Source: an uncultured bacterium (lineage in GTDB: Bacteria > Planctomycetota > UBA8108 > UBA1146). From it: a stretch of 64,000 nucleotides of DNA. The stretch covers positions 24,706 to 88,705 of the forward strand of contig CAJXMG010000004.1 of the NCBI GenBank assembly GCA_913056395.1, read 5' to 3'. Below the pieces are notes generated by a model, which saw only the letters and a list, made by a program, of their open reading frames with translations, had not been told where the DNA came from and made no database searches. Of this stretch, positions 1 through 64,000 are shown one piece after another (positions within the stretch are counted from its first letter, which is position 1; the number at the start of each line of letters is the position of its first letter). The position numbers were made by a program, and so were the translations under genes.

Positions 1-248
1 GATTTGTCGGACAGGATGAAAGCGTGACGGTGGGAGGGGAGGTTCTCCCGGAAGATCGGGAAGTGGGAGAGAGAGCTCTCGAAATCGCTCCAGGCGACGC
101 CACTTATGCGCGAGTGGATACGGTTCGGGACGAAAAAGGACAGCCGATGATCGCTGAACTGGAGCTGATCGAGCCGAGTCTGTTTTTGCTTCAATATCCC
201 GAAGCACGGTCTCTTTTCGCCGAATCCTGCCTGAAAGCCCTCTCCTAG
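1..248 (+). CDS. 3' end of a CDS that starts upstream of the window (possibly ATP-grasp-type ligase C-terminus); partial
   Basis: The frame of ORF 24..248 stays open back to base 3. Only about 80 aa are visible and carry no diagnostic motif. Confidence 0.35.
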   Translation, partial: FVGQDESVTVGGEVLPEDREVGERALEIAPGDATYARVDTVRDEKGQPMIAELELIEPSLFLLQYPEARSLFAESCLKALS

Positions 249-382
249 AGGAGATCTGCCGTCAAGATCGGATTCCTTTCCTTGCCATTTTGAAGCGGAA
301 TTGTGTACCTTTTGGCCAAGGGAACGGGGCACTTTCAGGTGATCAGGCACCTGACAGGAGTGACCCCGATTTGGGGGGAATC

Positions 383-1534
383 ATGGGAAATCGCTATACC
401 CAGTGTCTGTTGACTCTGCTCGTTTTCTTTTTGGGTGCACCTTTGCTGGCCCAACCGGGCAGCATCGTGACCCAATCCAGAACCACAGTGACGGATGAAA
501 TCGCCACAGAGGTGGTCGATGAATTTGTCATTGATCAGGTTGTCGCCAATCAGGTGATGAACAAACTAGTGGGCAAATGGAACTTCGAATATGCCCTCAG
601 TGAGGAACTCGCAGGATTTCCTGTGGGAACTCCCGTCAAGGCCACGGTTGTCTATCGTCGTGATTTCAATACCGGTGGGCTTTTCGGCACTGCTGAAACC
701 TTGACCTTCGATAATGGTGAAGTCAGCAATGGCACCTATTTCATTCAGTGGAATGCAGCCAAAAATCGTCTGGAATCCCACGGTTACTTCGTGGCAGGTG
801 ACAATGTTTCCGTTTTCGACGAATACCTGGATGCCGTGGTCGGTGACACTTTCCGCTGGATCGGTCAAGGCAAGGAAGCGGGTGTTGCCGGCGCAAATGT
901 GATGATTGAGCGCACCATCAAGAATGGCAACTTCAACGTGGTCATCAGTGAGTTGAATGCCAATGGCAAGCCGCTGGACCAGATCTGGAACATCACTGGC
1001 ACGAGAGTGAATCCCCTCAAAGAAGCTCTGGGTCCTTTCGTTGCCCTGGCCAATGAATGGCAGTCCGACAATTTCACCGCTTCTGGCGAACGCCTTCGTG
1101 TTGAGCAGAGCGGTTACTGGGCAGCCAATGAGACATGTCTGGTGGTGGAGACCAAGAAGTTCTCGGAAGACACCCTCAAGGAGAGTTCGATCCAGACCTT
1201 CTACTACGACTTCGAGAAGTGCCGGATCGCCTACACGGAGATCGGTTCCAACGGATTGGTCTGTAATGGCTACATCTCGCCGTATACCGAGCGAAATGGC
1301 ACACCCTGCCAGCTCAGGGTCCTCGATACTGCCTACGGCAATGGGGCAGTGGTCAGCACCATCAACAAAATGCTGCTGATCGATTCCAAAACCATCAAGG
1401 TCGATTTCGAGTGGGCCTGGTGGGAGGGTGAAGACATCACCCGCGAGACGGCGGTTCAGGATTTCGAGCAGAAGTTCGTGCTCAAGCGTGTCCCCATCGA
1501 GGGTCAGGCGACTCCCAGACCTGCGTCCTTCTAG
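383..1534 (+). CDS. secreted hypothetical protein (two similar beta-rich halves)
   Basis: ORF 290..1534. The internal ATG at 383 gives a signal peptide (MGNRYTQCLLTLLVFFLGAPLLAQP). A strong hairpin terminator follows. The antisense 355-aa ORF looks like a shadow. Confidence 0.6.
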   Translation: MGNRYTQCLLTLLVFFLGAPLLAQPGSIVTQSRTTVTDEIATEVVDEFVIDQVVANQVMNKLVGKWNFEYALSEELAGFPVGTPVKATVVYRRDFNTGGLFGTAETLTFDNGEVSNGTYFIQWNAAKNRLESHGYFVAGDNVSVFDEYLDAVVGDTFRWIGQGKEAGVAGANVMIERTIKNGNFNVVISELNANGKPLDQIWNITGTRVNPLKEALGPFVALANEWQSDNFTASGERLRVEQSGYWAANETCLVVETKKFSEDTLKESSIQTFYYDFEKCRIAYTEIGSNGLVCNGYISPYTERNGTPCQLRVLDTAYGNGAVVSTINKMLLIDSKTIKVDFEWAWWEGEDITRETAVQDFEQKFVLKRVPIEGQATPRPASF

Positions 1535-1550
1535 ATCGGTATAAAATGAA

Positions 1551-1590
1551 AAGAGCCCGGAGAGCAGCTGCTCTCCGGGCTCTTTTTTTG
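1551..1590. terminator. bidirectional rho-independent terminator between convergent genes
   Basis: Near-perfect palindrome aagagcccggagagcag/ctgctctccgggctctt, followed by a T-run and preceded by an A-rich stretch. Confidence 0.75.
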
Positions 1591-1601
1591 TGTTTGTTGA
1601 A

Positions 1602-3047
1602 TCACTCTGCCTTGCCGGGGGGGCGATTTTCACTGCCCTCGACCTCGGTCAGTCGATCGCCCAATTCTTTTCGGGCCTCCTCCGCCATCTGCAGCAGCTT
1701 CTTCATGACTTCAGGATGGTTCTGCGCCACATTCGTTGTTTCCGCAGGGTCCTTCGAAAGATCATAGAGGGCCAACGGCTGTTGCATTTGATAATTGTAT
1801 TTGGCGGGGATCCCGTTATTCCCGGGCTCACGATTTTCCAGCGAGCGGTACTTGTGTGGAAAATGCAGTTTCCAGTTTCGAAGGAGCATCGATTCGAGAT
1901 TGCCCCGGTGATACCAGAAGAAGAGGGGGCGATTCTCTTCCTTCTCCTTCGTGATCCGATCCTCGAGGAATGGAACCATGCTTTGACCGTCAATCTTTCT
2001 GGTCGGCATCACTCCTCCGGTCAATTCGACCACCGTAGGCAGGATGTCGATGGTCATCGCATTCAGACTGGAAATGACTCCCGGTTTGACCACCGCGGGA
2101 TAGCGAATGACGAAGGGAACCCTGACCCCACCTTCGAAGGTGGTCCCCTTTCCTTCCCGCAAGCCACCGGTGGTCCCGGCATGATCCCCGTAAGAGAGCC
2201 AGGGACCGTTGTCGCTGGTGAAGATGACCACTGTTTCGTCGAGGATGTTGTGTTTTTCCAGGGTCGCGACGATCTGGCCCACTGAATCGTCGATCTCGCG
2301 GATGACATCGCCGTATGCTCCATATCGGCTCGTCTGACGAAACTTCGGAGTCGTGGCCAGGGGAACGTGGGGCATCGAATGGGGGAGGTAGAGCAGGAAT
2401 CTCCCCTTGGCATTTCTTTCGATGAACTCGATGGAGCGCCTTGTCAAATCGGCTGTGATCGGCTCCTGATCATCAAGATTCTCAATGATCCGATCCGGTT
2501 TGTCCTGTTCATACCAGGGCAGTGGAGGCCATGCCTTCGGCGATTCCGGATGACCTGGCCACATGTCGTTGCTGTAGGGAATCCCGCAGTACTCATCAAA
2601 TCCCTGGGAAGTTGGCAGAAACTCGGGCAGGTGACCCAAATGCCATTTCCCAAAACAGGCGGTGGCGTATCCCAGAGGTTTGACCACCTCGGCGATGGTC
2701 ATCTCATCGGGGTGGAGTCCGATCTTGGAGGATGGAGCCAGTGCACCTGAGATGCCGACCCGATTGGCATAGCAACCGGTGAGCAGGGATGCGCGGGCGG
2801 CTGAGCAAACCGGTTGGCTGGTGTAGAAATTATTGAACTGCATCCCCTCTTTTGCGAGGCGATCGATGTTGGGGGTTGGAATCTCCGTAGATCCATAGCA
2901 GGAGAGATCACCCCATCCCTGGTCATCGGTAAAGATGATGACGATGTTGGGGGGGCGGTCCCGAGACTCTTGGGAGTCCTGTGCTACAACAGCAGGGGAA
3001 GCAAAAACGAAGCACACCAGAATGGGGATGATAGATTTGATTTTCAT
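1602..3047 (-). CDS. arylsulfatase-family sulfatase, secreted
   Basis: Start moved to MKIKSIIPILVCFVFASPAVVAQ (signal peptide). Motifs IIFTDDQGWGD and PVCSAARASLLTG (C-x-A-x-R formylglycine motif), plus the GKWHLG region. Confidence 0.9.
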   Translation of the reverse strand: MKIKSIIPILVCFVFASPAVVAQDSQESRDRPPNIVIIFTDDQGWGDLSCYGSTEIPTPNIDRLAKEGMQFNNFYTSQPVCSAARASLLTGCYANRVGISGALAPSSKIGLHPDEMTIAEVVKPLGYATACFGKWHLGHLPEFLPTSQGFDEYCGIPYSNDMWPGHPESPKAWPPLPWYEQDKPDRIIENLDDQEPITADLTRRSIEFIERNAKGRFLLYLPHSMPHVPLATTPKFRQTSRYGAYGDVIREIDDSVGQIVATLEKHNILDETVVIFTSDNGPWLSYGDHAGTTGGLREGKGTTFEGGVRVPFVIRYPAVVKPGVISSLNAMTIDILPTVVELTGGVMPTRKIDGQSMVPFLEDRITKEKEENRPLFFWYHRGNLESMLLRNWKLHFPHKYRSLENREPGNNGIPAKYNYQMQQPLALYDLSKDPAETTNVAQNHPEVMKKLLQMAEEARKELGDRLTEVEGSENRPPGKAE

Positions 3048-3076
3048 GCCGGATGGTAACCTCCGGCAGGGCCATG

Positions 3077-4258
3077 TCAGCCCAGTATCCCGTAGCCGTA
3101 GGTCACTTCTATCGGCGCTCCCTGCTCGAAACGCAGGGGACTGAAGAAGTCGGCCACGAAGGCTCCGGCCGGGGCAGAACCCAGAATGGAGGCGACCCCC
3201 CTGCAGACAGCGGGGGCCATTTTGAAGCCGTGGCCACTGAAACCGCTGACAATCCATGCACCTTCCCGACCGGGTACCGGACCGATGATCGGATGTGAAT
3301 CGGGTGTGACGGTATACAGGGCACCAACGCCACCCCAGGAAGGTGAGAGCCCGTAGTGGGGCAAGCGCTGGGAGAGTTTTTGGCGACAACCCTGAATGAA
3401 CTCGTGGGAGACACCTTCATCGTAGTGATCCGGGTCGTCGACGACGGCATCCGAATCCATATCGAGAAGTCCGACACGGGTCCAGCCCGCCAATTCCGGT
3501 TTCCAGTAGAGACCATGGGTCAGGTCACCGTAGATCAGTCGTCGTTCGTGAGCCCCCGGTGGAGGTTCAAAGAAAGCCTGTTCAGGTCGGATTGCGGTCA
3601 GCGGTAGATCGACCCCAGCTTCCTGTAGCATTTGCCCCGACCATGGACCTGCACAGATCACAACGTTTCCGGCAGCAATCCTTTGTTGGTCATCCAATTC
3701 GACTCCCGTGATACGGGATCCCTCTTCGATCAGCGAGACAACCCTGCGACCGATGAGCACTTCTGTTCCCTGCTCTTCTGCAACAGCAAGGATCTGATTG
3801 ACGGCTTGCACCGGCTGAACATTTCCCGCTTCTGATTCCCAGGCTGCGCATTCGTCATCACGGAAGGTGCCACCCGGTTCCAGTTCCCGGAGCTCTTTGG
3901 CATCGATGATTTTTGTCTTCACTCCCAAACGCTGTTGCAATTCGACATTGCGCTGCAGATTGGGACGATTTTCCTCGGTGCAAATGAAGGCCATGCCCGG
4001 GCGGTGAAAGGAGATGGATCTCCCATGTTCTTCTTCAAAGCGGGAGTACCAGTCGAGCCCCTCACGGGCCATGGCGATGGTGATTTCATGGGAGTAGTGT
4101 TGGCGCAGGATCGCTCCTGATTTTCCGGTGGATCCGGCACCTGCAAAAGACTTCTCGATGAGAAGTACTTTCTCATTCCCATGGCGAGTCAGGTGATAGG
4201 CGAGGGAAGCTCCCATGATGCCTCCACCGATGATCACATGGTCCCAACTCTTCATCAT
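3077..4258 (-). CDS. FAD-dependent oxidoreductase (DAO / sarcosine-oxidase-beta-like)
   Basis: N-terminal Rossmann motif VIIGGGIMGASLAYHL..LIEK, length 393 aa, ATGA overlap with the upstream ATP-grasp gene. Confidence 0.85.
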   Translation of the reverse strand: MMKSWDHVIIGGGIMGASLAYHLTRHGNEKVLLIEKSFAGAGSTGKSGAILRQHYSHEITIAMAREGLDWYSRFEEEHGRSISFHRPGMAFICTEENRPNLQRNVELQQRLGVKTKIIDAKELRELEPGGTFRDDECAAWESEAGNVQPVQAVNQILAVAEEQGTEVLIGRRVVSLIEEGSRITGVELDDQQRIAAGNVVICAGPWSGQMLQEAGVDLPLTAIRPEQAFFEPPPGAHERRLIYGDLTHGLYWKPELAGWTRVGLLDMDSDAVVDDPDHYDEGVSHEFIQGCRQKLSQRLPHYGLSPSWGGVGALYTVTPDSHPIIGPVPGREGAWIVSGFSGHGFKMAPAVCRGVASILGSAPAGAFVADFFSPLRFEQGAPIEVTYGYGILG

Positions 4259-5304
4259 CCCAGCCTCCGGGGAATCCTGAATTCGGATTTGGCTGCTTCC
4301 TTGGCCAGTTCACGGGTCAGGTAGTCACAGACGGTCTGGAAACCGTCAACACCGACCGCCTTTTGCATATCTTCACGGTAAACGCTGGTGGCATTGATAT
4401 CGATGAAGACCCTGCGACCGTCTACGGTATCCATCCACTCCACACCGCCGATGTCCAGTTGAGCGGCACGAAGGATCTCCCGAGCCTGTGCGACGGCGTC
4501 CTGTGGGACATCCGGCCATGCTTCAAAGGATGCATCGGCAACAGCACCCGCTTCGATGGGATTTCGGGGGCAGCCTTCTGCAGGGCAGAGGTTAAAGGTG
4601 TTTTGGGGTTTGACCTTCATCGCCAGCAGGAATTCACCGTCGACAAACTCCACCCGGGAGATGGTCCCGTCAACGGAAGTGATGATTTCCTGGAGGAGCA
4701 TCAGGTGTCCAGGGGGGAATACTTCGGGGTCGTCGATGAGAGCGAGCAGGTGCTCCCTGTTTTCGATCCTTCGAATCAGTGCGCCACTGCCACCGGTATC
4801 GGGTTTGAGAATCAATGGGAAGTGGAGCTGATCGATCAGATCTCCGATGGCGGCGGGATTGGAGATGGCATGGGTTTCGGGAGTCAGGACTCCGAGTCCA
4901 TTCATCAGGAGTTGCTGGGAGACTTTGCTCGTTTCCATACGGAAGGAGCGTGACCCATTGACCACCATCGAACCGGTGGCCTCGAGTGTCGCCAGCAAGG
5001 CATGAGCGTGAGCGATGGCTCCGGCATTGCCGCGCATGTAAGAGGAAGGCGAGACACGGTTCAGATAGAGTGTGTGCTTGCGGGCCGCGAGGAGGTCGAA
5101 CCCGTGGGACCGAACATCGATTCCTTCGTGGGCGATGCCCGATCGGGTCAACGCCTCAAAGAGAGGTTTCAGCCAGGCGTCATTTTCAAAGATGACTCCC
5201 ACTGATGGAATCGTCGGTGCATCGTGGACGAAGACCGATTCTCCCTCGCCCGTATCGGGCTGAAGAAGGTCGGTGTCGGATCGGGTTCCGTTTTTCCGCG
5301 TCAT
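4255..5304 (-). CDS. ATP-grasp domain ligase (RimK-like)
   Basis: ATP-grasp-like pattern (FPLILKPDTGGSGALI, MLLQEII, GGVEWMD..VFIDINA). 4-nt overlap with the downstream oxidoreductase. Confidence 0.7.
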   Translation of the reverse strand: MTRKNGTRSDTDLLQPDTGEGESVFVHDAPTIPSVGVIFENDAWLKPLFEALTRSGIAHEGIDVRSHGFDLLAARKHTLYLNRVSPSSYMRGNAGAIAHAHALLATLEATGSMVVNGSRSFRMETSKVSQQLLMNGLGVLTPETHAISNPAAIGDLIDQLHFPLILKPDTGGSGALIRRIENREHLLALIDDPEVFPPGHLMLLQEIITSVDGTISRVEFVDGEFLLAMKVKPQNTFNLCPAEGCPRNPIEAGAVADASFEAWPDVPQDAVAQAREILRAAQLDIGGVEWMDTVDGRRVFIDINATSVYREDMQKAVGVDGFQTVCDYLTRELAKEAAKSEFRIPRRLG

Positions 5305-5402
5305 TGCGCCCCCTGACTACTGAAACCTGAGGAGGGGGACTCCCTCCATATCAAGTTTCCGATATGGGAGCGAATTTGTCGAAATTGGCCCGCGGGCCCG
5401 AA

Positions 5403-7775
5403 TCAAACCCCGTGGGGAAGCCAGATATTCTTGATCTGGGACGCCCGATCGAGAACTTCCAGCGGAGAATCGATGCAGGTTCCCATCTTCCAGCAAACCT
5501 TCATGTTGCCGGTGGAAAGGCGTTCGATCTCCGCCGACAGCTCTCCCTTTCCAAAGGTGCAGATCAGGTCAACGGCATCATGGGCGGCGAGTACGGGAGC
5601 CAATTCCGCCTGATTTCCGGTGAGCAGGTTCAGTGCGCCAGCCGGAAGATCGGAATATTCCAGAACCCTGCACATCTCTACTGCGGCCAGCGAATGAACA
5701 CTGGGCACTGCGACCACGTGATTTCCGGCGGCCAAAAGAGGGGCAACCATCGACACAAATGAGATCAGGGGAGTCTTCGGGGTGTTCGGACAGATGGCTG
5801 CGGCGGTACCAAAAGGTTCATGAACTGCCAGAACCAGTCCCCGCCATGGCGTGTCATGAACATGGCCATCGTGTTTGTCGGACCATGAAGCCCACTTGGT
5901 CCATTCGCCAACTGCCATTTCAAACTCGGCGCGGCATGTTTCTTCCTGGTCGCCGGTCATATCCATCAACAGGCGAACAAAGTCTTCTTTGCGGGATTCC
6001 ATGTTTTCAGCGATAAACCAGAGCACTTGAGCCCGGCCGTGACCTGTCATCCCTGCCCATGAACTTTTTCCGGCGGCTTCGACAGCGTTGCGCACGTCCT
6101 TGCGATTGGCGAGGGCAGCGAGTCCAACCGTTTCGCCGGAAGGGGAAAGAACCGGGTAGGAGTTTCCGCCGTCGGCCCGGACCTGTTTTCCCCCGATCCA
6201 GAGTTTTGCGGTCCGATCGAGGTCAGGGAAGTCCGATTCCTCCATCACCTTCACGGGGGAAGGTGTGTCTTGTGGCTCGCCGGGGATCTCTGCTTCATTT
6301 CGGAGGTAGGCTTTGAGACCTTCGACACCACCCTCGCGGCCAAAGCCGGATTCTTTCATTCCTCCGAAACCACTGGAGGCATCGAACATGTTGGTGCCGT
6401 TGACCCACACCGTTCCCGCCTTGATTTTTCGGGCGACATGGAGGGCCGTGTCGAGATCCTGGCTCCAGACACTGGCAGCGAGGCCATAGCGGGTGTGATT
6501 GGCAATTTTGATCGCCTCTGCGGGAGTCCGGAAGGTGGTGGAAACCAGCACCGGTCCAAAGACCTCTTCTGTGGCGATCTCTGAAGACAGGGGAGCTTCC
6601 GGGAAAAAGGTCGGCGGGAACCAGTTTCCTTCAGCAGGGAAGTCGAGATCGGGTTGAATGCATGCGATGCCCTCAGATTGGGCGCGTTCACACATCGCTT
6701 CGACCCGCTGGAGATGTTCACCGTCGACGATGGCCCCGATGTCGATGGCCTTGTCGAGGGGATTGCCGACCCGAAGTTTCTTCATGCGAGCTTCAATGCG
6801 GGCATGAACATCGGCAGCGATGGATTCCTGAACCAGCAGACGACTGCCGGCACAACAGACTTGCCCCTGGTTGAACCAGATGGCATCGACGAGCCCTTCG
6901 ACGGCACTGTCGATGTCGGCATCTTCAAATAGGATGTAGGGGCTCTTGCCACCCAGTTCCAGGGTCAGCCCTTTGCCACTGCCCGCAGTGGCTTCACGAA
7001 TGATGCGCCCGACTTCCGTCGAACCGGTGAAGGCGATCTTGTCCACGTCGGGATTCTCCACGAGAGCAGCACCCGTTTCACCGGCACCGGTGACGATATT
7101 CACGACTCCCGCGGGGAGTCCGGTCTTTTCGCAAAGCTCCGCAAAGAGCAGTGCGGAAAGGGAGGTCCATTCTGCTGGTTTGAGAACCACGGTGTTACCG
7201 CAGGCCAGTGCCGGAGCGATCTTCCATGCGAGCATCAACAGGGGGAAATTCCACGGAATGATTTGTCCGCAGACTCCCCAGGGTTGGGCATCCGGATGAC
7301 TTTCTTCAAGAATGTGGGCCCAACCCGCATGGTGATAGAAGTGGCGGGCGACGAGGGGGATGTCGATGTCCCGTGTCTCGCGAATCGGTTTGCCATTGTC
7401 GAGAGTTTCGACCACCGCAAAGAGGCGGCTCTGTTTCTGGATCCCGCGAGCGAGGGCGTACAGGTGACGGGCGCGACCTTCAGGGCCGAGCTCTTGCCAG
7501 GCGGCCTGGGTGGATTTGGCCGCTTCCACAGCCTTGGCGACATCGTTGGCGGTTCCCGAAGCAAGTTCCCTGAGAATTTCTCCATTCGCCGGGTTTCTGG
7601 TGGGAAATGTTTGACCCGATTCGGATGGAATCCACTCACCACCGATGTAGTGGGAGGGAGTTTCTCCACTGCGAGCGATCCACTCGAGAGCAGCACTCTG
7701 ATCTTCCGGGGCAGGTCCCCAATCGAGATTCTCGAGGATCTGTGCAGGGTTGGAGGTGTCGTTGGACATCGTCAT
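5403..7775 (-). CDS. aldehyde dehydrogenase fused to a second, truncated ALDH-like domain
   Basis: The first ~500 aa carry ELGGKSP and FNQGQVCCAGSR catalytic motifs. The last ~285 aa repeat only the N-terminal ALDH half (LWIGGKQV..HEPFGTAAAICPNTPK..) without the Cys motif. The start overlaps the deoC stop by 1 nt. Confidence 0.85.
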   Translation of the reverse strand: MTMSNDTSNPAQILENLDWGPAPEDQSAALEWIARSGETPSHYIGGEWIPSESGQTFPTRNPANGEILRELASGTANDVAKAVEAAKSTQAAWQELGPEGRARHLYALARGIQKQSRLFAVVETLDNGKPIRETRDIDIPLVARHFYHHAGWAHILEESHPDAQPWGVCGQIIPWNFPLLMLAWKIAPALACGNTVVLKPAEWTSLSALLFAELCEKTGLPAGVVNIVTGAGETGAALVENPDVDKIAFTGSTEVGRIIREATAGSGKGLTLELGGKSPYILFEDADIDSAVEGLVDAIWFNQGQVCCAGSRLLVQESIAADVHARIEARMKKLRVGNPLDKAIDIGAIVDGEHLQRVEAMCERAQSEGIACIQPDLDFPAEGNWFPPTFFPEAPLSSEIATEEVFGPVLVSTTFRTPAEAIKIANHTRYGLAASVWSQDLDTALHVARKIKAGTVWVNGTNMFDASSGFGGMKESGFGREGGVEGLKAYLRNEAEIPGEPQDTPSPVKVMEESDFPDLDRTAKLWIGGKQVRADGGNSYPVLSPSGETVGLAALANRKDVRNAVEAAGKSSWAGMTGHGRAQVLWFIAENMESRKEDFVRLLMDMTGDQEETCRAEFEMAVGEWTKWASWSDKHDGHVHDTPWRGLVLAVHEPFGTAAAICPNTPKTPLISFVSMVAPLLAAGNHVVAVPSVHSLAAVEMCRVLEYSDLPAGALNLLTGNQAELAPVLAAHDAVDLICTFGKGELSAEIERLSTGNMKVCWKMGTCIDSPLEVLDRASQIKNIWLPHGV

Positions 7776-8719
7776 TATCCCATCGGGTGCCGGTGGTGGG
7801 CAGAGTACCGGCCGGTTGCATGAAACTCGAGTTGTCGCTCAATGTCTGCCAACAGCGACGAGGCTCCTATACGGAAGCGGTCGGGACGCATCGATTCCAG
7901 TCCCAGCTCTTCCTTGACCAACATCAGAAAGGTGATCGATTCCTTGGCGGTGCGGATACCCCCTGCGGGTTTGAATCCGGCGAGATGACCACTGCGCTGG
8001 TGGTGTTCGCGGATCGCCCGCAACATCACCAGTGCAACGGGCAAAGTCGCATTCACCGCTTCTTTGCCGGTGGATGTTTTGATGAAATCTGCACCCGCGC
8101 CGAGGCAGACCCTTGATGCACGGGCGACCTGTCTCAGATCACCCAATTCACCGGTCGCCAATATCGTCTTGAGACACGCTTTGTCCCCGCAAGCTTCCCG
8201 GTAACTGCGAACCTCATCGTGCAAATCCTGCCAGCGTCCTTCGAGAACGAGCGGGCGTGAAATGACGATGTCGATCTCCTGTGCTCCTGCGGCGACGGAG
8301 GACCGAATCTGTTCCAGTTTCATCTCATGGGGGATCTGTCCCGCAGGAAAACCGGTGGAGACGGCGCAGACATTGACGTCGCTTCCCCGGCACTCTTCGA
8401 CGGCGGTCTCGATCAGATTGTGATAGACACACACCGCACCGCAGTGCAGGTCCAGCGGAAGTCCGTGGGCTTCGAGGATGTCCCGGCGAACCGGATTGCG
8501 GGCTTTGGCTGCGAGTCGTTTGACGGTTCCGGGGGTGTCATCTCCGGAGAGTGTGGTCAGGTCGATGCATTGGATCGCATGGGCGAGCCAACCGATCTGC
8601 CACGCCTTTTTGACGGACCTTCTTCCTGAGAGGGATTTGGCCCTGCGTTCGATGGCAGACAGATTGATACGGGTAGAAAGAACCCAATCGAGATCGAGTT
8701 CACCGCCAGGATTGAGCAA
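7775..8719 (-). CDS. deoC: deoxyribose-phosphate aldolase (long form)
   Basis: Motifs IDLTTLSGDDT, CAVSTGFPAGQ and the Schiff-base lysine context FIKTSTGK. 314 aa. Confidence 0.85.
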   Translation of the reverse strand: MLNPGGELDLDWVLSTRINLSAIERRAKSLSGRRSVKKAWQIGWLAHAIQCIDLTTLSGDDTPGTVKRLAAKARNPVRRDILEAHGLPLDLHCGAVCVYHNLIETAVEECRGSDVNVCAVSTGFPAGQIPHEMKLEQIRSSVAAGAQEIDIVISRPLVLEGRWQDLHDEVRSYREACGDKACLKTILATGELGDLRQVARASRVCLGAGADFIKTSTGKEAVNATLPVALVMLRAIREHHQRSGHLAGFKPAGGIRTAKESITFLMLVKEELGLESMRPDRFRIGASSLLADIERQLEFHATGRYSAHHRHPMG

Positions 8720-8802
8720 GACGTACCTCCAGAATCTCCAGCATCGACAATATTCCCCGGGGGGTCAAGAAATCGACACCAGATTCCTTGGGAGAATCGT
8801 CC

Positions 8803-9777
8803 TCAGCGCTTGCTCTTTTTACCCGAGATCAGCTCGACCATCGCCTTGCCCATGGCATCTCCGACCTGAAAGTAACTTCCCGCATGACCGAACCAGTGGT
8901 GACCGTGGCCACTGTTGGGAGAGTCCTCGGGCTTGTAGCGGAATTGGCGGGTGGGCACATAAACGATGGTGCCTTTGTGGGACTCACTCTTCGAAGGTGC
9001 TTCCTGGGCTGCATGGAGTTGGCTGTTGTCCGCATTTCCGGTTTGTCCAATGATCACCGGAAGTCGGGGGACCTGAAATTCCTTGCGCAGGTCATCGACG
9101 AGATGAAGAAAGTTCTGTGAGTAGTTTTCCAGAGCCCCATCCTCATACATGTCATTCCAGCCCTGGAACCAGAAGAAGCCGGAGATCACCGGTTTCTTTC
9201 CCGCCAGTTGTGGGAAATCCTTGTCGATATTGGCGAGGGCTTCACGGATTTCACGAATCATCTGCTGATAAGCGGGGCCAGTCTTGCCGCCGGCGGAGGG
9301 GGGGCGGAAATCGACGTGAAGGCTGCGTCCCCCCCAGCAGGTTTTGATCAACAGCACCGGATCTTTGGATGCCTGGCCGAGACGATGCCCAATCTGCAAC
9401 TCTGGGCCAAAGTGGTGTTTGCCTTCATGGAGGGCGAAACCGATGGAGAGGGGACCTTTTTTCAGTGGACCCCGCTCGGGACGGTAGCGAACGAAGACGT
9501 CATCCCGGGAAGTCCAATCGCCGTTTTTGTCACGCAGGTGGGAGAGGCGCGGTTGCCACTGGGGATCTTCCAGAAGCTTCTCCAGATTGCCACGTCCGCC
9601 GTTGTAGTGTTCCTCGTGGTCGAGGTCGACGACCGCATGGCCCTCCATATTTGATTGACCCGCGAGAAGGAAGACGCGAATCACTCCCGCATTTTCAGGA
9701 CCGGGAGGATCGGCGCTTACCGGGTTTGAGAAACCCAAGATCAAGCTGGTGAGGAGGAAGATATGTCTGAAGGACAT
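8803..9777 (-). CDS. sialate O-acetylesterase-like (DUF303/SGNH-type) carbohydrate esterase, secreted
   Basis: Signal peptide, then VFLLAGQSNMEGH, the GQSNM motif typical of this esterase family. Confidence 0.7.
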   Translation of the reverse strand: MSFRHIFLLTSLILGFSNPVSADPPGPENAGVIRVFLLAGQSNMEGHAVVDLDHEEHYNGGRGNLEKLLEDPQWQPRLSHLRDKNGDWTSRDDVFVRYRPERGPLKKGPLSIGFALHEGKHHFGPELQIGHRLGQASKDPVLLIKTCWGGRSLHVDFRPPSAGGKTGPAYQQMIREIREALANIDKDFPQLAGKKPVISGFFWFQGWNDMYEDGALENYSQNFLHLVDDLRKEFQVPRLPVIIGQTGNADNSQLHAAQEAPSKSESHKGTIVYVPTRQFRYKPEDSPNSGHGHHWFGHAGSYFQVGDAMGKAMVELISGKKSKR

Positions 9778-9811
9778 CTGTGTCTCTTTCTACAGGGGGC
9801 TCTAAGTCCCG

Positions 9812-11254
9812 CTATTCTGATTGATAGCGTTTGAAGACGATACCCGCAGGAATCCCCGATCCGAACTCGAGATCTCGAACCTTGCCCTGCTCATCACGGC
9901 GGATTTTCAGTCTCAGCCATGAGGGTTTTCCCAGCAGTCGGTCATCTTTGGTCAACTGCAGGGGATAGGATTCGTCTCCCCAATCGACCAGTTCCATTCC
10001 CTGATCACTGGCAACCAGTCGCCAGGTCACCTGCAGCTCGTCGGAGTGGTAGAGACCGGTGAAATCTTCCGCGCTCCATTCACTGACCCATTCCGGTTCT
10101 TTCCGGGGTGAGTTTTCTCTTCGACGGTTCTCCCATTCAAATTTGGGAGCATCCCTGAAGAGATCTTCTGCGATGACTTCACTGGTCAGGCGCAGCACTC
10201 TGGATGGATTGAAGTTGCTGCGATTGGCAAAGCAGAGAAAGACCCAGCCCTCATCAGGGAAGATCCACATCTGTGAGCGGTAGCCGACCCAGGATCCACC
10301 ATGGGACAGCCTGGGAAAGCCTCGATAGGTCGATTCGTCGATGCCAAAGCGATAATCGAGTTCCTGACCATCGTTGAGAGTGAAGGGGCTCAGCAGTCGT
10401 TGCAAAAGACCCGGTTTCCATTGGTCCCGAATCAGGGCATCGGTCCATTTTCCAAAGTCACGAACGGTGGTGTAGATACCGCCATCGCCGACCTGATCGA
10501 GTCCCGTTTCATCCAAACGGTAACGGTTGTTTCCTGAAGGTGAATAACCATTGGCCCGTCGTTTCACCACCTCGGTGGATTCATCATGAAAGTGGGTCTG
10601 ACTCATTTTCAGCGGCTGGAAGATGTTTTTATCGGCAAACTGACGCAGGGTTTTCCCGGACACCCGCTCGCAGATGATGCTGCAAAGGAAATATCCCGAG
10701 TTGCAGTAGGAGTAGCGTTCACCGGGAACAAAATCGAGTCCCCGCTGGCGGCAGATCAGGCGCAGGGCTTCTTCCTTTTCCCAATTGTCCGCCCCCTCGA
10801 TGTCACACATTTGCATCAGTGATGTGTATTCCCGCAGGCCACTGGTGTGGTGCAACAGGTGACGGATGGTGATCTTGTGACCGTGATCGTGGAGTTCCGG
10901 AAGGTAGGTACGGATGTCGGTGTCGAAATCCACGAGGCCTTCATCTTCCAGCAGAAGCATGCATACGGCGGTCACATGTTTGGAAACAGAGGCGATGCGA
11001 AAGACGGTTTGCGGAGTGTTGGCGATGTCATGATCGAGGTTGGCCATGCCGTAGCCCTTGGCGAAAACCGGCTCACCATTTTTGAAAGCGGCGATGGCAC
11101 AGCCTGGATGACCGGGAGAGACGATCGGGTCCATGATTTGATCGACTTGCTCCTCCATCGACTTCGCTTGGGTTTCCTTGACCGATTGACCCATGCAAAA
11201 GGGGGAAAAGGTCAGGTGGGAGATGCACAGAAATAGAAACAATACCGATTTCAT
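9812..11254 (-). CDS. serine hydrolase, beta-lactamase (class C / esterase) fold, secreted
   Basis: Signal peptide; S-x-x-K motif in FRIASVSKHVTA; YSNSGY-like CNSGYF motif. Confidence 0.85.
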   Translation of the reverse strand: MKSVLFLFLCISHLTFSPFCMGQSVKETQAKSMEEQVDQIMDPIVSPGHPGCAIAAFKNGEPVFAKGYGMANLDHDIANTPQTVFRIASVSKHVTAVCMLLLEDEGLVDFDTDIRTYLPELHDHGHKITIRHLLHHTSGLREYTSLMQMCDIEGADNWEKEEALRLICRQRGLDFVPGERYSYCNSGYFLCSIICERVSGKTLRQFADKNIFQPLKMSQTHFHDESTEVVKRRANGYSPSGNNRYRLDETGLDQVGDGGIYTTVRDFGKWTDALIRDQWKPGLLQRLLSPFTLNDGQELDYRFGIDESTYRGFPRLSHGGSWVGYRSQMWIFPDEGWVFLCFANRSNFNPSRVLRLTSEVIAEDLFRDAPKFEWENRRRENSPRKEPEWVSEWSAEDFTGLYHSDELQVTWRLVASDQGMELVDWGDESYPLQLTKDDRLLGKPSWLRLKIRRDEQGKVRDLEFGSGIPAGIVFKRYQSE

Positions 11255-12627
11255 GAGGCCTTCTCTTCACTTCTTCTCAGCTCGACGATGGAATCAGGAC
11301 GAAGAGTAAACATCAGAGCCAGGGGAACCAAAGCTGAAATTCCGGAGATCATGAAGAGGTCCGCCCGCTCCATATCCTCTATTCGTGCGATTTCATTACC
11401 GATGTAGGTCCCAAGGTTACTGACGGCCATGTACAGCGTGAATTGAGTCGCTGCCGAAGTGGTCCAGCAGATTTTCATGTAGAGACTGAAGAGAGCCACA
11501 GTCTGGAATGCGACGAAGCCTTTGAAAACGGGCAGAACCCAAAGGGGGTTGACGGTTGCCGCAGAGAGGAGCAACGAAAAGGAAATCATGGCGATTCCCA
11601 TGCAGGTTCCTCCGATGGCCGCGATCTTTCTTCTTCCCATTCGGTCGCAAAGGAAACCACCCAAGAGTGCTCCTACCAGTTCTCCGCCGATTCCCCACGT
11701 TCCAAATGCCTCAGAGTACTGGCCGGAGGTCCACCCGTAGACATTAATAAACGTATCAGAGGAGAGGGGGATGAAGATGCCCAAGGAGAAGGAAGTGATC
11801 ACCGAGAGCAGGACGGCTGCACCAGTCGTCCATTTCGAAAGAGCCCTGAATAGTTCAGAGAGAACCAATATGGGAGAGCGAAGCGATTCGGCCTGAGTGG
11901 AAGAAGCCTCACCTTTGGACCAGGGAAATCTCTTCTCGCCATCTCGCTCACGCACGAAAAGAACAGCCAACGCGATCAGCAGAATTCCTGTAGCCAAAAC
12001 CTGGAGTGTCACATTGAGTTCGAACTGTTCAATCAGGTAAACCCCTCCCGTGGTACCGACCGTTGTTCCGAACATTTTAGATCCCCACATGAATCCGTTG
12101 ACGCGCCCTCTCTCTGATTCTTCAAGGATATCGACCGCAAGAGCATCCGTGGCTACGTCCTGAAGAGAGGCGAAAGCATTGTGTAGAAAAAACACTCCTG
12201 CGACGAAGATCAGGGTGCTGACTTCGGTGGCAGAACCGCTTTGGTCGGGGCCTGCAACCCATGAAAAGAACCAGGAGGTCCAGGAGGAAACTTCGACCGT
12301 CGTCTCCGGAGCCAGTTTCCCGAGGCCTCCTGCCTGTGAGTTGGCAATCAGGGTCACTGCCATTCCCAACTGGGCCAGGAGAATCCACGGTCGGCGCAAT
12401 CCCAGCGCAGGGAAACGAATCGAATCGATCAGGGGAGCCCAGAGGAACTTGAAGGTCCAGGGCAGGACGGAGAAGCCTGTGATGATGCCGGCCTCATCAC
12501 GTGTGAATCCCTGTTCGATAAAAACAGAGAAGAGAGTGTAGAGAACAAAGCCGTAGGGAAACCCCTGGGCAAAATACAACAGGCAAAGGATCGTCGTACG
12601 AATCCCCCTGTGGGAACTCATGCTCAT
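11251..12627 (-). CDS. MFS transporter, AmpG/PAT-like
   Basis: Multi-TM protein with AmpG-like N-terminus (LYFAQGFPYGF..WTFKFLWAPLID). 4-nt overlap with the downstream hydrolase gene. Confidence 0.75.
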   Translation of the reverse strand: MSMSSHRGIRTTILCLLYFAQGFPYGFVLYTLFSVFIEQGFTRDEAGIITGFSVLPWTFKFLWAPLIDSIRFPALGLRRPWILLAQLGMAVTLIANSQAGGLGKLAPETTVEVSSWTSWFFSWVAGPDQSGSATEVSTLIFVAGVFFLHNAFASLQDVATDALAVDILEESERGRVNGFMWGSKMFGTTVGTTGGVYLIEQFELNVTLQVLATGILLIALAVLFVRERDGEKRFPWSKGEASSTQAESLRSPILVLSELFRALSKWTTGAAVLLSVITSFSLGIFIPLSSDTFINVYGWTSGQYSEAFGTWGIGGELVGALLGGFLCDRMGRRKIAAIGGTCMGIAMISFSLLLSAATVNPLWVLPVFKGFVAFQTVALFSLYMKICWTTSAATQFTLYMAVSNLGTYIGNEIARIEDMERADLFMISGISALVPLALMFTLRPDSIVELRRSEEKAS

Positions 12628-12810
12628 GGGGCCTCCTCAAGATAGGCATTTCACTGGCAGGATAGAGGCCTGAATGGGGGAAGTGCAGGGGGTAGGTCGC
12701 CGGGACAGGGCAACCTTTCCGGGAAATGACCGAAAATTTCTGTCTTTGTCGGCCCGGGAACAGGATTCACCGAAAGAGACGTTGAGCCTGACCCTGAAAG
12801 GAGCGAGATC

Positions 12811-13233
12811 ATGCCGACCCCCACACGACGATTCCTGATTCTGTTCCTTCTGGGAGCCATGGCGACCTCTGCTCTGGCCGGATGTGCGGCCCAAAGCACC
12901 TACGTTCAGGCGATTGGCAGCTGGTCCACCGAATCTCCCGTCGTTACCCAATCCGGGTGGGCTTTCTGGAAAAACCGCATGAGTCGATCCATGAAACCGA
13001 ATGTCCAGTTGACCGTTTACGCTGATGCCAGTTACCGGGTCGAAGTGGCCGGTATGGAATATCAGGGTCAGGCCCAACTGTCCTCACTGTTCGGGGAAGG
13101 TCTGGCCATCAAAACCCGGATCGGTCAGGTCGAGGCCCAGGGACGGATTCGCATCATCGAAGGAAAAAAGATGATCATCGAATCGGAAACGGAAAACCTC
13201 GGCACCGAGCTGACCCTGCATCGCATGCCTTGA
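12811..13233 (+). CDS. small lipoprotein, hypothetical
   Basis: Lipobox LAGC after a hydrophobic N-terminus. 140 aa. Confidence 0.5.
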   Translation: MPTPTRRFLILFLLGAMATSALAGCAAQSTYVQAIGSWSTESPVVTQSGWAFWKNRMSRSMKPNVQLTVYADASYRVEVAGMEYQGQAQLSSLFGEGLAIKTRIGQVEAQGRIRIIEGKKMIIESETENLGTELTLHRMP

Positions 13234-13267
13234 TCGGATGGGAAAACAGGGCTTCGGGTCTTTTGAG

Positions 13268-13819
13268 TTATTTGATTCTCAAGGGTTTATGGAACGAAAA
13301 GAGATGATCCCGATTCTTTTTTCGACTTTCGTAGAGCAATTTCTCAAGCGTTTTTGAAGCTTTGATTTCATGCCGAAGAATCCGAACCAGTTCTTTCCAT
13401 TCTTCTGCACTCGATTTGTGGGATTTCCAGGAAAGCATGAAATCAAAATGAGCCCCATGCCGAAACAGTCGACCAGGTAGCGGGAAAATTCCTCGATCAC
13501 CGATAAAGATCCCATAACGCAGATAAGGGTGGACCTGTTTGTGGCTTGCGGCTTTCTGGCTGTAGGTGATTGCTGCATGGGAACTGATTCTTCTCAGTTT
13601 GGTTTCGATCACGACTCTGGGGATCCAGTCTCCGGATCGTGTCTCTTCCTGAATCAAGAGGTCGGTTTCATATTTCATCTGTTGATAACAGGGCTGCTCT
13701 GATGTGTATTCGCGTATTTCGTGGGCATAAGTGAGTCGTATTCCCGTATCGATTCGATATTTGGGGAATGCTTCGGTCAGCTGCTCTGAAATCGAATTAG
13801 CCCAGTCGGTTTCCCGCAT
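13268..13819 (-). CDS. PD-(D/E)xK nuclease, candidate restriction endonuclease
   Basis: 183 aa with D53 (YETDLLI) and E72-T-K74 (VVIETK). Lies directly downstream of the C5-methyltransferase on the same strand. AT-rich relative to neighbours. Confidence 0.55.
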   Translation of the reverse strand: MRETDWANSISEQLTEAFPKYRIDTGIRLTYAHEIREYTSEQPCYQQMKYETDLLIQEETRSGDWIPRVVIETKLRRISSHAAITYSQKAASHKQVHPYLRYGIFIGDRGIFPLPGRLFRHGAHFDFMLSWKSHKSSAEEWKELVRILRHEIKASKTLEKLLYESRKKNRDHLFSFHKPLRIK

Positions 13820-13947
13820 GATTTACCTTTCGTAAGGCAGTGCTATTCCCTCAATGAGGCCATATTTGGAAGTCCCAGAGTTGCCATCGAAAGATGGAAT
13901 CCCTGACCGACCTGATGAGGGTTCATTTTCAGCGTCAGTGAAAGTTA

Positions 13948-15333
13948 TTAGAAGGAAAATTCGCCCTGAGATCTCTGCAGATCGGGGTCTTCTTCGATCG
14001 AAGGGCCGCGTTTGGATGCCATCAAGGTTTGGGTCACCAGCTTGACTACGCCGACATTGACCGCATTTCCCAGTTGTTTGTAGGCCGCTTTGTCGGGAAC
14101 CCCTGATTGGGCGAAGATCTCTCCCGGAATTCCCTGAAGTTTTGCCGCCTCAAGAGGGGTGAGTTTTCGGTATTCTTGGATTCCCCGTCGAACTTGGGGA
14201 CCGACGATGGATGTCTGGGTGATGGCGACGAGGGCGGGCAGATAGGTTGCCGGCTTGACCCGTATTCCACTGGGCCGCATCTGTAAAACCAGATTTTCGA
14301 GAGTTCTTCCAGCCCGGGTCGGATGGGCCTTTCTGGCCTGCCATTCAAAAAACTGCCGACTGAAGGGAAACTCGGGCACCGTAAGATTGAGCGGGCCCCA
14401 GCGCATTTTCTTCCAGCGGTCAATGAAGGTTTTGTTCTGCACATAAAAGGCGGAGTTCTTGCGCAGGAAGTTCGCCTTCCATGGGGGAGTCCCGGCAGGA
14501 ATCTGTGGTCGAGTAAAGAATCGGTCCGCCCAGATGGGAAACCCGGGGAGTTGATCGACCTCAATTTCACGGACAAAGAAATCCCAGGCCGCCAGCCAGG
14601 TCTGTTCCTGCTCTGAAAGACGGTAGTCCGCCACATTTTTGATTTTGGAATCGGGCAGCAGATATTTTTTGATGTTCCAGTGGTCCGGGTTCCATTCTTC
14701 CTTGAAGAGATCCCGGGTCAGGATGGGTGGTGAGCACAGACCTCGAGTATTCCCGTGCCCGACCCTTTCTCCGAGGATAAAGACCCGGTCCCGAACCTGG
14801 GGAGCACCGCCCTTTTCTTCAGGAATCAGATGGGGGGACAGCACCACCGGTTGATCGCAGACCCGGTAGCCGGCTTCGCGAAGGCTTTCGATGATGATGC
14901 GCCAGGTTTCACGATGTCGTGGCCCTGCCAGATTGCGGACATTTTCCAAAACGAGGAATCGGGGTTCTTTGGCCCGAATGATCTCCATGATGTCAAAAAA
15001 CAGGGTGCCCCGGGTTTGGTCACGAATCCCTTCCTGTGCCCCCGATTTGGAGAAGGGCTGACAGGGAAATCCGGCACAAAGAACACTGTGATCCGGAACG
15101 AGGCGGTCGATCTCGTCGAGATCGAGGGGTTCTCCGTCGGGAGTACAGGTCAGACTACGAATGTCCTCGATCATCTGATGGGGTTTCATGGAGGGAAATG
15201 CGGTCTGGTAAACCTGGCGGCATTCCTCATCCAGCTCGACGGTCAAGACACATCTTCCACCCAGTTCTTCCAAGGCATGGTGAAACCCACCAATCCCTGC
15301 GAATAGGTCGATGAATCGGAATGAATTAGGCAT
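13948..15333 (-). CDS. DNA (cytosine-5)-methyltransferase
   Basis: Motif [12 protein letters not shown], motif [10 protein letters not shown], motif VI ENVRNL, motif [14 protein letters not shown], motif X QLGNAVNV. Confidence 0.95.
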
Positions 15334-15506
15334 TCGGTAAAACCAAAACTAAAGAGCGACAGAACAACAATTTGTTCAGGCAACATAATCGATTTCTGCA
15401 GTCAATCCATTTCGAACTTTTACTAAATCTGGGCTGCAGTGAGTTCAGTAATGGTCTTTTGGTATTTTCAGCAACTTGATAGTAGGGTTTGCTCACTATT
15501 CACAAT

Positions 15507-16193
15507 CTAGTAATAACCAATGTTTAGTTCACGAATTTTGTCTAAGCGGAATTGGTACTTAGAGTTACGAGGTTTGTCGTTGCTATTTTTCATGTTTTTT
15601 TGAAAATTAGGACATGCCCATCCTTCTCTGACAGCTTCATTAAGTTGATCAATAGAAGTAAATTCGACTAAACAAATGTCTACAAGTGTGGACTTAATTT
15701 TTCTTGCTCTTGGACGAGTACCTTCTTTTATCTTTTTCACCGAATATTTCGAAAGTTTTCCCTTTAACTCTGTATGCCACATGTAGAATTCGCAGGATCT
15801 GGATTTTTCACCCTTCACAGATTCACCTATTCCAATAACTAAACCCCAGTGGCCAGTTTCTTGTATACAGCGTTCTACTAACTCGGCGTCATTTGACAGG
15901 ACCATAGGTTTCTTACTCTTCCCCAAGGAATGGTGCTTGAAGTCCCAGTTTTGTTTTTGGAAGGAGTAGTCCACATTTTTATTTGAATCGAGTTGGAAGG
16001 GAGGAGATTCACCCAAGGTTTCTTTCAGAATTTGAAGTGATTTGAATTCGAAAAAAAAACCGGGCCATTCCGTTTGTCTCCAATGAGTTGAACCAGAGTT
16101 TTTCATTTCCAGTATCGAAGATTTTCCATCCCATTGTTTTGGGAGGTTATCTAAAAGTAATTTTCGAATCTGTTTTGATTGATTGTGTACCAT
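15507..16193 (-). CDS. hypothetical protein in AT-rich segment, second restriction-endonuclease candidate
   Basis: 228-aa ORF upstream of the MTase on the same strand. Possible D75 ... D84-F-K86 triad. Clear drop in G+C versus flanks. Confidence 0.45.
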   Translation of the reverse strand: MVHNQSKQIRKLLLDNLPKQWDGKSSILEMKNSGSTHWRQTEWPGFFFEFKSLQILKETLGESPPFQLDSNKNVDYSFQKQNWDFKHHSLGKSKKPMVLSNDAELVERCIQETGHWGLVIGIGESVKGEKSRSCEFYMWHTELKGKLSKYSVKKIKEGTRPRARKIKSTLVDICLVEFTSIDQLNEAVREGWACPNFQKNMKNSNDKPRNSKYQFRLDKIRELNIGYY

Positions 16194-16202
16194 TACAATT
16201 TC

Positions 16203-17525
16203 CTAAGTGACAAAGCCATGCGCCTGTATCGCCGCACCCAGTGCGGCGGATTCCGGTTCCTCGTGGAGGGTGACGGGGACTTGGAGGGTGTTGGCGATCA
16301 TCTCACGCCAGAGTGGGTTCTTGGATCCACCGCCGACCAGGCGCAGGGCGTCGACCTCGACTCCGAGGCGTTTCATTCGTGCCACTCCCGAACACAGGTT
16401 GGCGGTGATGCCCTCGAGGGCAGCACGGAAGATCACTCCGGGCTGCAGACTGCCCGGGCGAATGCCGGTGATGGTGCCGGTGGCGTGGGGGAGATCGGGG
16501 ACCCTTTCACCATGGATAAAGGGCACGAACTCGACTCCGCCGCAGCCGGGTTCCACTGCGGATGCGAGGTCGGTCAGTCGTTGGAGGGCGTCCGGATCAT
16601 CGGGGAAGTACGCCTGTCGGATTTCCTCGGTGACGTTGGTACAGTTCATGACGCACAGGAGCGGCAGCCAGCCACCGTCACTGGAACAGAAGGGGGCGAT
16701 CAGTCCTTCCGGATCGATCACTGGCTGATCGGTGCGGGTGAAGACGGTACCGCTGGTTCCCAGACTCATGACGACCACCCCGGATCGGGTCGCCCCGGAT
16801 CCGATGGCGCTCATCATGTTGTCGCCACCGCCGGGGGCGACCGGGATACCGGCGGTCAACCCGAGAGCAGATGCCGCACTCTCACTCACGTGGCCCGCCA
16901 CTTCTCCCGTCTCGAGGAGTCTGGGTACCTTTCCTGCCAGGCTTTCATTGACCGCGTTCATGGCAGTCTCATCGAACTGGCGCGCCTCGACATCGAACCA
17001 GCCGGTTCCCGAGGCGTCGCCGGCCTCCGTCGTCATCGATCCGGTGAGTCGGTAATTGATGAAATCGTGGGGGAGGAGGACGTGGGCGGTCCGTTGCCAA
17101 TTATTCGCTTCATGACGGGCGAGCCAGGTGACTTTGCTGGCTGTAAAGCCGACGGGAACCGATCGACCCAGTATCTGAGTTAACTGCTGCGCTTCATCCG
17201 CCGTGGAAGTGTCGCACCACAGCTTTGCCGGTCGCACGACGGCACCAGAATCATCGAGGAAGACGGAGCCGTGCTGCTGGCCGCTGACGCCGACCCCGGC
17301 GATCCTGCTCAGGTCCGTCTGTTCGGCCAGCTGTTGAAGGACCTGGATGACCGCCTGCCACCAGTCGTCGGGGTGCTGTTCGGCGGCACCGGGGGGGAGC
17401 CCAGGAAGCAGATCGAGAGGCTGACCGGCCCGGGCGATGACCCCATGATCCTGCTCCGGATCAAAGACGAGACCCTTGACGCTTTGGGTCCCCACATCCA
17501 GTCCGAGATAGTGCTTTTGGCCCAT
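16203..17525 (-). CDS. xylB: xylulokinase (FGGY family)
   Basis: Start set at MGQKHYLGLDVGTQSVKGLV. C-terminal GGGSKNPLWREMIANTLQVPV. The long antisense ORF 16179..17183 is a shadow. Confidence 0.85.
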   Translation of the reverse strand: MGQKHYLGLDVGTQSVKGLVFDPEQDHGVIARAGQPLDLLPGLPPGAAEQHPDDWWQAVIQVLQQLAEQTDLSRIAGVGVSGQQHGSVFLDDSGAVVRPAKLWCDTSTADEAQQLTQILGRSVPVGFTASKVTWLARHEANNWQRTAHVLLPHDFINYRLTGSMTTEAGDASGTGWFDVEARQFDETAMNAVNESLAGKVPRLLETGEVAGHVSESAASALGLTAGIPVAPGGGDNMMSAIGSGATRSGVVVMSLGTSGTVFTRTDQPVIDPEGLIAPFCSSDGGWLPLLCVMNCTNVTEEIRQAYFPDDPDALQRLTDLASAVEPGCGGVEFVPFIHGERVPDLPHATGTITGIRPGSLQPGVIFRAALEGITANLCSGVARMKRLGVEVDALRLVGGGSKNPLWREMIANTLQVPVTLHEEPESAALGAAIQAHGFVT

Positions 17526-17676
17526 ATGACCTCCCTGAAGCCAGATTAGCCCCAATGAACCTTTTCCTCAATCCGTAGAAAACAGACCTGAAGGCTGTCC
17601 TGCATGCTGCTGGTTTCGGATTCAGGGTGAGTGGCGATTGCCCGCGAACGTAGATCCTGATTGGGAAGGAAGCGAA

Positions 17677-18510
17677 ATGAAGTACAGCCAACAGATACAT
17701 CGCTCCCGCCGTGTCAGGGTTGCGCCTGATACGACCGTGCAAACGCACCGAATCGGCATGATTGTACCCAGCTCAAATACCACCATGGAAACCGAAATCC
17801 CCGAGCTTTTGCAAAGGGCCGGTCGGGGAACTCATCGCTTCACGTTCCATTCATCCCGAATGCGAATGAAGAAGGTCAATCTCAGCGAGTTGGGAAAGAT
17901 GAATGCCCAAGCGGACCGTTGCGCTGAGGAATTGTCGGACGCTGCGGTGGATGTTGCGGCATACGCATGTCTCGTTGCTGTCATGAGTGAAGGTCCGCAG
18001 TGTGCGCAGAAGATGGCCCGGTCGTTGTCAGAAGTTCTGCAAGAAGGCAATCCACAAGCCCAAATGATCACCAGCGCAGGTGCATTGATCGAAGGGGTTC
18101 GTCGTCTGGGTGTCAGTAAGGTGGCGCTGATCACTCCTTACATGAAACCATTGACCGCAATGGTGGTCGATTGTCTGGAATCTGCGGGGATTCAGGTGGT
18201 GGATACCATCTCACTGGAAATTTCCGACAACTTGGCCGTGGGGAGAAGAGACCCGGAAGACTTGGTGTCGATTGCCAGAGAGTTGGACCTGACAGAAGCG
18301 GAAGCGGTCATCGTTTCCGCCTGTGTACAAATGCCGTCCCTGGCAGCGATTCCCCAAGTCGAAGCAGAGACGGGCTTACCTGTTCTTTCCGCAGCCACTG
18401 CAACATTGAGATCAGTCCTGGAGGGATTGGATATCCAACTGGACATACCGGGCGGTGGAAGCCTTTTACAAATGAAATCAGAGCCGGCAACAGAAGTGAG
18501 GTCAGCATGA
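17677..18510 (+). CDS. maleate cis-trans isomerase / Asp-Glu racemase superfamily protein
   Basis: ATG at 17677 lies behind ggaagga. Motif IGMIVPSSNTTME, with two Cys contexts (YACLVA, SACVQMPS) typical of the family. Confidence 0.7.
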   Translation: MKYSQQIHRSRRVRVAPDTTVQTHRIGMIVPSSNTTMETEIPELLQRAGRGTHRFTFHSSRMRMKKVNLSELGKMNAQADRCAEELSDAAVDVAAYACLVAVMSEGPQCAQKMARSLSEVLQEGNPQAQMITSAGALIEGVRRLGVSKVALITPYMKPLTAMVVDCLESAGIQVVDTISLEISDNLAVGRRDPEDLVSIARELDLTEAEAVIVSACVQMPSLAAIPQVEAETGLPVLSAATATLRSVLEGLDIQLDIPGGGSLLQMKSEPATEVRSA

Positions 18511-19208
18511 AGAGAATTCATATCGAAGAACCTGGCGCGATTGAAACTATCATTGAGTGGGTTCGCCATGAAGCAGTCATGTTGCAGCTTCCCTCAGTTT
18601 ATTCGTTGGCTGCTGCTCCCACGAAAAAAGGGGTTGAGCAACTCAACTTGCTCAAGAATCGTCTCTCCGGAAAGAACTATGGCACTGTGATGGGAAGGGC
18701 AGATCGCTTTCTCGCTCAGGCTCAATCCGGTGCAATGCCCAGGTATTTCCGCGAGTTCGATCGCTTGGAAGAGTTGGAGGGCGCTTTCGTACGAACCGCT
18801 TTCGCTCCTGCTGATTTCAATTCACCGGTGATTCGAAATGGAACGCATCAAAGTTTGATTCTGGACGGAATCCACAGGAAGCTTTTCGTGCAAGCGGAAG
18901 AGGGTCTGAAAGACATGCTGGATCTGGATCTTTGGGGAGGTTGTGAAATGACTTCTCTGATCTGTACGAGTGCGAACATCAGTGGTGATCCTCTTGGGTC
19001 GATCACCGACCGGAAAAGGGCGGAGACTTTCGCTCTGGAGCGGGGAATTGGATTGTTCGTTTCCTGTGAGCAAGATGCAAATTCAGCGGGTTCCTACCCC
19101 ATCTTCGAGTTCTCTGGCAATGAGGTGAGCATTCAAAGAGAAGGTCCTGGATTGGATCGTTTGATGACGCGGATTCCTGCAAACATTGAGCGAGCTAAAG
19201 CGGCGTAA
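18507..19208 (+). CDS. YrdC/Sua5-domain protein
   Basis: The ATG at 18507 overlaps the upstream stop (ATGA). YrdC-like LPSVYSLAA and TSANISGDP motifs. Confidence 0.6.
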   Translation: MKRIHIEEPGAIETIIEWVRHEAVMLQLPSVYSLAAAPTKKGVEQLNLLKNRLSGKNYGTVMGRADRFLAQAQSGAMPRYFREFDRLEELEGAFVRTAFAPADFNSPVIRNGTHQSLILDGIHRKLFVQAEEGLKDMLDLDLWGGCEMTSLICTSANISGDPLGSITDRKRAETFALERGIGLFVSCEQDANSAGSYPIFEFSGNEVSIQREGPGLDRLMTRIPANIERAKAA

Positions 19209-19267
19209 AAAAATCAAAGTCCCCTGAGTCGATGACAGCCTGAATATTGGGAAGTATGGCTCAGGGG

Positions 19268-21703
19268 TCAATTTGTTAGATCTCTTGCCGGACGAAACCC
19301 TATAACTCTATGAAGAAAGTTGTGACTCCCGGATGGGCGATTTGAGATTCTGGAATTCGGTGCATCTGAAACGAAGCAACCCCCACGTATGGACCTTAAG
19401 GCAGTTTCTTGTGAAATCGCAGTGCCCAATGGAACTTCGATAAACTCATCCTGACACCACTCCCTGACATTGCCGATCATGTCGTGAAATCCGAAAGGGT
19501 TGGCTGTCCGGATTCCGACCTCTGTATGAAATGGAGGTCTGGCAGAACTCTGGGTACTCCCGGATGGGAAATCGATGTGGTAGTAGTCAGGAACAAGGTC
19601 TTCCAAATTGCCGCTGGGGAAGTCTGTTTCTGTTCCCCCTCGGGCAGCGATTTCCCATTGGATTTCTGTGGGCAATTTCAGATTCCAACGAGGTAGCCAC
19701 CTTTGGCAATCATCCCAGGAGATCTGCTCCACAGGGTGAAGCCCGCTCCATTCATATTGGATGCCATTCATGGGTTTTTCGAGTCGTTCGGGACCGTAGC
19801 CACTCGGATTTGAACCGGTGAGTCGCTCCCATTGGGATTGGGTCATTTCATACTTGGAAAGGAAGTAGGCACTTTCTTTGACCTGAAGAGGAGGGCCCTC
19901 CCAGTTTTCAGTGAATGGGTCAAAGCGGGGAAGTTCCCTGGATTGAGATTGGGAACCGATCAGAGAAGTGGATTGGGGAACCAAAACGAGAACAACTCCC
20001 GTTTCAGGGGTCAGGATCAGTTTTCCTTCCGAATTCCGCGAGGCAGGAACACCACTGGGAATATGCGCAAACTCCCAGAGTCCTGAATCAGGATCAACAC
20101 CGATGGGAAGCAGGTCCTCTTGGGGAATGATGGGCAGGCTTTCAGAATAATGTGGAGATGCAGAAATCTTCTCCAACGTAGCGTTCCACTTTCGCTGCCA
20201 GGACTCTTTCTGGCTCTGTCGATTCTCCAGATATTGAAGACGCCTGTGAACTCCCCAGCCGTGATCGGGGTGAATGCCCAATCCCACCAGACCCGTGTCC
20301 GGATCGGTGAATTTTTCGATTCGGTGAATCAACTCGTATAATTCCCTGTACCACCATGCATCTTTTGAATCATTGAAAACCGGAGGGGTGGATTCGGGAG
20401 AGGTCGAGAGTGAGCGAAGACGATCAAGGGCTTCTTTTTGTTGCTCCAGGGAGGGTGTCCGCCGCTCATCTCCAGAGCTGTCGGTACGAGTGCTTCCATT
20501 TACCAATCCCTCTGCCCGACGAATCCAATCCTGGTAATGCGGAATCTGATCCTCTTTGAGAGGCCATAGCTGATTCGCTTCCAGAATCAGTTGGTCAATA
20601 TCCTGATCCATGGACAGCGACAGCACCTCCGTCAATCTCTGACTGGCGATGGACTTTTGTTCATATGCAAACCAGCCCATGGTTGCGATGGTCAAGATGA
20701 AGATAGTGCCGATCACTGCCAATGTGGTGATAAAGGGATGTCGGCGACACCACTTCTGAAAGAGATAAAGCTGCGAAACCGGGCGGGCCTCGATGGCTTC
20801 TGATCCACCCAGATGACGTTCGATGTCATCAGAGAGTGACTTCACTGTGGAATATCTTCGATCCACATCGGATTCGAGGGCTTTCAGCGCAATCCAGTCC
20901 AGTTCATTTCGTATCGAACTGCGATCTTCTTCCGAATGGGAAATCCCTTTTTGATGGCTTGGACGGGAAGGAACGTCTTCCCGAAGAATCCGGAGGATTT
21001 CGGTCTCATGGTTTTCCCTGAGATTCCCGAACGGAAGTTGACCAGAGATCATGCGATAGAGAATCACACCCAGAGAGTAGACGTCACTGCGGATATCGGC
21101 ATCCGCTCCGTGGCTCCAGGCTTGTTCCGGGCTGATGTAATCCCATGTGCCCAGAACATAGCGATCACCGGTGACCAGAGTCTTGTCTGTCAATGGGTCT
21201 GAGAGCGCCTTGGCCAGACCGAAGTCGATGACTTTGACGTGAGGTTGACCATCCTTGTCTGTGACAATGATGTTTCCCGGCTTCAGGTCTCTGTGGAGGA
21301 TTCCCCTGGAGTGGGCATGTTGAACCGCGGAGCAGACCTGTTGGAAAACTTCCAATTTTGTCGAGAGGGACGGGGAAGTTTCTTCGACCCAGTCGAGCAG
21401 AGTCAATCCAGGAATGAATTCCATGACGAAATACGGGCTGCCATTGTCCATATGACCACTGCCGATGACGTTTGCAATATGATCATGATTCAGACGGGCA
21501 AGAGCATGCATTTCTGCATCAAAGCGCGCAAGAATCTCACGGGTCCCCATTCCGAGACGAATCACCTTGATCGCAACGGTTCGTCGAAGGCCAGAGATTT
21601 CGCGGCACCGGTAGACTTCTCCGAAACCCCCTTCACCGAGGAGAGCTTCTGTCTCATAACCTGCTATTTCCAGAGGTGGCGGATCCGGTCTGTCTGAAGT
21701 CAC
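19268..21703 (-). CDS. Ser/Thr protein kinase with TM segment and C-terminal FGE-sulfatase (SUMF1-like) domain
   Basis: Kinase motifs HRDLKPGNII, DFGLAK, SPEQ. One TM (FITTLAVIGTIFILTIATMGWF). C-terminal GFHDMIGNVREWCQD and RGGCF motifs. Confidence 0.9.
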   Translation of the reverse strand: MTSDRPDPPPLEIAGYETEALLGEGGFGEVYRCREISGLRRTVAIKVIRLGMGTREILARFDAEMHALARLNHDHIANVIGSGHMDNGSPYFVMEFIPGLTLLDWVEETSPSLSTKLEVFQQVCSAVQHAHSRGILHRDLKPGNIIVTDKDGQPHVKVIDFGLAKALSDPLTDKTLVTGDRYVLGTWDYISPEQAWSHGADADIRSDVYSLGVILYRMISGQLPFGNLRENHETEILRILREDVPSRPSHQKGISHSEEDRSSIRNELDWIALKALESDVDRRYSTVKSLSDDIERHLGGSEAIEARPVSQLYLFQKWCRRHPFITTLAVIGTIFILTIATMGWFAYEQKSIASQRLTEVLSLSMDQDIDQLILEANQLWPLKEDQIPHYQDWIRRAEGLVNGSTRTDSSGDERRTPSLEQQKEALDRLRSLSTSPESTPPVFNDSKDAWWYRELYELIHRIEKFTDPDTGLVGLGIHPDHGWGVHRRLQYLENRQSQKESWQRKWNATLEKISASPHYSESLPIIPQEDLLPIGVDPDSGLWEFAHIPSGVPASRNSEGKLILTPETGVVLVLVPQSTSLIGSQSQSRELPRFDPFTENWEGPPLQVKESAYFLSKYEMTQSQWERLTGSNPSGYGPERLEKPMNGIQYEWSGLHPVEQISWDDCQRWLPRWNLKLPTEIQWEIAARGGTETDFPSGNLEDLVPDYYHIDFPSGSTQSSARPPFHTEVGIRTANPFGFHDMIGNVREWCQDEFIEVPLGTAISQETALRSIRGGCFVSDAPNSRISNRPSGSHNFLHRVIGFRPARDLTN

Positions 21704-21783
21704 ACTCGGGTCTTTCGGATAGAGTGAGAATGGCCGCTCTCGTCGATCCTTCGACAGTGATTAGATTCAGATTCTATCCGAGG

Positions 21784-22587
21784 TTAAACAGGATTGCGTG
21801 CCCGATTCCGACAGATTTCGACGGCACTGCATTGGGCTCCCGGAATCGCCTTCGGTTTTTCTGCCCGAATCCGGGCACCGGTTACTCGAGCATCCTCGAA
21901 GCACAATTCCGCAACTTCCTCGACAAGCGTTTCGAGTAGTTGGTATTTTCTCTCAGTGATCAGGGCCTGCGCAGTTTGGGCCAGTTGAAAATAATCGACC
22001 GTATGCTTGACGTCTTCAGTGGCGCGGGCCTGCTTGAAGCTGGTTTCCAACTCGATGGTTAATCTCAGTGGCTGGGGGGTCACTCGTTCCTCGGGCAAAA
22101 TCCCGATAATGCAGTCGAACTCGAGCCTGTCGACGATGACCCTTCCCATATTTACCCCGGTGCCATTCAACAGATTGCTGGTGTTGGGGTGATCCAGCAT
22201 ATCTCTGGTGGGAGAGTTCAGATCGATTTTCAGTGCTTCATCCAGCGTCACCCAGCAGTGATCGACAGATTCATGGTTTCGGGTGACTTCAGTAGAATCG
22301 GTCATCGCGAGGTAACCATGGGAGATGAAATGGGCCGGTTCGTGGAAGTCAGAGGGATTACTGATTTCCTGGACAAGGATCTCGCTGATCCGATTCAGTT
22401 TCAGGCCCGTTTCCTCCATGACTTCCCGATGAATTGCCTCGCTGAGGCTTTCACCATATTCAACCTTCCCTGCGGGTAGGGCCCATTTCCCCTGCCACTT
22501 GGGCGACTTGAGAAACAGCAGTTTTTGATCCCTGTTTTGAATCAGAGCTGCGACGGTAACCAGTGGTCTGCTTTTCTCACTGCTCAA
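21784..22587 (-). CDS. Nudix hydrolase - dihydroneopterin aldolase (FolB) fusion
   Basis: Nudix box GKVEYGESLSEAIHREVMEETGL, followed in the same frame by a FolB-like half (IVDRLEFDCIIGILPEERVTPQPLRLTIELE). Start proposed at a TTG that overlaps the upstream TGA (TTGA). The ATG at 22773 would overlap the upstream gene by 190 nt. Confidence 0.7.
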   Translation of the reverse strand: MSSEKSRPLVTVAALIQNRDQKLLFLKSPKWQGKWALPAGKVEYGESLSEAIHREVMEETGLKLNRISEILVQEISNPSDFHEPAHFISHGYLAMTDSTEVTRNHESVDHCWVTLDEALKIDLNSPTRDMLDHPNTSNLLNGTGVNMGRVIVDRLEFDCIIGILPEERVTPQPLRLTIELETSFKQARATEDVKHTVDYFQLAQTAQALITERKYQLLETLVEEVAELCFEDARVTGARIRAEKPKAIPGAQCSAVEICRNRARNPV

Positions 22588-23525
22588 CTGTTTGCCCGCT
22601 TTCGTGATTTGAGAAGTTCGGTGATTTTCAGGCCAATTATTTCGGTCGTGTTGAGGACTGAAACCGGATCGGGGATGTGCTCCATGGGTTCTTGGAAGAA
22701 GTGAGCGTGGCCTTCCCGAACCATCCTTTGAAGTGTCCTGATGTGGTAGATCTCCATCGCTTCCTTGTCGCAAGTGACGAGGAGTGGTTTGCCCTGCATC
22801 GCTGCTTCACTGCACATCGACAGGCTGTCTCCGGTACAAAAAATGACTTCTGCTTCCTCGAGCAGTTTTTTGTAGCGGTGCGAATCTCCCTGTTCCCAAT
22901 CGATGAAAGTTTCCTCCACCGGTGACAGTACCTTTCGCAGGACATGAAGAGAACCTTCAGGAGTTCGCCTGCTATTGCTGATGACGAATTTGCCATTCCA
23001 GAGTTGCGCCTGCTTGAGGAGCCTGTTCGCCAAACGTTGTGCATAATCTTCTGTAAAGCCCTCGCAGTATCGTGTGTTTCCGCCGAGAAGGAGAGCCATT
23101 CGGGGAGAGGAAGAGACCGGTTGAGGGGGTGTGGGATTCGGCTGAAGGCGACTGGGTACACCCAAAATTTGCAAAACATGATCCCCCGAAAGTTCCGGAT
23201 GGGGGGGAGCAACAACGAGATCGTATCGCTGAATATTGGGGTCGAGTTCGTCCGGGAGGATGGAGGCGACAAAGACGGTCAACGGATTGCCAATTTTGCT
23301 GGCAAGGTCAAGTGCCAGTCGGGTGGTATCCTCCCCTGTTCCTGCGATCAGAAGGTCGTACCCCAGCAGCTCGGGATGGGTACTGCCGTTCACTACTTCT
23401 TCTGCAGTGGCAAGGGAGACCTGAGAGATCTCTCCTTCAAGCCACTCGGCAACACCCATTCGGCTGTTGATTTCGCCAGTGTAATCGCTGCCCAAAACCA
23501 GGGTTCTGGTAGGAGGAGTACTCAT
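22584..23525 (-). CDS. ELM1/DUF1022-family protein
   Basis: Motifs LLLGGNT, ISNSRRTP and TGDSLSMCSEAAMQGKPLLV resemble the ELM1 family signature. Confidence 0.6.
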   Translation of the reverse strand: MSTPPTRTLVLGSDYTGEINSRMGVAEWLEGEISQVSLATAEEVVNGSTHPELLGYDLLIAGTGEDTTRLALDLASKIGNPLTVFVASILPDELDPNIQRYDLVVAPPHPELSGDHVLQILGVPSRLQPNPTPPQPVSSSPRMALLLGGNTRYCEGFTEDYAQRLANRLLKQAQLWNGKFVISNSRRTPEGSLHVLRKVLSPVEETFIDWEQGDSHRYKKLLEEAEVIFCTGDSLSMCSEAAMQGKPLLVTCDKEAMEIYHIRTLQRMVREGHAHFFQEPMEHIPDPVSVLNTTEIIGLKITELLKSRKRANS

Positions 23526-24508
23526 TACTCGGACCTGCGCAGATCTTGCTCAATCGTTTTTGCAACCCTGGCACCTCCTGCGAGGGATGAAACAACAGCG
23601 GAAACTTCATGCCGATTCAAATCGCCACAGCAGTAGATTCCCTGAGAGCACCATCTCCCATCAGAATCGAGTTGGGGGAAGCCCTGCTGGTCCATGGTGA
23701 GTTCCAATTTCTCCAGAATCTCGGACATGCCTTCGAAACTGGGAGTGAATCCCAATCGCAGGTAGACCTTGTCAACTTCGAGAGTGAAAGATTCTGCAGA
23801 GTCCGACATTTCGACCTCCACAGAAGTTTCTTTTTCGCGAAATGAAGTAGGCGCGCCCAGTATCACCTGAAGTTTCCCAGATTCGATGTGGGATTTGATC
23901 TGTGCCTGGATTGATGACTGTGCCTTGGGGAGTGAACGGCATGCGAGTGTAACATTCGCACCTGAATTCACGAGGTCGTTGGCTGTAAAAAAAGCATTGT
24001 CGGCTCCACCGACGACGAGTGATCGTTCGCCAACATGGCTGCTTCTTCCGGTGAGGTGGCCGAGGGGATCAAGTTCGATGAGATCAGATAGGGCCTTTTG
24101 ATCCGTACAATCAAGGGCGCGAGGTCGGACGCCGGTCGCGAAGACGACTGCTGAGCAGTTGATCTCCGATTTTTCGTCGCTTGAAGTATAAGAGAGTTTG
24201 AAGTGATGTGGTTCATCGCAACGAATAGAAAGAATGTTGACCTCTGTCAGGACTTGCAGGTCTGAAACTGTGCATTGTTCCTGAAGTTTTTTTGCAAGGT
24301 CGATGCTGGTGATTTCTGGCATTCCCGCAATCCAGCGATTGGGACGGTCTATCTGACCCGGGGTTCCACCTGTTTCAGATCCTGATTCGAGAATGATCGG
24401 GTGGTGCCCCAGATTTTTCAGCCACAAGGCACATGAGATGCCTGCAGGGCCGCCACCAAGGATGACAACGGTCTCGGGAGTGTGATCCAACAGGGGGACT
24501 GTCTGCAT
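23525..24508 (-). CDS. FAD/NAD(P)-binding oxidoreductase (thioredoxin-reductase-like fold)
   Basis: Start set at MQTVPLL to avoid overlap with xylA. Motifs VVILGGGPAGISCALWL and a second Rossmann motif LVVGGADNA; IYCCGDL. Confidence 0.75.
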   Translation of the reverse strand: MQTVPLLDHTPETVVILGGGPAGISCALWLKNLGHHPIILESGSETGGTPGQIDRPNRWIAGMPEITSIDLAKKLQEQCTVSDLQVLTEVNILSIRCDEPHHFKLSYTSSDEKSEINCSAVVFATGVRPRALDCTDQKALSDLIELDPLGHLTGRSSHVGERSLVVGGADNAFFTANDLVNSGANVTLACRSLPKAQSSIQAQIKSHIESGKLQVILGAPTSFREKETSVEVEMSDSAESFTLEVDKVYLRLGFTPSFEGMSEILEKLELTMDQQGFPQLDSDGRWCSQGIYCCGDLNRHEVSAVVSSLAGGARVAKTIEQDLRRSE

Positions 24509-24521
24509 GGTTCCTTTTGTT

Positions 24522-25697
24522 TCAGCGTGCGCCGAAAAGGTGCTCCATGAGGATCTGGTCGAGTCGCTCCCAGCGAAGCCCTCTGGCACCGATCGCATCG
24601 GCATCGATTTCCAGTGATTTGATTCTCTGGGCATTATCCGCACTGTAGGAGGAAAGTAATCCATCGATGGCTGGATTCTTCATATCGGCGATCAGTTCGC
24701 GAACTTCTGGATCAGCATCAAAAGCCTGGGCTTTCTCCTTGAGGATCTTGTAGGTGCGCATACATCCACGGGCGAAGTCCCAGACACCTTCCACGTCCTC
24801 TGTTCGGTAGGCGTGGGCATCGAAGTGGCGGCTTCCCTCCCACCGTGGAGTTCCCGAGGTTCCTTCGAGCAAGCGTACGAGGAGAAATGCCTGCTTGGGG
24901 TCCTCCGCACCAAATCGGAAATCCTGATCGTAGCGACCAATCTTCTGGCTATTCAGGTCGATATGAAACAGCTTGCCCGCTTCCATTGCCTGGCCAACTC
25001 CATGAACAAATGAGAGCCCAGCCATGGTTTCATGGGCGACCTCAGGATTGACGCCCACCATTTCCGAGTCTTCCAGGGTCTCGATGAAGTGAAGCATATG
25101 CCCCGTGGTCGGGAAGTAAATGTCACCTCTCGGCTCATTGGGTTTTGCCTCCAGGGCAAACTTGAGGGCGTAGCCCTGATCACGCACATATTCACAGAGG
25201 AAATTCATCGCTTCGCGAATCCGCTGAATGGCACTGCGGGGATCGCGACATGCTTCTACCTCAGTTCCTTCACGACCACCCCAGAAGACATAAGTCTCAG
25301 CACCCAATTCGACCCCGAGATCGATTCCCTGCATCGTTTTTTGCAGGGCAAACGCCCGTACTTCAGGGTCGTTGGCAGTAAAAGCACCGTCTTTGAAGAT
25401 GGGATGGGAGAACAGGTTGGTGGTTGCCATGGGGACCTTGATGCCACTCTCTTCACAGGCGCTTCGGAACCCGGAAACAATCCGGTCCCGTTCGGCGAGG
25501 CTTGCACCGAAGGGGACAAGATCATTATCGTGAAGATTCACCCCGTAGGCTCCCAGCTCGCCCAATTTGCGAACGATGTCACAGGGATCCAGAGAAGGAC
25601 GGACTGCAGCTCCAAAGGGATCTCTCCCCGGATTTCCCACGGTCCAGAGTCCGAAGGTGAAACGATCCTCAGGCGCGGGGGCAAAACGATCAGACAT
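24522..25697 (-). CDS. xylA: xylose isomerase, class I (short type)
   Basis: Motifs [23 protein letters not shown]-like [26 protein letters not shown]-like [11 protein letters not shown]. Confidence 0.9.
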
Positions 25698-26845
25698 CAG
25701 CAATCCTCTGCAGGGAGCGAAACCCAACTTTGATTTTTGTTCGATTCCAGAGCCGCACCGATGAATCGGACTCCCCGAACTCCATCGACGATTCCGGGGA
25801 AGGGGAGTTCCATGGAATTGTTTTCACCACGAACAGCTGAGGCGAAGTTTTTGTAGATGTTGGCGAATGCTTCCAGATATCCCTCTGGATGCCCTGCCGG
25901 AGTTCGACTCAGGGCATTTGCGGATTCGCCAACAGCACCGGTTGAGGTCCGGAGATTGCGGGCTACACCATCTTCTCCGGTGATCTTGAGATCGTTGGGA
26001 TGCTCCTGGTCCCATTCCAGTGCACCACGGGTACCGAATACCCTGATTTTCAATCCGTTCTCCCGGCCGAAGCAAACCTGGCTGGAACAGAGTGTGCCCG
26101 TGGCTCCACTGGCCATGCGAATGAGTATCATGTCATCGTCGTCGAGGGCTCTACCGTCGACAAAGGTGTTGAGCACTGCGAGGAGGGAGTCGACCCGATC
26201 GCCTGTGATAAATTCCAGTAGTTGGTGAGCATGGGTTCCAATGTCTCCCAATGCGCCAACCGGGCCAGACCTCGCCGGGTCCGTACGCCAGTCCGCCTGC
26301 TTCTGGCCACTCTCTTCCAGTTTTTCGGAGAGCCAACCCTGAAGGTATTCGACATAGACTTTTCGAATCGTTCCCAGCTCTCCCGAGAGAATGCGCTCTC
26401 GAGCTTCGCGGACCATCGGTGAGGCGGAATAGTTGTGGGTCAGGGCGAAAATCTTTCCCGATTCCGCCACCGCCGCTTTCATCTCCAGTGCTTCTTCAAG
26501 GGAGATGCAGAGGGGCTTGTCACAGATCACATGGAATCCGGCTCGCAGTGCGGTGCATGCGGGACCGTGGTGAACATGATTTGGAGTGACGATGCTGACC
26601 GCCTCGATCCGTTCGGATTCAGGGAGAGCAGCCTCGGACTCAATCATTTCTTCCCAGGAGGCGTAACAACGGGAAGGCTCAAGTCCCAGTTCCTCACCAG
26701 TGAGGCGAGTGTTTTCCGGGTCTCTGCCAAAGCAACCTGCAACCAGCTCAAACTGGTCATCCATACGCAGGGCGATGCGATGAACCGCACCTATGAAGGC
26801 ACCCTGACCTCCACCGACCATTCCAATTCGGACTCGCTGGGACAT
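25697..26845 (-). CDS. Gfo/Idh/MocA family oxidoreductase
   Basis: N-terminal Rossmann motif [14 protein letters not shown] and EKPL-like CDKPL motif. 1-nt overlap with the xylA start. Confidence 0.9.
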
Positions 26846-26853
26846 GGTGCCTC

Positions 26854-27909
26854 CTAGTTATCCAGACCAAGAATCTTCCGATTCATTGCCGGGTCACTGC
26901 CTCCGGCAAAATCATCGAAGGAGGATTCGGTTACCTGAAGAATGTGCTCAGCGACAAAGGTTGCTGCTTTTGCAGCACCCGCAGATTTGTCTTCGTAGGG
27001 GCATTCCCATTCGACCACAGCCCAGCCGTCGAAGCCGTGTCTGGTCAAGGCCGTGAAGATCCCCTGGAAATCGATGGCCCCATCACCGGGGGTCCGGAAA
27101 CGACCCGGACGATCCTTCCAGTCCAGGTATCCACCGTAGACTCCACTCCTGCCCGATCGAACCAGTTCGGCGTCCTTGACGTGGAAGGATTTGATGCGCT
27201 CGTGATAGATGTCGATGAAGTCGATGTAATCGAGAGCCATCAATTCAAAGTGGCTGGGGTCGTAATTGATGCACGCCCGTGGGTGGTCCTTGACTTCTTC
27301 AAGGAACATTTCGAAGGAAGCCCCATCGTGCAGATCTTCACCGGGATGAATCTCAAAGGAGCAGTCGACTCCACACTCTTCAGCGTGATCCAAAATGGGT
27401 AACCATCTTTTGCCCAGTTCACTGAATGCTTCTTCTATCAGCCCGGCTGGTCTTTGTGGCCATGGATAAACGTATGGCCATGCGAGTGCTCCACTGAAGG
27501 TCACCATCGAAGTAAGCCCCAGGTTCTTACTGGCGGTCAGGCAATTCTTGACCTGTTGGATGGCCCACTCGGTTCTTTCCCCGGGTTCTCCCCTGACCGA
27601 TTCATCGGCGAATCCATCGAACATGGCGTCGTATGCAGGGTGGACCGCAACCAACTGCCCTTGCAGGTGGGTTGAAAGTTCAGTGATGGCCAATCCTCTC
27701 GATTCGACTCCGCCACGCCAATCGTCGCAGTATTGCTGCGATTCAGCCGCGAGCCCGAGGTCTATGCAGCGTGGATCCCAGGTGGGGATTTGGACCCCGA
27801 GGTAATCCAGATCGCGGCACCAATCGAGAATGGTGTCGAATTGATTAAAGGGTGCGTCATCGGCCATGTATTGGGCGAGAAATAGGGCTGGGCCCTGAAT
27901 GGATGCCAT
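26854..27909 (-). CDS. sugar phosphate isomerase/epimerase (xylose-isomerase-like TIM barrel)
   Basis: 351 aa with a typical AP-endonuclease-2/TIM-barrel pattern (FEIHPGEDL, NYDPSH). First gene of the tight minus-strand array. Confidence 0.8.
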   Translation of the reverse strand: MASIQGPALFLAQYMADDAPFNQFDTILDWCRDLDYLGVQIPTWDPRCIDLGLAAESQQYCDDWRGGVESRGLAITELSTHLQGQLVAVHPAYDAMFDGFADESVRGEPGERTEWAIQQVKNCLTASKNLGLTSMVTFSGALAWPYVYPWPQRPAGLIEEAFSELGKRWLPILDHAEECGVDCSFEIHPGEDLHDGASFEMFLEEVKDHPRACINYDPSHFELMALDYIDFIDIYHERIKSFHVKDAELVRSGRSGVYGGYLDWKDRPGRFRTPGDGAIDFQGIFTALTRHGFDGWAVVEWECPYEDKSAGAAKAATFVAEHILQVTESSFDDFAGGSDPAMNRKILGLDN

Positions 27910-28298
27910 CGGTTACCTCCTGCAAATGCCAAACTCCCTGCCTCTGGTTCCCAAACCTGAGATCCGGATAGAGAGCGGCTGAATTATGGCGGGGGATGTC
28001 CCCGCATAAGCATTCAAATTCAGGCACGAAGTGGGAGGCGTCAAGGGTGATCAGGAGGGCCGAAAACAGGGTCTGGGGGCCGAAATGAGGCCTGAAAAGC
28101 GTGTCAATTAGGCCATTTTACAAAAAAACCGGAAAATAGGTCCGATATCGAACAGTACGGGGATTTTTCTATGGGAAGGCGGCGTTTGCCCTCCCGGTTG
28201 GGGAGTGTGTGCCCAAATACCGAGTTGGTACACCTTCCCCATTCACATTAAGGTCGATAGGGTTGAAATCCCATATTTCATGGAACAGGAATCCCGAT

Positions 28299-28913
28299 AT
28301 GAGCACAAACAGGACCGCCTTGTTGTTGATCGGTTTTCAAAATGACTACTTTCACAAGGAAGGTATTTTGACGGGTGCGTTGGAGGATGTCAGCGGCCGG
28401 GACCGAATGCTTGAAAACACCCTCAACCTGATTGAGGAGGTCAAGGACAGAGATGATTTTCTGGTGATCTCCACACCTATCCAATTCACTGAAAACTACT
28501 CCGAATTGAATGAGCCCACGGGAATTCTCAAGTTGATCAAGGATACCGGGGCATTCCTGAAAGACAGTTCTGGATCACAAACGATTGAAGAGTTTTCTCG
28601 ATTCTCCGATTCAATTCTCGAGATCAAGGGCAAGCGTGGTCTGAATGCGTTTTCCAATACAAATCTGGAAGATTTTCTCAAGGAAAATAATGTCGACCGG
28701 ATTGCATTGGCTGGTGTGGTGACCTCTGTCTGCATCGATTCGACGGGCAGGTCCGCTCACGAAAAAGGGTTTGAAGTGACAGTTCTTTCCGATTGCACCG
28801 CAGGAAGAACTGAATTTGAGCAGCAGTTTTATTGCGATCAGATTTTCCCGCTCTACGCAGCGGTCGAAACCAAGGAAAAACTGATTCAAACGAAACCTGA
28901 GGTTTCTGCGTGA
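28299..28913 (+). CDS. isochorismatase-family cysteine hydrolase
   Basis: ATG at 28299. Motifs ALLLIGFQNDYF and LAGVVTSVCIDSTGR (catalytic Cys context). Confidence 0.8.
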   Translation: MSTNRTALLLIGFQNDYFHKEGILTGALEDVSGRDRMLENTLNLIEEVKDRDDFLVISTPIQFTENYSELNEPTGILKLIKDTGAFLKDSSGSQTIEEFSRFSDSILEIKGKRGLNAFSNTNLEDFLKENNVDRIALAGVVTSVCIDSTGRSAHEKGFEVTVLSDCTAGRTEFEQQFYCDQIFPLYAAVETKEKLIQTKPEVSA

Positions 28914-30478
28914 TCGATGGAGACTTGACCCGCTCTCAAGAACTTCAAGTCGAGGCGAATAACCGGCTGATCGAAGAGTTGGCCGGCAAGAATCAGAAAC
29001 TGGAAGAATCCAGAAAGCGTTTTCAGGACCTTGTGGATCAACTTCCCTGTGTCGTACTTCGATTTGATGAAGACGGTCAGGTGGAATATGCCAACCACAC
29101 CTGGTCTTCCTTTATCGGTAGCGACCCTGAAGCAGTCGTTGGGGAAAATCTGGAGTCCCTGATTCATGAAGATGATCGGGGGAGCCTTCTTCGCAGTATG
29201 CGGAAAAACAACACTGTGGAGTTGAGGCTCATCCAAGAGAATGGTGAGTATCGCTGGGTCCGTTTCAGTTGCCAAAAAGTCTCAGAGAACACCTATCAGG
29301 GGCTATTGGTTGATTTGATGGAGACCCGCAAGCTTGAGGAATTACTGCGCAGATCCCAGAAGATGGAAGCGATCGGCAGGCTTTCCGGAGGTGTTGCCCA
29401 CAACTTCAATAATCTGCTGACAGTCATTATGGCTGCAGTGGACAGACTCTCCGGAATGATCCCCGCACAGAGCGCAAGGTCGGTGAAAGAGGTCGAGAGA
29501 ATTCAGCTGGCCGCAGGCGAGGCTGCCAGTGTGACTTCCCAACTTCTCGCTTTCAGTCGTCAACAGGTATTGGCACCAGCACTGTGGGATGTCCGGAATA
29601 TTTTTGAAGAATGCGAAATTCTCGCTGGTGACCTCGTCAAATCCCCTGGTGTGGAATTTGTTGTAAACAAACCTGATCCTGATGAAGTCCTTGTTTTTGT
29701 AGACAAATCCCAGATCCACCAGGTCTTGCTGAATCTGGTCCTGAATGCACGGGATGCTGTCGGGGGGACTGGCAGAATTACCGTTGGAGTGGGAACTACA
29801 ACTCTGGGAGTTCAGGAAGCAGCAGAGCACGATATCGACAGTGGTGAATTCGTCCAGATTTATGTCAATGATGATGGAGTGGGAATGTTGCCACAGGTGT
29901 TGGAGAAGATCTTTGAGCCATTCTTCACAACCAAGGATGTGGACAAGGGAACCGGATTCGGATTGGCCACGAGTTACGGAATCATGCAACAGAGTGGGGG
30001 AGCCATCAGGGTTTCCAGCGAGTATGGCTTTGGAAGTACCTTTGAAGTTCTTTTGCCGATTCCCAATGGAGATGAAGAGAAGTCTCACTGTGAGGAGACC
30101 CCTGTCGATTCTGCACTGGAATTCGGCAACATCCTCGTAGTTGATGACGAGGAGATGATTCTGGAGTTGACCTGTGAAGCCCTCCGCGAAGACGGACATA
30201 CTGTGACGGGGGTCTCAGGGACTGTGGAAGCCCTGGCGGAGTTGAGTGATCCTCAAAACCGTTTTGACTTGCTGATCACTGACGTGGTCATGCCGGATGG
30301 GGGCGGTCGAAGATTGGTTGAAGAGGCAGAGAAGCTCGAATACAAACCCCAGATTATTATTGTCTCAGGATATGATCGCGACTTCCTCGGCGACGATCAA
30401 AACTTCGGTGCATTTATGCAAAAGCCCTATTCACTGAGTGATTTATTGCAACAAGTCCAAAGATTTCTTGCGAAATAG
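28910..30478 (+). CDS. hybrid sensor histidine kinase / response regulator with PAS domain
   Basis: H-box [15 protein letters not shown]-box [11 protein letters not shown]1 DDGVGM, G2 [12 protein letters not shown]-terminal receiver [19 protein letters not shown]. The GTG start overlaps the upstream stop. Confidence 0.9.
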
Positions 30479-30605
30479 CATGACCTGGTCGGTCTCAATC
30501 GCATTCTAGGCCAGTTCTCCAGTTGCAACCCACCTCTGACTTTGCCAAACTCCCCAAACCTGTGCGTTACCAGATACAACCCACTGGCAAAGGAGTGAGG
30601 CGTTC

Positions 30606-32606
30606 ATGTCTTCCAAATTTCTGACTTCTCCGCCCTCAACGGAAGAAGTTCCCAAGGGGATTCCCTACATCATTGGAAATGAAGCCGCAGAGCGATTCAG
30701 CTTCTACGGTATGAAAGCCATCCTTGTGGTTTTCATGACCCAGTATTTGCATCTGTTGCCAGGAGCATCCAGTGATGAAGCAATGCGAAATACGGAGGCA
30801 CTGGAGAATTATCATCTCTTCACGTCTCTCGTGTACTTCACTCCGATCATGGGTGCGTTACTTGCAGATATCTTCTTTGGCAAGTATCTGACGATTCTGT
30901 CCCTGAGTCTTGTTTACTGTGCTGGACATGGGGCGTTGGCGTTCATGGGGTTGTCAGAAAGCATCGATCCCCAGCTCGCCCTGATTTCAGGACTGGTATT
31001 GATCTCGATAGGATCAGGAGGAATCAAACCCTGTGTCAGTGCCCATGTGGGGGATCAGTTTGGAAAGAAGAATGCACACCTTCTGACCAAGGCATTTGGT
31101 TGGTTCTATTTCTCCATCAACCTGGGTGCGTTTATCTCCACCCTGCTGACACCGTGGTTGCTGAATTGGTATGGCCCTCACTGGGCATTCGGCATTCCGG
31201 GAGTCTTGATGGCGATTGCGACTCTGCTCTTCTGGATGGGGCGTAACGTCTTCGTCCACATTCCGGCGGGTGGAAATGAATGGTTCAAGGAAACTTTCAG
31301 CCCTGAAGGCCTCAAGTCCATCGCCAAGGTCTCCGTGGTTTTCCTGTTTATCGCAGTCTTCTGGTCCCTGTTCGACCAAACAGGGTCTTCGTGGGTGCTT
31401 CAGGCGGAAGACATGAACCGGCAATGGCTCGGGGTGACATGGCTTTCATCACAGATTCAGGCCATCAATCCGATTCTGATCCTGCTCTTTATCCCACTCT
31501 TTCAGTTTGTGGTTTACCCGGCCATCAATCTCGTTTGGCCACTGAATCCGATTCGCAAGATCACTCTCGGTCTTTTCATTACTGCGGGATCATTCGCCAT
31601 CGTTGCGATCACCCAGTCGTGGATCGATCAGGGACAGCAACCCAGCATCGCCTGGCAACTTTTTGCGTATGCGGTCATCACTTTTGCTGAAGTGATGGTT
31701 TCCATTACAGGCCTGGAGTTCGCTTACACTCAGGCACCCAAGAAGATGAAGTCTGTCATCATGGCACTGTTCCTGTTCAGTGTCTCATTGGGCAACGTTG
31801 TGACTGCTGTCGTCAATAACACCATTACGATTGAGAGTGGTGTGCAGGTGGCCAGGGAAACAATGCTGGATGAATCTTCCACTGCTGCTGTGCAGACCAC
31901 GAGTTTTGATTCTGGTGATGAGATTGTTTGGGTCAAAAAAGATGCTGAGCCGTGGAAGTTGTCAGCCATCCGATTGAAGGATATGCCGGTTCTTGAACAG
32001 GCGAGAGACAGAATCGGTGAATTCTGGAATCAACAGGATCGCTTGCCAAACAATGAGGAAGGGCAGAAGCAAATCGCCGTTCTTCAGGATCAATTTGGTA
32101 CTCCCCTCAGGTACCTGCTGCTCAATAGCAAAAACTTCCATATCTATTCCGCAGGTAAGGACAAGATTGCTGAAACAGAGGACGACGCCTGGATCAAGGT
32201 GACGAGAACCTGTGTTTCGGTGTCGGAGCAGAATTTGGCCAGTGAAAACGCGGGATCGACTTCTGACGCCTACACCTGGCTTGAGCGCCGTCAGGCGGAA
32301 CTGGACTTCAAAAAGGCTCAAACCGCAAATGCAGCAGAAGTCGCTTCGCAGAGCTGGGAGGATTATCTCCCCAAGAGAGAGCCGGTAGTCGCTGCTGAGA
32401 TCGCACCACAAAAGTTTGCTTCGACAGTCGACCCCAAGATCGGTGGAGATGTGACTCTCAAGGGGGCCGGTTACTTCTGGTTCTTCACCCGTCTCATGCT
32501 TGGAACAGCAGTCTTGTTCATCGTGGTCGCTTTCTTCTACAAGCCCAAAACCTACATTCAGGGCGATGACGACGATGAGGAGAGCGAGAGCTCGGACGAA
32601 GATTGA
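30606..32606 (+). CDS. POT/PTR2 proton-dependent oligopeptide transporter with large loop insertion
   Basis: PTR2 signature GNEAAERFSFYGMKAILVVFM and multiple TMs. A ~215-aa hydrophilic insert sits before the last TM. Acidic tail DDDDEESESSDED. Confidence 0.85.
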   Translation: MSSKFLTSPPSTEEVPKGIPYIIGNEAAERFSFYGMKAILVVFMTQYLHLLPGASSDEAMRNTEALENYHLFTSLVYFTPIMGALLADIFFGKYLTILSLSLVYCAGHGALAFMGLSESIDPQLALISGLVLISIGSGGIKPCVSAHVGDQFGKKNAHLLTKAFGWFYFSINLGAFISTLLTPWLLNWYGPHWAFGIPGVLMAIATLLFWMGRNVFVHIPAGGNEWFKETFSPEGLKSIAKVSVVFLFIAVFWSLFDQTGSSWVLQAEDMNRQWLGVTWLSSQIQAINPILILLFIPLFQFVVYPAINLVWPLNPIRKITLGLFITAGSFAIVAITQSWIDQGQQPSIAWQLFAYAVITFAEVMVSITGLEFAYTQAPKKMKSVIMALFLFSVSLGNVVTAVVNNTITIESGVQVARETMLDESSTAAVQTTSFDSGDEIVWVKKDAEPWKLSAIRLKDMPVLEQARDRIGEFWNQQDRLPNNEEGQKQIAVLQDQFGTPLRYLLLNSKNFHIYSAGKDKIAETEDDAWIKVTRTCVSVSEQNLASENAGSTSDAYTWLERRQAELDFKKAQTANAAEVASQSWEDYLPKREPVVAAEIAPQKFASTVDPKIGGDVTLKGAGYFWFFTRLMLGTAVLFIVVAFFYKPKTYIQGDDDDEESESSDED

Positions 32607-33445
32607 TGACGATTTGGACGATCTTTCTGTTTTTCGGTATGGGGTGGGTGTCGCATGAAGACACCCACCCCGTTTCGTCAGTAACCACCGTCGAAGTCGA
32701 GGCTGAGGGTTGGGGAGACGCAAGCCCTGAGGATGTGCAAAAGATCCTTTTGTCAGTGGTCGAGTGCATGGAATCCAAGTCAGGGGTGACAATAGGTAAA
32801 CCGTTGCGTGTTCAGCCGGTGGGTGGACCAATGGTGCTCTTTAAGAGAGAGCCGGATGGCGGATATCGGGTTTGCCTGCAGGTGTCAGGTCGATATTGGA
32901 GCCAAATCGTCTATCAGTTTTCTCATGAGGTCGGACATATTCTCTGTCGATATCAGCCAAACCCCGGGCCTCAGGCATGGCTGGAAGAAGCGGTATGTGA
33001 AGCACTGAGTTTTCAGGTGTTGAAATCCCTGTCAAAAAGCTGGAAGAAAAGCCCACCCTTTGAAAGTTTGCGCGACTATTCCCAGTACCTCATGGAGTAC
33101 GCGGAAGCGATGGCTTCACGCTGCAAGCCTGTGAAGGAGACTGGACTCAGTGAGTGGTATCAGTCAAATCGGGAACAACTCGAGAAGGGGCATCACGATA
33201 GGCCACTGATTCGGGTTTTCAGTTGTCATTTTTCCGATTGGCTGGAAGAGAATCCGGAACTGTGGAAACGGGTTCCTGACCTGGGTAAGGGGTTGGCAAA
33301 TCCCCGGGAAACGGTGATTGAGCGAGTCAAACGGTGGACTGCAGGTTGGGGAGAGGGTGAGTTGCCCTGGGCCAGGAAAATGCTGGAGATCTTCATGAAG
33401 ATGGATGGTCAGGCAGACAACGGTTCCTCAAAAAGCCAACCATGA
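32603..33445 (+). CDS. hypothetical protein with HExxH...E zinc-peptidase-like motif
   Basis: ATGA overlap with the POT gene. FSHEVGHIL followed ~20 aa later by LEEAVCEAL. N-terminal hydrophobic segment. Confidence 0.5.
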   Translation: MMTIWTIFLFFGMGWVSHEDTHPVSSVTTVEVEAEGWGDASPEDVQKILLSVVECMESKSGVTIGKPLRVQPVGGPMVLFKREPDGGYRVCLQVSGRYWSQIVYQFSHEVGHILCRYQPNPGPQAWLEEAVCEALSFQVLKSLSKSWKKSPPFESLRDYSQYLMEYAEAMASRCKPVKETGLSEWYQSNREQLEKGHHDRPLIRVFSCHFSDWLEENPELWKRVPDLGKGLANPRETVIERVKRWTAGWGEGELPWARKMLEIFMKMDGQADNGSSKSQP

Positions 33446-34479
33446 GAGGTCAAGTCTTCCGCTTCAACCTTGAGGTCACCGAGAATGTAGAGGTACTCGG
33501 TGTTTTTGACATGGGAGACTTTTCCCACTTTCTCTCCTGAAGGTGCATGAATTCCGATACGAGCTCCGACATAGCGAGGGTGAATTCTCGATAACACCTG
33601 CAGGTTTCCGTGTTTTTCCAGAAGTGACTCCATTTCAGGTCTGGGGAGGTATCCCTCGTCGCTGAAAGAGATGATTTTGATGGGGGCGGAAAGGTTTTCC
33701 ATCAGTTGCGTCATGGCCTGATGAATCCCCGGTTTGGAATTGAAATCGCTGCGTTTTTCCCTGCAATCAGTCCTTTTGCATGCGACTCCGTAGACTTCGG
33801 GCTCGTCCCACAAAACCAGAGTTTCCCAGACATGATAATTGCCGATGTACTTGTGTTGATTGTAGGGGGGATCGAGATAGGCGACGTCGGCCTCCAGTTT
33901 TGAAGCAGCTTCCTGCGCCTCCAGGCAGTGTGCCTGTGCTTTTCCCAGTGGACTTTTTGGAAGAAGTTGAGGAGTTCTCATCCGAAGAGGTTGCAGGGAC
34001 CGTTTAGACCATTCTTTGAGGTATGCCATTTGTACACCGACGGTGGAGTCGACTCGATCGGCGGCTTCCATCAGCTCCGCAAGAAGAACACACTTCAATT
34101 CCTCATCGGGATCCAGTTTTTCGATCTCTTCTCGAATCGCTTCGATACGTGCGCCATTATCAGGGGTGAAGTATCGGCTTTTTCGGCAATAGGTTTCTGT
34201 AAACCAGCCCTCTTTTCCGGGAAGGGCATTCAGATGGTCGATGATAGGTTCAATTTCTCCCAATCTGTCCGAGTCACACACGACATGGGCGTTGGCCAGA
34301 ACCCAGGCATACCGGTTCCAGTCATTGAGAATTACCTGCCAACCTGAAGATTTCATGGCATGGCCGACTCTGGAAGTTCCGCTGAAAAGGTCCAGAAAAC
34401 GCCCTTTTTCAGGTACCCCACCGACGACAGCCTGTATTCCGGGAATCAGTAGGCGTTTGGAGCCGAGATACTTGATCAA
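33409..34479 (-). CDS. DNA adenine methyltransferase (D12 class, Dam-like)
   Basis: N-terminal IKYLGSKRLL, FLDLFSGTSRVG (SAM site), and catalytic DPPY in YLDPPYNQHKY. Confidence 0.85.
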   Translation of the reverse strand: MIKYLGSKRLLIPGIQAVVGGVPEKGRFLDLFSGTSRVGHAMKSSGWQVILNDWNRYAWVLANAHVVCDSDRLGEIEPIIDHLNALPGKEGWFTETYCRKSRYFTPDNGARIEAIREEIEKLDPDEELKCVLLAELMEAADRVDSTVGVQMAYLKEWSKRSLQPLRMRTPQLLPKSPLGKAQAHCLEAQEAASKLEADVAYLDPPYNQHKYIGNYHVWETLVLWDEPEVYGVACKRTDCREKRSDFNSKPGIHQAMTQLMENLSAPIKIISFSDEGYLPRPEMESLLEKHGNLQVLSRIHPRYVGARIGIHAPSGEKVGKVSHVKNTEYLYILGDLKVEAEDLTSHGWLFEEPLSA

Positions 34480-34626
34480 ATCGATCCCTTTCTTGGAACT
34501 GGGGACATTATTTTTTCATGTGCGGTCTCCAGCAAGGGGTATCATAAAGGCTATTGTTGGTTTGATAAAAATCGCGTCAAGGCTGTGTCCCGTATCTCAT
34601 TCTACGCGATCAGAGTTTTTATCCTG

Positions 34627-36915
34627 ATGAACAGGACCAATACCGTGAAAATCAGTTTTTCGCTATTTGAGATTCCAGGAGTATCGAGCCTGCGTTACTT
34701 CCTGATTTTCGCCACGTCAATTTTTCTGATTTCGGCGGTACTCCCCTCCAGTGCCCACAGCCAATGCCCTCCGGGCTCATGGGTATTGACCGGGCAGGTG
34801 GTCGATGAGGCCGGGAATGGTATATCCGGTCTGGACCTCGATTTGGCCAGCGGAACGACGGGTCTTGCACTCCTCGTTTCAGGGGACGTGACACTGGCGG
34901 ATGGCACATTCAGCATGACGATTTGCCAGGTGACCACTCCGGGCACGTATCTTCTGAGCGTCAATCCCCAGTTGGACGAATTGCTGTTTCCCATCGAAGA
35001 CCTCCCGGTCTCCCTCAGTGGATCGACTTCTCTGGGAGTTTTGACTCTGGATACGGCGGCGATCATCACTGGAAGAGTGATCGGCGAGAATTTTGAGATC
35101 CTCCCTGCTGTCGATCTTGATTTCACCGATGCGGTAACGGGAGCGGTACAGGTATTCTCCGGGGATTACACGATTGTGGATGGCACTTTTTCGACAAAGG
35201 TGGTGCCGGGCTTCTGGGACGTCCAGTTCACCGCGAGCCCTCTGAGCACTCCCTTGCAGATGGTTCCCCGTGAGTTAAGAGATGTTTTGGCCACTACAGT
35301 CACAGACTTGGGTGATGTCCGACTTCGTCAGGGACGTTTTCTGACGGGAACCGTTTTGAATCCTGCGGGATCTCCGGTTTTCAATGCTGACCTGGATGCA
35401 CGTGATCTGATCACCGGTGAAAAAATCGTGACTCCGGGTGACAATACCAACTCTTCGGGAGTCTTTGGAGTTTGGGTTCCCGAAGGTGACCTGGAAATCG
35501 AAATAGAACCACCTAATGGGTCGACACTGGTGCCGCTACTCCAGGAAATCAATGTTCCCACAACCGGAGTTGATCTGGGAATCTTGACGATGGTTGAGGG
35601 AGTCGCAGTTTCGGGAGTGGTCATCGATGGCGCCCAATCGGTGGTGCCGGGAGTGGATCTGGACTTTCTGATCTCTGCGAGTGGAGTGGAAATTCCTACT
35701 GCGGATGACAACGCCAACTCCTCTGGTCAGTTTTCGGTGCAGGTGGTCCCTGATACCTACGATATTGCCTTCAGGCCCTCATTTATCACGGGTCTGGCTC
35801 CATTGGTGCTGCCCAGTGTTACTGTGGCCACCAATACTGATTTGGGGACGATTCTGCTTCCGGCTGGGGCAGCTTTGACCGGGACGATTCTTGCTGGAGG
35901 AGTCCCGGTGGCGGGTGCAGAAATCGAGTTGTTGAATCCGGGGACCGGCTCCTTTACCTACCTCTTTGGTAATGACACCGATGGATTGGGTTCATTCGCA
36001 ATCCGACAAACACCTGGAATCTATGACCTCAGAGTGATCCCACCCATCGGAAGTGGATTTCCGATCTATGAAGAGGCCGCTATCGATCTCACAGCGGATC
36101 TCAATCTCTCAATTGATCTTCTTGGCGGACCTCCGCCGACCCCTCCCAATCCTGTGACAGCCTTTGACTGTTGTTGTCCGGGAGACGTGGTGTTGCAGTG
36201 GACCAATGGCGATGCCGATTATGATCTGATTCAGATTTCGAGACAGGGTACGTTTTTGACGAATCTGCCGGGAACCTCCACAGGATTCGTGGATGTTTCT
36301 GCTCCTCCAGCTTTCCTCGAGTATCAGGTGATACCGATTCGTAACAGTCTCACGGGAGCGCCTGCGGGGTGTACTGTCGACAACTCACCGACTCAGACGA
36401 CTCCTCCCGTCGAAAATCTTGTGTGTGAGCAATCGGGGAGCGGAGTCACCCTTTCCTGGACGAATGCTTCTGCCACCTATGAAGAAATCCAGCTTTATCA
36501 GGATGGTGTTTTTCTCAGCACCCTTTCCGGTACTGATACGGCCATCTTTATCGACGGACTCTCTGCGGGAATCTATCAATGGGAAATCATTGCTGTTGAA
36601 GGAGGTGCGGTTTCAACTGGGCAAGTCTGTACAGTCGATGTGATCCTTGGACCCGACCCCGTCTTCCTCCGTGGGAATGCAAATGGAGATACTTCGGTTA
36701 ATGTTGCGGATGCCATCACTATTCTGGAGTACCTCTTCAGCGGTGGAGCCACTCCTGACTGCCTGAGCGCCCTGGACGTCAATGATTCTTCGGCGGTCAA
36801 CATTGCGGACGCCATTCATTTGCTGGGATTTCTTTTCTCGGGAGGAGTCCCTCCTGAGTTGCCTTACCCCAATCCTGGGAGCGATCCCACACCGGATACC
36901 CTGCCGTGTAACTGA
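34627..36915 (+). CDS. secreted modular protein A: 5 CarboxypepD_reg-like repeats + 2 Fn3-like modules + dockerin-like C-terminus
   Basis: ORF 34585..36915 (ATG at 34627; a GTG start at 34585 is also possible). Hydrophobic signal/anchor. Five ~90-aa repeats of the type xLTGxVxD..G.P..GADLD...G......D..G.F. C-terminal double Ca-loop module. Confidence 0.8.
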   Translation: MNRTNTVKISFSLFEIPGVSSLRYFLIFATSIFLISAVLPSSAHSQCPPGSWVLTGQVVDEAGNGISGLDLDLASGTTGLALLVSGDVTLADGTFSMTICQVTTPGTYLLSVNPQLDELLFPIEDLPVSLSGSTSLGVLTLDTAAIITGRVIGENFEILPAVDLDFTDAVTGAVQVFSGDYTIVDGTFSTKVVPGFWDVQFTASPLSTPLQMVPRELRDVLATTVTDLGDVRLRQGRFLTGTVLNPAGSPVFNADLDARDLITGEKIVTPGDNTNSSGVFGVWVPEGDLEIEIEPPNGSTLVPLLQEINVPTTGVDLGILTMVEGVAVSGVVIDGAQSVVPGVDLDFLISASGVEIPTADDNANSSGQFSVQVVPDTYDIAFRPSFITGLAPLVLPSVTVATNTDLGTILLPAGAALTGTILAGGVPVAGAEIELLNPGTGSFTYLFGNDTDGLGSFAIRQTPGIYDLRVIPPIGSGFPIYEEAAIDLTADLNLSIDLLGGPPPTPPNPVTAFDCCCPGDVVLQWTNGDADYDLIQISRQGTFLTNLPGTSTGFVDVSAPPAFLEYQVIPIRNSLTGAPAGCTVDNSPTQTTPPVENLVCEQSGSGVTLSWTNASATYEEIQLYQDGVFLSTLSGTDTAIFIDGLSAGIYQWEIIAVEGGAVSTGQVCTVDVILGPDPVFLRGNANGDTSVNVADAITILEYLFSGGATPDCLSALDVNDSSAVNIADAIHLLGFLFSGGVPPELPYPNPGSDPTPDTLPCN
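36661..36912 (+). other. dockerin-like module of protein A
   Basis: NANGDTSVNVAD..ILEYLF and DVNDSSAVNIAD..LLGFLF, with tail ..DPTPDTLPCN. Confidence 0.75.
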
Positions 36916-36955
36916 TTCGCCTTTTATGGGCGAAGTGGATTCTTGAATCCCCCCT

Positions 36956-39883
36956 TTGGAAGCGGGAAAATCGGTCTGGGCTATTCAACGAGGAGGACTC
37001 TTGATTCATGCAACAGCCAGGGGGCGGTTCACCGTATTCTCAGGATCCTGGATTCTGTTCGTGATCCTGTCTCTCGTACTGTTCACCGGAAAAGCACAGG
37101 CACAGAGTCAAATCTGGTATGTGGATGCATCGAATGCCGGAGTCAGTGGCACGTCGTGGAGCGATGCTTTCTCCAATCTTCAAGAAGCGTTGTTGTTGGC
37201 CCTGCCCGGGGATGAAATCCGTGTTGCCGGTGGCTCCTACAGACCCGATTCCGGCGCAGGTCTGATTCCGGGAGACCCTTCGACCCGATTTGTATTGCCC
37301 TCAGGCATTTCCATGCTGGGTGGATTTGCAGGGAGTCTCGCGACCGACCCTGATCTGCGAAGCCCGGATGTGTATCGAACCGTTCTCGATGGACGTCTTC
37401 AGGGGATTCATGTTTCTGCGGCGGAGGGACTCGATTCTCCCTTCTGCGGTTTGAATGAAGATCTTCCTTGCGCCACCTTGCAAAAGGGAATCGATCGGGC
37501 TCTCGAGACCGGTTTGAGAATCGTCAGGGTTCAGGCCGGGGTATACACGGAAACAGTCACTCTTGCAGACGACCTGATTATTCAGGGGGGATACGACCTC
37601 CAATGGGATTGGGCGCCCGCAGAGACTCCTGGTCATGAGGTGATTCTGACCGGTGGGATCAATGGAGACGGTCAAGCGGTCACCGTTGAAGCACGGAATC
37701 TCGTCATCGGAACCACCCTTGCTCACTTGAAGATTGAAGGCCCCGTGGCTTCCGGTTCTGTTGCAGGTGTGGCGAGGAGTTCTTATGCCATCCATGCAGT
37801 GGACTCTAATCTGCAACTGGTTGCGGTGGTGATCGAGGCGGGATCCGGCGCAAACGGTCTCGCGGGCGAGCCTGGTACAAACCTTGGCGGTAATCCTGCT
37901 GCTGACGGGCAGGCGGGTGGAAATGCGGATTCCTATTTCTCTTTCTGCGACGCAACGGCCTTCGGTGCCGGGGGACTCGCCGGTGGAGGCGGCCCCACCG
38001 GTGGTGGCAATGGCGGTGGCGGCGGAACGATGGATTCCAACTGTTGTGGGACGGTACCGAATCCCTTCTGCGACAGTTATGACGCCACCGGAGGATCTTC
38101 TGGAGCGGACGGTGCGGGCTTGCCTGGCTGGGGCCAGGGAGGCGGAGGCGGCTCGACCTGCAATGGTGGAGGCGATGGCGCTCCAGGCTCCCAGGGGTCT
38201 TCCGGTCAGGGAGGTGCGGGTGCCAGTGCAGGCGGTGGCCTGAGTGGAATCTATTGGGCCGGAAATTCCGGATCATCGGGCCTGCTGGGAACTGCCGGCG
38301 GCGGTGGCGGCGGCGGTGGTGGATCCGGGGGCTGCGACAACGGAACCTTTGGAACTGACAGTTATGGAGCCGGAGGAGGTGGTGGTGCCAGCGGCGGGAT
38401 TCCCTCTCCCCAAGCGGGTGCGGGCGGCAGTGCCGGCGGCAGCACCTTCGGTATCTTCGTTCTCGGCACCGGTAATGTGGAATTGATCCAGTCGACGATT
38501 GTCAGAGGAGAAGCGGGCACCGGCGGAATGGGTGGAACTCCCGGAGAAGGACAGCCGGGAGGGATCGGAGGTGCCGGTGGAAATGGTGCATCTGGAACTC
38601 CCAATGCAGGCCGTGGAGGTGATGGAGGAGATGGGGGCGCCAGTGGTGGTGGCGGTGGCGGCAGTGGTGGCGACAGCCATGCTGCATGGAGCGATGGCGC
38701 AACCATCCTTGCCTACGACACTTCAGTGCTGGGGGGACTGGCCGGATCAGGTGCCGCCGGTGGAGTGAATCCCGCTCTCGATGCGGTGACCCAGGGATCT
38801 GAGGGAGCAGGCGGTCAGGTTTTTGACGGATTGACACATGTCACCACAACCGATCTTCCAGTAAGCCCCCTCGATCGTTCCAGACAAATTCTCGAACTCA
38901 CCGGTGAGAACAGCGTTGTTGATGGGTTCGTGATTCAGGGTAGTTCCAATCAGTCGAATGAGATCCCAGTGGTGATCGGATCCGCTGGGCATGTCTTGAG
39001 TCGTTGTCACTTTTTGAATCTCTCCTCAGGAGCGCTCACGACGATTCAGGTCAATGGCTTCACGATTTTTGAAAATTGTCGTATCGAGAATTGCCAGTCG
39101 GCAAACACCGGCGCAGTGGAACTTCTGCCGAGTACGGTGTGTCGTATGGAAAACTGCATCATTTCCGGCAATCGATCGGTTCAGGGACCAGCGGTTCTGG
39201 AAGGGGCTGAAGACAGTGTATTGTTGATGATCAACAACACGCTGACAGGAAATGAAAATTCGGTTTCTGGCGGAATGATTGTGTTGGATTCGACTGCCCA
39301 GGCCGTGTTGCAAAACAACATTCTCTTCGGAAACTCCACTGTGGATGCTGAGCTGCAATTGCCTACGACCGCAGTTCTGATCCGGAACATCGTCGAAGGG
39401 GGTTGGCCCGGAGATAATTTTGACGTCGACCCCGAACTGACAGGAACCGGCGAGTTCCCGTTTACACCGGGGCCAGGCTCACCCTGCGTCGATCAGGCAT
39501 TGTCCGTGGCTTCCAGCACGACTGAGGATTGTCTGGGACAACCGAGGAATGTCTGCCAGGGAGTGGATATCGGGGCTGTCGAGCGTCAGACCTGTGGGGA
39601 CGGAGATTCCCTTGATTTCGTCCGTGGTGATTGCGACGGCAATGGATCGATCGATTTGGCGGATGGGGTTGCCTTGCTCGACTACCTCTTCATCGGTGGA
39701 GCACTGACCTGTCTGGCTACGGCAGATGTCAATGACGATTCAGATCTGAATCTCGCTGACCCGGGAACCCTGCTCGCCTATCTCTACATTGGCGGATCGG
39801 CTCCGCCTGAGCCATTCACCAGTTGCGGTCAGGATCCAGACGGATCACTGATCGCCTGTGAACTCTACGGCGGTTGCCCATAG
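36956..39883 (+). CDS. secreted modular protein B: parallel beta-helix + Gly-rich region + dockerin-like C-terminus
   Basis: 975-aa ORF with a TTG start at 36956 or 37001. Signal peptide ..LVLFTGKAQAQ. IWYVDASNAG..GDEIRVAGGSY resembles a beta-helix N-terminus, with PbH1-like repeats (NCIISGNRS, NNTLTGNEN, NNILFGNS). C-terminal double Ca-loop module. Confidence 0.8.
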   Translation: MEAGKSVWAIQRGGLLIHATARGRFTVFSGSWILFVILSLVLFTGKAQAQSQIWYVDASNAGVSGTSWSDAFSNLQEALLLALPGDEIRVAGGSYRPDSGAGLIPGDPSTRFVLPSGISMLGGFAGSLATDPDLRSPDVYRTVLDGRLQGIHVSAAEGLDSPFCGLNEDLPCATLQKGIDRALETGLRIVRVQAGVYTETVTLADDLIIQGGYDLQWDWAPAETPGHEVILTGGINGDGQAVTVEARNLVIGTTLAHLKIEGPVASGSVAGVARSSYAIHAVDSNLQLVAVVIEAGSGANGLAGEPGTNLGGNPAADGQAGGNADSYFSFCDATAFGAGGLAGGGGPTGGGNGGGGGTMDSNCCGTVPNPFCDSYDATGGSSGADGAGLPGWGQGGGGGSTCNGGGDGAPGSQGSSGQGGAGASAGGGLSGIYWAGNSGSSGLLGTAGGGGGGGGGSGGCDNGTFGTDSYGAGGGGGASGGIPSPQAGAGGSAGGSTFGIFVLGTGNVELIQSTIVRGEAGTGGMGGTPGEGQPGGIGGAGGNGASGTPNAGRGGDGGDGGASGGGGGGSGGDSHAAWSDGATILAYDTSVLGGLAGSGAAGGVNPALDAVTQGSEGAGGQVFDGLTHVTTTDLPVSPLDRSRQILELTGENSVVDGFVIQGSSNQSNEIPVVIGSAGHVLSRCHFLNLSSGALTTIQVNGFTIFENCRIENCQSANTGAVELLPSTVCRMENCIISGNRSVQGPAVLEGAEDSVLLMINNTLTGNENSVSGGMIVLDSTAQAVLQNNILFGNSTVDAELQLPTTAVLIRNIVEGGWPGDNFDVDPELTGTGEFPFTPGPGSPCVDQALSVASSTTEDCLGQPRNVCQGVDIGAVERQTCGDGDSLDFVRGDCDGNGSIDLADGVALLDYLFIGGALTCLATADVNDDSDLNLADPGTLLAYLYIGGSAPPEPFTSCGQDPDGSLIACELYGGCP
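37841..38690 (+). repeat. Gly-rich low-complexity coding tract inside protein B
   Basis: Runs such as GGGGGGGGGSGG and GGAGGNGASG. GGN-codon-rich DNA that creates Pro/Arg-rich shadow ORFs on the other strand. Confidence 0.8.
39614..39880 (+). other. dockerin-like module of protein B
   Basis: DCDGNGSIDLAD..LLDYLF and DVNDDSDLNLAD..LLAYLY, with tail CGQDPDGSLIACELYGGCP. Confidence 0.75.
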
Positions 39884-39925
39884 ATCGGGAATCGATTTCA
39901 GACTCCTGAACTCATGCTCCTGAAA

Positions 39926-41620
39926 TCAGGGACAGACACCCTGCAGGCAATCCAGATTTCCCGGAGTGGGGTCTGGCAGGCAGTCCCCACCTGTGGGAGC
40001 GGGCAAGGGAGAACCACCGCCGAAGAGAGTATCCAGCACCTGAATCGCATCGGCGACATTCAATTGATCGTCGTCGTTGGCATCCGCCGCATTTTGGCAT
40101 GTGGGTTCTGCTGCGCCTGAAAAAAGGTAATCGAGCAAGGCAACCGCATCTGCCAGGTCGACAAGACCATCACTGTTGGCGTCCGCTCGCTGAAAAGCGT
40201 TTACCGCAACACCCTGAACATCAATCTGTCCATCGGTTCTCGCAGGTGAGTATCCGGCTCCATTGTTTTGCACGATGACTGCCGAGACGGGCGGGAGTCC
40301 AGCGGTAGCAGGCAGGGACAGTGTGATATTGCTTCCCGACGGGACGGTTGGAAGAACCGAACCCAGCAATCTGCAGAGTGTGCGATCTGCTCCAGCCGGG
40401 ATGTGATCCACGTCTTCTGAATCGAAAATCAGAAACACGTTGGTCAGGCCGGCGATGGCATCGGTTTCCACCAGGAAAAATTCAGCTCCAACCGCGTCGG
40501 TGCCCTGAAGGTCAGCGCTTTCGAGAACGAAGAGTGCAGGATCATAACTGACCGGAATCGAAAACCCTTCCGTTGGCAACTCGAGGGAAGCGGAGATGGG
40601 AAGTTGAAGCGATTCCCCGGGGAAAGCCTGCACGCTTGGAAGGGAGACCAGATTGACGGGGATGGAGACTTCACTGGAGCAGGATGACGGTGCAGATGGG
40701 AGCCCCAGAAGAATACCGCGAACTTCATATTCATTGAGTCCTGGTTCAGGACTGGTGTCGACAAAGCTTGTGGCGTCACCCACTACCGTCGCAAGACTGG
40801 AACCATTGCGGGAGATTTCAAGGCTGGCGTAATCACTGCTGTTTTGCCATGTCAGTTGGACCGACTCTCCTGCCACAGCACAGTTGAGAGAGCTGACCGG
40901 CTGGGGCGGAGCGATCCCCCCTGACAGGGAAAATGTCTCCTGAGCGATGACCTGTAGCCCGGAGGAGGAGGTCAGGGTTGTCTGTACCTGTAAGTCTCCA
41001 CCGAAGGGGGAGTGGGTCAGGATGGCAGGGGTGTTCCAGACCAATGGAACATTGAAGCCCAATGCACCGCTGAGCGGAAGACTACCCGCATCCGAAACGT
41101 CCATGACCGCGCCGGAATCACCGGGCAAGTCGGTGTAAGTGATGTTGAACGCGGTTGCTCCGGTGGGATCGGGGATCCCCAGAAAAGCCAGACCTGGAAG
41201 CACGTTGCCGGTGACTTCTGTGACGACGGCGTTGGCATTGAGAGAGCTGGGGCCTACTGAGATCACTTGTACTTCAGCAATGATCAGTCCTTCGACAGTG
41301 AGAATCGGGCTGGGCACAAAAAGATCCACGACCAGTCCACCGATGGTTTGCCCAGCCGAATAACCGGCAAAAGAAAACGATCCCCGGTCAAAATTGACGA
41401 TGAGACTTGCTGGACCTTCTTCACCTTCTGCAAAGAAGGCGGATTGGGAAAATCCGCTCGGGAGTCCCGCTTCTAAATTATCGAATGAAGTTGAAAGGGT
41501 GGGGTTGAATTGTGCACTGACCCAAACCGGAGAAATGCAGAAGGAGAGAGTCAGGAGCAGAATCCACAAAGGGATCTTGCTTCGATTGTGGAAGGGGGGG
41601 CGAACCGATCGACAACTCAT
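39926..41620 (-). CDS. secreted modular protein C: unknown beta-rich N-domain + Fn3-like + cohesin-like + dockerin-like C-terminus
   Basis: Start set at MSCRSVRPPFHNRSKIPLWILLLTLSFCISPVWVSAQ (signal peptide). Module order read from the translation. Confidence 0.8.
   Translation of the reverse strand: MSCRSVRPPFHNRSKIPLWILLLTLSFCISPVWVSAQFNPTLSTSFDNLEAGLPSGFSQSAFFAEGEEGPASLIVNFDRGSFSFAGYSAGQTIGGLVVDLFVPSPILTVEGLIIAEVQVISVGPSSLNANAVVTEVTGNVLPGLAFLGIPDPTGATAFNITYTDLPGDSGAVMDVSDAGSLPLSGALGFNVPLVWNTPAILTHSPFGGDLQVQTTLTSSSGLQVIAQETFSLSGGIAPPQPVSSLNCAVAGESVQLTWQNSSDYASLEISRNGSSLATVVGDATSFVDTSPEPGLNEYEVRGILLGLPSAPSSCSSEVSIPVNLVSLPSVQAFPGESLQLPISASLELPTEGFSIPVSYDPALFVLESADLQGTDAVGAEFFLVETDAIAGLTNVFLIFDSEDVDHIPAGADRTLCRLLGSVLPTVPSGSNITLSLPATAGLPPVSAVIVQNNGAGYSPARTDGQIDVQGVAVNAFQRADANSDGLVDLADAVALLDYLFSGAAEPTCQNAADANDDDQLNVADAIQVLDTLFGGGSPLPAPTGGDCLPDPTPGNLDCLQGVCP
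39929..40198 (-). other. dockerin-like module of protein C
   Basis: DANSDGLVDLAD..LLDYLF and DANDDDQLNVAD..VLDTLF, with tail CLPDPTPGNLDCLQGVCP. Confidence 0.75.
40213..40670 (-). other. cohesin-like module of protein C
   Basis: ..LQLPISASLELPTEGFSIPVSYDPALFVLESADLQGTDAVGAEFFLVETD.. Confidence 0.6.
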
Positions 41621-41740
41621 GGAGCTTTCTGCGAAACGACCGGAGTCGTCACAGTTATGAAACGCTGGAATAACAGTGCCCACAGAGCCTCCTCATATCC
41701 CATCAAGGATAACCACCGAACACGCCCGATACGAGTCGGA

Positions 41741-43219
41741 TCAGGCGATCGCATCCCATATGGGCTGGGCTCCTTCGACACCCACCAGCTTTTCGTCGAG
41801 TCCGGCGTGGAAGTAACTGAGCCTGTTGGGGTCGAGTCCCATGAGTTGCAGGACCGTGGCATGCAGATTTTTGACATGAAGAGGCTGATCGACCGCTTCT
41901 GCACCCAGTTCATCGGTCTGACCGATGCTGACTCCACCCTTGGTTCCTCCACCGGCCATCCACATGGTGAATCCGTAGGAGTTGTGATCTCTTCCGGTGG
42001 TGTGCTCATACTCTGCGGTGGGTTGGCGGCCAAACTCTCCACCCCAAACCACCAGAGTCTCATCGAGCATTCCCCGACGCTTGAGGTCCTTTAGCAGCCC
42101 GGCGATGGGCAGGTCGGTGGCACCGGCATGCTTGTCATGGTTGTACTTGAGATCCCCGTGGGCATCCCAGTTGTTATCGTCATGGTTACCACCCGAGTAG
42201 ATCTGAATGAATCTCACTCCTCTTTCGACCAGCCTGCGGGCCATCAGGCACTTGCGACCAAAGTCCGCAGTTTTTTCACGATCGAGCCCATAGAGTTCGC
42301 GGGTCTCTTCATCTTCCTTGGAAAGGTCGACTGCTTCAGGTGCACTGCTTTGCATTTGGAATGCCAACTCGTAACTGGCGATGCGGGCAGCGAGATCCGG
42401 GTTTCCGACTCGGGCTGCGGCATGGATCTCATTTTCCGCCCGAAGGTGGTCGAGCACAGAGCGTTGCACTCCACCTCCCAGCATGTTTCCCGGTTCGAGA
42501 TCGAGGATCGGTGGGCCTTCTGACCGAAGGACCGTCCCCTGGTATTGGGCTGGCATGTACCCACTGGACCAATTCTTCGCACCCGAGATGGGGCCACCGG
42601 TTTTATCGAGCATGACCACGAAACCCGGCAGGTTTTCATTCAGGGTTCCGAGTCCGTAGTTGACCCATGATCCCAGAGAAGGTGCTCCACTGAGCACCTT
42701 TCCCGAGTTCATCATCAACATGGCGGAACCGTGCAGGGGTGAATCTGCGGTCATCGAATGGAGGAAGGTCAGGTCATCTGCCATCGATCCAATGTTGGGA
42801 AAGAGATCGCTGATGTACTTTCCGCACTCTCCATACGGTTTGAAATTCCATTTGGGCCCAACGATTCTTCCGGTGTTCTTGTGACCACCGCGACCAAAGG
42901 TTTTGACTTCGACAGTCTTGTTGTCGAGTGGGTAGAGTGCGGGTTTGTAATCGAAGGTGTCCATATGACTGGGACCGCCATACATGAACAGGAAGATGAC
43001 AGACTTGGCTTTTGCGGGGATCATCGCCGACTTGGGAGCAAGGGGGCTCGAGTAGGAAGTGATTCCATCCGCGGCCAGACTCTGATTGGCGAGGAATCCC
43101 TGTCCCAACATTCCTCCGAGGGCGAGCGAAGTGAACCCCGCTCCCGCTTCCCAGAGAAACTCTCTGCGGGTTCTTCCGCAAAAGTGACCCGGTCTGTCGT
43201 CGTTCTTGTGTGTGGACAT
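41741..43219 (-). CDS. DUF1501 domain protein (sulfatase-fold, Tat signal)
   Basis: Twin-arginine-like RTRREFLWEAGAG. GGEFGRQP and GRDHN motifs characteristic of DUF1501. Confidence 0.9.
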   Translation of the reverse strand: MSTHKNDDRPGHFCGRTRREFLWEAGAGFTSLALGGMLGQGFLANQSLAADGITSYSSPLAPKSAMIPAKAKSVIFLFMYGGPSHMDTFDYKPALYPLDNKTVEVKTFGRGGHKNTGRIVGPKWNFKPYGECGKYISDLFPNIGSMADDLTFLHSMTADSPLHGSAMLMMNSGKVLSGAPSLGSWVNYGLGTLNENLPGFVVMLDKTGGPISGAKNWSSGYMPAQYQGTVLRSEGPPILDLEPGNMLGGGVQRSVLDHLRAENEIHAAARVGNPDLAARIASYELAFQMQSSAPEAVDLSKEDEETRELYGLDREKTADFGRKCLMARRLVERGVRFIQIYSGGNHDDNNWDAHGDLKYNHDKHAGATDLPIAGLLKDLKRRGMLDETLVVWGGEFGRQPTAEYEHTTGRDHNSYGFTMWMAGGGTKGGVSIGQTDELGAEAVDQPLHVKNLHATVLQLMGLDPNRLSYFHAGLDEKLVGVEGAQPIWDAIA

Positions 43220-43238
43220 GGAAGTGTCCCTTTCGGTG

Positions 43239-46133
43239 TCAGTCGAGATGAACGAATTCGTTGAGATTCAAGGTTGCCAGACAGAAGACAGCCAAAGCTT
43301 CTGCCTCTTCAAGTTGGTGATCTGATTGCAGTTTTTTCAGGAACTCAAAGTGTCGATCGACCATCGATTCTGAAACCTGCTTCTGGGTAACCAGTTCCAG
43401 AGCACGTCGCACTTTTGATCGTGGGTCTTCCGATTCCCGGTTCAGTCTCTCAGCAAACATCTTTGCCTGCCGATCGCTGAAGTCACTGTTGAGAAGAGTT
43501 AAAGCTTGTGTTGGCTGAACGGTATTGAAGCGAACCGGGCACGAGGTGTCCGTGTCTGCAAGATCAAATGAGATCAGCAGTGGGTGGGGCAATGAGCGTT
43601 TGACAAAAACATAGATGCTTCGACGCATGGAGGAAGGATCTTCCAACCCGGCACCGGGAACCGCATCTCCCACGGGCCATGCGGATCCGGGCCTTGAAGA
43701 AGTGGAGAGAACTTCTGCGGGGAGCGGAGGGAAAACGCTGACTCCTCCGGTGGCAAGATTCAGGTTTCCACTGACGGCGAGGACCGAGTCGCGAATCTCC
43801 TCGGCGGACAATCGACGCCCGGGGAATCGCCAGTAAAGCTTGTTGGTGGGATCTATAGCTGCGGCGAGATCATCATGTTCCCCCGAGATGCGAAAGGCGG
43901 TACTGGTCACCAGTTGGCGAATCATGTGCTTCATGCTCCACCCGTTATGGATCAGTTCACGGGCCATGGCATTCAACAGTTCCGGGTGAGTGGGGGGTAA
44001 ACCGAAGACTCCAAAATCATTGGGGGTGCCGACGATGGGAGTTCCAAAGACATGTTGCCAAAGGCGATTGGCCAGCACTCTTGCCGTTCGCGGGTTATCA
44101 GGGCTCGTGATCCAACGGGCGAGGGCGAGTCTGCGTCCACTGGTCTCCCCATCACTCGGGGGGCTGATCGTGGCGTTTCCACCACCAAGGAATTCGGGGA
44201 ATCCTGGAAACAACTCTTCTTCACCGGGACTGCTATAATTGCCCCTGATACGCACGTAACTCTTCTTGACTACGTGGGATTCAATTTCCTGTGCGGAGAG
44301 TACCCACTCCGTATCGGTTGTCGGTTTTTCCGTGTTGAGTATCCGATACTCGGCGGCTCGCAGTCGCTCCGCTTCAGGAGTTCCCAATCTCTCTTCCACG
44401 ACCTTTGAGTATTGAGGCAGGAATCCACCCTCCTGATAGAGGTGAAGGATTTCTGGGGGGGTAAGGACCCGATTCCAGAAACCCAACTCATCTATAGATC
44501 CATTGAATCTCTTCCCGCCTTTGGGTGATCGACCAATGGAGAGGCGATTTGAATCTGTGAGCGGTTGAGTTCCACCTTTGGAAAATTGTTCGTCATAGGG
44601 AAGGTGTTCGATCCCATCGATCCAAAGTCGAATCTCACCGGTAGATTGCTGGCGAGTGAAGCAGACATGGTGCCAGCGGTCATCGGTCATTCCTTTTGGA
44701 CCAGCCACAAAAGTCTCTGGTTTTCCCGTCCCCGCTGCGATCCGCGATCCAACGAGAGAGATTCCAAAGTCGTTGTGAACTCCATTGATTTCACCGTCTA
44801 CCAATCCGGTCCCCCTGAACCAGCGCGGATCTTTTACAGGCCCTGATCCGAGTGAAGCTGATTTGAACCAGAATGCGATGGTGAAGTCGTTGGCTACCGG
44901 TCTCTCAATGGAAAGGTGACCCCTTCCCTTGAGGTGGAGAGCCTGACCTCCTTCGCGACCTTCGGCGAATTCGACCTCGTCGTGAGTTTTCACTTCGGAG
45001 GGAGTGCCATTGTTGAAATCAAGAAGGAGAACACGGCCTTCCTTTATTGAATCAGCCGCTCCTGAAAACGCCTCCGAGCCCCAACGGGCTTTGACTTCGT
45101 CGATCAGTTGTCGTGCTTCCAGAAGGCTCTCTGTTCGGTTTCTTTTCCATGAAGCGAGTTCTGCCTCAAAGTCGCGGATCCCCAATTCGGAAGGCAGTTT
45201 GCGAGTGAAATGTTCGGTGTTGAGGGCATTGCCGATATTTTGGTCGTAAGGTTTGAGTCGCTCAAAAAAGGAGAGCATTCGGTAGTAGTCTCGAGTCGGG
45301 ATGGGATCTCCCTTGTGATCATGACAGCGAGCACAGCCCATGCTGATTCCCAGCATCGATCGACAGGTCGTATCGAGCATGCTGTCAAAGTCGGTGTAGA
45401 CCGCCTGCTTGGTATCCGCAGATTCGTCATTGCGGATCCCGAGGTGGAGGAAGCCGGTGGCGATGTGGGTGGAAACCCGCTCGTCCTCGAGCTCATCTCC
45501 CGCCAACTGTTCTGTCAGAAACCGGTCATAGGGCATGTCCGAGTTGAACGCGTCGATCACCCAATTCCGATACTTCCAGGCGTGGGGCTTGGTTCGGTCC
45601 CTCTCGTATCCATCGGTTTCAGCCCAACGAACGAGATCGAGCCAATGTCGCGCCCAATGGACTCCGAACTGTTCCGACGACAGGAGTTTATCGACCTGTT
45701 TCTCATATCGGAGCGGATCGTCACTCTTGAGGAAAGTTTCCACCTCTTCTGGAGAAGGTGGCAAACCCGTGAGGACGTAATGCAGTCTACGTAACAAAAT
45801 ATCCGCGCTGGCCGGCGGGGCAGGGGTGAGTCCTGTTTCCTCCAGAGGAGCCAGCCAGTAATTGTCGAGCGGATGGGTCGCAATCCCTGACAAGGATTTC
45901 AGTGCCGGGGGATCATGTTCTATCAGGGGCTGATCACACCAGGGTTGATCCAGAAGACCAGCCGACTTCACCTCAGCAGGTTTCAGATCTTCTTCATGGG
46001 CACTCAGTGTTAGATGGGGACTGAGTGCAAGCGTTGGGACAACCCCTGTAAACAAGGCCCCTGTGATCAGAAAGAGAATTGCGACCTTCAGATATTGGAA
46101 GAATCTTCTAATCATGACCTCAGCACTTGCCAT
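43239..46133 (-). CDS. DUF1549/DUF1553 (PSD1) protein with inserted LamG-like domain
   Basis: WARHWLDLVRWAETDGYE (DUF1549), CARCHDHKGDPI, a DUF1553-like C-terminus, and central FTIAFWFK...WHHVCFTR...IRLWIDG (LamG_3-like). Classic partner of DUF1501. Confidence 0.9.
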   Translation of the reverse strand: MASAEVMIRRFFQYLKVAILFLITGALFTGVVPTLALSPHLTLSAHEEDLKPAEVKSAGLLDQPWCDQPLIEHDPPALKSLSGIATHPLDNYWLAPLEETGLTPAPPASADILLRRLHYVLTGLPPSPEEVETFLKSDDPLRYEKQVDKLLSSEQFGVHWARHWLDLVRWAETDGYERDRTKPHAWKYRNWVIDAFNSDMPYDRFLTEQLAGDELEDERVSTHIATGFLHLGIRNDESADTKQAVYTDFDSMLDTTCRSMLGISMGCARCHDHKGDPIPTRDYYRMLSFFERLKPYDQNIGNALNTEHFTRKLPSELGIRDFEAELASWKRNRTESLLEARQLIDEVKARWGSEAFSGAADSIKEGRVLLLDFNNGTPSEVKTHDEVEFAEGREGGQALHLKGRGHLSIERPVANDFTIAFWFKSASLGSGPVKDPRWFRGTGLVDGEINGVHNDFGISLVGSRIAAGTGKPETFVAGPKGMTDDRWHHVCFTRQQSTGEIRLWIDGIEHLPYDEQFSKGGTQPLTDSNRLSIGRSPKGGKRFNGSIDELGFWNRVLTPPEILHLYQEGGFLPQYSKVVEERLGTPEAERLRAAEYRILNTEKPTTDTEWVLSAQEIESHVVKKSYVRIRGNYSSPGEEELFPGFPEFLGGGNATISPPSDGETSGRRLALARWITSPDNPRTARVLANRLWQHVFGTPIVGTPNDFGVFGLPPTHPELLNAMARELIHNGWSMKHMIRQLVTSTAFRISGEHDDLAAAIDPTNKLYWRFPGRRLSAEEIRDSVLAVSGNLNLATGGVSVFPPLPAEVLSTSSRPGSAWPVGDAVPGAGLEDPSSMRRSIYVFVKRSLPHPLLISFDLADTDTSCPVRFNTVQPTQALTLLNSDFSDRQAKMFAERLNRESEDPRSKVRRALELVTQKQVSESMVDRHFEFLKKLQSDHQLEEAEALAVFCLATLNLNEFVHLD

Positions 46134-46268
46134 AAATCCTGCCTTGTTCCCAAGAATGCGATCTGTTTGTTGTGCAGGTTTGCCTGCCTGTGAACTGATT
46201 TAGATTTTACCCTCGGGTATCAGTGATCCAAGACTGTAAACGGCAGGAAGATCTGGACAGGGAGCGGT

Positions 46269-46811
46269 TCAGACGATCACTTCAGCTTCGTGGGGACGCA
46301 ACGCTTCAATAATAAACCGGATGTGATCGTCAAGTTCTACGCCAAGGAGTTCCACGCCGGTGTGAACTTCAACTCGATCGACCCCTGCAGCGAAGTTTTT
46401 GTCCTTGAGTTTCTTTTTGACCGACTTTGGAGTGAGGTCCTGAAGCTTGTTGGGACGCAATCTCGCCACGGCGATGATCAACCCGGTCAGTTCGTCGCTG
46501 GCGAGCAGAGCCTTGTCGAGAAGGGTTTCGCAGGTGTAGCCCCATTGGGTGTAGTGGCAGTGAATGGCGTGGGCCTTTTCCGATTCGCCCCGTTCCTCGA
46601 GCAACTCGGTGATAATCTTGGGGTGCTCTTCAGGATGCTTTTCGTAATCGGCATCATGAAGGAGTCCGGTGATCGCCCAATGATCTGCATCTTCGCCATA
46701 CTTCTTTGCATACGCTTCCATGACGATTTCCACAGAGCGGACGTGGGCCAGCAGGGCGGGGGAATCCATCATTCCATGAAGGATTTCACGGGCTTCTTCG
46801 CGGGTCATCAT
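46269..46811 (-). CDS. HD-domain phosphohydrolase
   Basis: Start set at MMTREEA. Motifs H..HV and LLHDADYEKHPEEHP. Confidence 0.8.
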   Translation of the reverse strand: MMTREEAREILHGMMDSPALLAHVRSVEIVMEAYAKKYGEDADHWAITGLLHDADYEKHPEEHPKIITELLEERGESEKAHAIHCHYTQWGYTCETLLDKALLASDELTGLIIAVARLRPNKLQDLTPKSVKKKLKDKNFAAGVDRVEVHTGVELLGVELDDHIRFIIEALRPHEAEVIV

Positions 46812-46821
46812 GGCGTCCTCC

Positions 46822-48063
46822 TCAACGGGCCCTGTTTGCCATCGCTGCTTCAATATCTTCGATGGTTTTGGGGATGTTCCCGGTCAGATTGACGGGGCCA
46901 TCGGCGGTAACGAGGATGTCATCCTCAATGCGTATTCCCATCTTTTCTTCCGGGAGGTAGATCCCCGGCTCGATGGTGATGATGGCACCTTCAGGGACGA
47001 TCGTCTCCGGTTGGACATCATGAACCTCGAGTCCAATGGGGTGTCCGATGCCATGGGGGTAAAAATCTCCGAAGCCTGCGTCCGTGATGATCTTTCGCGA
47101 GATGGAGTCCAGCTCAGAATAGGCGATCCCAGGTTTTACTGCAGCGATGGTGGTCTCCATAGACTCGAGGACGATGGAGTAGACTTCTTTCTGGCGATCA
47201 GTGAATCGTCCATTGGCGGGATAGGTTCTTGTCACGTCTGAGCCGTAACCACAGGGGCCTTTTCCGTAACGTGCTCCGCTGTCGATGACGACCAGATCTC
47301 CGTCCTCAACCCGGGCATCGTTGGATCGGTAATGCAGAATTGTCGCATTGAACCCACTGCCGACGATGGTGCCATAAAAGGGGCCTCGGGAGCCATTGGA
47401 GCGATAGGCGTGCTCGGCGGCTTCCTGAATATCAAACTCATTCACCCCCGGTTCGAGGAGATCGAGGATCGCCGCAAATCCCTTTGCTGTGATTTCAGCG
47501 GAGCGCTCGATCATCGCTCTTTCAGCAGCAGATTTGACCGACCGCTGGAGAGGAACCAATCGACTTCCGTCCTTGATGGAAAAACCGGGGAGTCTTTGTT
47601 GCAGTTTCTGGAAAGCTTCGAGGTCAGGCCCCAACGGTTGTTCATGATTGGCGATGGGGTGCAGGCAAATGCCCTGAAGTGAGACCTTGCAGGCATTAAG
47701 CAACATCTGCGGAAATGCTGATGTACGCATGAGAGCCTTGAATCCCATCTTCTTTCGCAACTCGGCATCGATGGGCCCCCGCCAACCATCCCACCTCTCT
47801 AACTCGGGAAGGTGGGGTTCCAGAAACAGAATCTCTCTTCTCGCTGGATTTGAATCTTTCGGATTGAGAAGCAGGATGGCTCCGGGTTCATCGATGATGC
47901 CGGTTAAATACTGGAAATTGAGGTCGGGGTGAAAGTCGTCATGGAGGCCTCCCCCTTTTCCGGCGAAGATCACCGCAGTGGCACCTTCCAGACTTTGAGC
48001 CAGCTGTTCCCGTCTCGCGGTGAACTCCTCCTGGGGGATTTCCAGTAATTCCTGCTGATCCAT
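46822..48063 (-). CDS. Xaa-Pro aminopeptidase (M24B)
   Basis: Start set at MDQQELL. Metal-ligand contexts VVIDSGARY, HGIGHPIGLEVHD, TIEPGIY, IRIEDD. Confidence 0.9.
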   Translation of the reverse strand: MDQQELLEIPQEEFTARREQLAQSLEGATAVIFAGKGGGLHDDFHPDLNFQYLTGIIDEPGAILLLNPKDSNPARREILFLEPHLPELERWDGWRGPIDAELRKKMGFKALMRTSAFPQMLLNACKVSLQGICLHPIANHEQPLGPDLEAFQKLQQRLPGFSIKDGSRLVPLQRSVKSAAERAMIERSAEITAKGFAAILDLLEPGVNEFDIQEAAEHAYRSNGSRGPFYGTIVGSGFNATILHYRSNDARVEDGDLVVIDSGARYGKGPCGYGSDVTRTYPANGRFTDRQKEVYSIVLESMETTIAAVKPGIAYSELDSISRKIITDAGFGDFYPHGIGHPIGLEVHDVQPETIVPEGAIITIEPGIYLPEEKMGIRIEDDILVTADGPVNLTGNIPKTIEDIEAAMANRAR

Positions 48064-48216
48064 GGTGTTTCCTTTGCTAGCTGGGAGATCCCTACATTCG
48101 AAAGTCGGAATCGTAGACCGGAAAGCATTATCGATGATCTGGATGGGCATGGAAGAGGGGGGATGTTCTGGAATGATGCTGACCTGATCTTGCCAAAAGT
48201 GTGAGAGAACAGGAAA

Positions 48217-49485
48217 ATGCGGTGGTTGGAGGAACCGATGAAATCACCACAGATGTTGAGAAGCGTCGCCGGGCTTCTGGCCCTGATCGCAATGTGGCTC
48301 TGCTATTCCCTGCTGTCCATCCATGCCGCCAAGTCACCGGATCTGGGTTTGCTCGCGGGGGTTTGTGGTGATTCGGGAGAGAGTTGCTCTTCTGTGGTCA
48401 ATGGGCGTTGGGGTGTTTTTCCGCCAGGTGAGGAAGGATCAGAGGGCCCCTACGAGGGGATTCCGGTCGCAGGGTTGGGGTTCGTGTACTTCTCTCTTTT
48501 AGCGGGCTGGTACCTGTTGGTCAGTCCGGGAGTTGCACGGGTTCCGAAACTGGCAAGCGCACTCTTCGGTTTCAATGCGCTGGGTCTGCTGGGTTCCATT
48601 GCTTACACCGTGATCATGCTGACGCAGATCGGTACGACCTGTGGCCTCTGTCTGATCAGTCATGGCTGCAATCTTGCCATCTTTGGAATAGGCCTGTTCC
48701 TGAAGAAGCACAGTCAGCATGAGGCAGAAGTGACGGTTTCACTCTCCCGTCATCTGGTGACCGTCGGGATGGTCGTTCTGTGCTGCGCAACGATGGCATT
48801 TCTGATTCATTCTGAAGGTCAATCCCGATCGCGTTTTGTTGCACTGGAGGAGCAATCGAAGGAGTTGATGGAGCTCGCTCAGGATGTGGAAAAGGTGGAA
48901 ACCGCCTATCGCAGTTCTCCGCGAATGTTTGAACAGGATGCCATTCGGGAGGATGACCCGCGGCGTAAGGCGACCGGCGGGTTGCGTTATCAGTTGGTGA
49001 TTTTTTCAGATATTCAGTGCTCCAATTGCGCCAGGTTTGAGGAATATCTGCAGTCGACGATTATGCCGATCTGGAATGGCCATCTTGAAGTGGTATGGAA
49101 GCATCTTCCCAATACTCGTGAACACGAATATGCACAGATTTCTGCCCAAGCCCTTGAGGCTGCAAGGATTCAGGGCAAGTTCTGGGAGCTGGTGGATTAC
49201 CTGTTCGAGAGAAGAAAAGTTCTGGGAACCCTGGACTGGTCTGCGGTTTCTGCAGAGCTGGGATTGGAAACCCGGAAATTTTTGCAGGATATGGAGTCGC
49301 CTGAGGTCAAACGCAGAATCGCCGCGGATGCAGCCCTCGGTCGCAAGGCCGGGGTAAAGGGAACACCGGGAGTATTCCTCAACCGCAGACCTGTGAGTCG
49401 TTTAATGCGCAAAAGTCCCGGTTTCTGGGAGATTCAGGCGGATTCCTTGAGGGAGATTCGGGCCTCCCGAAATCAGGACTGGTAG
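48217..49485 (+). CDS. VKOR (vitamin K epoxide reductase) - thioredoxin/DsbA-like fusion
   Basis: Loop cysteines GVCGDSGESCSSV, membrane CxxC (TCGLCLISH), ~5 TMs, and a C-terminal Trx-fold with DIQCSNCARFE. The start may be 48238. Confidence 0.8.
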   Translation: MRWLEEPMKSPQMLRSVAGLLALIAMWLCYSLLSIHAAKSPDLGLLAGVCGDSGESCSSVVNGRWGVFPPGEEGSEGPYEGIPVAGLGFVYFSLLAGWYLLVSPGVARVPKLASALFGFNALGLLGSIAYTVIMLTQIGTTCGLCLISHGCNLAIFGIGLFLKKHSQHEAEVTVSLSRHLVTVGMVVLCCATMAFLIHSEGQSRSRFVALEEQSKELMELAQDVEKVETAYRSSPRMFEQDAIREDDPRRKATGGLRYQLVIFSDIQCSNCARFEEYLQSTIMPIWNGHLEVVWKHLPNTREHEYAQISAQALEAARIQGKFWELVDYLFERRKVLGTLDWSAVSAELGLETRKFLQDMESPEVKRRIAADAALGRKAGVKGTPGVFLNRRPVSRLMRKSPGFWEIQADSLREIRASRNQDW

Positions 49486-49676
49486 GGACTTTCCTGCCTG
49501 CCCCTGAGTGGGCCGTTGTGTAACTCGATTCAACGAGTAAATTAATAGGTACAGGGCTTTTTGCGAGGTGGTGTGTCCTGCCCGGTGGATTCCTGACCAA
49601 ACCGATTCCGTTTTGGTATGGAACATTTTCGGGCTTCCCATGGACCCAAGGTCGGGTCCTTCCTCACATCAAATTC

Positions 49677-49740
49677 TGTCGTTGACGCATGACATCCCGA
49701 CATCCCGAATTTCTTTTCTTACCCGGCGTCAACGGGACAA
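49677..49740 (+). promoter_or_regulatory. imperfect inverted repeat enclosing a tandem 8-mer, upstream of gene D
   Basis: Arms tgtcgttgacgc (49677-49688) and gcgtcaacgggaca (49727-49740). gacatccc occurs twice in tandem at 49691-49706. The site lies 75-135 nt upstream of the ATG at 49814. Confidence 0.3.
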
Positions 49741-49813
49741 GTGATTTTTAAAATTTGTGGGTACCGGTGTGCAGTTGCATTCGGTGCTCTTTGATTCGCC
49801 CATGAGGTGATTG

Positions 49814-51211
49814 ATGAGGAATGAAATGTTTTCCAGATTCAACGTAGTCGTGGTTTGGCTGGTACTGGTTGTAGGTTTCAGCAGCAAACTGGTTGCACAG
49901 GATCCAACATTTGTTTTCTCCGGTGGAGATCAGTCTGTGGCAGCAGCAGGCGGGCAAGCCAATTTTTCATTGGATGTCAGCTTGGTGCAGTCGACCGGCC
50001 TTCTCGAGGAGACTCGTGGATTCTCATTTTCCGCTGCCCATGATTCTGCGGTGTTGACCGTGGTTCAAGGTGGTACCGGAGCATATGTACCCGAAACATT
50101 GGGTCCTCTGAATACACTCAATGGTGGTGGTGGTCCCGACTTCATCCAGGGAGAGATTTTTCCCAGTGGAGTGACCTGTGGAGTGATCTATGCGTTCACC
50201 GCAGTCACCCAAACGATCACCTTCGATGTTCCCCAGCCGGTGATTCGTATCAACTACCAGACTGTCCCCGGTGCGTTGACCGGTGTCACGGGTGATCTGG
50301 TAACCCAGATCAGTCAGGGCTCCGGCCTGGGTGACCCTCCGACAGCCACAGTGGTGGTGATCGGCGCGGGAACCTCTGCTCCTGCGACTTTTGAGACGAG
50401 CAACATCACGATCCAGACTTCCCCTCCCCTTTCCTTCACCTGCCGCGCGGATGATGCATCTTCTACCTTCAATGGTGCTTCCGGAGAGGGATCTGCGAGT
50501 GTGGGAGTCTCTCTTTTTGAAAATCTGTTACCGGGAGCCAGTGCGAGTTCAACTCAGGGATTCTCGATGGGCTTGTCTTATGACAGCAGCCTATTGACAG
50601 CCTCCGGTGTGAATCAGGGTGCAACCCTTTCTGCACTTGAGGGTGGAACTGGAGCTGAGTTTTTCCAGGTCGATCTTCTGTCTGGCGGACTGACAGTCGG
50701 TGTGATCTACGACTTCCAAGGGCAATCTCTGATCCCTTACGGTTCACCGGATCAGGTACTGAGCATCGATTTCGATACCGTTGCTGCCAGCCTTGCAGGT
50801 ACTGCACCTGGTACGGTGGTCAGTACCACACTGACTCCTGCTGCGGGATTAGGCCCCACCGGAGTGACCTTGGTGATGGTCGTGGATGGAACCTCCGTTT
50901 CCATGACCTCGGAAAGTGGCATCCTGTCATTGACCTCCCTCGGAGGGTTTGACCGCGGTGATTGCAATGCAGACACCCTTTTTGACCTTGCAGACGTCAT
51001 CAAGCTTCTCTCAGTCCTTTTCTCAGGAGACCCTCTGTCCTGTGAAGACGCCTGTGATGGAAATGACGACGAGCTTCTCGATATTGCAGATGCCATCAAG
51101 TTGCTCAGTGTTCTCTTCTCCGGAGACACTCCGCCACCGGGAGCAGGAACCTGTTCTCCGGATCCGGCTGGAATCGCTCTCGACTGCGTGAGCTTCCCGC
51201 CCTGCGAGTAA
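49814..51211 (+). CDS. secreted scaffold-like protein D: 2 cohesin-like modules + dockerin-like C-terminus
   Basis: Signal peptide FNVVVVWLVLVVGFSSKLVAQ. Two ~170-aa modules (GFSFSAAHDSAVL.. / GFSMGLSYDSSLL..). C-terminal double Ca-loop module. Confidence 0.85.
   Translation: MRNEMFSRFNVVVVWLVLVVGFSSKLVAQDPTFVFSGGDQSVAAAGGQANFSLDVSLVQSTGLLEETRGFSFSAAHDSAVLTVVQGGTGAYVPETLGPLNTLNGGGGPDFIQGEIFPSGVTCGVIYAFTAVTQTITFDVPQPVIRINYQTVPGALTGVTGDLVTQISQGSGLGDPPTATVVVIGAGTSAPATFETSNITIQTSPPLSFTCRADDASSTFNGASGEGSASVGVSLFENLLPGASASSTQGFSMGLSYDSSLLTASGVNQGATLSALEGGTGAEFFQVDLLSGGLTVGVIYDFQGQSLIPYGSPDQVLSIDFDTVAASLAGTAPGTVVSTTLTPAAGLGPTGVTLVMVVDGTSVSMTSESGILSLTSLGGFDRGDCNADTLFDLADVIKLLSVLFSGDPLSCEDACDGNDDELLDIADAIKLLSVLFSGDTPPPGAGTCSPDPAGIALDCVSFPPCE
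49904..50941 (+). other. two tandem cohesin-like modules of protein D (about 49904-50416 and 50429-50941)
   Basis: Each has the pattern G-F-S-(F/M)-x-(A/L)-x-(H/Y)-D-S-x-(V/L)-L, then GG(G/T)G(P/A)(D/E)F, then G(V/L)T(C/V)GVIY. Confidence 0.65.
50945..51208 (+). other. dockerin-like module of protein D
   Basis: DCNADTLFDLADVIKLLSVLFSGD and DGNDDELLDIADAIKLLSVLFSGD (nearly identical halves), with tail CSPDPAGIALDCVSFPPCE. Confidence 0.8.
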
Positions 51212-51225
51212 GCAAGAATTGAGAT

Positions 51226-51266
51226 TCCGATGGCCTTCGTGGGTGATCTCTGCGAAGGCCATCGGA
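51226..51266 (+). terminator. stem-loop after gene D (terminator-like, no U-run)
   Basis: 14-bp perfect stem tccgatggccttcg / cgaaggccatcgga with a 13-nt loop. Confidence 0.35.
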
Positions 51267-51435
51267 TTCAAGATAGAATCCGAAGATCCTTATATGTTTT
51301 GGGGCTTCGAAGAATCAGGGCCTGAAGGCCCTGTCGTCAATTTGAGGACCCTCCTTGTCTTTGGGAGGGGAGTGAGCACAGGGGTTCAAATACCCCGAAA
51401 TTTCCGTCCCCCGACGGAAGAAAGAGGAGTTGCTA

Positions 51436-53313
51436 ATGTCGCCCAAACCCTGTTTGAAATCTATTGTGACGGCAGTGCTATTGGTCTTCATGGTGTCGCA
51501 AGTGTCTTTGCTTCAGGGACAGGTTTTTGAAGTTTCATCTCCGAACCCTTCCGTACCTGCGGGTTCCGGGTCTGCCAGTTTCGATCTGGTCTTTTCGATC
51601 GACCAGATCTCTGGAGCTCTCGAGCAGACTTGCGGTTTTCAATTCCAGTACTCCCATGATCCCGCTGTTCTTTCGGTAAGTGGAAACGGAGCCGTCCCTT
51701 CCGGTGATCTGGCTGCCCTCGATGGGGGTAATGGTCCTGGTTTCTTCGATGGGCAAACCTTCCCCACAGGATTCACCGTTGGAACTGTCTTTTCGTTGTC
51801 CTTTTCCGAGACTCTGACCTTCGATGTTCCCAAAGAGGTCATCACCGTCGGTTACACGGCAGTTCCAGCGGCAATTGCCAACCTCTCCCAGGACCTTCTG
51901 ACAGTGGTTTCGATGTCGAACACTTTGGGTTCACCGGTGATCGACAACATCATTTCAAACTGTGCCGGAGGAACCGAAACACTCTTGGGAGCGGATTGCA
52001 CCGTCACCCTGATGCCGGCTCCGCCGCTGGACTTCCAGATCACTACCCCGGATCAGAACCTTCTGGCTTCAGAAGTGATCGCCCAGGGAATCGCGGCAGA
52101 CTTTGAAATCGTGCAGGTCGCAACAGATCCCGCAGATATTACTCCAACGGACGGCTTCAGTTTCGCCTACGGACATGATCCTTCGTTGTTGACCATCGAT
52201 TCTGTGGATCTGGGGGCGGGCCTCTCCGGTTTGGGTGGGGGTGCTGGACCAGAGTTTTTCCAGGGAAGCCTCTTCCCTGCGGGAGCCGCTGTCGGTTGCC
52301 TCTACGACTTCCAGATTCAGGAAACGGTGACCTTTGATTCAGCGATCCTGGTGGCCACTTTCAACTACAGTTCTGCTGGCGGGTTGGCAAATCTGACCAA
52401 TCCGGTGACGACCCAGATTCAGCAATCCACAGTTCTGGGGTCTCCGGCCATCGAGAGTGTTGTGGTGGTCGGTGGGGGAACTGCCATTCAGGCCACCGTT
52501 AACCCGGCTTCGTTTACCATTCAGCCGACACCTGCTTTTACTCTCAGTGCTCCTGATCAGACCGCCTCTTTCTCGCCCACTTCAGGTACCGGCAGTTTTG
52601 ATGTCACCTTTGAACTGTTGGAGGACCCGTCGAATAGTGGGTTCCCCAATGGGACTCAGGGATTCTCCATCGGACTGGGGCACCCTTCCTCATTACTGTC
52701 AGTCACCGGTGGGGGAGCTGCAGGAGTGACTCTGGGCTTGAATGGCGGAAACGGACCCGATTTCTTTGACGTCAATACCTACACAAACGGTATCACTTTC
52801 GGGTGTGTTTACTCATTCACGAATCCAGGTACCAACACGCTCCTTTTTGACGTTGCCCAGCCGCTGGTCTCTGCCAGCTATGAGACGATTCCCGGTGCTT
52901 TCACCGGTCAGCAAAACCCGGTGGTTGTGTCACTCACCAGCAACAGTGGGTTGGGATCTCCTCCTGTGGAGCAGGTTGTGGTTGTCAACAGTCAGTCCCA
53001 AGGCCTCTTTGTTGCCGGGTGCGAGATTGAGTTGGCACCGGGCGGGGGCATCGATCGTGGAGATTGTAATGATGACGCCAACTTTGACATCGCCGACGCG
53101 GTGGTTCTGCTTTCGTTCCTCTTCCTTTCCGGATCCGTCAATTGCCAAAACGCCTGTGACAACAATGATGACGAACAGGTCAACATTGCGGATGCCGTGA
53201 CAGCCCTTTCAGCCCTCTTTACGGGAGGTCCGCCTCCTCCGGGTAATGGACAGTGCGGTCCTGATCCGACCCCCGGAGCCCTCAGTTGCGATACGTTCAA
53301 TTCCTGCCTGTAA
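51436..53313 (+). CDS. secreted scaffold-like protein E: 3 cohesin-like modules + dockerin-like C-terminus
   Basis: aggag lies 8 nt upstream of the ATG at 51436. Signal peptide. Three ~165-aa modules (GFQFQYSHDPAVL, GFSFAYGHDPSLL, GFSIGLGHPSSLL). C-terminal double Ca-loop module. Confidence 0.85.
   Translation: MSPKPCLKSIVTAVLLVFMVSQVSLLQGQVFEVSSPNPSVPAGSGSASFDLVFSIDQISGALEQTCGFQFQYSHDPAVLSVSGNGAVPSGDLAALDGGNGPGFFDGQTFPTGFTVGTVFSLSFSETLTFDVPKEVITVGYTAVPAAIANLSQDLLTVVSMSNTLGSPVIDNIISNCAGGTETLLGADCTVTLMPAPPLDFQITTPDQNLLASEVIAQGIAADFEIVQVATDPADITPTDGFSFAYGHDPSLLTIDSVDLGAGLSGLGGGAGPEFFQGSLFPAGAAVGCLYDFQIQETVTFDSAILVATFNYSSAGGLANLTNPVTTQIQQSTVLGSPAIESVVVVGGGTAIQATVNPASFTIQPTPAFTLSAPDQTASFSPTSGTGSFDVTFELLEDPSNSGFPNGTQGFSIGLGHPSSLLSVTGGGAAGVTLGLNGGNGPDFFDVNTYTNGITFGCVYSFTNPGTNTLLFDVAQPLVSASYETIPGAFTGQQNPVVVSLTSNSGLGSPPVEQVVVVNSQSQGLFVAGCEIELAPGGGIDRGDCNDDANFDIADAVVLLSFLFLSGSVNCQNACDNNDDEQVNIADAVTALSALFTGGPPPPGNGQCGPDPTPGALSCDTFNSCL
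51523..53037 (+). other. three tandem cohesin-like modules of protein E (about 51523-52014, 52024-52524, 52534-53037)
   Basis: Same internal signature as the D modules (GGNGPGFF, GGAGPEFF, GGNGPDFF). Confidence 0.65.
53047..53310 (+). other. dockerin-like module of protein E
   Basis: DCNDDANFDIAD..LLSFLF and DNNDDEQVNIAD..ALSALF, with tail CGPDPTPGALSCDTFNSCL. Confidence 0.8.
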
Positions 53314-53362
53314 GGTGGGTTTGAGAGATTGTTAGTCGATCAGTTTCTCTGATCTGCTTCAT

Positions 53363-53394
53363 GACCCGACCTGTCTAAAGTGACAGGTCGGGTC
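53363..53394 (+). terminator. stem-loop after gene E (terminator-like, no U-run)
   Basis: 13-bp perfect stem gacccgacctgtc / gacaggtcgggtc with loop taaagt. Confidence 0.35.
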
Positions 53395-53647
53395 CTGAAC
53401 TCTGCTCTGCTGACGTTAACCCAGCCCCTGAGCAGTAATTGCTCGTAGTCTCTCCCTCGAATACGATGGGGTGGTCGGACTATGAGGCTCTTGTTGTAAA
53501 AAAAACGATTGAAGACGAAACCTGCGAATGTTTGCAGAGTTCTCGATTTGATCAGTCTTCATTTCGACAACTTCAGGTCGTTTTTGCAACGCGTGTCGCC
53601 TTTTAGATTTCTGTCAGATCCTGCTCTTTTCGTGAGGTAGATTTTTC

Positions 53648-56600
53648 ATGAGGTTCAGTTTCAGAAACTCTCTATTCATGCTCACTCTCCTTCTTGCCCC
53701 CTTCTGTGTTTCAATTTCTGCACAGGGGCAGGCACCGCAGGAGGATTCCCTGGCCCGTCATTACCATCCAGCCACTGGGAAACTCCATTTTCTGGGTGGA
53801 TTGAATCATTCCCCTCTGGGACTGCCGAAAGGGATCACTCCTGACCTTGAAGATCCGTTGCAGGCCCTGCGTATTTACGGTGCTGAGTTTGGAATTCGCT
53901 ACCCGGAGGTTCAACTCCAGTTGTTGCGTACAGAAAAGTGCAACGTGGGTCAGATCCATCACACTTTCCAACAGGTTTACCGCGGAGTGGAAGTGTTGAC
54001 CGGAAATATCAAGGTCCACTTGAAAGCGGATGGTACTCCTCTCTCCATCAACGGAGATTTTTACTCTGTACCCAAAAAGTTGGAGATCGCTCCGAAGATC
54101 GGTTCCGAGCAGGCTTTGGAGCTTGCTGCACGTGAATTGAAGCAAGAACTTCTGATCGAGACCGATCAGCCGCGCCTCGTCATCGTCAACCCGGGTTGGT
54201 ACGGCGATGATCCCATCGATCAGCCGGTCCTCGCTCATCATCTGGTCGCCGAGGGTGACGGAATGATGGCGAAAAACATTCTGGTCGATGCAAGAACAGG
54301 AGTGGTCCTCGATCACTGGCCCGCAGTCCACAGTGCTCTTCTCAGAGAGATCTATGACGGCGCCGGTGGAGGAGGCCTTCCTGGAACCCTCGCCAGAACC
54401 GAGGGATCTCCTGCCAGCGGAGATCTGGATATCGACAACTCCTACGACACTTGCGGGGATCTGTACCGAGTCCTTTCCGATTCACTCGGAAGAGACAGCC
54501 TCGATGGCAATGGCAGCCCCATGATCATCACCGCCAATTGGAGCAGCAACATTTGCCCCAATGCCATTTGGAATGGATCGCAGGGAGCCTTCTGCAATGG
54601 GTTGGGGACCGACGACATCATTGCCCATGAGTTGGCTCATGGCCTGACCCAGTTCACCGCAAACCTGATCTACCAAAACCAGTCGGGTCAGTTGAACGAG
54701 GCGATGTCTGACATCTTTGGTGAGGTGATTGACCTCTACAACGGAAACGCTTCCGTAGCCGGAACCCCCGGAGGAACTCCCTGGCCGGTCCCAGGTACCA
54801 GTGGCTCGGGTCTCGATACCCCAAACACACCGCGTACCGGATGCAGTGACGGATCAGCACGCTGGAGAATGGGAGAGGAATCTTCCATCGGTGCCATCCG
54901 CGACATGTTCTACCCGGAGTGTTTCAATGATCCTCCGAGCACGACGGACCCACTTTACAACCAGAATGCCTGCGGTCCCTTCGACAATGGAGGGGTTCAT
55001 ATCGGCAGTGGTGTTCTGAACCATTCCTTCGCCATGTTGGTGGATGGCAAGACCTACAACGGACAGACCATTACCCCGATTGGCATGACCAAGGCTACTG
55101 CGGTCTACTTCCGTGCTCTTTCAGTCTACATGACGGAGGGAACCAGCTTCCCCCAGGCAGAGATTCATATCAATCAGGCTGCCGCAGATCTGATCAACAC
55201 CAACCCCATCGATCCACGCACCGGCGTGGGTGGAGGAGTTTTCACCCAGGCAGATGCGGACATCGTTGCTTCGGTGATGACAGCAGTGGGCATGTCCGAG
55301 CTGGTTTGTGGTCAGGTACCTCCTGGTCCTCCCCCGGCCAATGACAACTGCGACGCTGCTGTTCCGGTTTTCCTCGGACTGAATGACGTCGACAGCAACA
55401 ACGCCACCACTGGTGGTCCCGCACCTGACGACACTGCTTGCCCGGGCACCTTTATCGGTGATTGTGGCAATGATGTCTGGTACAGCTACACCGCCCCGGA
55501 GAACGGGCTTTTGAGTGTGAGCCTGTGCAGTATCGTCAGCTGGGATACTGACCTGCAGATCTTCGACGGAAACTGTGGTGCCCTAAATCTGATCGCCTGC
55601 AACGGTGACTTTGGGGGTTGCTCCACTTTCACCTCACAAGTCGACAACGTGCCCGTGATCGGCGGCAGTAACTACCTGATCCGTGTTTCCTCCTGGAGTG
55701 ATGGAACCACTGGAACAGGTCAGATGGATGTGACCTTTGTTCCCGATTCTGGTCCAGGTGTAGAGAACTGCACCAACGGAGTGGACGACGACGCCGACGG
55801 TCTCGTCGACTGTGAAGACGCTGACTGTGCAGCCAATCCTGTGTGCATTCCGCCAGCGGCGGGTGACGAGTGTGTCAGTGCGGAAGTCGCCTCTCTGGGA
55901 ACCAATCCGTTCGACAGCACCAACGCCACCACGGGAACCGATCCGATCCCGGATCCTGCGACCTGTAATCAGGGCCTGGGTGACATGCTCGGCGACATAT
56001 GGTTTGAGTATGTACCTGCTGAATCAGGTTCACTCTTCGTGAGTACCTGCTCCCCCGGCAGTTTTGACACCGACCTTGTGGCTTACACCGGATCCTGTGC
56101 TTCATTGACAGTCCTCGCATGCAATGGTGACGTGACGCAAAACACCTCGCCGACTTGTCAGCAGTACTGGTCTGAGTTGACCATCGATGTGATTGCCGGT
56201 GAGACCTACTGGTTCCGTATCGGTGCGTGGGGAACTCCCCATCCTGGTAATGGTCTTCCCGGTCCCGGAGCACTCATTCTTGATCTGACCCCTTCCGGCC
56301 CGGTCGAGGACTGCAGTAACGGATCCGATGACGATGCAGATGGACTCGCAGATTGTGAGGACCCCGATTGCTTGACCGATCCCGCCTGTGTCCCGGCGAT
56401 TCCCGGTGACGAGTGTGACACGGCTGTGGTCGCAGTCCTCGGCTCCAATGCCATCGACACGACAGGTGCAACGACGGGAGCCGACCCCATCGATGACTCG
56501 AACTGTACGGGCACCTTCCTTGGCGAGTTTGTTCAGGACGTCTGGTACCAGTTCACTCCTTCGAGCACCGGCGAGCATGTGATTGCTACTTGTGACACCA

Positions 56601-58456
56601 TCAACTTTGACTCTGACATTCTGGTTTACAGTGGCAGTTGTGGTGCATTGACTTCGATCGCCTGTAATGGTGACGGAACCGGGTGTGCCGGACTCACCAG
56701 CAGTGTTTCTGCCAACCTGAATGCCGGCGAAACGGTCCTGATCCGTGTGGGTGGCTGGAATGCCGCTGCTGTCGGTACCGGAACTCTGGAAATCAGTTCC
56801 GTGGCTCCTCCGCCGCCGCCGGAAAACTGCACCAACGGTGTGGATGATGATCTGGACGGATTGTCGGACTGCGAAGATCCGGATTGTTTTGCAGACCCGG
56901 ATTGCAACTGTCTGCCGATTTCAAATCTTCTTTGCATTCAGGGCAGCGGAACCAGCGTCAATCTCAGCTGGAACAATGGCGAAGCCTATCAGGAGATCTC
57001 TGTCATGAGAGGTGGGGCACAGATTGCCGTGCTTCCAGGCAGCAGCAGCAGTTATGTTGACTCTGGGGTTCCGTTGGGCAATCAGACCTATACGTTGGTC
57101 CCGAGCTGTACCCCGATTCAGCAAGCACCCATGGAGAACTGCAGTGTGGATGTGATTCAGACGATCGGCTTCATGTTCAGTGCCGGAGACGTCGATGGAT
57201 CCTACAGCGCTTCAGGTGCCACCTTTGAATCGGAAATCTCTTTGATGGAGCTGGCCAGCAACGCGGGATTCCCGACCGACACCGCCGGGTTCTCTTTCGG
57301 CCTTGCACACGACAATACCCTCTTTGAGGCGACGGGTGCACAGGCGGTGGGTCCTCTGGCTGCTCTGGATGGAGGAGCGGGTCCTGCCTTCTTCGACGCT
57401 TCAGTTTTTGCAAATGGTATCGGCATCGGCTGTGTTTACGACTTCAGTCTCTCACAGTCGATCCAGTTCACTTCGGCAACCGGCATCGTCTCCGTCGCAT
57501 ATGCGGCTTTACCTGGAGCGCTGTCTGGAGCGAGTGGAACCGTGACCTCCAGTCTCGATTTCGTCCAGACTCTGGGAGCGCCTCCTGTGGAATTGATTGT
57601 CTCGACAGCTGCGGGATCTGCGGTTCCTGCTGGGGGGAACTCCGGTTCCATCTCCCTGAACCCGAGCGGGTTTGTCATGACCGCCGTCGATCAGTCGGTG
57701 GAGTACCCGGAATCCACGGGAGAAGCATCCGTCACTGTTTCGATCACCCTTGAGGAGGATCCCGGAAATACCGGGTTCCCCAATGAAACTCAGGCGTTCT
57801 CATTCGGATTGGTCCATGACCCAGCGGTTTTGGCTGGTCAGGGAATCAATGCGGCCTCGATCCTTACTGCATTGAACGGCAACACGGGACCTGATTTCTT
57901 CGATGTGAACAGTTTCGCAGACGGCATGACCGTGGGTTGCGTTTACACCTTCGTGGGAACAGACGTCCTGACCTTTGCGACTGCCACCGACTTGGTGACC
58001 GTGGATTACTCAACGGTCCCGGCAGGGTTGATCGGAGCGGTTACTCCAACTGAAACCCAGTTGCAGTTCTCGCAATCTTTGGGAACTCCTCCGGTGGAAT
58101 TGGTCGTGGTCGTCGGTGCTGCCTCTCAGGGAGTCCAGGGGGAGACAGGAACCATTACACTGACCCCGGTTACCGGTACAGGATTTGTCCGTGCGGATAT
58201 CAATGACGATGCAGTGGTCAATCTTGCTGACGCAGTCCAGTTGCTGAATGCTCTCTTCCTTGGAGGAGTGACCAACTGTGACGACGCTGCTGACACCAAT
58301 GATGACGAACTGAAGAACATCGCAGATGCGGTTTATCTTCTCAGCTATCTCTTCACCAGTGGCCCGGACATTCCTGAGCCTGGTGGAAATGGAAGCTGCG
58401 GTACTGATCCGGTTGGTGATGCCCTTGATTGTGCTGAGTACAACTCGTGCCCATAA
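53648..58456 (+). CDS. secreted M4 (thermolysin-like) metalloprotease F with 3 Cys-rich beta-sandwich modules, Fn3-like module, 2 cohesin-like modules and dockerin-like C-terminus
   Basis: 1602 aa with a signal peptide. HELAH at aa 327-331 and NEAMSD with Glu351, 20 residues after the second His as in thermolysin. Downstream modules read from the translation. Confidence 0.9.
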   Translation: MRFSFRNSLFMLTLLLAPFCVSISAQGQAPQEDSLARHYHPATGKLHFLGGLNHSPLGLPKGITPDLEDPLQALRIYGAEFGIRYPEVQLQLLRTEKCNVGQIHHTFQQVYRGVEVLTGNIKVHLKADGTPLSINGDFYSVPKKLEIAPKIGSEQALELAARELKQELLIETDQPRLVIVNPGWYGDDPIDQPVLAHHLVAEGDGMMAKNILVDARTGVVLDHWPAVHSALLREIYDGAGGGGLPGTLARTEGSPASGDLDIDNSYDTCGDLYRVLSDSLGRDSLDGNGSPMIITANWSSNICPNAIWNGSQGAFCNGLGTDDIIAHELAHGLTQFTANLIYQNQSGQLNEAMSDIFGEVIDLYNGNASVAGTPGGTPWPVPGTSGSGLDTPNTPRTGCSDGSARWRMGEESSIGAIRDMFYPECFNDPPSTTDPLYNQNACGPFDNGGVHIGSGVLNHSFAMLVDGKTYNGQTITPIGMTKATAVYFRALSVYMTEGTSFPQAEIHINQAAADLINTNPIDPRTGVGGGVFTQADADIVASVMTAVGMSELVCGQVPPGPPPANDNCDAAVPVFLGLNDVDSNNATTGGPAPDDTACPGTFIGDCGNDVWYSYTAPENGLLSVSLCSIVSWDTDLQIFDGNCGALNLIACNGDFGGCSTFTSQVDNVPVIGGSNYLIRVSSWSDGTTGTGQMDVTFVPDSGPGVENCTNGVDDDADGLVDCEDADCAANPVCIPPAAGDECVSAEVASLGTNPFDSTNATTGTDPIPDPATCNQGLGDMLGDIWFEYVPAESGSLFVSTCSPGSFDTDLVAYTGSCASLTVLACNGDVTQNTSPTCQQYWSELTIDVIAGETYWFRIGAWGTPHPGNGLPGPGALILDLTPSGPVEDCSNGSDDDADGLADCEDPDCLTDPACVPAIPGDECDTAVVAVLGSNAIDTTGATTGADPIDDSNCTGTFLGEFVQDVWYQFTPSSTGEHVIATCDTINFDSDILVYSGSCGALTSIACNGDGTGCAGLTSSVSANLNAGETVLIRVGGWNAAAVGTGTLEISSVAPPPPPENCTNGVDDDLDGLSDCEDPDCFADPDCNCLPISNLLCIQGSGTSVNLSWNNGEAYQEISVMRGGAQIAVLPGSSSSYVDSGVPLGNQTYTLVPSCTPIQQAPMENCSVDVIQTIGFMFSAGDVDGSYSASGATFESEISLMELASNAGFPTDTAGFSFGLAHDNTLFEATGAQAVGPLAALDGGAGPAFFDASVFANGIGIGCVYDFSLSQSIQFTSATGIVSVAYAALPGALSGASGTVTSSLDFVQTLGAPPVELIVSTAAGSAVPAGGNSGSISLNPSGFVMTAVDQSVEYPESTGEASVTVSITLEEDPGNTGFPNETQAFSFGLVHDPAVLAGQGINAASILTALNGNTGPDFFDVNSFADGMTVGCVYTFVGTDVLTFATATDLVTVDYSTVPAGLIGAVTPTETQLQFSQSLGTPPVELVVVVGAASQGVQGETGTITLTPVTGTGFVRADINDDAVVNLADAVQLLNALFLGGVTNCDDAADTNDDELKNIADAVYLLSYLFTSGPDIPEPGGNGSCGTDPVGDALDCAEYNSCP
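54626..54700 (+). other. M4 zinc-binding site coding segment (HExxH ... E)
   Basis: cat gag ttg gct cat at 54626-54640. The gag codon for the third ligand in GQLNEAMSDIFGE is at 54698-54700. Confidence 0.85.
57164..58180 (+). other. two tandem cohesin-like modules of protein F (57164-57667 and 57668-58180)
   Basis: GFSFGLAHDNTLF..GGAGPAFF..GIGCVYDF and AFSFGLVHDPAVL..GNTGPDFF..TVGCVYTF. Confidence 0.65.
58181..58453 (+). other. dockerin-like module of protein F
   Basis: DINDDAVVNLAD..LLNALF and DTNDDELKNIAD..LLSYLF, with tail CGTDPVGDALDCAEYNSCP. Confidence 0.8.
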
Positions 58457-58517
58457 GAAGGAGTAAATCTCCTGCCAATAAGAAGTGATCTCCACACTTT
58501 GGGGAATGCATCGAAAA

Positions 58518-58552
58518 GAGGAGTGACGCGAAAGCGTCACTCCTCTTTTTTT
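58518..58552. terminator. rho-independent terminator between convergent genes F and the cupin gene
   Basis: 12-bp perfect stem gaggagtgacgc / gcgtcactcctc, GAAA loop, 7-T run downstream and an A-run upstream. Confidence 0.85.
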
Positions 58553-58569
58553 ACAACGGGCTCATTTAA

Positions 58570-58980
58570 TCAGATCTCTTCGTAGTTTTCGACAGTGATC
58601 TCTGATTTGACATCGCCGGTATGCTGAGTGCTCATTGGTTCAAACAAGAGCAGGTGGGTTTCCTCTTCTGCAACTGGCTTGTGCTCCACACCTTTGGGGA
58701 CGATGTAGAACTCACCTGGATTGATGACCACTGTATCGTCTCGCATCTCCAGCTTCAGTTGGCCCTTCATCACCATGAACAACTCATCTTCATCATCATG
58801 CTTATGGAAGACAAACTCTCCCTGGACCTTGGCGATGATGACCTGTTGTCCATTGAGTTCACCAATTCTCTTCGGAGACCAGTGATCGTTGAAGAGAGAG
58901 AATTTCTCAGAAATATTGACGACATTCATGACGACCCGCTTTCTGGAGTCAGGGAGAAACTGATTCGGTTCCAGATTCAA
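58570..58980 (-). CDS. cupin domain protein
   Basis: Cupin_2-like HKHDDEDELFMVMKG ... GEFYIVPKGVEHKP. The start may be the second Met at 58929. Confidence 0.8.
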   Translation of the reverse strand: MNLEPNQFLPDSRKRVVMNVVNISEKFSLFNDHWSPKRIGELNGQQVIIAKVQGEFVFHKHDDEDELFMVMKGQLKLEMRDDTVVINPGEFYIVPKGVEHKPVAEEETHLLLFEPMSTQHTGDVKSEITVENYEEI

Positions 58981-59127
58981 TCTAGCGGAGAAGTGTCTGC
59001 CGACAAGTAGGGAGCGTTCTCCTTGCTAGGATTCCTGACTCTCGACTTGACCTGAATCTGTCGCGGTCGAGGATAAAGAAGTCTTCGATTCCCCTCATTG
59101 GCCGGGAGTGCGGAGCGGAGGAGGCCC

Positions 59128-59685
59128 ATGGAGATTGCTGTTTATTGTTCAGCAAGTGAAACGATCCGATCACTCTTTCTGGAGGATGCGGCTGAACTGG
59201 GAACCGCCATAGCAAAGCAGGGGCATGGCCTGATCTTTGGCGGTGGAAACATCGGTTCGATGGGGCGACTTGGAAGAGCGGTTCAAGAATCGCAGGGAAG
59301 AGTGGTATCTGTCATTCCCAAATTTTTCGACGATCAGGGTCTGACTCTCGCTGAATCGGATGAAATCATTCTCACCGATGACATGCAGGAGCGTCGGAAG
59401 ATTATGTGGGAAAGGTGTCGGGGGGCACTGGTTCTTCCCGGCGGTCTGGGAACTCTGGAAGAAGCTGTAGAGTTCCTGGTACTCAATCAGTTGTCTTTGA
59501 TCGACAGGCCTTTGGTTTTTGCGAATGTCGATGGTTACTGGGATCCCTTTTTTGAAATGATCGACCATATGCTGACGGAAAAGATGCTGACGGATGAGCA
59601 TTCAAGAATCTTTGATCAGGCGGATTCAGGAGTTGGAGCGCTGAATCGACTGGAATCATTGATCGCGAAAGATGTGAATCGGTGA
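59128..59685 (+). CDS. LOG family (TIGR00730) nucleotide phosphoribohydrolase
   Basis: Start set at MEIAVYCSAS. Motifs GGGNIGSMG and PGGLGTLEE. Confidence 0.85.
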   Translation: MEIAVYCSASETIRSLFLEDAAELGTAIAKQGHGLIFGGGNIGSMGRLGRAVQESQGRVVSVIPKFFDDQGLTLAESDEIILTDDMQERRKIMWERCRGALVLPGGLGTLEEAVEFLVLNQLSLIDRPLVFANVDGYWDPFFEMIDHMLTEKMLTDEHSRIFDQADSGVGALNRLESLIAKDVNR

Positions 59686-60212
59686 TGAACGATTTTTCAG
59701 AAGAAAAGAGTTTGCAGCCTCACAGTATCCAGCGGTTGGCTTCTTCACTGGGAGCAATCACTGCTATGGTGGAGTCGATTCCCGAAGCCTCTTCCGACTG
59801 GGCAGCAGAATCGGACCAGTGGTGTTTGCGTGAGGTGTTGGGTCACCTGATCGATGGTGACCGGGAAATCTTTCGGGCTCGACTGGAGTTGTTCTTTTCT
59901 GGATCTTTGGAAGAGTGGCCTGCGCTGGACCCCGAAGAATGGGTGGTTGAGCGAAAGTACTCAGAAAGACCTCTTCGGGAATTGTTGAGGTTGTTTCAGG
60001 ATGAAAGACAGAGGTCCCTGGCCTGGTTGGCCAGCCTTGAAGATCCGGATTGGCTTATGGAGAGGGATCTTCCAGACGGTTCATTGAAGGCGGGAGATCT
60101 CCTGTTGGCGTGGTGTACTCATGACGTGCTGCATCTGGAGCAGATCGCTCGCTGGTGCACTGCAAAGGCTCTTTATGATCATGAGCCTTTCACGGATGAT
60201 TTCGCATTCTGA
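59682..60212 (+). CDS. DinB-family protein
   Basis: 4-nt overlap with the LOG gene. His-containing helices (LGHLIDGDREI, THDVLHLEQI) typical of the DinB_2 fold. Confidence 0.7.
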   Translation: MMNDFSEEKSLQPHSIQRLASSLGAITAMVESIPEASSDWAAESDQWCLREVLGHLIDGDREIFRARLELFFSGSLEEWPALDPEEWVVERKYSERPLRELLRLFQDERQRSLAWLASLEDPDWLMERDLPDGSLKAGDLLLAWCTHDVLHLEQIARWCTAKALYDHEPFTDDFAF

Positions 60213-60235
60213 TCAGGAAGTTAACGCCAGAGACT

Positions 60236-61249
60236 TCACCGTGGAGGAATCATGGGGTCGGTCACTTCTATCTCCGTATCCCATTTCTTGTTGAGGCGCC
60301 GACCTTTCAATACATGTCTGCGATAGTTTTTCTCAGAGGTTCGTGAAGACTGAAGAGCTGTCGTCAATTCAGACTCGATCTTCTGATCAAAAGCCGACAC
60401 GGGAATATGTGAGATCACACTGGAAGTGAGACCAAATTCTCCGGGTCTGACGATGGAAATCCCCGGTTCTTTTGCCGGCAATCCAATTTGTTTGGCTTCT
60501 TTAGCAGATTTGGTCAATCCCCAGCCAAGTCTTCCACGGAACGGTTCTTTCCATGCGAGTACCCGTAATTTTCTCAGCACGGATTCCGGAACTCGATCTG
60601 CAACCACAAGCAATTGCCGATCGCAGGAGGCGACATTCAGGGATCTGCGCAGATCCTTACAAGTGGGAAGAGGGGGAAGTCCGGAGGTTTTGGGCCTGCC
60701 AGGATACTTCTGGGAGATGGCGTGCATTTCAAGAGCCAGAATGGATGACTCCCAACCCACCGATCCTCCAAAGACCATCTGCGGAGAGCGACCTGATTTA
60801 CTGAGGCGTGTTTTCCCATCGGGAGCGAGAATCACAAAGACGGTGTTTTCCAACTCTCCGGTTCTTCCCCGATACAGGCTTTTAAGGAACTTGCCTTCGG
60901 TGGCATCTTCATAGGTGGCGAGTCGGGCGCAGACAAATCGCTCTGAGAGTTTGATCACTTCCTGGTCGGACCAGAAACTCTGGTCCATTTCCTGTTTGCC
61001 CGGTCACCAAACTCCGGGAATCCCCCTGCACTGAGGGGCTGCGGAAAGGAGCAGGATCGGCTTTCCGGTTCTCTCAGCTTCGGTTTTCGCTGCCTGCCAT
61101 GTTCCGATCCATGCAATTCTTTTCGGGTGTTGGAAACGGTCCTCGATCGGAGAAGGAGATTTCGGCGTTGAAATGGGGTCGTCCCGATTCAACTCTGCGT
61201 CTGTCGCACACAGGCTTGCAAGGAAACTGATTGTCAGCAGATTGAACAT
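60236..61249 (-). CDS. secreted thioredoxin-fold protein interrupted by one in-frame TGA (candidate selenocysteine; alternatively a pseudogene or two ORFs)
   Basis: ORFs 61004..61249 and 60236..60988 are in the same frame (261 nt apart, divisible by 3). Read-through gives ..GKPILLLSAAPQCRGIPGVW-[TGA]-PGKQEMDQSFWSDQEVIKLSERFVCARL.. The N-terminus has a signal peptide. Confidence 0.55.
60968..60986 (-). other. SECIS-like hairpin 17 nt downstream of the in-frame TGA
   Basis: mRNA sense GGACCAGA-GUU-UCUGGUCC, a perfect 8-bp stem with a G/U-containing apical loop about 29-31 nt from the UGA. Confidence 0.45.
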
Positions 61250-61323
61250 GGAAATCTCCGCTCCAGTATCCCAAGATAACCCCTTAACCCTTTACAGGTT
61301 TCATTTCGAAAAGGAATATCTGC

Positions 61324-63264
61324 ATGTCCACGAAGATCTGCCCCGTTTTTCCTGAACCTGTGGGGCCACTCCCAGCAAACTCCCCATGGTCCTGTGGGCT
61401 GGTTCTTTTCGTTCTTCTTCTTGTTTCGCCCTTTGCAGTGGCTCAGTCGACAGGTGTGGAATCTCCCTTCCTGCACTGGGAGTTTCGCAGCTCCTACATC
61501 GGTGAAGACGGTGCCTTTATCTCTCGTGATGGGCGAATCAAGGGGAAGCTCAGCGGAGATCTCACCCTCGCGGAATCAGTAGAAGGTGTGGCACTTCTCT
61601 CGGAGGGGGGAAGTGGCATGTTGCTCATGGGAGAGTCCTATTCTGATCTCGAGGATCTGTTACCCCGAAGAGAGATCACTGTTTGTGGATGGATCTCACA
61701 AGAGGAACTTCAGGAATGGGGTGGCTTGTTGGGGTTTCTTCAGGACAACGGAGACTATGAGAAAGGTTGGTTGCTGGGTTCGAGAAGAGGTCAAGCCTGT
61801 CTGGCCATCGCTTCAAAAAACAAAGACGACGGAAATGGAATCATGACCTACCTTGCCGGCGGCGAAACGATGAAGCCGGGTCAGTGGTATCACATCGCCG
61901 GTACCTATGACGGTCAACGAATGGTGGTTTATCTCAATGGCAAGGAGGTCGCTGTCTCAGAGGACCAGAGTGGCGATATCCTCTATTCGCAAAACGCACC
62001 ATTCGTTTTGGGTGCTTATCGGGATGACAATGAATTTCATCCCCATGTGGGAGCTCTGCAGGATTTCCGATTGTGGAAGACCGCATTGAGTGCAGAAGCG
62101 ATTCAATCTGTTTATCAAGAGAGACCAGAGTGCACAAATCAGGAACCTCCCAGGCCGCCGCTCAAATTTGCGGTCTCCCCATGGTTGCAATGGGCACAGG
62201 GCGACGAAATCACGGTCAGTTGTGAAACGTCGATGGACTGTGCTGTGGTCGTTGAATATGGCAAGGATGACAAACTGGGAGATGCAGTGACTTCTTCTTC
62301 AGAAGGCAGATTGCACCATATCAGGCTTCAATCCCTCTCAGAGGGAACACCCTACTTTTACAGAGTCCGGGCACAGAGGAGCGGAGATACGGATGAAGCA
62401 CTGGAGTCTCCGATCCTGACCTTTCAGACACGAACCGACAAAGATCAGGCTTTTGGGTTTTTGGTAATCGGGGATACCCAGAACAATCCCCGTGTGACGG
62501 CAGCTGTCACAGATCTGGCGTGGGGGCACCGTCCCAACTTTGTCGTTCACTGTGGTGATCTCGTGGGGACCGGATCCAACAAGAGAGAGTGGGTTCATGA
62601 GTTTTTTGCAGGTGCAAAAACTCTTCTTCAAAGAGCACCGATCTTTCCAACACTCGGAAATCATGAACAGAATGCCCAGTTGTATTATGATTTTTTCACC
62701 CTTCCCGATCCGGAGTTTTATTACGACTATGTGTGGGGAAACACACACTTCTTCGTCATCGACACCAACAAATCAGTGAGTCCTGATGCTGATCAGGTCA
62801 AGTGGCTCGATAAAGCTCTGAAGAGGAGCAAAGCTGAATGGAAAGTGGTCTACCATCACCATCCGGCATGGACCTCTGACGAAAACGATTACGGGAATAC
62901 TTGGAAGGGCAGTTCCACCCAGGGAGTCCGGGCGATTCAGGATCATCTGGTTCCCATCTATGAACGGCATGGAGTGGATGTCGTTTTCAATGGGCACATT
63001 CATGTCTATGAGCGCACTTGGCCTATTCGGGACCGCAAGACGGTTGGTCCCGGCGAAGGTGTTGTTTACATTACTGCAGGTGGGGGCGGCGGCCATTTGG
63101 AAGGCTTTGCTCCCAATCGAACCTGGTTCAGTAGCAACAAACGGGTCGATCACCACTTCCTAATGGTCAATGTCAACGGCGGTCAGATGGAGATTTCTGC
63201 CTATGACATCGAGGGAAGACTGTTCGATCGACTCCTCTTGAGCACAACAGACAGGCGCAAATGA
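61324..63264 (+). CDS. secreted LamG-like domain + purple-acid-phosphatase-like metallophosphoesterase
   Basis: Signal/TM segment. LamG_3-like WYHIAGTYDGQRMVVYLNG..FRLWKTALS. Metallophosphoesterase motifs GDTQN, GDLVGTG, GNHE, HHHP, GHIHVYER. Confidence 0.85.
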   Translation: MSTKICPVFPEPVGPLPANSPWSCGLVLFVLLLVSPFAVAQSTGVESPFLHWEFRSSYIGEDGAFISRDGRIKGKLSGDLTLAESVEGVALLSEGGSGMLLMGESYSDLEDLLPRREITVCGWISQEELQEWGGLLGFLQDNGDYEKGWLLGSRRGQACLAIASKNKDDGNGIMTYLAGGETMKPGQWYHIAGTYDGQRMVVYLNGKEVAVSEDQSGDILYSQNAPFVLGAYRDDNEFHPHVGALQDFRLWKTALSAEAIQSVYQERPECTNQEPPRPPLKFAVSPWLQWAQGDEITVSCETSMDCAVVVEYGKDDKLGDAVTSSSEGRLHHIRLQSLSEGTPYFYRVRAQRSGDTDEALESPILTFQTRTDKDQAFGFLVIGDTQNNPRVTAAVTDLAWGHRPNFVVHCGDLVGTGSNKREWVHEFFAGAKTLLQRAPIFPTLGNHEQNAQLYYDFFTLPDPEFYYDYVWGNTHFFVIDTNKSVSPDADQVKWLDKALKRSKAEWKVVYHHHPAWTSDENDYGNTWKGSSTQGVRAIQDHLVPIYERHGVDVVFNGHIHVYERTWPIRDRKTVGPGEGVVYITAGGGGGHLEGFAPNRTWFSSNKRVDHHFLMVNVNGGQMEISAYDIEGRLFDRLLLSTTDRRK

Positions 63265-64000
63265 TCTCTCTTCTTCCTCTGGAATCGGTGCCTGGTCTTT
63301 CCTTGAATGAATTGGGGGACCAACTCCGGGATCTTCTCGGCGATGAAACCATCATCCGTCTCGCAGATGAGGGCAGCACGGTGGTGGCGGAAATCGCAGG
63401 TGTTTCCGTCAAGGTCACACTCTGCGAAGAGCCGATTCCTGCGGAAATCCTCGAAGGTCCCTTGTCGGCCGCATGGTACTGGGAGGAAGCGGCTTCAGTT
63501 CTGAAGAATCATGAAGCCCATTTGTTTGTAGTGATCAGTGATCCCCGCCTTCCGGAGCCGTCTACAGAAAGCGAGCCCAACAGTGAAGCAGCGCCAGAGA
63601 TCAGTCCCAGCAAGGGCGTGATTGAGATTTATCCGGAGGCACCGGCAGCTCCCGTGCTAGACGAAGAGACGATTCGTTATTCGGTTCAGGATGCCCTGCT
63701 TTTGACAAGGGTTTCCCTGATGCTCGGTGATTGCTGCTCTGCTTTGGCGGTTTATTGGGATGGATCGACGGCGATTCACTCATGGACCGCCTTTGAAGAG
63801 TCCTGTGCTGCCATGACCCCGACGAATTTGCCGTTGAGAATCTGGATCGATTTCAGGCTCTGGGAAGCCAAGGATGGTACCCGAGGTTTGGTCACCCGGG
63901 GAATGTCCGCTCTTGGCCAGCGAGAACTGGAAGTGATTGGTTCGACCAGCAGTGCCCAACAGATTCGGGCCTGGAGCTATACGGTGGCTCATTATTGCCT
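63261..64000 (+). CDS. hypothetical protein, 3'-truncated by window end
   Basis: My own translation from the ATG at 63261 (ATGA overlap with the upstream stop) stays open to base 64000 (MISLLPLESVPGLSLNELGD...). It is not in the ORF track because it has no stop in the window. Confidence 0.5.
   Translation, partial: MISLLPLESVPGLSLNELGDQLRDLLGDETIIRLADEGSTVVAEIAGVSVKVTLCEEPIPAEILEGPLSAAWYWEEAASVLKNHEAHLFVVISDPRLPEPSTESEPNSEAAPEISPSKGVIEIYPEAPAAPVLDEETIRYSVQDALLLTRVSLMLGDCCSALAVYWDGSTAIHSWTAFEESCAAMTPTNLPLRIWIDFRLWEAKDGTRGLVTRGMSALGQRELEVIGSTSSAQQIRAWSYTVAHYC

What the first reader, a model, noticed from the sequence alone, without database searches (positions are those of the whole stretch)
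34585..58456. Split cluster of six secreted modular proteins sharing a dockerin-like C-terminus, four also carrying cohesin-like modules: candidate non-cellulosomal cohesin-dockerin assembly around an M4 protease
Genes A (34627-36915), B (36956-39883), C (39926-41620, minus), D (49814-51211), E (51436-53313) and F (53648-58456) all encode signal-peptide proteins. All six end in the same ~85-90-aa module. That module contains two copies of a 12-residue loop fitting the dockerin/EF-hand calcium pattern (D/N-x-N/D-x-D/N/S-x-x-x-D/N-x-A-D), each followed by a helix (..LL..LF.GG). C, D, E and F additionally carry 1, 2, 3 and 2 copies of a ~165-aa beta-rich module. Its landmarks (GFSF.L.YD..LL ... 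G.TVG.IY.F ... final N.T.) parallel cellulosomal cohesins. That gives 8 cohesin-like and 6 dockerin-like modules in six neighbouring genes. D and E consist of nothing but cohesins plus a dockerin, so they are scaffoldin-like. A, B and F bring passenger domains: CarboxypepD_reg-like repeats, a beta-helix and an M4 metalloprotease. Proteins with both module types could polymerise or form hierarchical complexes. No glycoside hydrolase and no obvious cell-wall anchor (SLH, sortase signal) is present. The assembly, if real, is therefore proteolytic or adhesive rather than cellulolytic, and its attachment mode is open. Non-cellulosomal cohesin/dockerin modules are known to occur widely. However, a compact, self-contained scaffold-plus-protease locus of this kind in a PVC-type genome is not a system I know to be characterised.
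Basis: partly seen in the sequence, partly recalled or inferred. Interest (0 to 1): 0.9.

Follow-up and report, generated by a model that had tools for sequence, protein, structure and literature searches.

The report
Planctomycete cohesin-dockerin surface assembly genes
Six secreted proteins of an uncultured marine planctomycete carry real but very divergent versions of the plug (dockerin) and socket (cohesin) modules that gut bacteria use to build cellulosomes, here attached to a protease and adhesin-like domains; this is a widespread, untested variant of an idea already proposed for planctomycetes.

Summary
Six ORFs (A-F) end in one ~88-aa module. My own HMMs find exactly six copies of it in the six-frame window, plus seven strong and one divergent (gene C) copies of a ~170-aa module.

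Pfam does not call them: Dockerin_1 stays below threshold and Cohesin gives no hit. Structure does:
- The AlphaFold2 model of D's last module plus tail has pLDDT 91.6 and matches almost only solved cohesins (E 8e-11, TM to 0.78).
- The tail alone has pLDDT 90.2, and 26 of its 27 matches are dockerins.
- Both calcium loops are conserved.

The locus is not self-contained. The family has over 1000 clusters, and the genome matches are almost all marine Planctomycetota MAGs. It occurs in tandem arrays of up to seven Coh(n)-Doc genes. VKOR/DsbA-D-(E)-F synteny is kept down to 50% identity.

Relatives also encode dockerin-less lipoproteins (lipobox, Ig-repeat stalk, terminal cohesin). These are plausible membrane anchors, but none lies in this window.

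Best reading: a lipoprotein-anchored, hierarchical cohesin-dockerin display system for a thermolysin-like protease and adhesin-like cargo. Binding is untested. The concept was anticipated (the 2019 "planctosome"), so this is a new variant of a known kind. Interest 0.55.

The parts
34627..36915 (+). Gene A: signal peptide, CarboxypepD_reg-like repeats (about nt 34762-36144), two ~85-aa Cys-bracketed FN3-like modules (about nt 36169-36669), and a dockerin (nt 36649-36912; its tail lacks the last Cys pair)
   Evidence: ORF; Pfam CarboxypepD_reg 2.8e-15 and Dockerin_1 at 20.0 bits, below the 22.9-bit threshold; own dockerin HMM 1.4e-35; FN3-like motif
36956..39883 (+). Gene B: signal peptide, Gly-rich probable beta-helix passenger, and a dockerin (nt 39617-39880)
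   Evidence: weak NosD hit at E 0.02 and Dockerin_1 at 13.9 bits; dockerin HMM 2.1e-38; no PDB sequence relative for the passenger
39926..41620 (-). Gene C: signal peptide, unknown N-terminal domain, FN3-like module (about nt 40649-40900), divergent cohesin-like module (nt 40199-40651), and a dockerin (nt 39929-40192)
   Evidence: Dockerin HMM 1e-35; cohesin-like module at E 1e-5 to 7e-4 with the window HMM and BLASTP 31% identity over 112 aa, E 1e-8, against D module 2; missed by the wider family HMM; C-like passenger syntenic in L001 and L028
48217..49485 (+). VKOR-DsbA fusion (disulfide-forming oxidoreductase) directly upstream of D; a conserved neighbour and probable accessory for the Cys-rich secreted proteins
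   Evidence: Pfam VKOR + DSBA/Thioredoxin_4; found immediately upstream of the D homologue in 7 related loci at 50-93% identity
49811..51211 (+). Gene D: signal peptide, cohesin 1 (nt 49895-50413), cohesin 2 (nt 50417-50932), dockerin (nt 50945-51208); adaptor scaffoldin-like
   Evidence: HMM hits; AF2 model of aa 203-466, pLDDT 91.6, pTM 0.76; Foldseek gives cohesins at ranks 1-37, best 5lxv_A at E 7.9e-11; dockerin model pLDDT 90.2 with 26/27 hits dockerins
51430..53313 (+). Gene E: signal peptide, three cohesins (nt 51511-52011, 52015-52521, 52516-53034), dockerin (nt 53047-53310); adaptor scaffoldin-like and a lineage-variable insertion between D and F
   Evidence: HMM hits; present in relatives at 65% identity or more, absent between D and F in relatives at about 50%
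53648..58456 (+). Gene F: signal peptide, FTP propeptide + M4 thermolysin-like protease (nt 53912-55198; HELAH at nt 54626), three GBD_T9SS_assoc domains alternating with three acidic double-disulfide repeats (about nt 55310-56917), FN3-like module (about nt 56915-57151), cohesin 1 (nt 57152-57658), cohesin 2 (nt 57653-58162), dockerin (nt 58190-58453)
   Evidence: Pfam Peptidase_M4_C 2.5e-25, FTP 5.8e-11, GBD_T9SS_assoc 4.9e-16; NCBIfam acid_disulf_rpt 3.9e-21; active-site motifs; same architecture in L001, L002, L009 and L003

Best explanation
These genes encode parts of a calcium-dependent cohesin-dockerin assembly on the surface of a marine planctomycete, or released from it.

**Proposed mechanism**
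- Every protein is exported by a Sec signal peptide.
- Its cysteine-rich modules are oxidised, probably with help from the conserved VKOR-DsbA neighbour.
- Each protein then plugs its C-terminal dockerin into a cohesin on another protein.
- D and E (cohesins plus one dockerin, almost no linkers) act as rigid adaptor scaffoldins that multiply docking sites.
- F is a thermolysin-like protease that is both cargo (dockerin) and scaffold (two cohesins).
- A, B and C bring adhesin-like or binding passengers.
- The base of the assembly is most likely a lipoprotein with an Ig-repeat stalk and a terminal cohesin but no dockerin. Relatives encode such proteins; this window does not.
- The likely purpose is to hold proteases and binding modules together on particles or prey protein, feeding peptide uptake.

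**Shown:** module inventory, predicted folds, conserved calcium ligands, synteny, and the existence of anchor-type proteins in related genomes.

**Inferred:** that cohesin binds dockerin here, which module binds which, the calcium dependence, the cellular location, and the role of VKOR-DsbA.
For: **Fold**
- The cohesin-like module plus tail model has pLDDT 91.6. Foldseek ranks 1-37 are all cohesin modules, as are 45 of the 50 hits shown; best E is 7.9e-11 and target TM reaches 0.78.
- The tail alone has pLDDT 90.2. 26 of its 27 hits are dockerins, with rmsd 1.5-4.5 A (mostly 1.5-2.8 A over about 60-70 residues) and TM 0.67-0.84 for single-dockerin targets.

**Sequence**
- The tail profile hits PDB dockerins in its top 16 places, best E 9.5e-5.
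- 17 of 59 dockerin-only relatives reach Pfam Dockerin_1 at E <= 1e-3, best 6e-12.
- One anchor-type relative passes the Pfam Cohesin threshold: P0132, 24.8 bits against 24.1.
- Loop positions 1, 3, 5 and 12 are 80-100% conserved in both repeats across 223 modules. The two repeats are near-symmetric, (D/N)-I-A-D-A-x-x-x-L-x-x-L-F.

**System logic**
- In 78 related genome loci, 225 ORFs carry the dockerin and 147 carry the cohesin.
- Tandem arrays reach seven Coh(n)-Doc genes, followed by a large dockerin-only protein.
- Dockerin-only cargo is diverse: FG-GAP, P-domain, TIG, HYR, LTD, phosphatases, M23.
- The M4-GBD-Coh-Doc architecture recurs in four other MAG loci, and a trypsin-like version also exists.
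- The order VKOR/DsbA-D-(E)-F is kept down to 50% identity.

**Anchors**
- 23 of 25 dockerin-less cohesin proteins have a lipoprotein signal (lipobox Cys, usually followed by a Gly run). The other two are N-terminally truncated fragments.
- After the signal come Big_9/cadherin or He_PIG repeats and 1-2 cohesins, ending 3-9 aa before the stop.
- Two of these proteins lie in MAGs that also hold Coh-Doc loci: JBCCHQ01, and JAYZTT01 with the 7-gene array.
- In L086/L102 two such lipoproteins sit between a beta-helix-dockerin gene and a Coh-Doc gene.
Against:
- Pfam's curated thresholds are not met by any of the window's 14 modules.
- No anchor-type protein is in the window or in the 10-kb flanks of its close relatives. 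Attachment in this organism is therefore extrapolated from more distant MAGs (36-37% cohesin identity).
- In the genome loci the cohesin module is almost never found without the dockerin on the same chain: 142 of 147 have both, and the other five lie at locus or contig ends and may be cut off. The dockerin is at the extreme C-terminus in 217 of 225. Both patterns also fit a sorting tag.
- Linkers are nearly absent, unlike cellulosomal scaffoldins.
- The two-domain model's pTM of 0.76 could mean a fixed Coh-Doc unit rather than a free plug.
Confidence: 0.68

Rival explanations
1. The C-terminal dockerin-fold module is a sorting or attachment tag rather than a cohesin ligand. It could be a calcium-folded export signal, or a module that binds a cell-envelope polymer. 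On this reading the cohesin-fold modules are ordinary Ig-like spacers or substrate-binding domains.
For: - The module sits at the extreme C-terminus in 217 of 225 relatives.
- It ends in a conserved Cys-rich tail, C-G-x-D-P-T-x-D-x-L-x-C-x(4-5)-C-P, that canonical dockerins lack.
- It is attached to very diverse passengers, as sorting domains are.
- In the genome loci, cohesin modules almost never occur without it on the same chain.
Against: - There is no transmembrane helix, basic tail or beta-sandwich of the kind that known C-terminal sorting domains have. The module's core is the two helices and two calcium loops of a dockerin.
- No sorting-enzyme gene was seen among the neighbours scanned.
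- A separate class of proteins places cohesins at the tip of a lipid-anchored stalk and lacks the tag. That is expected for a receptor and unexplained if cohesins are spacers.
- Both partner folds co-occur in the same genomes and loci.
Confidence: 0.15
2. Binding is real, but the main product is structural. Coh(n)-Doc proteins polymerise head to tail into a branched coat, fibre or holdfast-like matrix, and enzymes such as F are minor decorations. The system would then be an adhesive or structural polymer rather than an enzyme-display machine.
For: - In the genome loci, cohesin-bearing proteins almost always carry a dockerin too (142 of 147).
- About four-fifths of them are nothing but cohesins plus a dockerin: only 27 of 142 have a sizeable N-terminal passenger.
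- Arrays of 5-7 such paralogues occur.
- Modules abut with about 2-aa linkers, suggesting rigid rods.
- Many cargo domains are adhesin-like: FG-GAP, TIG, HYR, cadherin.
Against: - Proteases with an intact active site are conserved members, and they keep tight synteny with the D scaffold.
- Phosphatases and other enzymes also carry the dockerin.
- Nothing tested here separates a structural role from enzyme display.
Confidence: 0.12
3. The dockerin binds the adjacent cohesin of the same chain (in cis). This would form a closed, self-capped unit whose role is folding stability or autoinhibition, not intermolecular assembly.
For: - The Coh-to-Doc spacer has a median of only 6 aa.
- The two-domain model has a fairly high pTM of 0.76, consistent with a fixed mutual orientation.
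Against: - A and B, and 83 relatives, carry the dockerin with no cohesin on the chain. Anchor proteins carry cohesins with no dockerin. Both module types therefore exist unpaired.
Confidence: 0.05

Closest known systems
Clostridial and ruminococcal cellulosomes (type I cohesin-dockerin; adaptor scaffoldins such as ScaB/ScaA; enzyme-bearing scaffoldin ScaA of Acetivibrio cellulolyticus)
   Same: - Same two folds.
- Duplicated, near-symmetric calcium loop-helix dockerin.
- Proteins made only of cohesins plus one dockerin resemble adaptor scaffoldins. A catalytic protein that also carries cohesins has a precedent in A. cellulolyticus ScaA (from my own knowledge).
- A hierarchical anchor/adaptor/cargo logic is suggested by the lipoprotein-stalk-cohesin proteins.
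   Different: - No glycoside hydrolase or CBM3; the cargo is a protease plus adhesin-like domains.
- The host is a diderm planctomycete, not a Gram-positive bacterium.
- The candidate anchor is a lipoprotein, not SLH or sortase.
- Sequences fall below the Pfam thresholds.
- Linkers are almost absent.
- The dockerin has an extra ~30-aa Cys-rich tail.
- In the genome loci, cohesin proteins almost always carry a dockerin too; the dockerin-less lipoprotein class is the exception.
'Planctosome' hypothesised for freshwater Nemodlikiaceae (Andrei et al. 2019, PMC6461901)
   Same: - Same phylum (Planctomycetes).
- A non-cellulosomal cohesin/dockerin complex proposed to degrade polypeptides using zinc peptidases.
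- The relatives' cargo shares its domain vocabulary: LTD, proprotein-convertase P-domain, HYR.
- Purely bioinformatic, like the present case.
   Different: - The peptidases there are M12B and M14, the anchor is an LTD protein, and the adaptor has an N-terminal dockerin.
- Here the peptidase is M4 with its own cohesins, dockerins are strictly C-terminal, adaptors are Coh(n)-Doc arrays, candidate anchors are lipoproteins, and the hosts are marine MAGs.
- I did not test whether the cohesin families are the same.
Non-cellulosomal cohesin/dockerin modules surveyed by Peer et al. 2009 (cited in PMC6461901 and PMC8542988), and the Cloacimonadota cellulosome-like complex (PMC8542988)
   Same: Cohesin and dockerin modules occur outside cellulolytic Firmicutes, on peptidases and other non-GH proteins, and are proposed to form extracellular complexes.
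   Different: - Those cases were found with standard domain models. The modules here escape them.
- A Pfam-based 2024 survey reported only one PVC species with scaffoldins (PMC11557425).
- The Cloacimonadota scaffoldin uses a T9SS-type C-terminal domain and CBMs.

Membership tests
Cohesin module (Pfam PF00963; cellulosomal type I/II/III cohesins) | Nine-stranded beta-sandwich (jelly-roll) fold superposable on solved cohesins | tested here: met
   AF2 model of D aa 203-466, pLDDT 91.6. Foldseek against PDB: ranks 1-37 are all cohesins and 45 of the 50 shown are; best is 5lxv_A at E 7.9e-11; target TM reaches 0.78. Shown for D module 2 only; the other six follow by 22-43% identity and C's by weaker similarity.
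Cohesin module (Pfam PF00963; cellulosomal type I/II/III cohesins) | Sequence match to the curated family model above its gathering score | tested here: not met
   0 of 8 window modules hit Pfam Cohesin, even at E <= 10. A profile of the 8 finds no PDB cohesin by sequence. In the wider family, one relative passes (P0132, 24.8 bits against 24.1) and two come close.
Cohesin module (Pfam PF00963; cellulosomal type I/II/III cohesins) | Binds a dockerin with high affinity | not testable with these tools
   No multimer prediction and no access to model coordinates; needs in vitro binding or AF-Multimer.
Dockerin type I (Pfam PF00404) | Tandem duplication of a ~22-residue segment: a 12-residue EF-hand-like calcium loop followed by a helix | tested here: met
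   Two loops, D-x-N-x-D-G-x-x-D/N-I-A-D, each followed by a helix, in all six tails. Loop positions 1, 3, 5 and 12 are 80-100% conserved in 223 relatives. Helices predicted at aa 15-27 and 47-59 of the module.
Dockerin type I (Pfam PF00404) | Fold superposable on solved dockerins | tested here: met
   26 of 27 Foldseek hits are dockerins, with rmsd 1.5-4.5 A (mostly 1.5-2.8) and target TM 0.67-0.84 for single-dockerin chains. E-values are weak (0.08-1.3) because the domain is small.
Dockerin type I (Pfam PF00404) | Sequence match above the curated gathering score (22.9 bits) | tested here: not met
   The window tails score 20.0, 13.9, 18.6, none, 10.9 and 10.9 bits. A profile of the tails hits PDB dockerins in its top 16 places, best E 9.5e-5. 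Relatives with the same tail reach Dockerin_1 at 6e-12.
Dockerin type I (Pfam PF00404) | Calcium-dependent folding and cohesin binding | not testable with these tools
   Needs ITC, native PAGE or ELISA with and without EDTA.
Cellulosome (as a system) | Dockerin-bearing glycoside hydrolases and a CBM-bearing scaffoldin that target plant cell wall | tested here: not met
   No GH, CE, PL or CBM3 in A-F. Cargo in 59 dockerin-only relatives is FG-GAP, P-domain, TIG, HYR, phosphatases and peptidases.
Cellulosome (as a system) | Cell-surface anchoring scaffoldin (SLH or sortase-linked) bearing cohesins without an enzyme-type dockerin | tested here: inconclusive
   No SLH or sortase signal, and no anchor in the window. 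Functionally analogous dockerin-less lipoprotein-stalk-cohesin proteins exist in related Planctomycetota MAGs. None is shown for this organism.
'Planctosome' (Andrei et al. 2019) | Planctomycete proteins with cohesin/dockerin modules, zinc peptidase cargo, no cellulolytic enzymes | tested here: met
   Planctomycetota origin is shown by the 96%-identical MAG locus L028 and by the P0001 annotation. M4 zinc protease with dockerin. No GH.
'Planctosome' (Andrei et al. 2019) | Specific parts: LTD/P-domain anchor ending in a cohesin; adaptor with N-terminal dockerin, HYR and cohesin; M12B and M14 peptidases | tested here: not met
   None of these parts is in the window. LTD, P_proprotein and HYR do occur on dockerin-only relatives in other MAGs. 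Whether the Nemodlikiaceae cohesins are homologous to these was not tested.
C-terminal sorting domain (rival filing: PEP-CTERM, T9SS CTD, LPXTG and the like) | Extreme C-terminal position plus a membrane-spanning or recognisable sorting motif, and a cognate sorting enzyme | tested here: inconclusive
   The position criterion is met (217/225). No TM helix or known sorting-domain model hit was found (Pfam and NCBIfam). No sortase- or exosortase-like neighbour was seen in the genes scanned. Cleavage cannot be tested here.

The most novel reading that the evidence does not exclude
Marine Planctomycetota possess a general, lipoprotein-anchored, hierarchical cohesin-dockerin machine for organising their surface exoproteome, built from a cohesin clade that standard domain models cannot see. 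Apart from the lipoprotein anchors, cohesin-bearing proteins carry their own dockerin. Starting from one membrane-anchored cohesin, the assembly can therefore branch layer by layer and be capped by proteases, phosphatases and adhesins. This would be the first diderm counterpart of the cellulosome principle with its own anchor type and a dedicated disulfide-forming helper (VKOR-DsbA).
Probability: 0.45. Interest if true: 0.7.

Novelty: new variant of a known kind. Interest (0 to 1): 0.55.

Why it matters
- Cohesin-dockerin pairs are among the tightest known protein-protein interactions and are widely used as building blocks in biotechnology. Almost everything known about them comes from Gram-positive plant-fibre degraders.
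- Here the same two folds organise proteases and adhesin-like proteins in abundant, uncultured marine planctomycetes. These bacteria colonise particles and degrade polymers.
- The family is large (more than 1000 clusters at 50% identity) and is annotated only as 'hypothetical' or 'Ig domain-containing'. Pfam-based surveys therefore miss it.
- If binding is confirmed, the 2019 'planctosome' idea gains concrete, testable parts: anchor lipoproteins, rigid adaptors and a conserved scaffold-protease operon.
- It would also supply a new, disulfide-stabilised set of orthogonal cohesin-dockerin pairs.
- It would help explain how diderm bacteria hold exoenzymes at the cell surface in seawater.

Tried and rejected
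- **Pfam and NCBIfam on the six proteins and on the eight cohesin-like modules.** There was no Cohesin hit, and Dockerin_1 stayed below threshold. I rejected this as evidence of absence once the predicted folds were available.
- **Profile of the cohesin-like modules against PDB sequences.** Only noise came back (AlyQ at E 0.22, steroid receptors).
- **hhalign of C's module against A1.** Discarded as circular, because A1 contains that very sequence. Pairwise BLASTP was used instead.
- **Wider family HMM built from 96 modules.** It fails to find C's module, so C's module is reported as weak.
- **Word-indexed homologue searches with profiles.** They returned only 7 and 4 proteins. The exhaustive representative search was needed.
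- **The search for related loci with broad alignments.** It failed for lack of conserved stretches. Narrower alignments worked.
- **Promoter and terminator scans around both gene groups.** Counts did not exceed shuffled controls and give no operon information.
- **PDB sequence searches for B's passenger and C's N-terminal domain.** No hits.
- **Dockerins of cohesin-bearing versus cohesin-less proteins.** I looked for distinct classes, as in type I versus type II dockerins. The two consensus sequences are nearly the same, so no such split was detected.
- **Positional orthology of cohesins between D, E and F.** Identities are all 22-43% with no clear pattern.
- **Are anchor-bearing contigs close relatives of the window?** No, only the cohesins match.
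- **Rest of the window (1-34 kb).** It holds ordinary metabolic and regulatory genes, with no further module copies and no secretion or sorting genes.

Full report
**1. What is in the sequence**

Each has an N-terminal hydrophobic stretch followed by a small-x-small site and Q. No signal-peptide predictor was available, so this is read directly from the sequence. None has a lipobox.

The last ~88 residues of all six align without difficulty at 39-59% pairwise identity. An HMM built from them finds exactly six copies in a six-frame translation of the whole window, at E 1e-35 to 1e-41, and nothing else.

A second HMM, seeded on F, recovers seven ~170-aa modules: D x2, E x3 and F x2. These score E 1e-60 to 1e-69 against a model built from those same seven modules, so the values measure mutual similarity. 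A model built from 96 relatives, with window-derived sequences in the minority, still gives 1e-44 to 1e-62.

There is one weak copy in C. It scores E about 1e-5 among the selected proteins and 7e-4 in the six-frame scan. C's copy is 31% identical to D's second module over 112 aa (E 1e-8), but a wider family HMM misses it. The count is therefore 7 firm + 1 divergent cohesin-like modules and 6 dockerin-like modules, clustered in two gene groups and absent from the other ~40 kb.

**2. Are they cohesins and dockerins?**

Curated sequence models say no, or not quite:
- Pfam Dockerin_1 scores 20.0 bits at best, against a threshold of 22.9.
- Pfam Cohesin gives no hit even at E 10.
- A profile of the eight modules finds no cohesin among PDB sequences.

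Structure prediction is unambiguous:
- The model was built from an alignment of single-module relatives. It covers D residues 203-466 (last module plus tail) and has mean pLDDT 91.6 and pTM 0.76.
- Against the PDB, Foldseek ranks 1-37 are all cohesin modules, and 45 of the 50 shown are. The best is the R. flavefaciens ScaC cohesin 5lxv_A at E 7.9e-11. Target-normalised TM-scores reach 0.78 against type I cohesins of C. acetobutylicum, C. thermocellum and A. cellulolyticus.
- The tail alone has pLDDT 90.2. It returns 27 matches, of which 26 are dockerins. Rmsd is 1.5-4.5 A (mostly 1.5-2.8 over about 60-70 residues) and TM is 0.67-0.84 for single-dockerin chains. E-values are weak, as expected for so small a domain.

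Sequence evidence agrees once profiles are used:
- The tail profile hits mostly dockerins in the PDB: the top 16 of 33 matches, best E 9.5e-5.
- 17 of 59 relatives with the same tail reach Pfam Dockerin_1 at E <= 1e-3, best 6e-12.
- One relative of the beta module passes the Pfam Cohesin threshold.
- Across 223 tails, calcium-loop positions 1, 3, 5 and 12 are 80-100% conserved in both repeats.
- The two repeats are nearly symmetric, (D/N)-I-A-D-A-x-x-x-L-x-x-L-F. In type I dockerins this pattern underlies dual binding (from my own knowledge).

Unlike canonical dockerins, the module continues into a Pro-rich stretch and a conserved Cys-rich tail, C-G-x-D-P-T-x-D-x-L-x-C-x(4-5)-C-P.

**3. The family and its context**

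An exhaustive profile search of 1.84 billion cluster representatives finds 1044 proteins at E <= 1e-3. Typical lengths are about 285, 440 and 600 aa, corresponding to a signal peptide, 1-3 modules and the tail.

A scan of one genome per species finds 533 confirmed relatives. The best 78 loci are almost all Planctomycetota MAGs, and many isolate names point to marine samples. L028 is 96% identical to the window and L001 is 77%. Two MAGs labelled Bacillota and Proteobacteria carry the same loci and are probably mislabelled.

In those 1.26 Mb of loci:
- 225 ORFs carry the dockerin, at the extreme C-terminus in 217.
- 147 carry the cohesin, and 142 carry both.
- The five without a detected dockerin lie at locus or contig ends and may be cut off.
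- Genes form tandem arrays of up to seven Coh(n)-Doc paralogues, followed by a ~1700-aa dockerin-only FG-GAP/TIG protein (for example L018 and L019).

Dockerin-only cargo includes FG-GAP, proprotein-convertase P-domain, TIG, Big_5, HYR, LTD, purple acid phosphatase, endonuclease/phosphatase and M23.

F's architecture (FTP-M4-GBD repeats-Coh-Doc) recurs in L001, L002, L009 and L003, and a trypsin-like version exists in L012.

The order C, DUF1501, PSCyt/PSD, M24 peptidase, VKOR-DsbA, D, (E), F is shared with L001 and L028. The core VKOR/DsbA-D-(E)-F is kept in seven loci, down to 50% identity. E is absent from the most distant ones.

So the 'split cluster' is an old, conserved arrangement, and D-F is its core. 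A and B had no homologues in the flanks available.

**4. The missing anchor**

Among the best 150 family members, ten lack the dockerin and stop 3-5 residues after their last cohesin. Nine of the ten have a lipoprotein signal: a lipobox Cys, mostly followed by a Gly-rich run. The tenth is N-terminally truncated. After the signal come Big_9/cadherin-like or He_PIG repeats.

A further search gave 15 more with one terminal cohesin. Fourteen have the same lipobox and He_PIG stalk, and the fifteenth is N-terminally truncated.

They belong to Planctomycetota:
- P0110 lies in MAG JBCCHQ01 and P0205 in JAYZTT01. Both MAGs also hold Coh-Doc loci, and JAYZTT01 has the seven-gene array.
- In L102 and its metagenomic counterpart L086, two such lipoproteins (about 470-500 aa and 1978 aa, the latter with 15 He_PIG repeats) sit between a beta-helix-dockerin gene and a Coh-FN3-like-Doc gene.
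- The anchor cohesin of P0110 is 37% identical to F's second cohesin.

A membrane-tethered stalk tipped by a cohesin and lacking a dockerin is what an anchoring scaffoldin of a diderm cell would look like. This is the strongest contextual argument that the cohesins are receptors rather than spacers. It is not shown for the window's own organism.

**5. Mechanism proposed**

- Export is by Sec.
- The Cys-rich modules are oxidised. F has 50 Cys and each tail has 2-6. The conserved VKOR-DsbA neighbour probably assists.
- The dockerin folds around calcium.
- C-terminal dockerins dock into cohesins.
- D and E act as rigid adaptors that multiply sites. Linkers are very short, about 2 aa between cohesins and a median of 6 aa before the dockerin.
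- F is a protease that is both cargo and scaffold.
- A, B and C are binding or adhesin-like cargo.
- A lipoprotein encoded elsewhere would serve as the base.

The M24 Xaa-Pro peptidase and the POT peptide transporter nearby fit a protein-foraging role. Only the M24 gene is syntenic in relatives.

Confidence is 0.68. Rivals are a sorting or attachment tag (0.15), a mainly structural polymer (0.12) and cis self-capping (0.05).

**6. Comparison and novelty**

The system works like a cellulosome in its module logic, but it fails cellulosome membership on cargo, CBM and anchor type. Its modules fail the Pfam thresholds while meeting the fold criteria.

The nearest published idea is the 'planctosome' of freshwater Nemodlikiaceae. 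That is a bioinformatic model with an LTD/P-domain anchor, a Doc-HYR-Coh adaptor and M12B/M14 peptidases (PMC6461901). It is cited as still hypothetical in later work. A cellulosome-like complex with peptidases was also inferred in Cloacimonadota (PMC8542988). A 2024 Pfam-based survey listed only one PVC species with scaffoldins (PMC11557425), which is consistent with this family being invisible to standard models.

The finding is therefore real and coherent, but it is a new variant of a known kind. Its new elements are:
- a divergent cohesin clade;
- strictly C-terminal, Cys-tailed dockerins;
- Coh(n)-Doc arrays;
- protease-scaffold hybrids;
- candidate lipoprotein anchors;
- a conserved disulfide-oxidoreductase neighbour.

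Interest is 0.55. A specialist would find it useful and testable rather than astonishing.

Noticed in passing
window 48217-49485 (+): A VKOR-DsbA fusion gene lies directly upstream of D. It keeps that position in seven related loci, down to 50% identity. This suggests a dedicated disulfide-forming helper for the Cys-rich secreted proteins.
   Followed up: partly
window about 36169-36669 (A, two copies), about 40649-40900 (C, minus strand), about 56915-57151 (F); also L086 559-2715 and 10692-12062: An ~85-aa Cys-bracketed, FN3-like module (C...L-x-W-x-N...Y-x-x-I-x-I...) precedes the cohesin or dockerin in A, C and F, and in distant relatives. It has no Pfam or NCBIfam match.
   Followed up: partly
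window 55310-56917 (F aa about 555-1090): Three copies of an acidic double-disulfide repeat (C-x-N-G-x-DDD-x-DG-x-x-DC-x-D-x-DC, at aa 708, 889 and 1061) alternate with three GBD_T9SS_assoc galactose-binding-like domains between the protease and the cohesins.
   Followed up: partly
window 30606-32606 (+) and 46822-48150 (-): A POT-family di/tripeptide transporter and an M24 Xaa-Pro aminopeptidase flank the cluster. Together with the secreted M4 protease they form a coherent peptide-foraging theme. M24 is syntenic in relatives; the POT gene was not found in the related loci fetched, whose flanks do not reach that far upstream in the closest relatives.
   Followed up: partly
window 41741-46133 (-): A DUF1501 plus PSCyt2/PSD1 (DUF1549/DUF1553, with a Laminin_G_3 insert) gene pair, typical of planctomycetes, sits between C and the M24 gene and is syntenic in L001, L028 and L084.
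   Followed up: no
window 13948-15333 (-) and 33409-34479 (-): Two DNA methyltransferase genes: a C-5 cytosine type and a D12-class N6-adenine type, the latter directly upstream of gene A. I did not look for partner restriction enzymes.
   Followed up: no
window 19268-21703 (-): An 811-aa protein fuses a Ser/Thr protein kinase domain to a C-terminal FGE-sulfatase (formylglycine-generating-enzyme-like) domain.
   Followed up: no
L091 3700-9744 and L090 2-3961; L093 2606-8713: L091 has a 2015-aa protein with three cohesin-like modules, no dockerin, no Pfam hit and a 115-aa tail. It may be another anchor type. L093 has a 2036-aa protein with six cohesins plus a dockerin.
   Followed up: no
L016, L026, L032, L063 (QNYK01, 'Bacillota bacterium MAG 7') and L025, L056 (JAFMMO01, 'Proteobacteria bacterium'): MAGs labelled Bacillota and Proteobacteria carry the same Coh-Doc arrays and the D-F synteny as the Planctomycetota MAGs. 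Their taxonomic labels are probably wrong.
   Followed up: no
L109 6161-10600: One lipoprotein-He_PIG-cohesin anchor (P0195) lies between a secretin gene and a prepilin-type N-methyl (DUF1559-like) gene. This hints at a possible link to type II secretion or a pilus-like export route.
   Followed up: no

Follow-up and report, generated by a model that had tools for sequence, protein, structure and literature searches.

The locus

The window analyzed here is a stretch of 64,000 nucleotides from an uncultured marine Planctomycetota lineage. A single open frame on its forward strand, from 53648 to 58456, encodes protein F of 1602 aa, which from its sequence is predicted to be a large secreted protease of the thermolysin type (Table 1). 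Inspected by eye, its first 25 residues have a basic N-terminus, a hydrophobic core and an A-x-A-like ISA site. The part of the protein beyond the catalytic domain is about 1050 aa long. The named relatives of F are Planctomycetota MAG proteins without exception. The initial annotation of this DNA had described an HELAH motif, an NEAMSD motif, three modules and three acidic motifs in F, and each of these lies exactly where it had been placed. Every element of the domain architecture that it proposed found support, the strength of which was unequal and ranged from strong through moderate to weak.

Table 1. Features of protein F and of the genes upstream of it (positions in the window)
Feature	Position	Strand	Residues (aa)	Description	Evidence
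VKOR-DsbA/thioredoxin fusion gene	48217..49485	+			Pfam VKOR, DSBA, Thioredoxin_4
Gene D	49811..51211	+		signal peptide, 2 cohesin-fold modules, dockerin-like C-terminus with Cys tail	HMM, BLAST
Gene E	51430..53313	+		signal peptide, 3 cohesin-fold modules, dockerin-like C-terminus with Cys tail	HMM, BLAST
F, signal peptide, Sec-type	53648..53722	+	1-25	MRFSFRNSLFMLTLLLAPFCVSISA, then QGQ	read from sequence
F, propeptide	53723..54337	+	26-230	FTP motif aa 89-138, weak PepSY-like stretch 151-224	
F, M4 (thermolysin-type) catalytic domain	54338..55312	+	231-555		Pfam, PDB alignment
F, beta-sandwich module 1	55313..55762	+	556-705	7 Cys	PF23759, AF2, Foldseek
F, acidic double-disulfide repeat 1	55763..55846	+	706-733	Cys 708, 722, 727, 733	NF033662
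F, beta-sandwich module 2	55847..56305	+	734-886	6 Cys	BLASTP, AF2
F, acidic double-disulfide repeat 2	56306..56389	+	887-914	Cys 889, 903, 908, 914	NF033662
F, beta-sandwich module 3	56390..56821	+	915-1058	6 Cys	PF23759
F, acidic double-disulfide repeat 3	56822..56905	+	1059-1086	Cys 1061, 1075, 1080, 1086	NF033662
F, Fn3-like beta-sandwich	56906..57139	+	1087-1164	bracketed by conserved Cys	AF2, profile
F, cohesin-fold module 1	57140..57655	+	1165-1336		AF2, Foldseek
F, cohesin-fold module 2	57656..58177	+	1337-1510		AF2, Foldseek
F, dockerin-like module	58178..58372	+	1511-1575	two 24-aa repeats	Pfam, PDB, AF2
F, conserved Cys tail and stop codon	58373..58456	+	1576-1602	...SCGTDPVGDALDCAEYNSCP	orthologue alignment

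D, E and F contain seven cohesin-fold modules in total. We regard D and E as candidate scaffold partners of F, and the VKOR-DsbA fusion as a candidate disulfide-forming enzyme for these three Cys-rich proteins. The gene order VKOR, D, E, F is conserved in relatives: synteny with E is kept down to 76% identity of F and synteny with D down to 63%, and in every syntenic relative D is immediately preceded by the VKOR-DsbA gene. In four seawater metatranscriptomes there are contigs that match VKOR, D, E and F with 90-99% identity, although these contigs may include DNA carry-over. A promoter and terminator scan of 48000-59000 gave counts at or below the shuffled expectation and was therefore uninformative on operon structure. 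The POT transporter and Xaa-Pro aminopeptidase previously noted nearby are encoded by real genes.

The catalytic unit and its propeptide

The catalytic unit, which had been described as secure, contains H327, E328, H331, Y342, E351, D446 and H451, and these residues could be aligned to M4 structures. The zinc motif HELAH occupies aa 327-331 and NEAMSD aa 350-355, so that Glu351 is 20 residues past His331, and the catalytic helpers are found in IYQN (Y342) and DNGGVH (D446, H451). We take Y342, D446 and H451 to correspond to thermolysin Tyr157, Asp226 and His231. In searches of PDB sequences, F matched the neutral protease 1npc (E 1e-34), with which its HExxH, NEAxSD and DNGGVH blocks align, and thermolysin (E 9e-29). 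The Pfam scores were above the cut-offs for Peptidase_M4 (32.5 bits, cut-off 22.4), Peptidase_M4_C (89.7 bits, cut-off 24.4) and FTP (42.5-45.5 bits, cut-off 21), the last of these bearing out the suggestion of a long propeptide-like N-terminus; PepSY gave a weak match (E 0.32). By its zinc motif, Pfam scores, catalytic helpers and FTP propeptide, F belongs to family M4 at the level of sequence, and its complete M4 unit is a predicted zinc-dependent endopeptidase.

It might be argued that this M4 domain is degenerate and serves as a binding module, so that F is a catalytically dead adhesin with a structural or adhesive role only. Nothing specific speaks for this except an insertion of about 38 aa (aa 368-405) that thermolysin and neutral protease lack. 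However, no zinc ligand or catalytic residue is missing, these positions hardly vary across about 30 relatives, and the propeptide is kept, and we consider a dead enzyme very improbable.

Beta-sandwich modules and acidic repeats

The three modules of about 140 aa that were proposed to follow the catalytic domain are homologous to each other, with 44-46% identity by local BLASTP (E 1e-36 to 1e-41) and 37-40% in global alignment. The Pfam model PF23759 (GBD_T9SS_assoc) matched the whole of F in three stretches with 59.5 bits (gathering score 27); on isolated modules the scores were 29.0 for module 1 and 32.5 for module 3, but 19.9 bits for module 2, which is below 27. No T9SS C-terminal (Por sorting) domain was matched in F by NCBIfam or Pfam, and the C-terminus is dockerin-like instead. 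AF2 prediction of the module region returned all-beta folds for modules 1 and 2, with a pLDDT of about 80-90 for module 1.

The conjecture that the modules are PPC-like is supported by PF23759, by a weak match of module 1 to Pfam PPC (PF04151; 18.5 bits, E 0.0037) that does not reach the gathering score of 25.9, and by Foldseek, in which the top match of the module pair was the tandem of collagen-binding domains of the collagenase ColG (5iku). Because of this structural similarity to the PPC-type domains of ColG, the modules are modeled as acting like PPC domains, although at the sequence level they fall outside PPC. The global TM with ColG is low, as the domains are oriented differently with respect to each other. 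Multi-domain Foldseek matches to integrin legs, SIDT1 and antigen I/II (TM < 0.3, rmsd > 13 A) were set aside because they reflect mere strings of sandwiches.

Each module is followed by an acidic motif, initially read as 22 aa long, the copies of which (aa 706-727, 887-908 and 1059-1080; nt 55763-55828, 56306-56371 and 56822-56887) were positioned correctly. Its length, however, has to be revised, since the motif continues to a fourth invariant Cys, 6 residues on, and the repeat is 28 aa long, with the consensus C-x-N-G-x-DDD-x-DG-x2-DC-x-D-x-DC-x3-P-x-C. It matches the NCBIfam model NF033662, the acidic double-disulfide repeat, in three stretches of F with 74.5 bits (cut-off 41); we found no descriptive paper under this name in the literature. 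Across 28 diverse orthologue copies, 13 of 32 columns are invariant, among them the four Cys, and judged on the sequences this conservation is far above chance. A recent duplication or gene conversion as the source of the near-invariant motif is ruled out by the nucleotide sequences: more than half of the identical residues among the three copies are encoded by different codons, and the copies are only 63-69% identical in nucleotides. These are therefore old repeats maintained by selection.

The repeat profile matched the C-rich domain of teneurin-4 (7plp) with an E of 3e-5, in an alignment that brings the four Cys and the acidic ligands into register; phmmer aligned aa 888-914 of F with 7plp, and in the PDB sequence search aa 1061-1088 matched teneurin-4 7bam. 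The crystal structure of the teneurin-4 domain contains three Ca2+ and the disulfides C838-C857 and C852-C863 (Meijer et al. 2022, PMC9058538). By homology with this domain, the repeat should be a calcium-binding, disulfide-locked element that holds up to three Ca2+ and forms C1-C3 and C2-C4 disulfides; the initial annotation had put forward the same character for the motif, which the NF033662 match and the correspondence of ligands and disulfides now support. The AF2 confidence for the repeats was moderate (pLDDT about 63-65).

The core common to teneurin and F is C-x-(D/N)-x2-D-(D/N)-D-x-D-G-x2-D-C-x-D-x-D-C-x3-P-x-C, in which C838, C852, C857 and C863 of teneurin correspond to the four Cys of F and the acidic residues of F to the Ca ligands. 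In both proteins, the element directly precedes a beta-sandwich domain. The teneurin domain, however, has six Cys: its C858-C869 disulfide is missing in F, whose repeats have Ala, Leu or Phe in place of C858 and lack a sixth Cys. The Glu that precedes the first Cys is shifted by one residue. F has three copies of the repeat, each placed between modules, and calcium binding is predicted for them. A bacterial link to this domain is not wholly new, as the teneurin core was aligned earlier with a diatom glucanase and a MopE-type metal motif (Tucker et al. 2012, PMC3278476). The acidic four-Cys repeat places the calcium-binding C-rich domain of animal teneurins in a bacterial setting.

A homolog search with one module plus motif as the query returned only four short fragments, and the wider distribution comes from a genome scan, in which Myxococcota MAG ORFs showed the same repeat alternating with the same kind of sandwich module. 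Myxococcota extracellular proteins matching NF033662 have up to 39 tandem copies, whereas F has single copies between modules. Neither the sandwich modules nor the acidic motif are new, since both have curated models (PF23759, NF033662).

In many secreted M4 and other proteases, PPC domains are often removed after secretion. Given the PPC-like character of the modules, most or all of the C-terminal extension of F might likewise aid secretion and folding and then be autoprocessed off, leaving a free soluble protease of about 35 kDa. Relatives have between 1 and 4 module-plus-repeat units; the precise count is therefore not critical, which would suit such a model. However, about 1050 aa of conserved modules stabilized by disulfides and calcium would be costly for a discarded leader, and all modules are under purifying selection. 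Moreover, the homologous ColG domains are retained and bind substrate, as far as they are described for 5iku. We therefore consider removal of the extension unlikely.

Fn3-like, cohesin-fold and dockerin-like modules

The segment annotated as Fn3 is predicted by AF2 as a confident small beta-sandwich (strand pLDDT 87-93), and its orthologue profile matched the C. thermocellum 'Fn3-like protein' 3mpc with an E of 0.0037. Pfam fn3 did not match isolated segments of F at E up to 10, and the assignment to Fn3 is weakly supported.

Two cohesins had been proposed to follow. The two modules are 41-42% identical and are predicted with a pLDDT of about 85-94, and their best single-domain Foldseek matches were at least 12 cellulosomal cohesin entries, including 1g1k, 2vn5, 6kgf, 4dh2, 5nrm and 5lxv, with a target TM of 0.64-0.80 (most 0.72-0.80) and an rmsd of 3.2-4.6 A. 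The predicted fold was thus as proposed, but the sequences gave no match: Pfam Cohesin (PF00963) did not detect the isolated modules of F at E up to 10 or 21 diverse members of the family at E up to 1, and a profile of these 21 modules against PDB sequences found no cohesin, with noise only at E 0.11. Membership at the sequence level was accordingly rejected and, as there is no sequence link to cohesins, only the fold assignment is kept. In the predicted structures, the modules share the nine-stranded jelly-roll fold of cohesins, which alone is no proof of dockerin binding. The family comprises 1077 representative clusters at 50% identity, has no Pfam model and would merit its own. Among the best 147 of these clusters, 112 have a dockerin-type loop close to the C-terminus, and the majority of the 147 terminate in the Cys tail seen in F; S8 and trypsin-like peptidases are the fusion partners of other members. 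A cohesin-fold module and a dockerin-like module in one chain are therefore the norm for the family and not peculiar to F.

The proposed dockerin has two canonical calcium loops (D1517-D1528 and D1549-D1560) with the pattern D1-N3-D5-N9-D12, or D-x-N-x-D-x3-N-x2-D, each followed by a helix (DINDDAVVNLAD plus AVQLLNALF; DTNDDELKNIAD plus AVYLLSYLF). The AF2 helices span aa 1526-1538 and 1558-1569, and the module has internal two-fold symmetry. However, the score of the isolated C-terminus with Pfam Dockerin_1 (PF00404), 20.0 bits (E 7.7e-4), is just below the gathering score of 22.9, and the matches to PDB dockerins were weak (CelS 1daq E 0.0013, 2mte 0.0019, 2y3n 0.011). The Cys tail has a low pLDDT in the AF2 model and is kept in all F orthologues and in six window proteins.

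These observations also bear on the possibility that F is a surface-anchored M4 protease on a long stalk, without cohesin-dockerin pairing. The dockerin-like module and Cys tail would then be a general planctomycetal anchoring or sorting domain, which binds a cell-envelope component or is a signal read by machinery for export or attachment; the cohesin-fold modules would be mere stalk, adhesion or glycan-binding sandwiches, and D and E unrelated surface proteins with the same anchor. The dockerin-like C-terminus is indeed common to six proteins of the window and sits on diverse cargo: ORFs 34585 and 36956 have no clear cohesin-fold module and ORF 39926 has one weak match, and the same module is found on FG-GAP, choice-of-anchor and PKD proteins. 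NCBIfam assigned no informative family to D or to the other dockerin-tailed window proteins. As in sorting domains, the module is strictly C-terminal and has a conserved terminal Cys motif. True cohesins lack sequence similarity to the cohesin-fold modules, and distant relatives, at about 45% identity to F, have one cohesin-fold module and the dockerin-like tail without D/E neighbors. However, the best single-domain structural matches are cohesins specifically and not CBMs or generic Ig domains, and the two calcium loops with their helices match the dockerin pattern, including its internal symmetry. The cohesin fold and the dockerin-like tail also occur together in the majority of some 150 diverse members of the family, and D, E and F keep a tight, conserved synteny. 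On balance, an anchored protease of this kind is possible but doubtful.

Proposed role and comparison with known systems

Planctomycetota are abundant on marine particles, and their attack on particulate protein is poorly understood. We read F as a pre-pro zinc endopeptidase of family M4, with a disulfide-rich extension C-terminal to the catalytic domain, which most likely is the protease subunit of a planctosome-like assembly; we put the probability of this reading at roughly 0.5. For F we infer calcium binding, the disulfide pattern, cohesin-dockerin pairing, the assembly and the substrate, and the mechanism would be as follows. The three units of sandwich and repeat would form a rigid calcium-stabilized arm, acting as a spacer for the enzyme and probably contributing to substrate binding, with the Fn3-like module as the linker between this arm and the two cohesin-fold modules. 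The dockerin-like and cohesin-fold modules of F, D and E would bind one another in a calcium-dependent manner, and the tail modules would probably link F into a protein-degrading assembly at the cell surface. With sockets and a plug on every subunit, the result could be an open-ended network of the 'planctosome' type, bound to the cell surface or to particles, which concentrates proteases on proteinaceous particles. A role of F as both catalytic subunit and scaffold, as suggested in the initial annotation, is plausible from its domain content. The freed peptides would undergo uptake and trimming, for example by the nearby POT transporter and Xaa-Pro aminopeptidase, and the upstream VKOR-DsbA would supply roughly 25 disulfides.

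More tentatively, this may be a wider principle, in which marine Planctomycetota almost always fuse cohesin-fold modules to a disulfide-stapled dockerin. The subunits, being plug and socket at once, might polymerize into an open-ended extracellular lattice hardened by calcium and disulfides, with M4, S8 and trypsin-like proteases built in and a dedicated VKOR-DsbA oxidase; such a lattice would parallel the cellulosome in proteolysis, having arisen with no detectable sequence similarity to clostridial cohesins. Should the assembly be real, the cluster, which combines VKOR/DsbA with a protease and two small scaffolds and every member of which occurs in seawater metatranscriptomes, would give the planctosome idea a concrete form, and the logic of cohesin and dockerin would reach proteolysis in Gram-negative-type marine bacteria. 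Should it not be real, F is an otherwise ordinary multidomain M4 protease. Every piece of F resembles known ones, and what is new is their combination and the unnamed cohesin-fold family.

F has in common with thermolysin, bacillolysin and neutral protease (MEROPS M4) the FTP propeptide, HExxH with a Glu 20 residues downstream, the Tyr/Asp/His catalytic helpers and a two-lobed catalytic domain, and its jelly-roll extension occupies the usual place of the C-terminal PPC domain in multidomain M4 enzymes. Peculiar to F are the catalytic insertion and the long extension, in which PF23759 modules alternate with acidic four-Cys repeats and are followed by cohesin-fold and dockerin-like modules. ColG likewise has tandem jelly-rolls C-terminal to a zinc metalloprotease, and its collagen-binding jelly-roll domains are calcium dependent. 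However, it belongs to family M9, is only about 10% identical to the F modules and lacks acidic Cys repeats.

The planctosome was hypothesized as a cohesin-dockerin complex for peptide degradation in Planctomycetes, with zinc peptidases that carry dockerins (Andrei et al. 2019, ISME J, PMC6461901). As described for freshwater Nemodlikiaceae, it has M12B and M14 peptidases, an LTD-anchored scaffold, P-domains, TSP3 repeats and database-recognizable cohesins (PMC6461901). F resembles its peptidases in that a zinc peptidase is joined to a dockerin-like module; separate cohesin-fold proteins are present as D and E, with two and three modules. In contrast, the M4 peptidase here itself carries cohesin-fold modules, the scaffolds contain one to three modules plus a dockerin each, and this is a marine and not a freshwater lineage. 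No LTD scaffold, P-domain, TSP3 repeat or M12B/M14 peptidase was found in the window genes scanned. Both the planctosome model and the model for F are hypothetical.

The type I cohesin-dockerin system of the clostridial cellulosome shares with F the nine-strand jelly-roll, which is predicted here, and the two repeats of a calcium loop plus helix with their symmetry, and in both systems genes for enzymes and multi-cohesin proteins lie side by side. Clostridial adaptor scaffoldins carry both cohesins and a dockerin, a combination that the cohesin-fold and dockerin-like modules of F resemble. However, the cohesin-fold modules of F have no detectable sequence similarity to clostridial cohesins, and nearly every cohesin-bearing protein here has a dockerin as well. 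The window revealed no anchoring scaffoldin, whether a cohesin protein without a dockerin or one with a membrane or cell-wall anchor. The dockerin-like module of F has an extra disulfide-stapled tail, the cargo consists of proteases instead of glycoside hydrolases, and the host is a Gram-negative-type marine planctomycete.

Catalytic unit of protein F

Protein F, a single uninterrupted ORF of 1602 aa, had been described in the initial annotation as a thermolysin-type protease followed by three ~140-aa modules, each with an Asp/Cys motif behind it, an Fn3 domain, two cohesins, and a dockerin. The observation was confirmed: HELAH and NEAMSD lie at aa 327-331 and aa 350-355, the modules are present at the positions assigned to them, and the motif coordinates proved exact. 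The protease claim holds, as Pfam matches to FTP, Peptidase_M4, and Peptidase_M4_C all exceeded the gathering scores, and HELAH, NEAMSD, and DNGGVH are in register with the closest solved structures, the Bacillus neutral protease (1npc, E = 1e-34) and thermolysin (E = 9e-29). The full catalytic set (H327, E328, H331, E351, Y342, D446, and H451) is present, and its columns are almost invariant across about 30 relatives of F, the named ones of which come from Planctomycetota and Phycisphaerae MAGs and carry the NCBI annotation M4 family metallopeptidase. Judged from sequence, the identity of the M4 unit is secure. A ~38-aa insertion relative to both structures, rich in Gly, Pro, and Thr and containing Cys399, lies between two aligned blocks of the catalytic domain and is kept in the alignment consensus of planctomycetal relatives.

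The N-terminus reads as a putative Sec signal peptide, and F combines a complete, secreted M4 protease with a long modular tail rich in Cys. Its 50 cysteines are regularly spread, with 6-7 in each module, 4 in each motif, and two further groups of 4, one around the Fn3-like piece and the other in the C-terminal region.

Features discussed in the text (window positions unless a contig of another MAG is given)
Feature	Position	Strand	Remarks
POT transporter	30606		
Dockerin-tailed ORF	34585-36915	+	
Dockerin-tailed ORF	36956-39883	+	
Dockerin-tailed ORF	39926-41683	-	single weak cohesin-fold match
DUF1501	41741-43219	-	
PSCyt2/PSD1 (DUF1549/DUF1553)	43239-46133	-	Laminin_G_3 insert
Xaa-Pro aminopeptidase	46822		
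VKOR-DsbA/thioredoxin fusion	48217-49485	+	
D, dockerin-tailed	49811-51211	+	2 cohesin-fold modules (49880-50947)
E, dockerin-tailed	51430-53313	+	3 cohesin-fold modules (51496-53049)
F, dockerin-tailed	53648-58456	+	2 cohesin-fold modules (57140-58177)
F, FTP			aa 89-138
F, Peptidase_M4			aa 271-335
F, Peptidase_M4_C			aa 338-517
F, insertion	54749-54862		aa 368-405
F, motif copies			aa 706-727, 887-908, 1059-1080
Laminin_G_3 + purple-acid-phosphatase-like metallophosphoesterase	61324-63264	+	
Metallophosphoesterase, 999 aa	L002:2761-5757		63%-identity relative
Tandem-repeat ORFs	L016:2656-9561, L014:9593-13627, L025:9107-12937, L020:213-3338		16-39 repeats
Lone repeat	L024:2303-2614		archaeon MAG
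Lone repeats	L030, L031		Rickettsiales-labelled MAGs
Lone repeats	L032, L037		Saprospiraceae MAGs

Beta-sandwich modules and acidic repeats

By sequence, the three modules are not new but fall into an existing curated family: PF23759 (GBD_T9SS_assoc, "galactose binding domain-like") scores 59.5 bits on whole F (cut-off 27) and 29.0, 19.9, and 32.5 bits on isolated modules 1, 2, and 3. Pfam and NCBIfam scans found no T9SS sorting domain in F. AlphaFold2 modelled aa 556-920 as two all-beta sandwiches (mean pLDDT 78; sandwiches 80-90), for which the best Foldseek match was the tandem collagen-binding (PPC-type) domains of collagenase ColG (5iku, E = 1.6e-9); the remaining matches were generic jelly rolls, whose TM was low because two domains were searched together. 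The modules had been noted to occupy the usual PPC-type position of M4 proteases, and this was right in spirit, given the ColG match and a sub-threshold PPC match of module 1 (E = 0.0037). By analogy with ColG, the sandwiches may, with moderate confidence, help to hold substrate. PPC "pre-peptidase" domains are often cleaved off, and removal of the C-terminal extension of F by similar cleavage is a secondary alternative to its retention as a functional arm.

The Asp/Cys motif stood as a conserved repeat, but its length is 28 aa rather than 22 aa, which ends short of the fourth Cys (C-x-N-G-x-DDD-x-DG-x2-DC-x-D-x-DC-x3-P-x-C). It matches NCBIfam NF033662 ("acidic double-disulfide repeat") three times in F (74.5 bits, cut-off 41), a family for which our literature search found no describing paper. 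A profile built on 28 diverse repeat copies of F orthologues matched the C-rich domain of human teneurin-4, known from a crystal structure (7plp, E = 3e-5), as well as teneurin-3 and fly Ten-m. The teneurin-4 domain binds three Ca2+ via E835, D840, D843, N844, D845, D847, D851, D854, and D856 and has disulfides C838-C857, C852-C863, and C858-C869 (Meijer et al. 2022, PMC9058538). The four Cys of the F repeat align with C838, C852, C857, and C863, and its invariant Asn and Asp fall on Ca-ligand positions. We infer that each repeat forms a Ca-binding knot in which C1 pairs with C3 and C2 with C4 and which lacks the third disulfide of teneurin; this fits both the family name and the earlier reading of the motif as calcium binding and disulfide locked. 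Such repeats, modelled with moderate confidence (pLDDT about 63-65), would very probably bind Ca2+ and stiffen the arm of F. Microbial metal-binding motifs had already been linked to the teneurin core, which was aligned with the MopE motif and a diatom glucanase (CNDGIDNDNDGLFDCEDPDC) by Tucker et al. 2012 (PMC3278476).

The three copies in F share 68-79% protein identity and only 63-69% DNA identity; each pair has 19-22 residues in common, 11-14 of which are encoded by different codons, and the repeats are therefore old and under selection. In Myxococcota MAGs, large ORFs are filled with the same repeat (up to 39 copies, L016) alternating with a similar sandwich, so the module-plus-repeat unit is a widespread extracellular building block. 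The tandem-repeat ORFs in the table, from Myxococcota, Deltaproteobacteria, and Acidobacteria MAGs, are very large; many of their four-Cys repeats belong to a CDG type that has one more Cys, and Cys-rich beta-sandwiches of the kind seen in F lie among them. Lone four-Cys repeats, 50-70% identical to those of F, are found in contigs assigned by binning to very distant taxa, which could reflect wide distribution or mis-binning.

Fn3-like, cohesin-fold, and dockerin-like pieces

No Fn3, cohesin, or dockerin in F exceeded its Pfam threshold. The Fn3 claim retains a confidently modelled small sandwich (aa 1087-1164), of which the orthologue profile best matched a C. thermocellum "Fn3-like protein" in the PDB (3mpc, E = 0.0037), weak evidence in the right direction.

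In a model of aa 1081-1602 from a 31-sequence alignment (mean pLDDT 85), the single-domain, high-target-TM Foldseek matches were all cellulosomal cohesins: C. cellulolyticum 1g1k and 2vn5 (TM 0.72-0.76), C. acetobutylicum CohA2 6kgf (0.74-0.80), C. thermocellum OlpC 4dh2 (0.75), A. cellulolyticus ScaB 5nrm (0.78), and R. flavefaciens ScaC 5lxv (0.64-0.66), with rmsd of 3.2-4.6 Å and identity of 12-17%. The two ~172-aa modules of F therefore have a predicted cohesin fold. The two cohesins thus stood as a fold but not at the sequence level, as a 21-member family profile retrieved no cohesin from PDB sequences and Pfam Cohesin matched 0 of the 21 members.

The C-terminal piece scored 20.0 bits against Dockerin_1, below the cut-off of 22.9, and weakly matched the CelS and Cel48 dockerins (E = 0.001-0.01); what remains of the dockerin claim is two 24-aa repeats, DINDDAVVNLAD-AVQLLNALF and DTNDDELKNIAD-AVYLLSYLF, whose loops match the D1-N3-D5-N9-D12 calcium pattern, each with a predicted helix behind it. 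One Cys between the repeats and three in the conserved, poorly modelled tail (CG-x-DP-x5-L-x-C-x4-C) suggest two extra disulfides.

About 30 F relatives share a common plan of M4, 1-4 module/repeat units, an Fn3-like piece, 1-2 cohesin-fold modules, and a dockerin-like tail. The cohesin-fold module, for which neither Pfam nor NCBIfam has a model, was found by exhaustive profile search in 1077 representative clusters at 50% identity, 610 of them at E <= 1e-10, mostly in proteins that have 1, 2, or 3 modules and lengths of about 290, 440, or 620 aa, respectively. Among the best 147 members (P0145-P0291), 112 have a dockerin-type loop within 130 aa of the C-terminus, and the majority finish with a Pro-rich, Cys-containing tail as in F; plug and socket in one chain are therefore the family norm. 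Larger members fuse the module to Peptidase_S8, Trypsin_2 plus PF23759, FG-GAP, or choice-of-anchor (including choice-of-anchor I) domains.

Gene neighborhood and occurrence

The POT transporter and Xaa-Pro aminopeptidase named as neighbors were both verified. Six proteins within 24 kb end in a ~90-aa dockerin-like module, in which two Ca loops precede a CG-x-DP...C...C tail. The first two of them lack a cohesin-fold module, and one of these carries CarboxypepD_reg; together with the third they could be further cargo of a dockerin-like system. Phosphatases may also be cargo, as suggested by the metallophosphoesterase with dockerin-type loops between M24 and VKOR in the 63%-identity relative. 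Another metallophosphoesterase lies in the window. The DUF1501 and PSCyt2/PSD1 pairing is typical of Planctomycetota, consistent with the taxonomic assignment.

All MAG relatives whose F is at least 76% identical keep the gene order PSCyt2/PSD1, M24 aminopeptidase, VKOR-DsbA, D, E, F; E is missing at 63%, and at about 45% the protease has one cohesin-fold module and stands alone. The VKOR-DsbA gene lies immediately 5' of the genes for the Cys-rich secreted proteins D, E, and F. It does so in all syntenic relatives, to as low as 52% VKOR protein identity, and may be a dedicated disulfide oxidase of the cluster; judged by this conserved adjacency alone, it plausibly oxidizes their many cysteines.

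The lineage is uncultured marine Planctomycetota (MAGs TMED53, MCMED-G47, and SW42618_bin_2), and the F gene is present in marine and seawater metagenomes. Contigs of four rRNA-depleted seawater metatranscriptomes from one study cover VKOR, D, E, and F (48000-58700) at 90-99% identity, which indicates expression in situ, with the caveat of DNA carry-over. Eight bases at position 49691, between VKOR and D, are missing in all four runs, which points to a population closely related to, but not identical with, the strain of the window.

Proposed assembly and comparison with known systems

We give about even odds to Ca-dependent binding of the dockerin-like modules of F and its neighbors to the cohesin-fold modules of D, E, and F. 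In the main rival reading, the tail serves as a general-purpose domain for anchoring or sorting and the cohesin-fold modules only as stalk or adhesion pieces; this is favored by the lack of sequence similarity between these modules and true cohesins, by the presence of the tail on unrelated cargo, and by the stand-alone distant relatives. Dockerin-cohesin pairing would, with evenly balanced chances, build a branched or polymeric surface assembly similar to the "planctosome", a hypothetical assembly from Andrei et al. 2019 (PMC6461901), in which peptidase complexes built on cohesin-dockerin pairing were proposed for Planctomycetes.

In the databases and literature searched, we found no precedent for a large cohesin-fold family without a sequence model, for its almost constant fusion to a dockerin-like tail with disulfide staples, for an M4 protease with both pieces, or for a conserved VKOR/DsbA-D-E-F cluster. 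Every part of F has a known counterpart: the protease in family M4, the sandwiches in PF23759/PPC, the acidic repeat in NF033662 and the C-rich domain of teneurins, and the C-terminal modules in the cohesin fold and the dockerin pattern of type I.

Follow-up and report, generated by a model that had tools for sequence, protein, structure and literature searches.

Gene layout and domain organization

The locus lies on the minus strand of the 64-kb stretch of DNA analysed here (the window), where positions 61249..60236 form one frame of 337 codons plus a terminal stop, interrupted solely by a TGA at 61006-61004. The initial annotation had flagged two open reading frames, 61249..61004 (81 aa, ending at the TGA) and 60988..60236 (250 aa), as parts of a candidate selenoprotein, and we found that the two indeed share a frame and are separated by the TGA and five codons (P-G-K-Q-E). 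Read through, they give a product with the sequence ...PQCRGIPGVW-*-PGKQEMDQSFWSDQEV..., and tblastn matches to homologues continue across residues 1-337 of this read-through protein, while Cys homologues of full length span both window ORFs. The stretch 60236-61249 is a single gene whose product is an exported thioredoxin-like protein of ~36 kDa with two domains, and comparison with its relatives makes it very probable that this is a complete selenoprotein gene with one internal UGA (Sec82), recoded through a bacterial SECIS (bSECIS) element.

The N-terminal residues (61190..61249, minus strand; MFNLLTISFLASLCATDAEL) are hydrophobic and lack a basic n-region; judged by inspection of the sequence and by homologues with canonical signal peptides, such as MIKKTSICLMVLVMTLLAAVNAEE and MRSIQLLALSCAAVVGLARADG, they probably form an export signal. 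Downstream of it lies a catalytic thioredoxin-like domain of the DsbD-gamma/Thioredoxin_7/AGR type (~residues 45-180; 60710..61117, minus strand), assigned from Pfam, a structure model and Foldseek, and then a second, 'b-type' thioredoxin-like domain without an active-site motif (~residues 190-305; 60335..60682, minus strand), placed by the model and Foldseek and followed by C-terminal helices. The structure model is that of a Cys homologue, P0022 (40% identical to the window protein; pLDDT 94, pTM 0.90), and contains two tandem thioredoxin-like domains. Pfam PF13899 (Thioredoxin_7) matched residues 46-111 below threshold (E = 3.2e-5; 24.4 bits against a gathering cutoff of 27), and a precomputed PF13899 match exists in two Cys-form homologues. 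The second domain is covered by no Pfam family, Pfam is blank for all truncated homologues, and a profile search of PDB sequences returned 0 matches.

Two small genes, one for an 81-aa secreted peptide and one for a 250-aa cytoplasmic protein started from the ATG at 60988, would agree with the annotation given by all gene callers and with the position of that ATG five codons past the TGA. Cys-form homologues, however, are single ORFs across both parts, and on the homologue model the TGA would split the thioredoxin fold between the active-site loop that follows beta1 and the start of helix 1, so that neither product alone would be expected to fold. The conserved ATG is, moreover, part of the foot of the predicted SECIS stem, supplying the U of a U.G closing pair and the G of the first stem pair, and we consider a pair of separate genes extremely unlikely.

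Conservation of the UGA codon and its downstream hairpin

The codon at 61004..61006 (minus strand), predicted to be read as Sec82 within the motif W-U-P-G-K, is strictly conserved among Sec forms. Including the window, 86 of 86 carry TGA in exactly this column (85/85 other TGA-bearing homologous loci found), at protein identities of 36-88% and mostly in MAGs assigned to Planctomycetota and Verrucomicrobiota, and TGA is present in 80/80 of the best genome loci and in 4 further loci. Relatives of Mariniblastus, Rhodopirellula and Gemmataceae are among the loci, and the closest MAGs are JAPOLY01, JACETR01, JAAXJX01 and NHDG01/TMED53. Protein conservation extends over both flanks of the TGA, with the motif ...KPILL.SAAP.C.G[VI][PS]G.W-*-PGK... 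kept. Another 15 loci have TGT or TGC at the Sec82 column and 10 full-length database proteins also have Cys there; all non-TGA homologues have Cys at this position, a classic Sec/Cys pair, and the alignment contains no natural gene boundary at the column. Sec forms dominate loci with marine-type record names, and the Cys forms come from loci with lake-type names.

A lone in-frame stop in an otherwise intact frame, with Cys homologues in existence, could also reflect a recent nonsense mutation that turned a Cys-containing thioredoxin-like gene into a pseudogene. This reading is refuted by the recurrence of the same TGA in at least two phyla, in every one of the 85 other TGA-bearing loci, with conserved flanks on both sides, and by a downstream hairpin that co-varies with the TGA, since a pseudogene would receive no such upkeep; we attach practically no probability to it. 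Sequencing or assembly error, with TGC or TGT as the true codon, deserves just as little credence: the source is metagenome-derived and TGA is one base away from either codon, but the exact 250-aa product and the same 81+250 split occur on at least four contigs assembled independently from samples in ENA and JGI, from which it follows that the TGA is not a sequencing error, and every orthologue in the window's clade keeps it. The window's contig is contained in ENA ERZ27241904 and JGI 3300000422.

Ordinary stops in the window are most often TGA, which ends 27 of 45 long ORFs. Recoding at 61006-61004 would therefore be site-specific, and genome-wide reassignment of TGA is ruled out. When 70 in-frame TGA read-through candidates were scanned across the window, the best hairpin was the one that follows the TGA at 61006-61004; the only other plausible candidate, a TGA at 12639 (minus strand), was rejected as an MFS transporter gene preceded by a non-coding open frame.

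The putative bSECIS hairpin lies within the coding sequence at 60967..60987 (minus strand). The initial annotation had drawn a structure GGACCAGA-GUU-UCUGGUCC, which we confirmed at 60986-60968, beginning 17 nt after the UGA, with a stem of 8 bp (60986-60979 paired with 60975-60968), a U.G closing pair (60987/60967) and an apical GUU loop (60978-60976) that occupies, as claimed, nt 29-31 with the U of the UGA as nt 1. The published bSECIS model uses four criteria, namely a loop G-U, a stem, the spacing between UGA and loop, and an MFE of <= -7.5 kcal/mol (PMC13188914), and the window element agrees with all of them, having a GUU loop, a stem of 8-9 bp, a UGA-to-loop distance of 25 nt and an MFE of -15.1 kcal/mol. 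Like the bacterial SECIS consensus (bSECISearch model; E. coli fdhF type), it is located in the coding sequence right after the UGA and has a 3-nt apical loop beginning G-U on an 8-9 bp stem; unlike that consensus, its stem is perfect, without a bulged U. The stability of the window hairpin on its own does not exceed chance (shuffles, -12.1 +/- 2.7 kcal/mol; z = -1.1; 27 of 200 shuffles as stable). Rfam at gathering thresholds gave no match within the 64-kb window, and the covariance-model check suggested earlier for the SECIS region, run with Rfam under permissive settings, came out negative, with no curated SECIS match and only a chance snoRNA (E = 6.5).

Taken across the family, the comparative evidence for the TGA and hairpin is far beyond chance. 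The hairpin is in register, with 7-8 of 8 pairs, in each of the 85 TGA forms that were scored (the window and 84 homologous loci), whereas it is absent from every Cys form, where an average of 4.1 of 8 pairs can form; mean dG is -10.7 kcal/mol in TGA forms versus -2.3 in Cys forms. Standard pairs fill 94.3% of pair cells and double (compensatory) changes were found at five of the eight pairs, including swaps from A-U to C-G in 17 sequences and from G-C to A-U in 18, values that 0/500 shuffles attained and that compare with 24-57% for slid registers. The same constraint is visible in the protein, where the amino-acid pairs R/L (AGG/CUG) and Q/W (CAG/UGG) co-vary in Sec forms as a result of base pairing between their codons within the SECIS stem, while in Cys forms this peptide segment varies freely; a coding-region RNA element is thereby seen to constrain protein sequence. 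With its agreement with the published model and its perfect tracking of TGA versus Cys, the hairpin bears out the SECIS-like character originally ascribed to it and, together with the conserved TGA column and the Sec/Cys pair, supports the candidate selenoprotein.

The genes selA, selB, selC and selD have been documented in some Planctomycetes (PMC4807772). Within the 64-kb window we found neither selA, selB nor selD with E. coli SelA, SelB and SelD probes, nor any tRNA with ARAGORN. In two homologous loci (L064 and L071) the gene is immediately preceded, on its own strand, by one for a full SelB (GTP_EFTU, Beta-barrel_SelB, SelB-wing_2/3), a SelB-wing_3 domain is located at the edge of another (L021), and in a fourth (L046) a tRNA-Sec was detected 1.65 kb upstream of the gene (ARAGORN; Rfam RF01852, 70 bits). 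A scan of the genome collection for tRNA-Sec of the L046 type, using the anticodon arm and T arm, retrieved many phyla, with the window's clade absent among the matches listed (L105-L184). The three conditions named in the initial annotation as refuting a selenoprotein, so far as the data reached, each fell in its favour: homologues have TGA or Cys at the column, independent assemblies share the TGA, and Sec machinery adjoins the gene in four related genomes.

Downstream structures can stimulate read-through generally, and with Sec machinery not found in the window the UGA might be decoded without Sec, for example by near-cognate insertion of Trp or Cys stimulated by the hairpin. Such read-through is very unlikely in our view: wherever a homologue lacks the TGA it has Cys in this column, the hairpin fits a SelB-type bSECIS in its loop G-U, spacing and stem, and selB or tRNA-Sec adjoin the gene in four related genomes. 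In the selenoprotein reading, which we prefer, SelB with Sec-tRNA(Sec) would recognise the GGACCAGA-GUU-UCUGGUCC hairpin 17 nt downstream of the UGA and deliver Sec at 61006-61004 in place of termination, a mechanism that we argue from the comparative data.

Fold, active site and putative chemistry

Hhalign and the homologue model together put Sec82 at the N-terminal end of helix 1, where CxxC thioredoxins have their nucleophilic Cys. The P0022 model has its Cys at a helix N-cap, immediately before helix 31-41, and an hhalign alignment with DsbD-gamma, weak at E = 0.05, puts the W-C of the family on W-C461 and its Lys on C464 (CVAC). These results uphold the earlier placement of the TGA at the nucleophilic first Cys of a motif of DsbD-gamma/Thioredoxin_7 type, and the accompanying details also proved right, in that the resolving Cys is replaced (U-P-G-K), a Cys lies 8 residues upstream of the TGA (C74 versus residue 82), and the E. 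coli DsbD motif given for comparison, WCVACKEFEKYTFSDPQV, is exact. The motif reads C-x7-U-P-G-K, with Lys in place of the second CxxC Cys in all members, and the pattern W-C-x-x-C is not found. Cys74 (codon TGC, 61028..61030, minus strand) is present in 85/86 Sec forms and 15/15 Cys forms and sits, according to hhalign, in an 8-residue insertion relative to DsbD-gamma. A further Cys, Cys107, in the motif FVC-x-R-L on a beta-strand of the catalytic domain (60929..60931, minus strand), is invariant in 101/101 full-length sequences and also in alignments A1, A4 and A5, and an extra Cys209 occurs in 60/86 Sec forms and in 0 Cys forms.

We derive the relationship to DsbD-gamma from the fold, the sub-threshold Pfam match and the weak hhalign alignment. 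Both are exported thioredoxin folds in which a strand K-P-[IV]-L-L precedes W-[C/U] at the helix N-cap, and they also agree in the helix that follows (..F/W-S-D-x-x-V); Foldseek aligned the P0022 model with DsbD-gamma (1uc7) over 118 columns at a target-normalised TM of 0.59, an rmsd of 3.2 A and a probability of 1.00, and also matched it to 2fwe and 4ip1 and, with a target-normalised TM of ~0.6, to 2fwh and AGR2 (9i3u). In contrast to DsbD-gamma, the window family has a second thioredoxin-like domain and C-terminal helices, has no fused DsbD membrane domain, and carries U-P-G-K for CxxC together with the Cys-bearing 8-residue insertion before the Trp.

Matches to known thioredoxin-like selenoproteins stayed below the cutoffs. 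The best NCBIfam match, over residues 46-114, was to NF041199, a Trx7/PDZ (seleno)protein likewise of Thioredoxin_7 type, but at 13.6 bits against a cutoff of 300, with no PDZ match and with Sec at the first position of the motif; the motif catalogued for NF041199 is CxxU, with Sec at the second position (PMC13188914). NF041383, VPGUxxT (OS_HP5), is a thioredoxin-like selenoprotein that also has Pro-Gly just before the active site, although its motif is V-P-G-U-x-x-T as against V-P-G-x-W-U-P-G-K in the window; the window protein gave no match to it and the homologue P0023 scored 14.2 bits against a cutoff of 275 (E = 0.025).

The overall architecture resembles a eukaryotic set comprising AGR2 (9i3u), AGR3 (3ph9), ERp44 (5hqp, 2r2j) and the b'-a' part of PDI (3wt2), all matched by Foldseek, in which, as in the a-b arrangement of PDI, one redox residue in the CxxC frame is followed by a non-catalytic thioredoxin-like domain. 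Two-domain matches to 3wt2, 2b5e and 5hqp had E values of 2e-5 to 4e-4, and ERp57 was matched over two domains as well. Unlike the window family, these are proteins of the eukaryotic ER with Cys rather than Sec; they have no detectable sequence relationship to it, and superposition of both domains gave an rmsd of 15-18 A. The modelled PDI-like a-b arrangement is an architectural resemblance only. AGR2 and ERp44 use CxxS-type motifs.

We infer that the protein may act as a periplasmic or secreted seleno-oxidoreductase, in which Sec82 would attack substrate disulfides or oxidants and be resolved either by Cys74, the candidate resolving residue on sequence grounds, with which it would form a selenenylsulfide (C-x7-U), or by a thiol from outside the protein. 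Resolution of this kind would resemble that of the single-Cys thioredoxin-fold proteins AGR2 and ERp44, and by analogy with the b-type domains of PDI the second domain may serve in substrate binding. We regard this specific redox mechanism as quite possible, if somewhat short of probable. One locus in the window's own clade (L004) has His in place of Cys74 while keeping the TGA and the hairpin, which counts against the C74-U82 selenenylsulfide specifically.

A true selenoprotein with other chemistry, either a Sec peroxidase or a periplasmic protein that binds metals or metalloids or traffics selenium, would sit well with the missing CxxC resolving Cys (U-P-G-K), the His of L004, the restriction of Cys209 to Sec forms, and the adjacency of selB or selC in some genomes, which could hint at a role in selenium metabolism. 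Against it, no peroxiredoxin or GPx signal was found with Pfam or NCBIfam, the nearest folds are the DsbD-gamma, AGR and PDI oxidoreductases, and there are no conserved metal-handling neighbours; we consider it the less likely reading, though one of real weight. No neighbour is conserved family-wide across 99 loci, so the neighbourhood gives no support for any particular substrate or pathway. Synteny is confined to the window's clade (Metallophos/Laminin_G, DUF4261, DinB_2 and LOG).

Family extent, annotation and significance

In an exhaustive library search, the best 150 representatives all begin with the Met that closely follows the TGA, a pattern that marks the family as systematically truncated in gene calling. 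Public gene calls of the family consist either of the 81-aa and 250-aa ORFs or of the 250-aa fragment alone, NCBI labels the fragments 'hypothetical' or 'thioredoxin family protein', and the public calls compared for the family are all wrong. No curated NCBIfam selenoprotein family matches; the selenoprotein families of Haft & Tolstoy 2025 are reportedly included in NCBIfam. Nor did we find a matching family in the 2026 catalogue of 119 selenoprotein families (PMC13188914), the GOS table (PMC2398784), deep-Sep (PMC12013277) or the Porphyra planctomycete paper (PMC4807772). The family is widespread and mostly marine; gene callers break it at the UGA, and we did not find it in current selenoprotein catalogues.

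We tentatively propose, as a possibility rather than a probability, that the locus represents an uncatalogued family (~450 clusters at 50% identity, nearly all with Sec and all mis-annotated as 250-aa fragments) with a new active-site design, in which the CxxC nucleophile would be a single Sec (W-U-P-G-K) and its partner a Cys carried by an inserted loop 8 residues upstream (C-x7-U selenenylsulfide), within an exported, PDI-like a-b scaffold, and that the family has a part in upholding the Sec-decoding trait. U-x-x-K with a distal Cys is an unusual redox motif, and the family offers a clean natural experiment in Sec/Cys exchange. With a family model that includes the Sec position, hundreds of MAG annotations would be corrected, and phyla with little-described selenoproteomes would gain a selenoprotein. 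If the proposal is true, the frequency of the family in marine Planctomycetota and Verrucomicrobiota, together with its occasional linkage to selB or tRNA-Sec, would place it among the proteins that maintain the Sec-decoding trait.

Reading frame and gene calls around the in-frame TGA

The gene at 61249..60236 on the minus strand very probably encodes a selenoprotein. Rechecking of the window sequence confirmed all coordinates and sequence statements of the initial annotation: a single 337-codon frame is interrupted only by the TGA at 61006-61004 (minus strand; codon 82), which follows 81 codons comprising a hydrophobic N-terminus and then ...TGKPILLLSAAPQCRGIPGVW, and precedes PGKQE and the ATG used as the start of a called 250-aa ORF. 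Nearly all of the 172 relatives found in a search of 5.8 billion proteins are ~250 aa long and confined to the region downstream of the TGA, with a minority of longer proteins covering the entire frame; 10 whole-frame relatives carry Cys at the TGA column, within the motif C-x-G-V-[SP]-G-x-W-C-P-G-K. Of 453 related clusters in an exhaustive library of 1.84 billion representatives, the best 150 all start at the Met right after the TGA (150/150). At least four independent contigs carry the exact window product, with an identical 81+250 split call, and annotation in NCBI records covers the truncated fragment only.

One-genome-per-species collections yielded 201 homologous loci, and TGA stands exactly at this column in all of the best 80 that we examined (mostly Planctomycetota and Verrucomicrobiota MAGs, 36-88% protein identity). 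A second scan with Cys-form seeds added 15 loci with TGT/TGC and four further TGA loci, so that the column holds TGA or Cys in these homologues, the pattern the initial annotation had looked for. Because of these protein relatives, TGA/Cys loci, clusters and independent contigs, we excluded three other explanations of the split frame: a pseudogene, two separate adjoining genes, and a sequencing error at the TGA.

In one homologue, P0019 (L225 3001-4260), the Sec column reads TTA (Leu), one G-to-T change from TGA, which is why this gene is called full-length. Its downstream SECIS hairpin (GGACAGGAGUUACCUGUCC) is still intact; either this Sec-form gene has very recently mutated from Sec to Leu, or the TTA is a sequencing error. 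A Verrucomicrobiota MAG (L025) carries two tandem paralogues, at 669 and 1791, both of which have a TGA and a hairpin of their own.

Covariation in the probable SECIS hairpin

The SECIS-like hairpin of the initial annotation, GGACCAGA-GUU-UCUGGUCC, was exactly placed at 60986-60968 (minus strand), starting 17 nt past the UGA with its loop at nt 29-31. Taken by itself its stability is no better than chance (z = -1.1), and an Rfam search of the window and SECIS region found no matching model. The four bacterial SECIS (bSECIS) criteria quoted in a 2026 review (PMC13188914), a 3-nt loop starting G-U, a stem of 8-9 bp, 25 nt from UGA to loop and an MFE of -7.5 kcal/mol or lower, all hold for the window element (4/4). 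Across an ungapped alignment of 79 sequences, 94.3% of pair cells hold standard pairs, and both sides have changed in five of the eight stem pairs, including A-U to C-G (17 sequences) and G-C to A-U (18); none of 500 shuffles reached the observed values, and sliding the register lowers pairing to 24-57%. All 85 scored TGA forms (84 homologous loci plus the window) retain 7-8 of 8 pairs, with a mean dG of -10.7 kcal/mol, versus a mean of 4.1 pairs and -2.3 kcal/mol in the 15 Cys forms. The peptide encoded over the hairpin is strongly conserved in Sec forms as M-D-[RQ]-S-F-[LW]-S, with R (AGG) pairing with L (CUG) and Q (CAG) with W (UGG) in the stem, whereas the same segment varies freely in Cys forms (IDNGWLL, IDSTYLH). 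We consider this comparative evidence, drawn from aligned sequences, decisive for the RNA element.

Fold, active site and proposed mechanism

Profile searches gave only a sub-threshold Thioredoxin_7 match in Pfam (E = 3.2e-5, 24.4 vs 27 bits) and nothing above cutoff in NCBIfam, where faint partial matches to the curated selenoprotein families Trx7/PDZ, VPGUxxT and TsoB all fell far below. A structure model of the Cys homologue P0022 (40% identical to the window protein; 117-sequence alignment; pLDDT 94, pTM 0.90) has two thioredoxin-like domains in tandem and then helices at the C-terminal end. Foldseek matched the two-domain arrangement to PDI b'-a', ERp44 and ERp57, and the first domain to AGR2, AGR3 and the C-terminal domain of E. 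coli DsbD (DsbD-gamma; 1uc7, rmsd 3.2 A). The DsbD motif given in the initial annotation, WCVACKEFEKYTFSDPQV, is correct, and its placement of the TGA at the nucleophilic Cys is supported: a weak hhalign alignment with DsbD-gamma (E = 0.05) sets W-[C/U] opposite W-C461, and the equivalent Cys in the P0022 model directly precedes helix 31-41. In that alignment the family differs from DsbD-gamma by a Lys at the C464 position and by an 8-residue insertion bearing a conserved upstream Cys.

Among 101 full-length read-through sequences, U/C82 and Cys107 are each invariant (101/101) and Cys74 is present in 100; homologues have canonical signal peptides. Cys209 (window codon 60623-60625, minus strand; second domain, NVA[AS]-C-D) occurs in 60 of 86 Sec forms, but the 15 Cys forms all have Ala there. 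The exception at position 74 is L004, a locus of the window's clade (72% identical), which reads PQHLGVPGVW-TGA-PGK at ~3205-3231, with His for Cys74 and both TGA and hairpin kept.

UGA82 is very probably decoded as Sec through a SelB-type bSECIS element, which places Sec82 where the nucleophile sits in an exported thioredoxin fold resembling DsbD-gamma; both points are supported by the comparative evidence. The product may be a periplasmic or secreted seleno-oxidoreductase that dispenses with the CxxC resolving Cys, its selenenylsulfide presumably being resolved by Cys74 (C-x7-U) or an external thiol, and substrate binding would fall to its second domain, of b type. The His in L004 argues against an obligatory Cys74-Sec82 selenenylsulfide, and because of this variant, and since we found no conserved gene neighbour across loci, our confidence in the functional part is modest: the specific redox mechanism is tentative, its likelihood a little short of even, and a role as a peroxidase, or in metal or selenium handling, is possible.

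Selenocysteine machinery, distribution and novelty

The 64-kb window contains no tRNA and no selA, selB or selD. Complete Sec gene sets have been reported for some Planctomycetes (PMC4807772). TGA is its commonest ordinary stop, ending 27 of 45 long ORFs, and recoding would therefore be site-specific. Within the window's clade (L001-L017, 52-88% identity) TGA and hairpin are both kept, with compensatory changes, a persistence that would be difficult to account for unless Sec decoding works in these genomes. In relatives, a complete SelB (GTP_EFTU, Beta-barrel_SelB, SelB-wing_2/3) is encoded immediately upstream on the same strand in two Verrucomicrobiales loci (L064 and L071, both 848-2707), a SelB C-terminus lies upstream at the edge of a Planctomycetota locus (L021 7-294), and tRNA-Sec lies 1.65 kb upstream in another (L046 1254-1353; ARAGORN and Rfam RF01852, 70 bits). 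Such linkage of selB (three loci) and tRNA-Sec (one) exceeds expectation for single-copy genes across ~600 kb of flanking sequence. It is a hint that some PVC bacteria cluster the selenoprotein gene with Sec-machinery genes. Together with the TGA/Cys column and hairpin covariation, these neighbours bear out the original selenoprotein reading.

Elsewhere in the window, a 148-codon open frame (12637-13083, minus strand) meets a TGA that is three codons short of the start of an MFS transporter gene (11251-12627); with no family match and a junk-like translation, we took it for a non-coding leader and rejected it as a second selenoprotein. A 1602-aa secreted thermolysin-type (M4) metallopeptidase (53648-58456, plus strand), carrying an FTP propeptide as well as galactose-binding-like (T9SS-associated) domains, is encoded about 1.8 kb away from the selenoprotein gene. 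A C-5 cytosine DNA methyltransferase (13948-15333, minus strand; PF00145, E = 8e-63) adjoins a 183-aa ORF with no family match, and may represent a restriction-modification locus or an orphan methylase.

Judged by record names only, there is an apparent marine-Sec/freshwater-Cys split: many MAGs with Sec forms (L001-L080) bear marine names (TMED, ALOHA, ANT, FRAM, ETNP), and Cys forms (L081-L096) come almost only from MAGs whose isolate names suggest lakes or other non-marine settings (Erken, Umea, Loclat, Ja1, Tobar), besides MAGs labelled Fimbriimonas and Chthonomonas. Three Pirellula-type Cys forms with lake-type isolate names (P0102, P0108 and P0082) have an extra N-terminal ~130 residues with EF-hand matches (PF13405, PF00036) and weak NCBIfam matches to lanmodulin and XopAW, a region missing from Sec forms. 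MAGs that bear the labels Candidatus Melainabacteria and Candidatus Obscuribacter (L097 2160, L098 3151), far outside the PVC group, also carry Sec forms with intact hairpins, which suggests horizontal transfer or mis-binning.

We found no matching family in the 119-family catalogue of 2026, GOS tables, deep-Sep or NCBIfam release 20. One Planctomycete has a split candidate, annotated as 'hypothetical' and accompanied by a SECIS, that might belong to this family; it is listed without a family description (PMC4807772 Table S9). In its recoding mechanism and its thioredoxin fold the family follows the standard of bacterial selenoproteins; its active-site motif and architecture are unusual.
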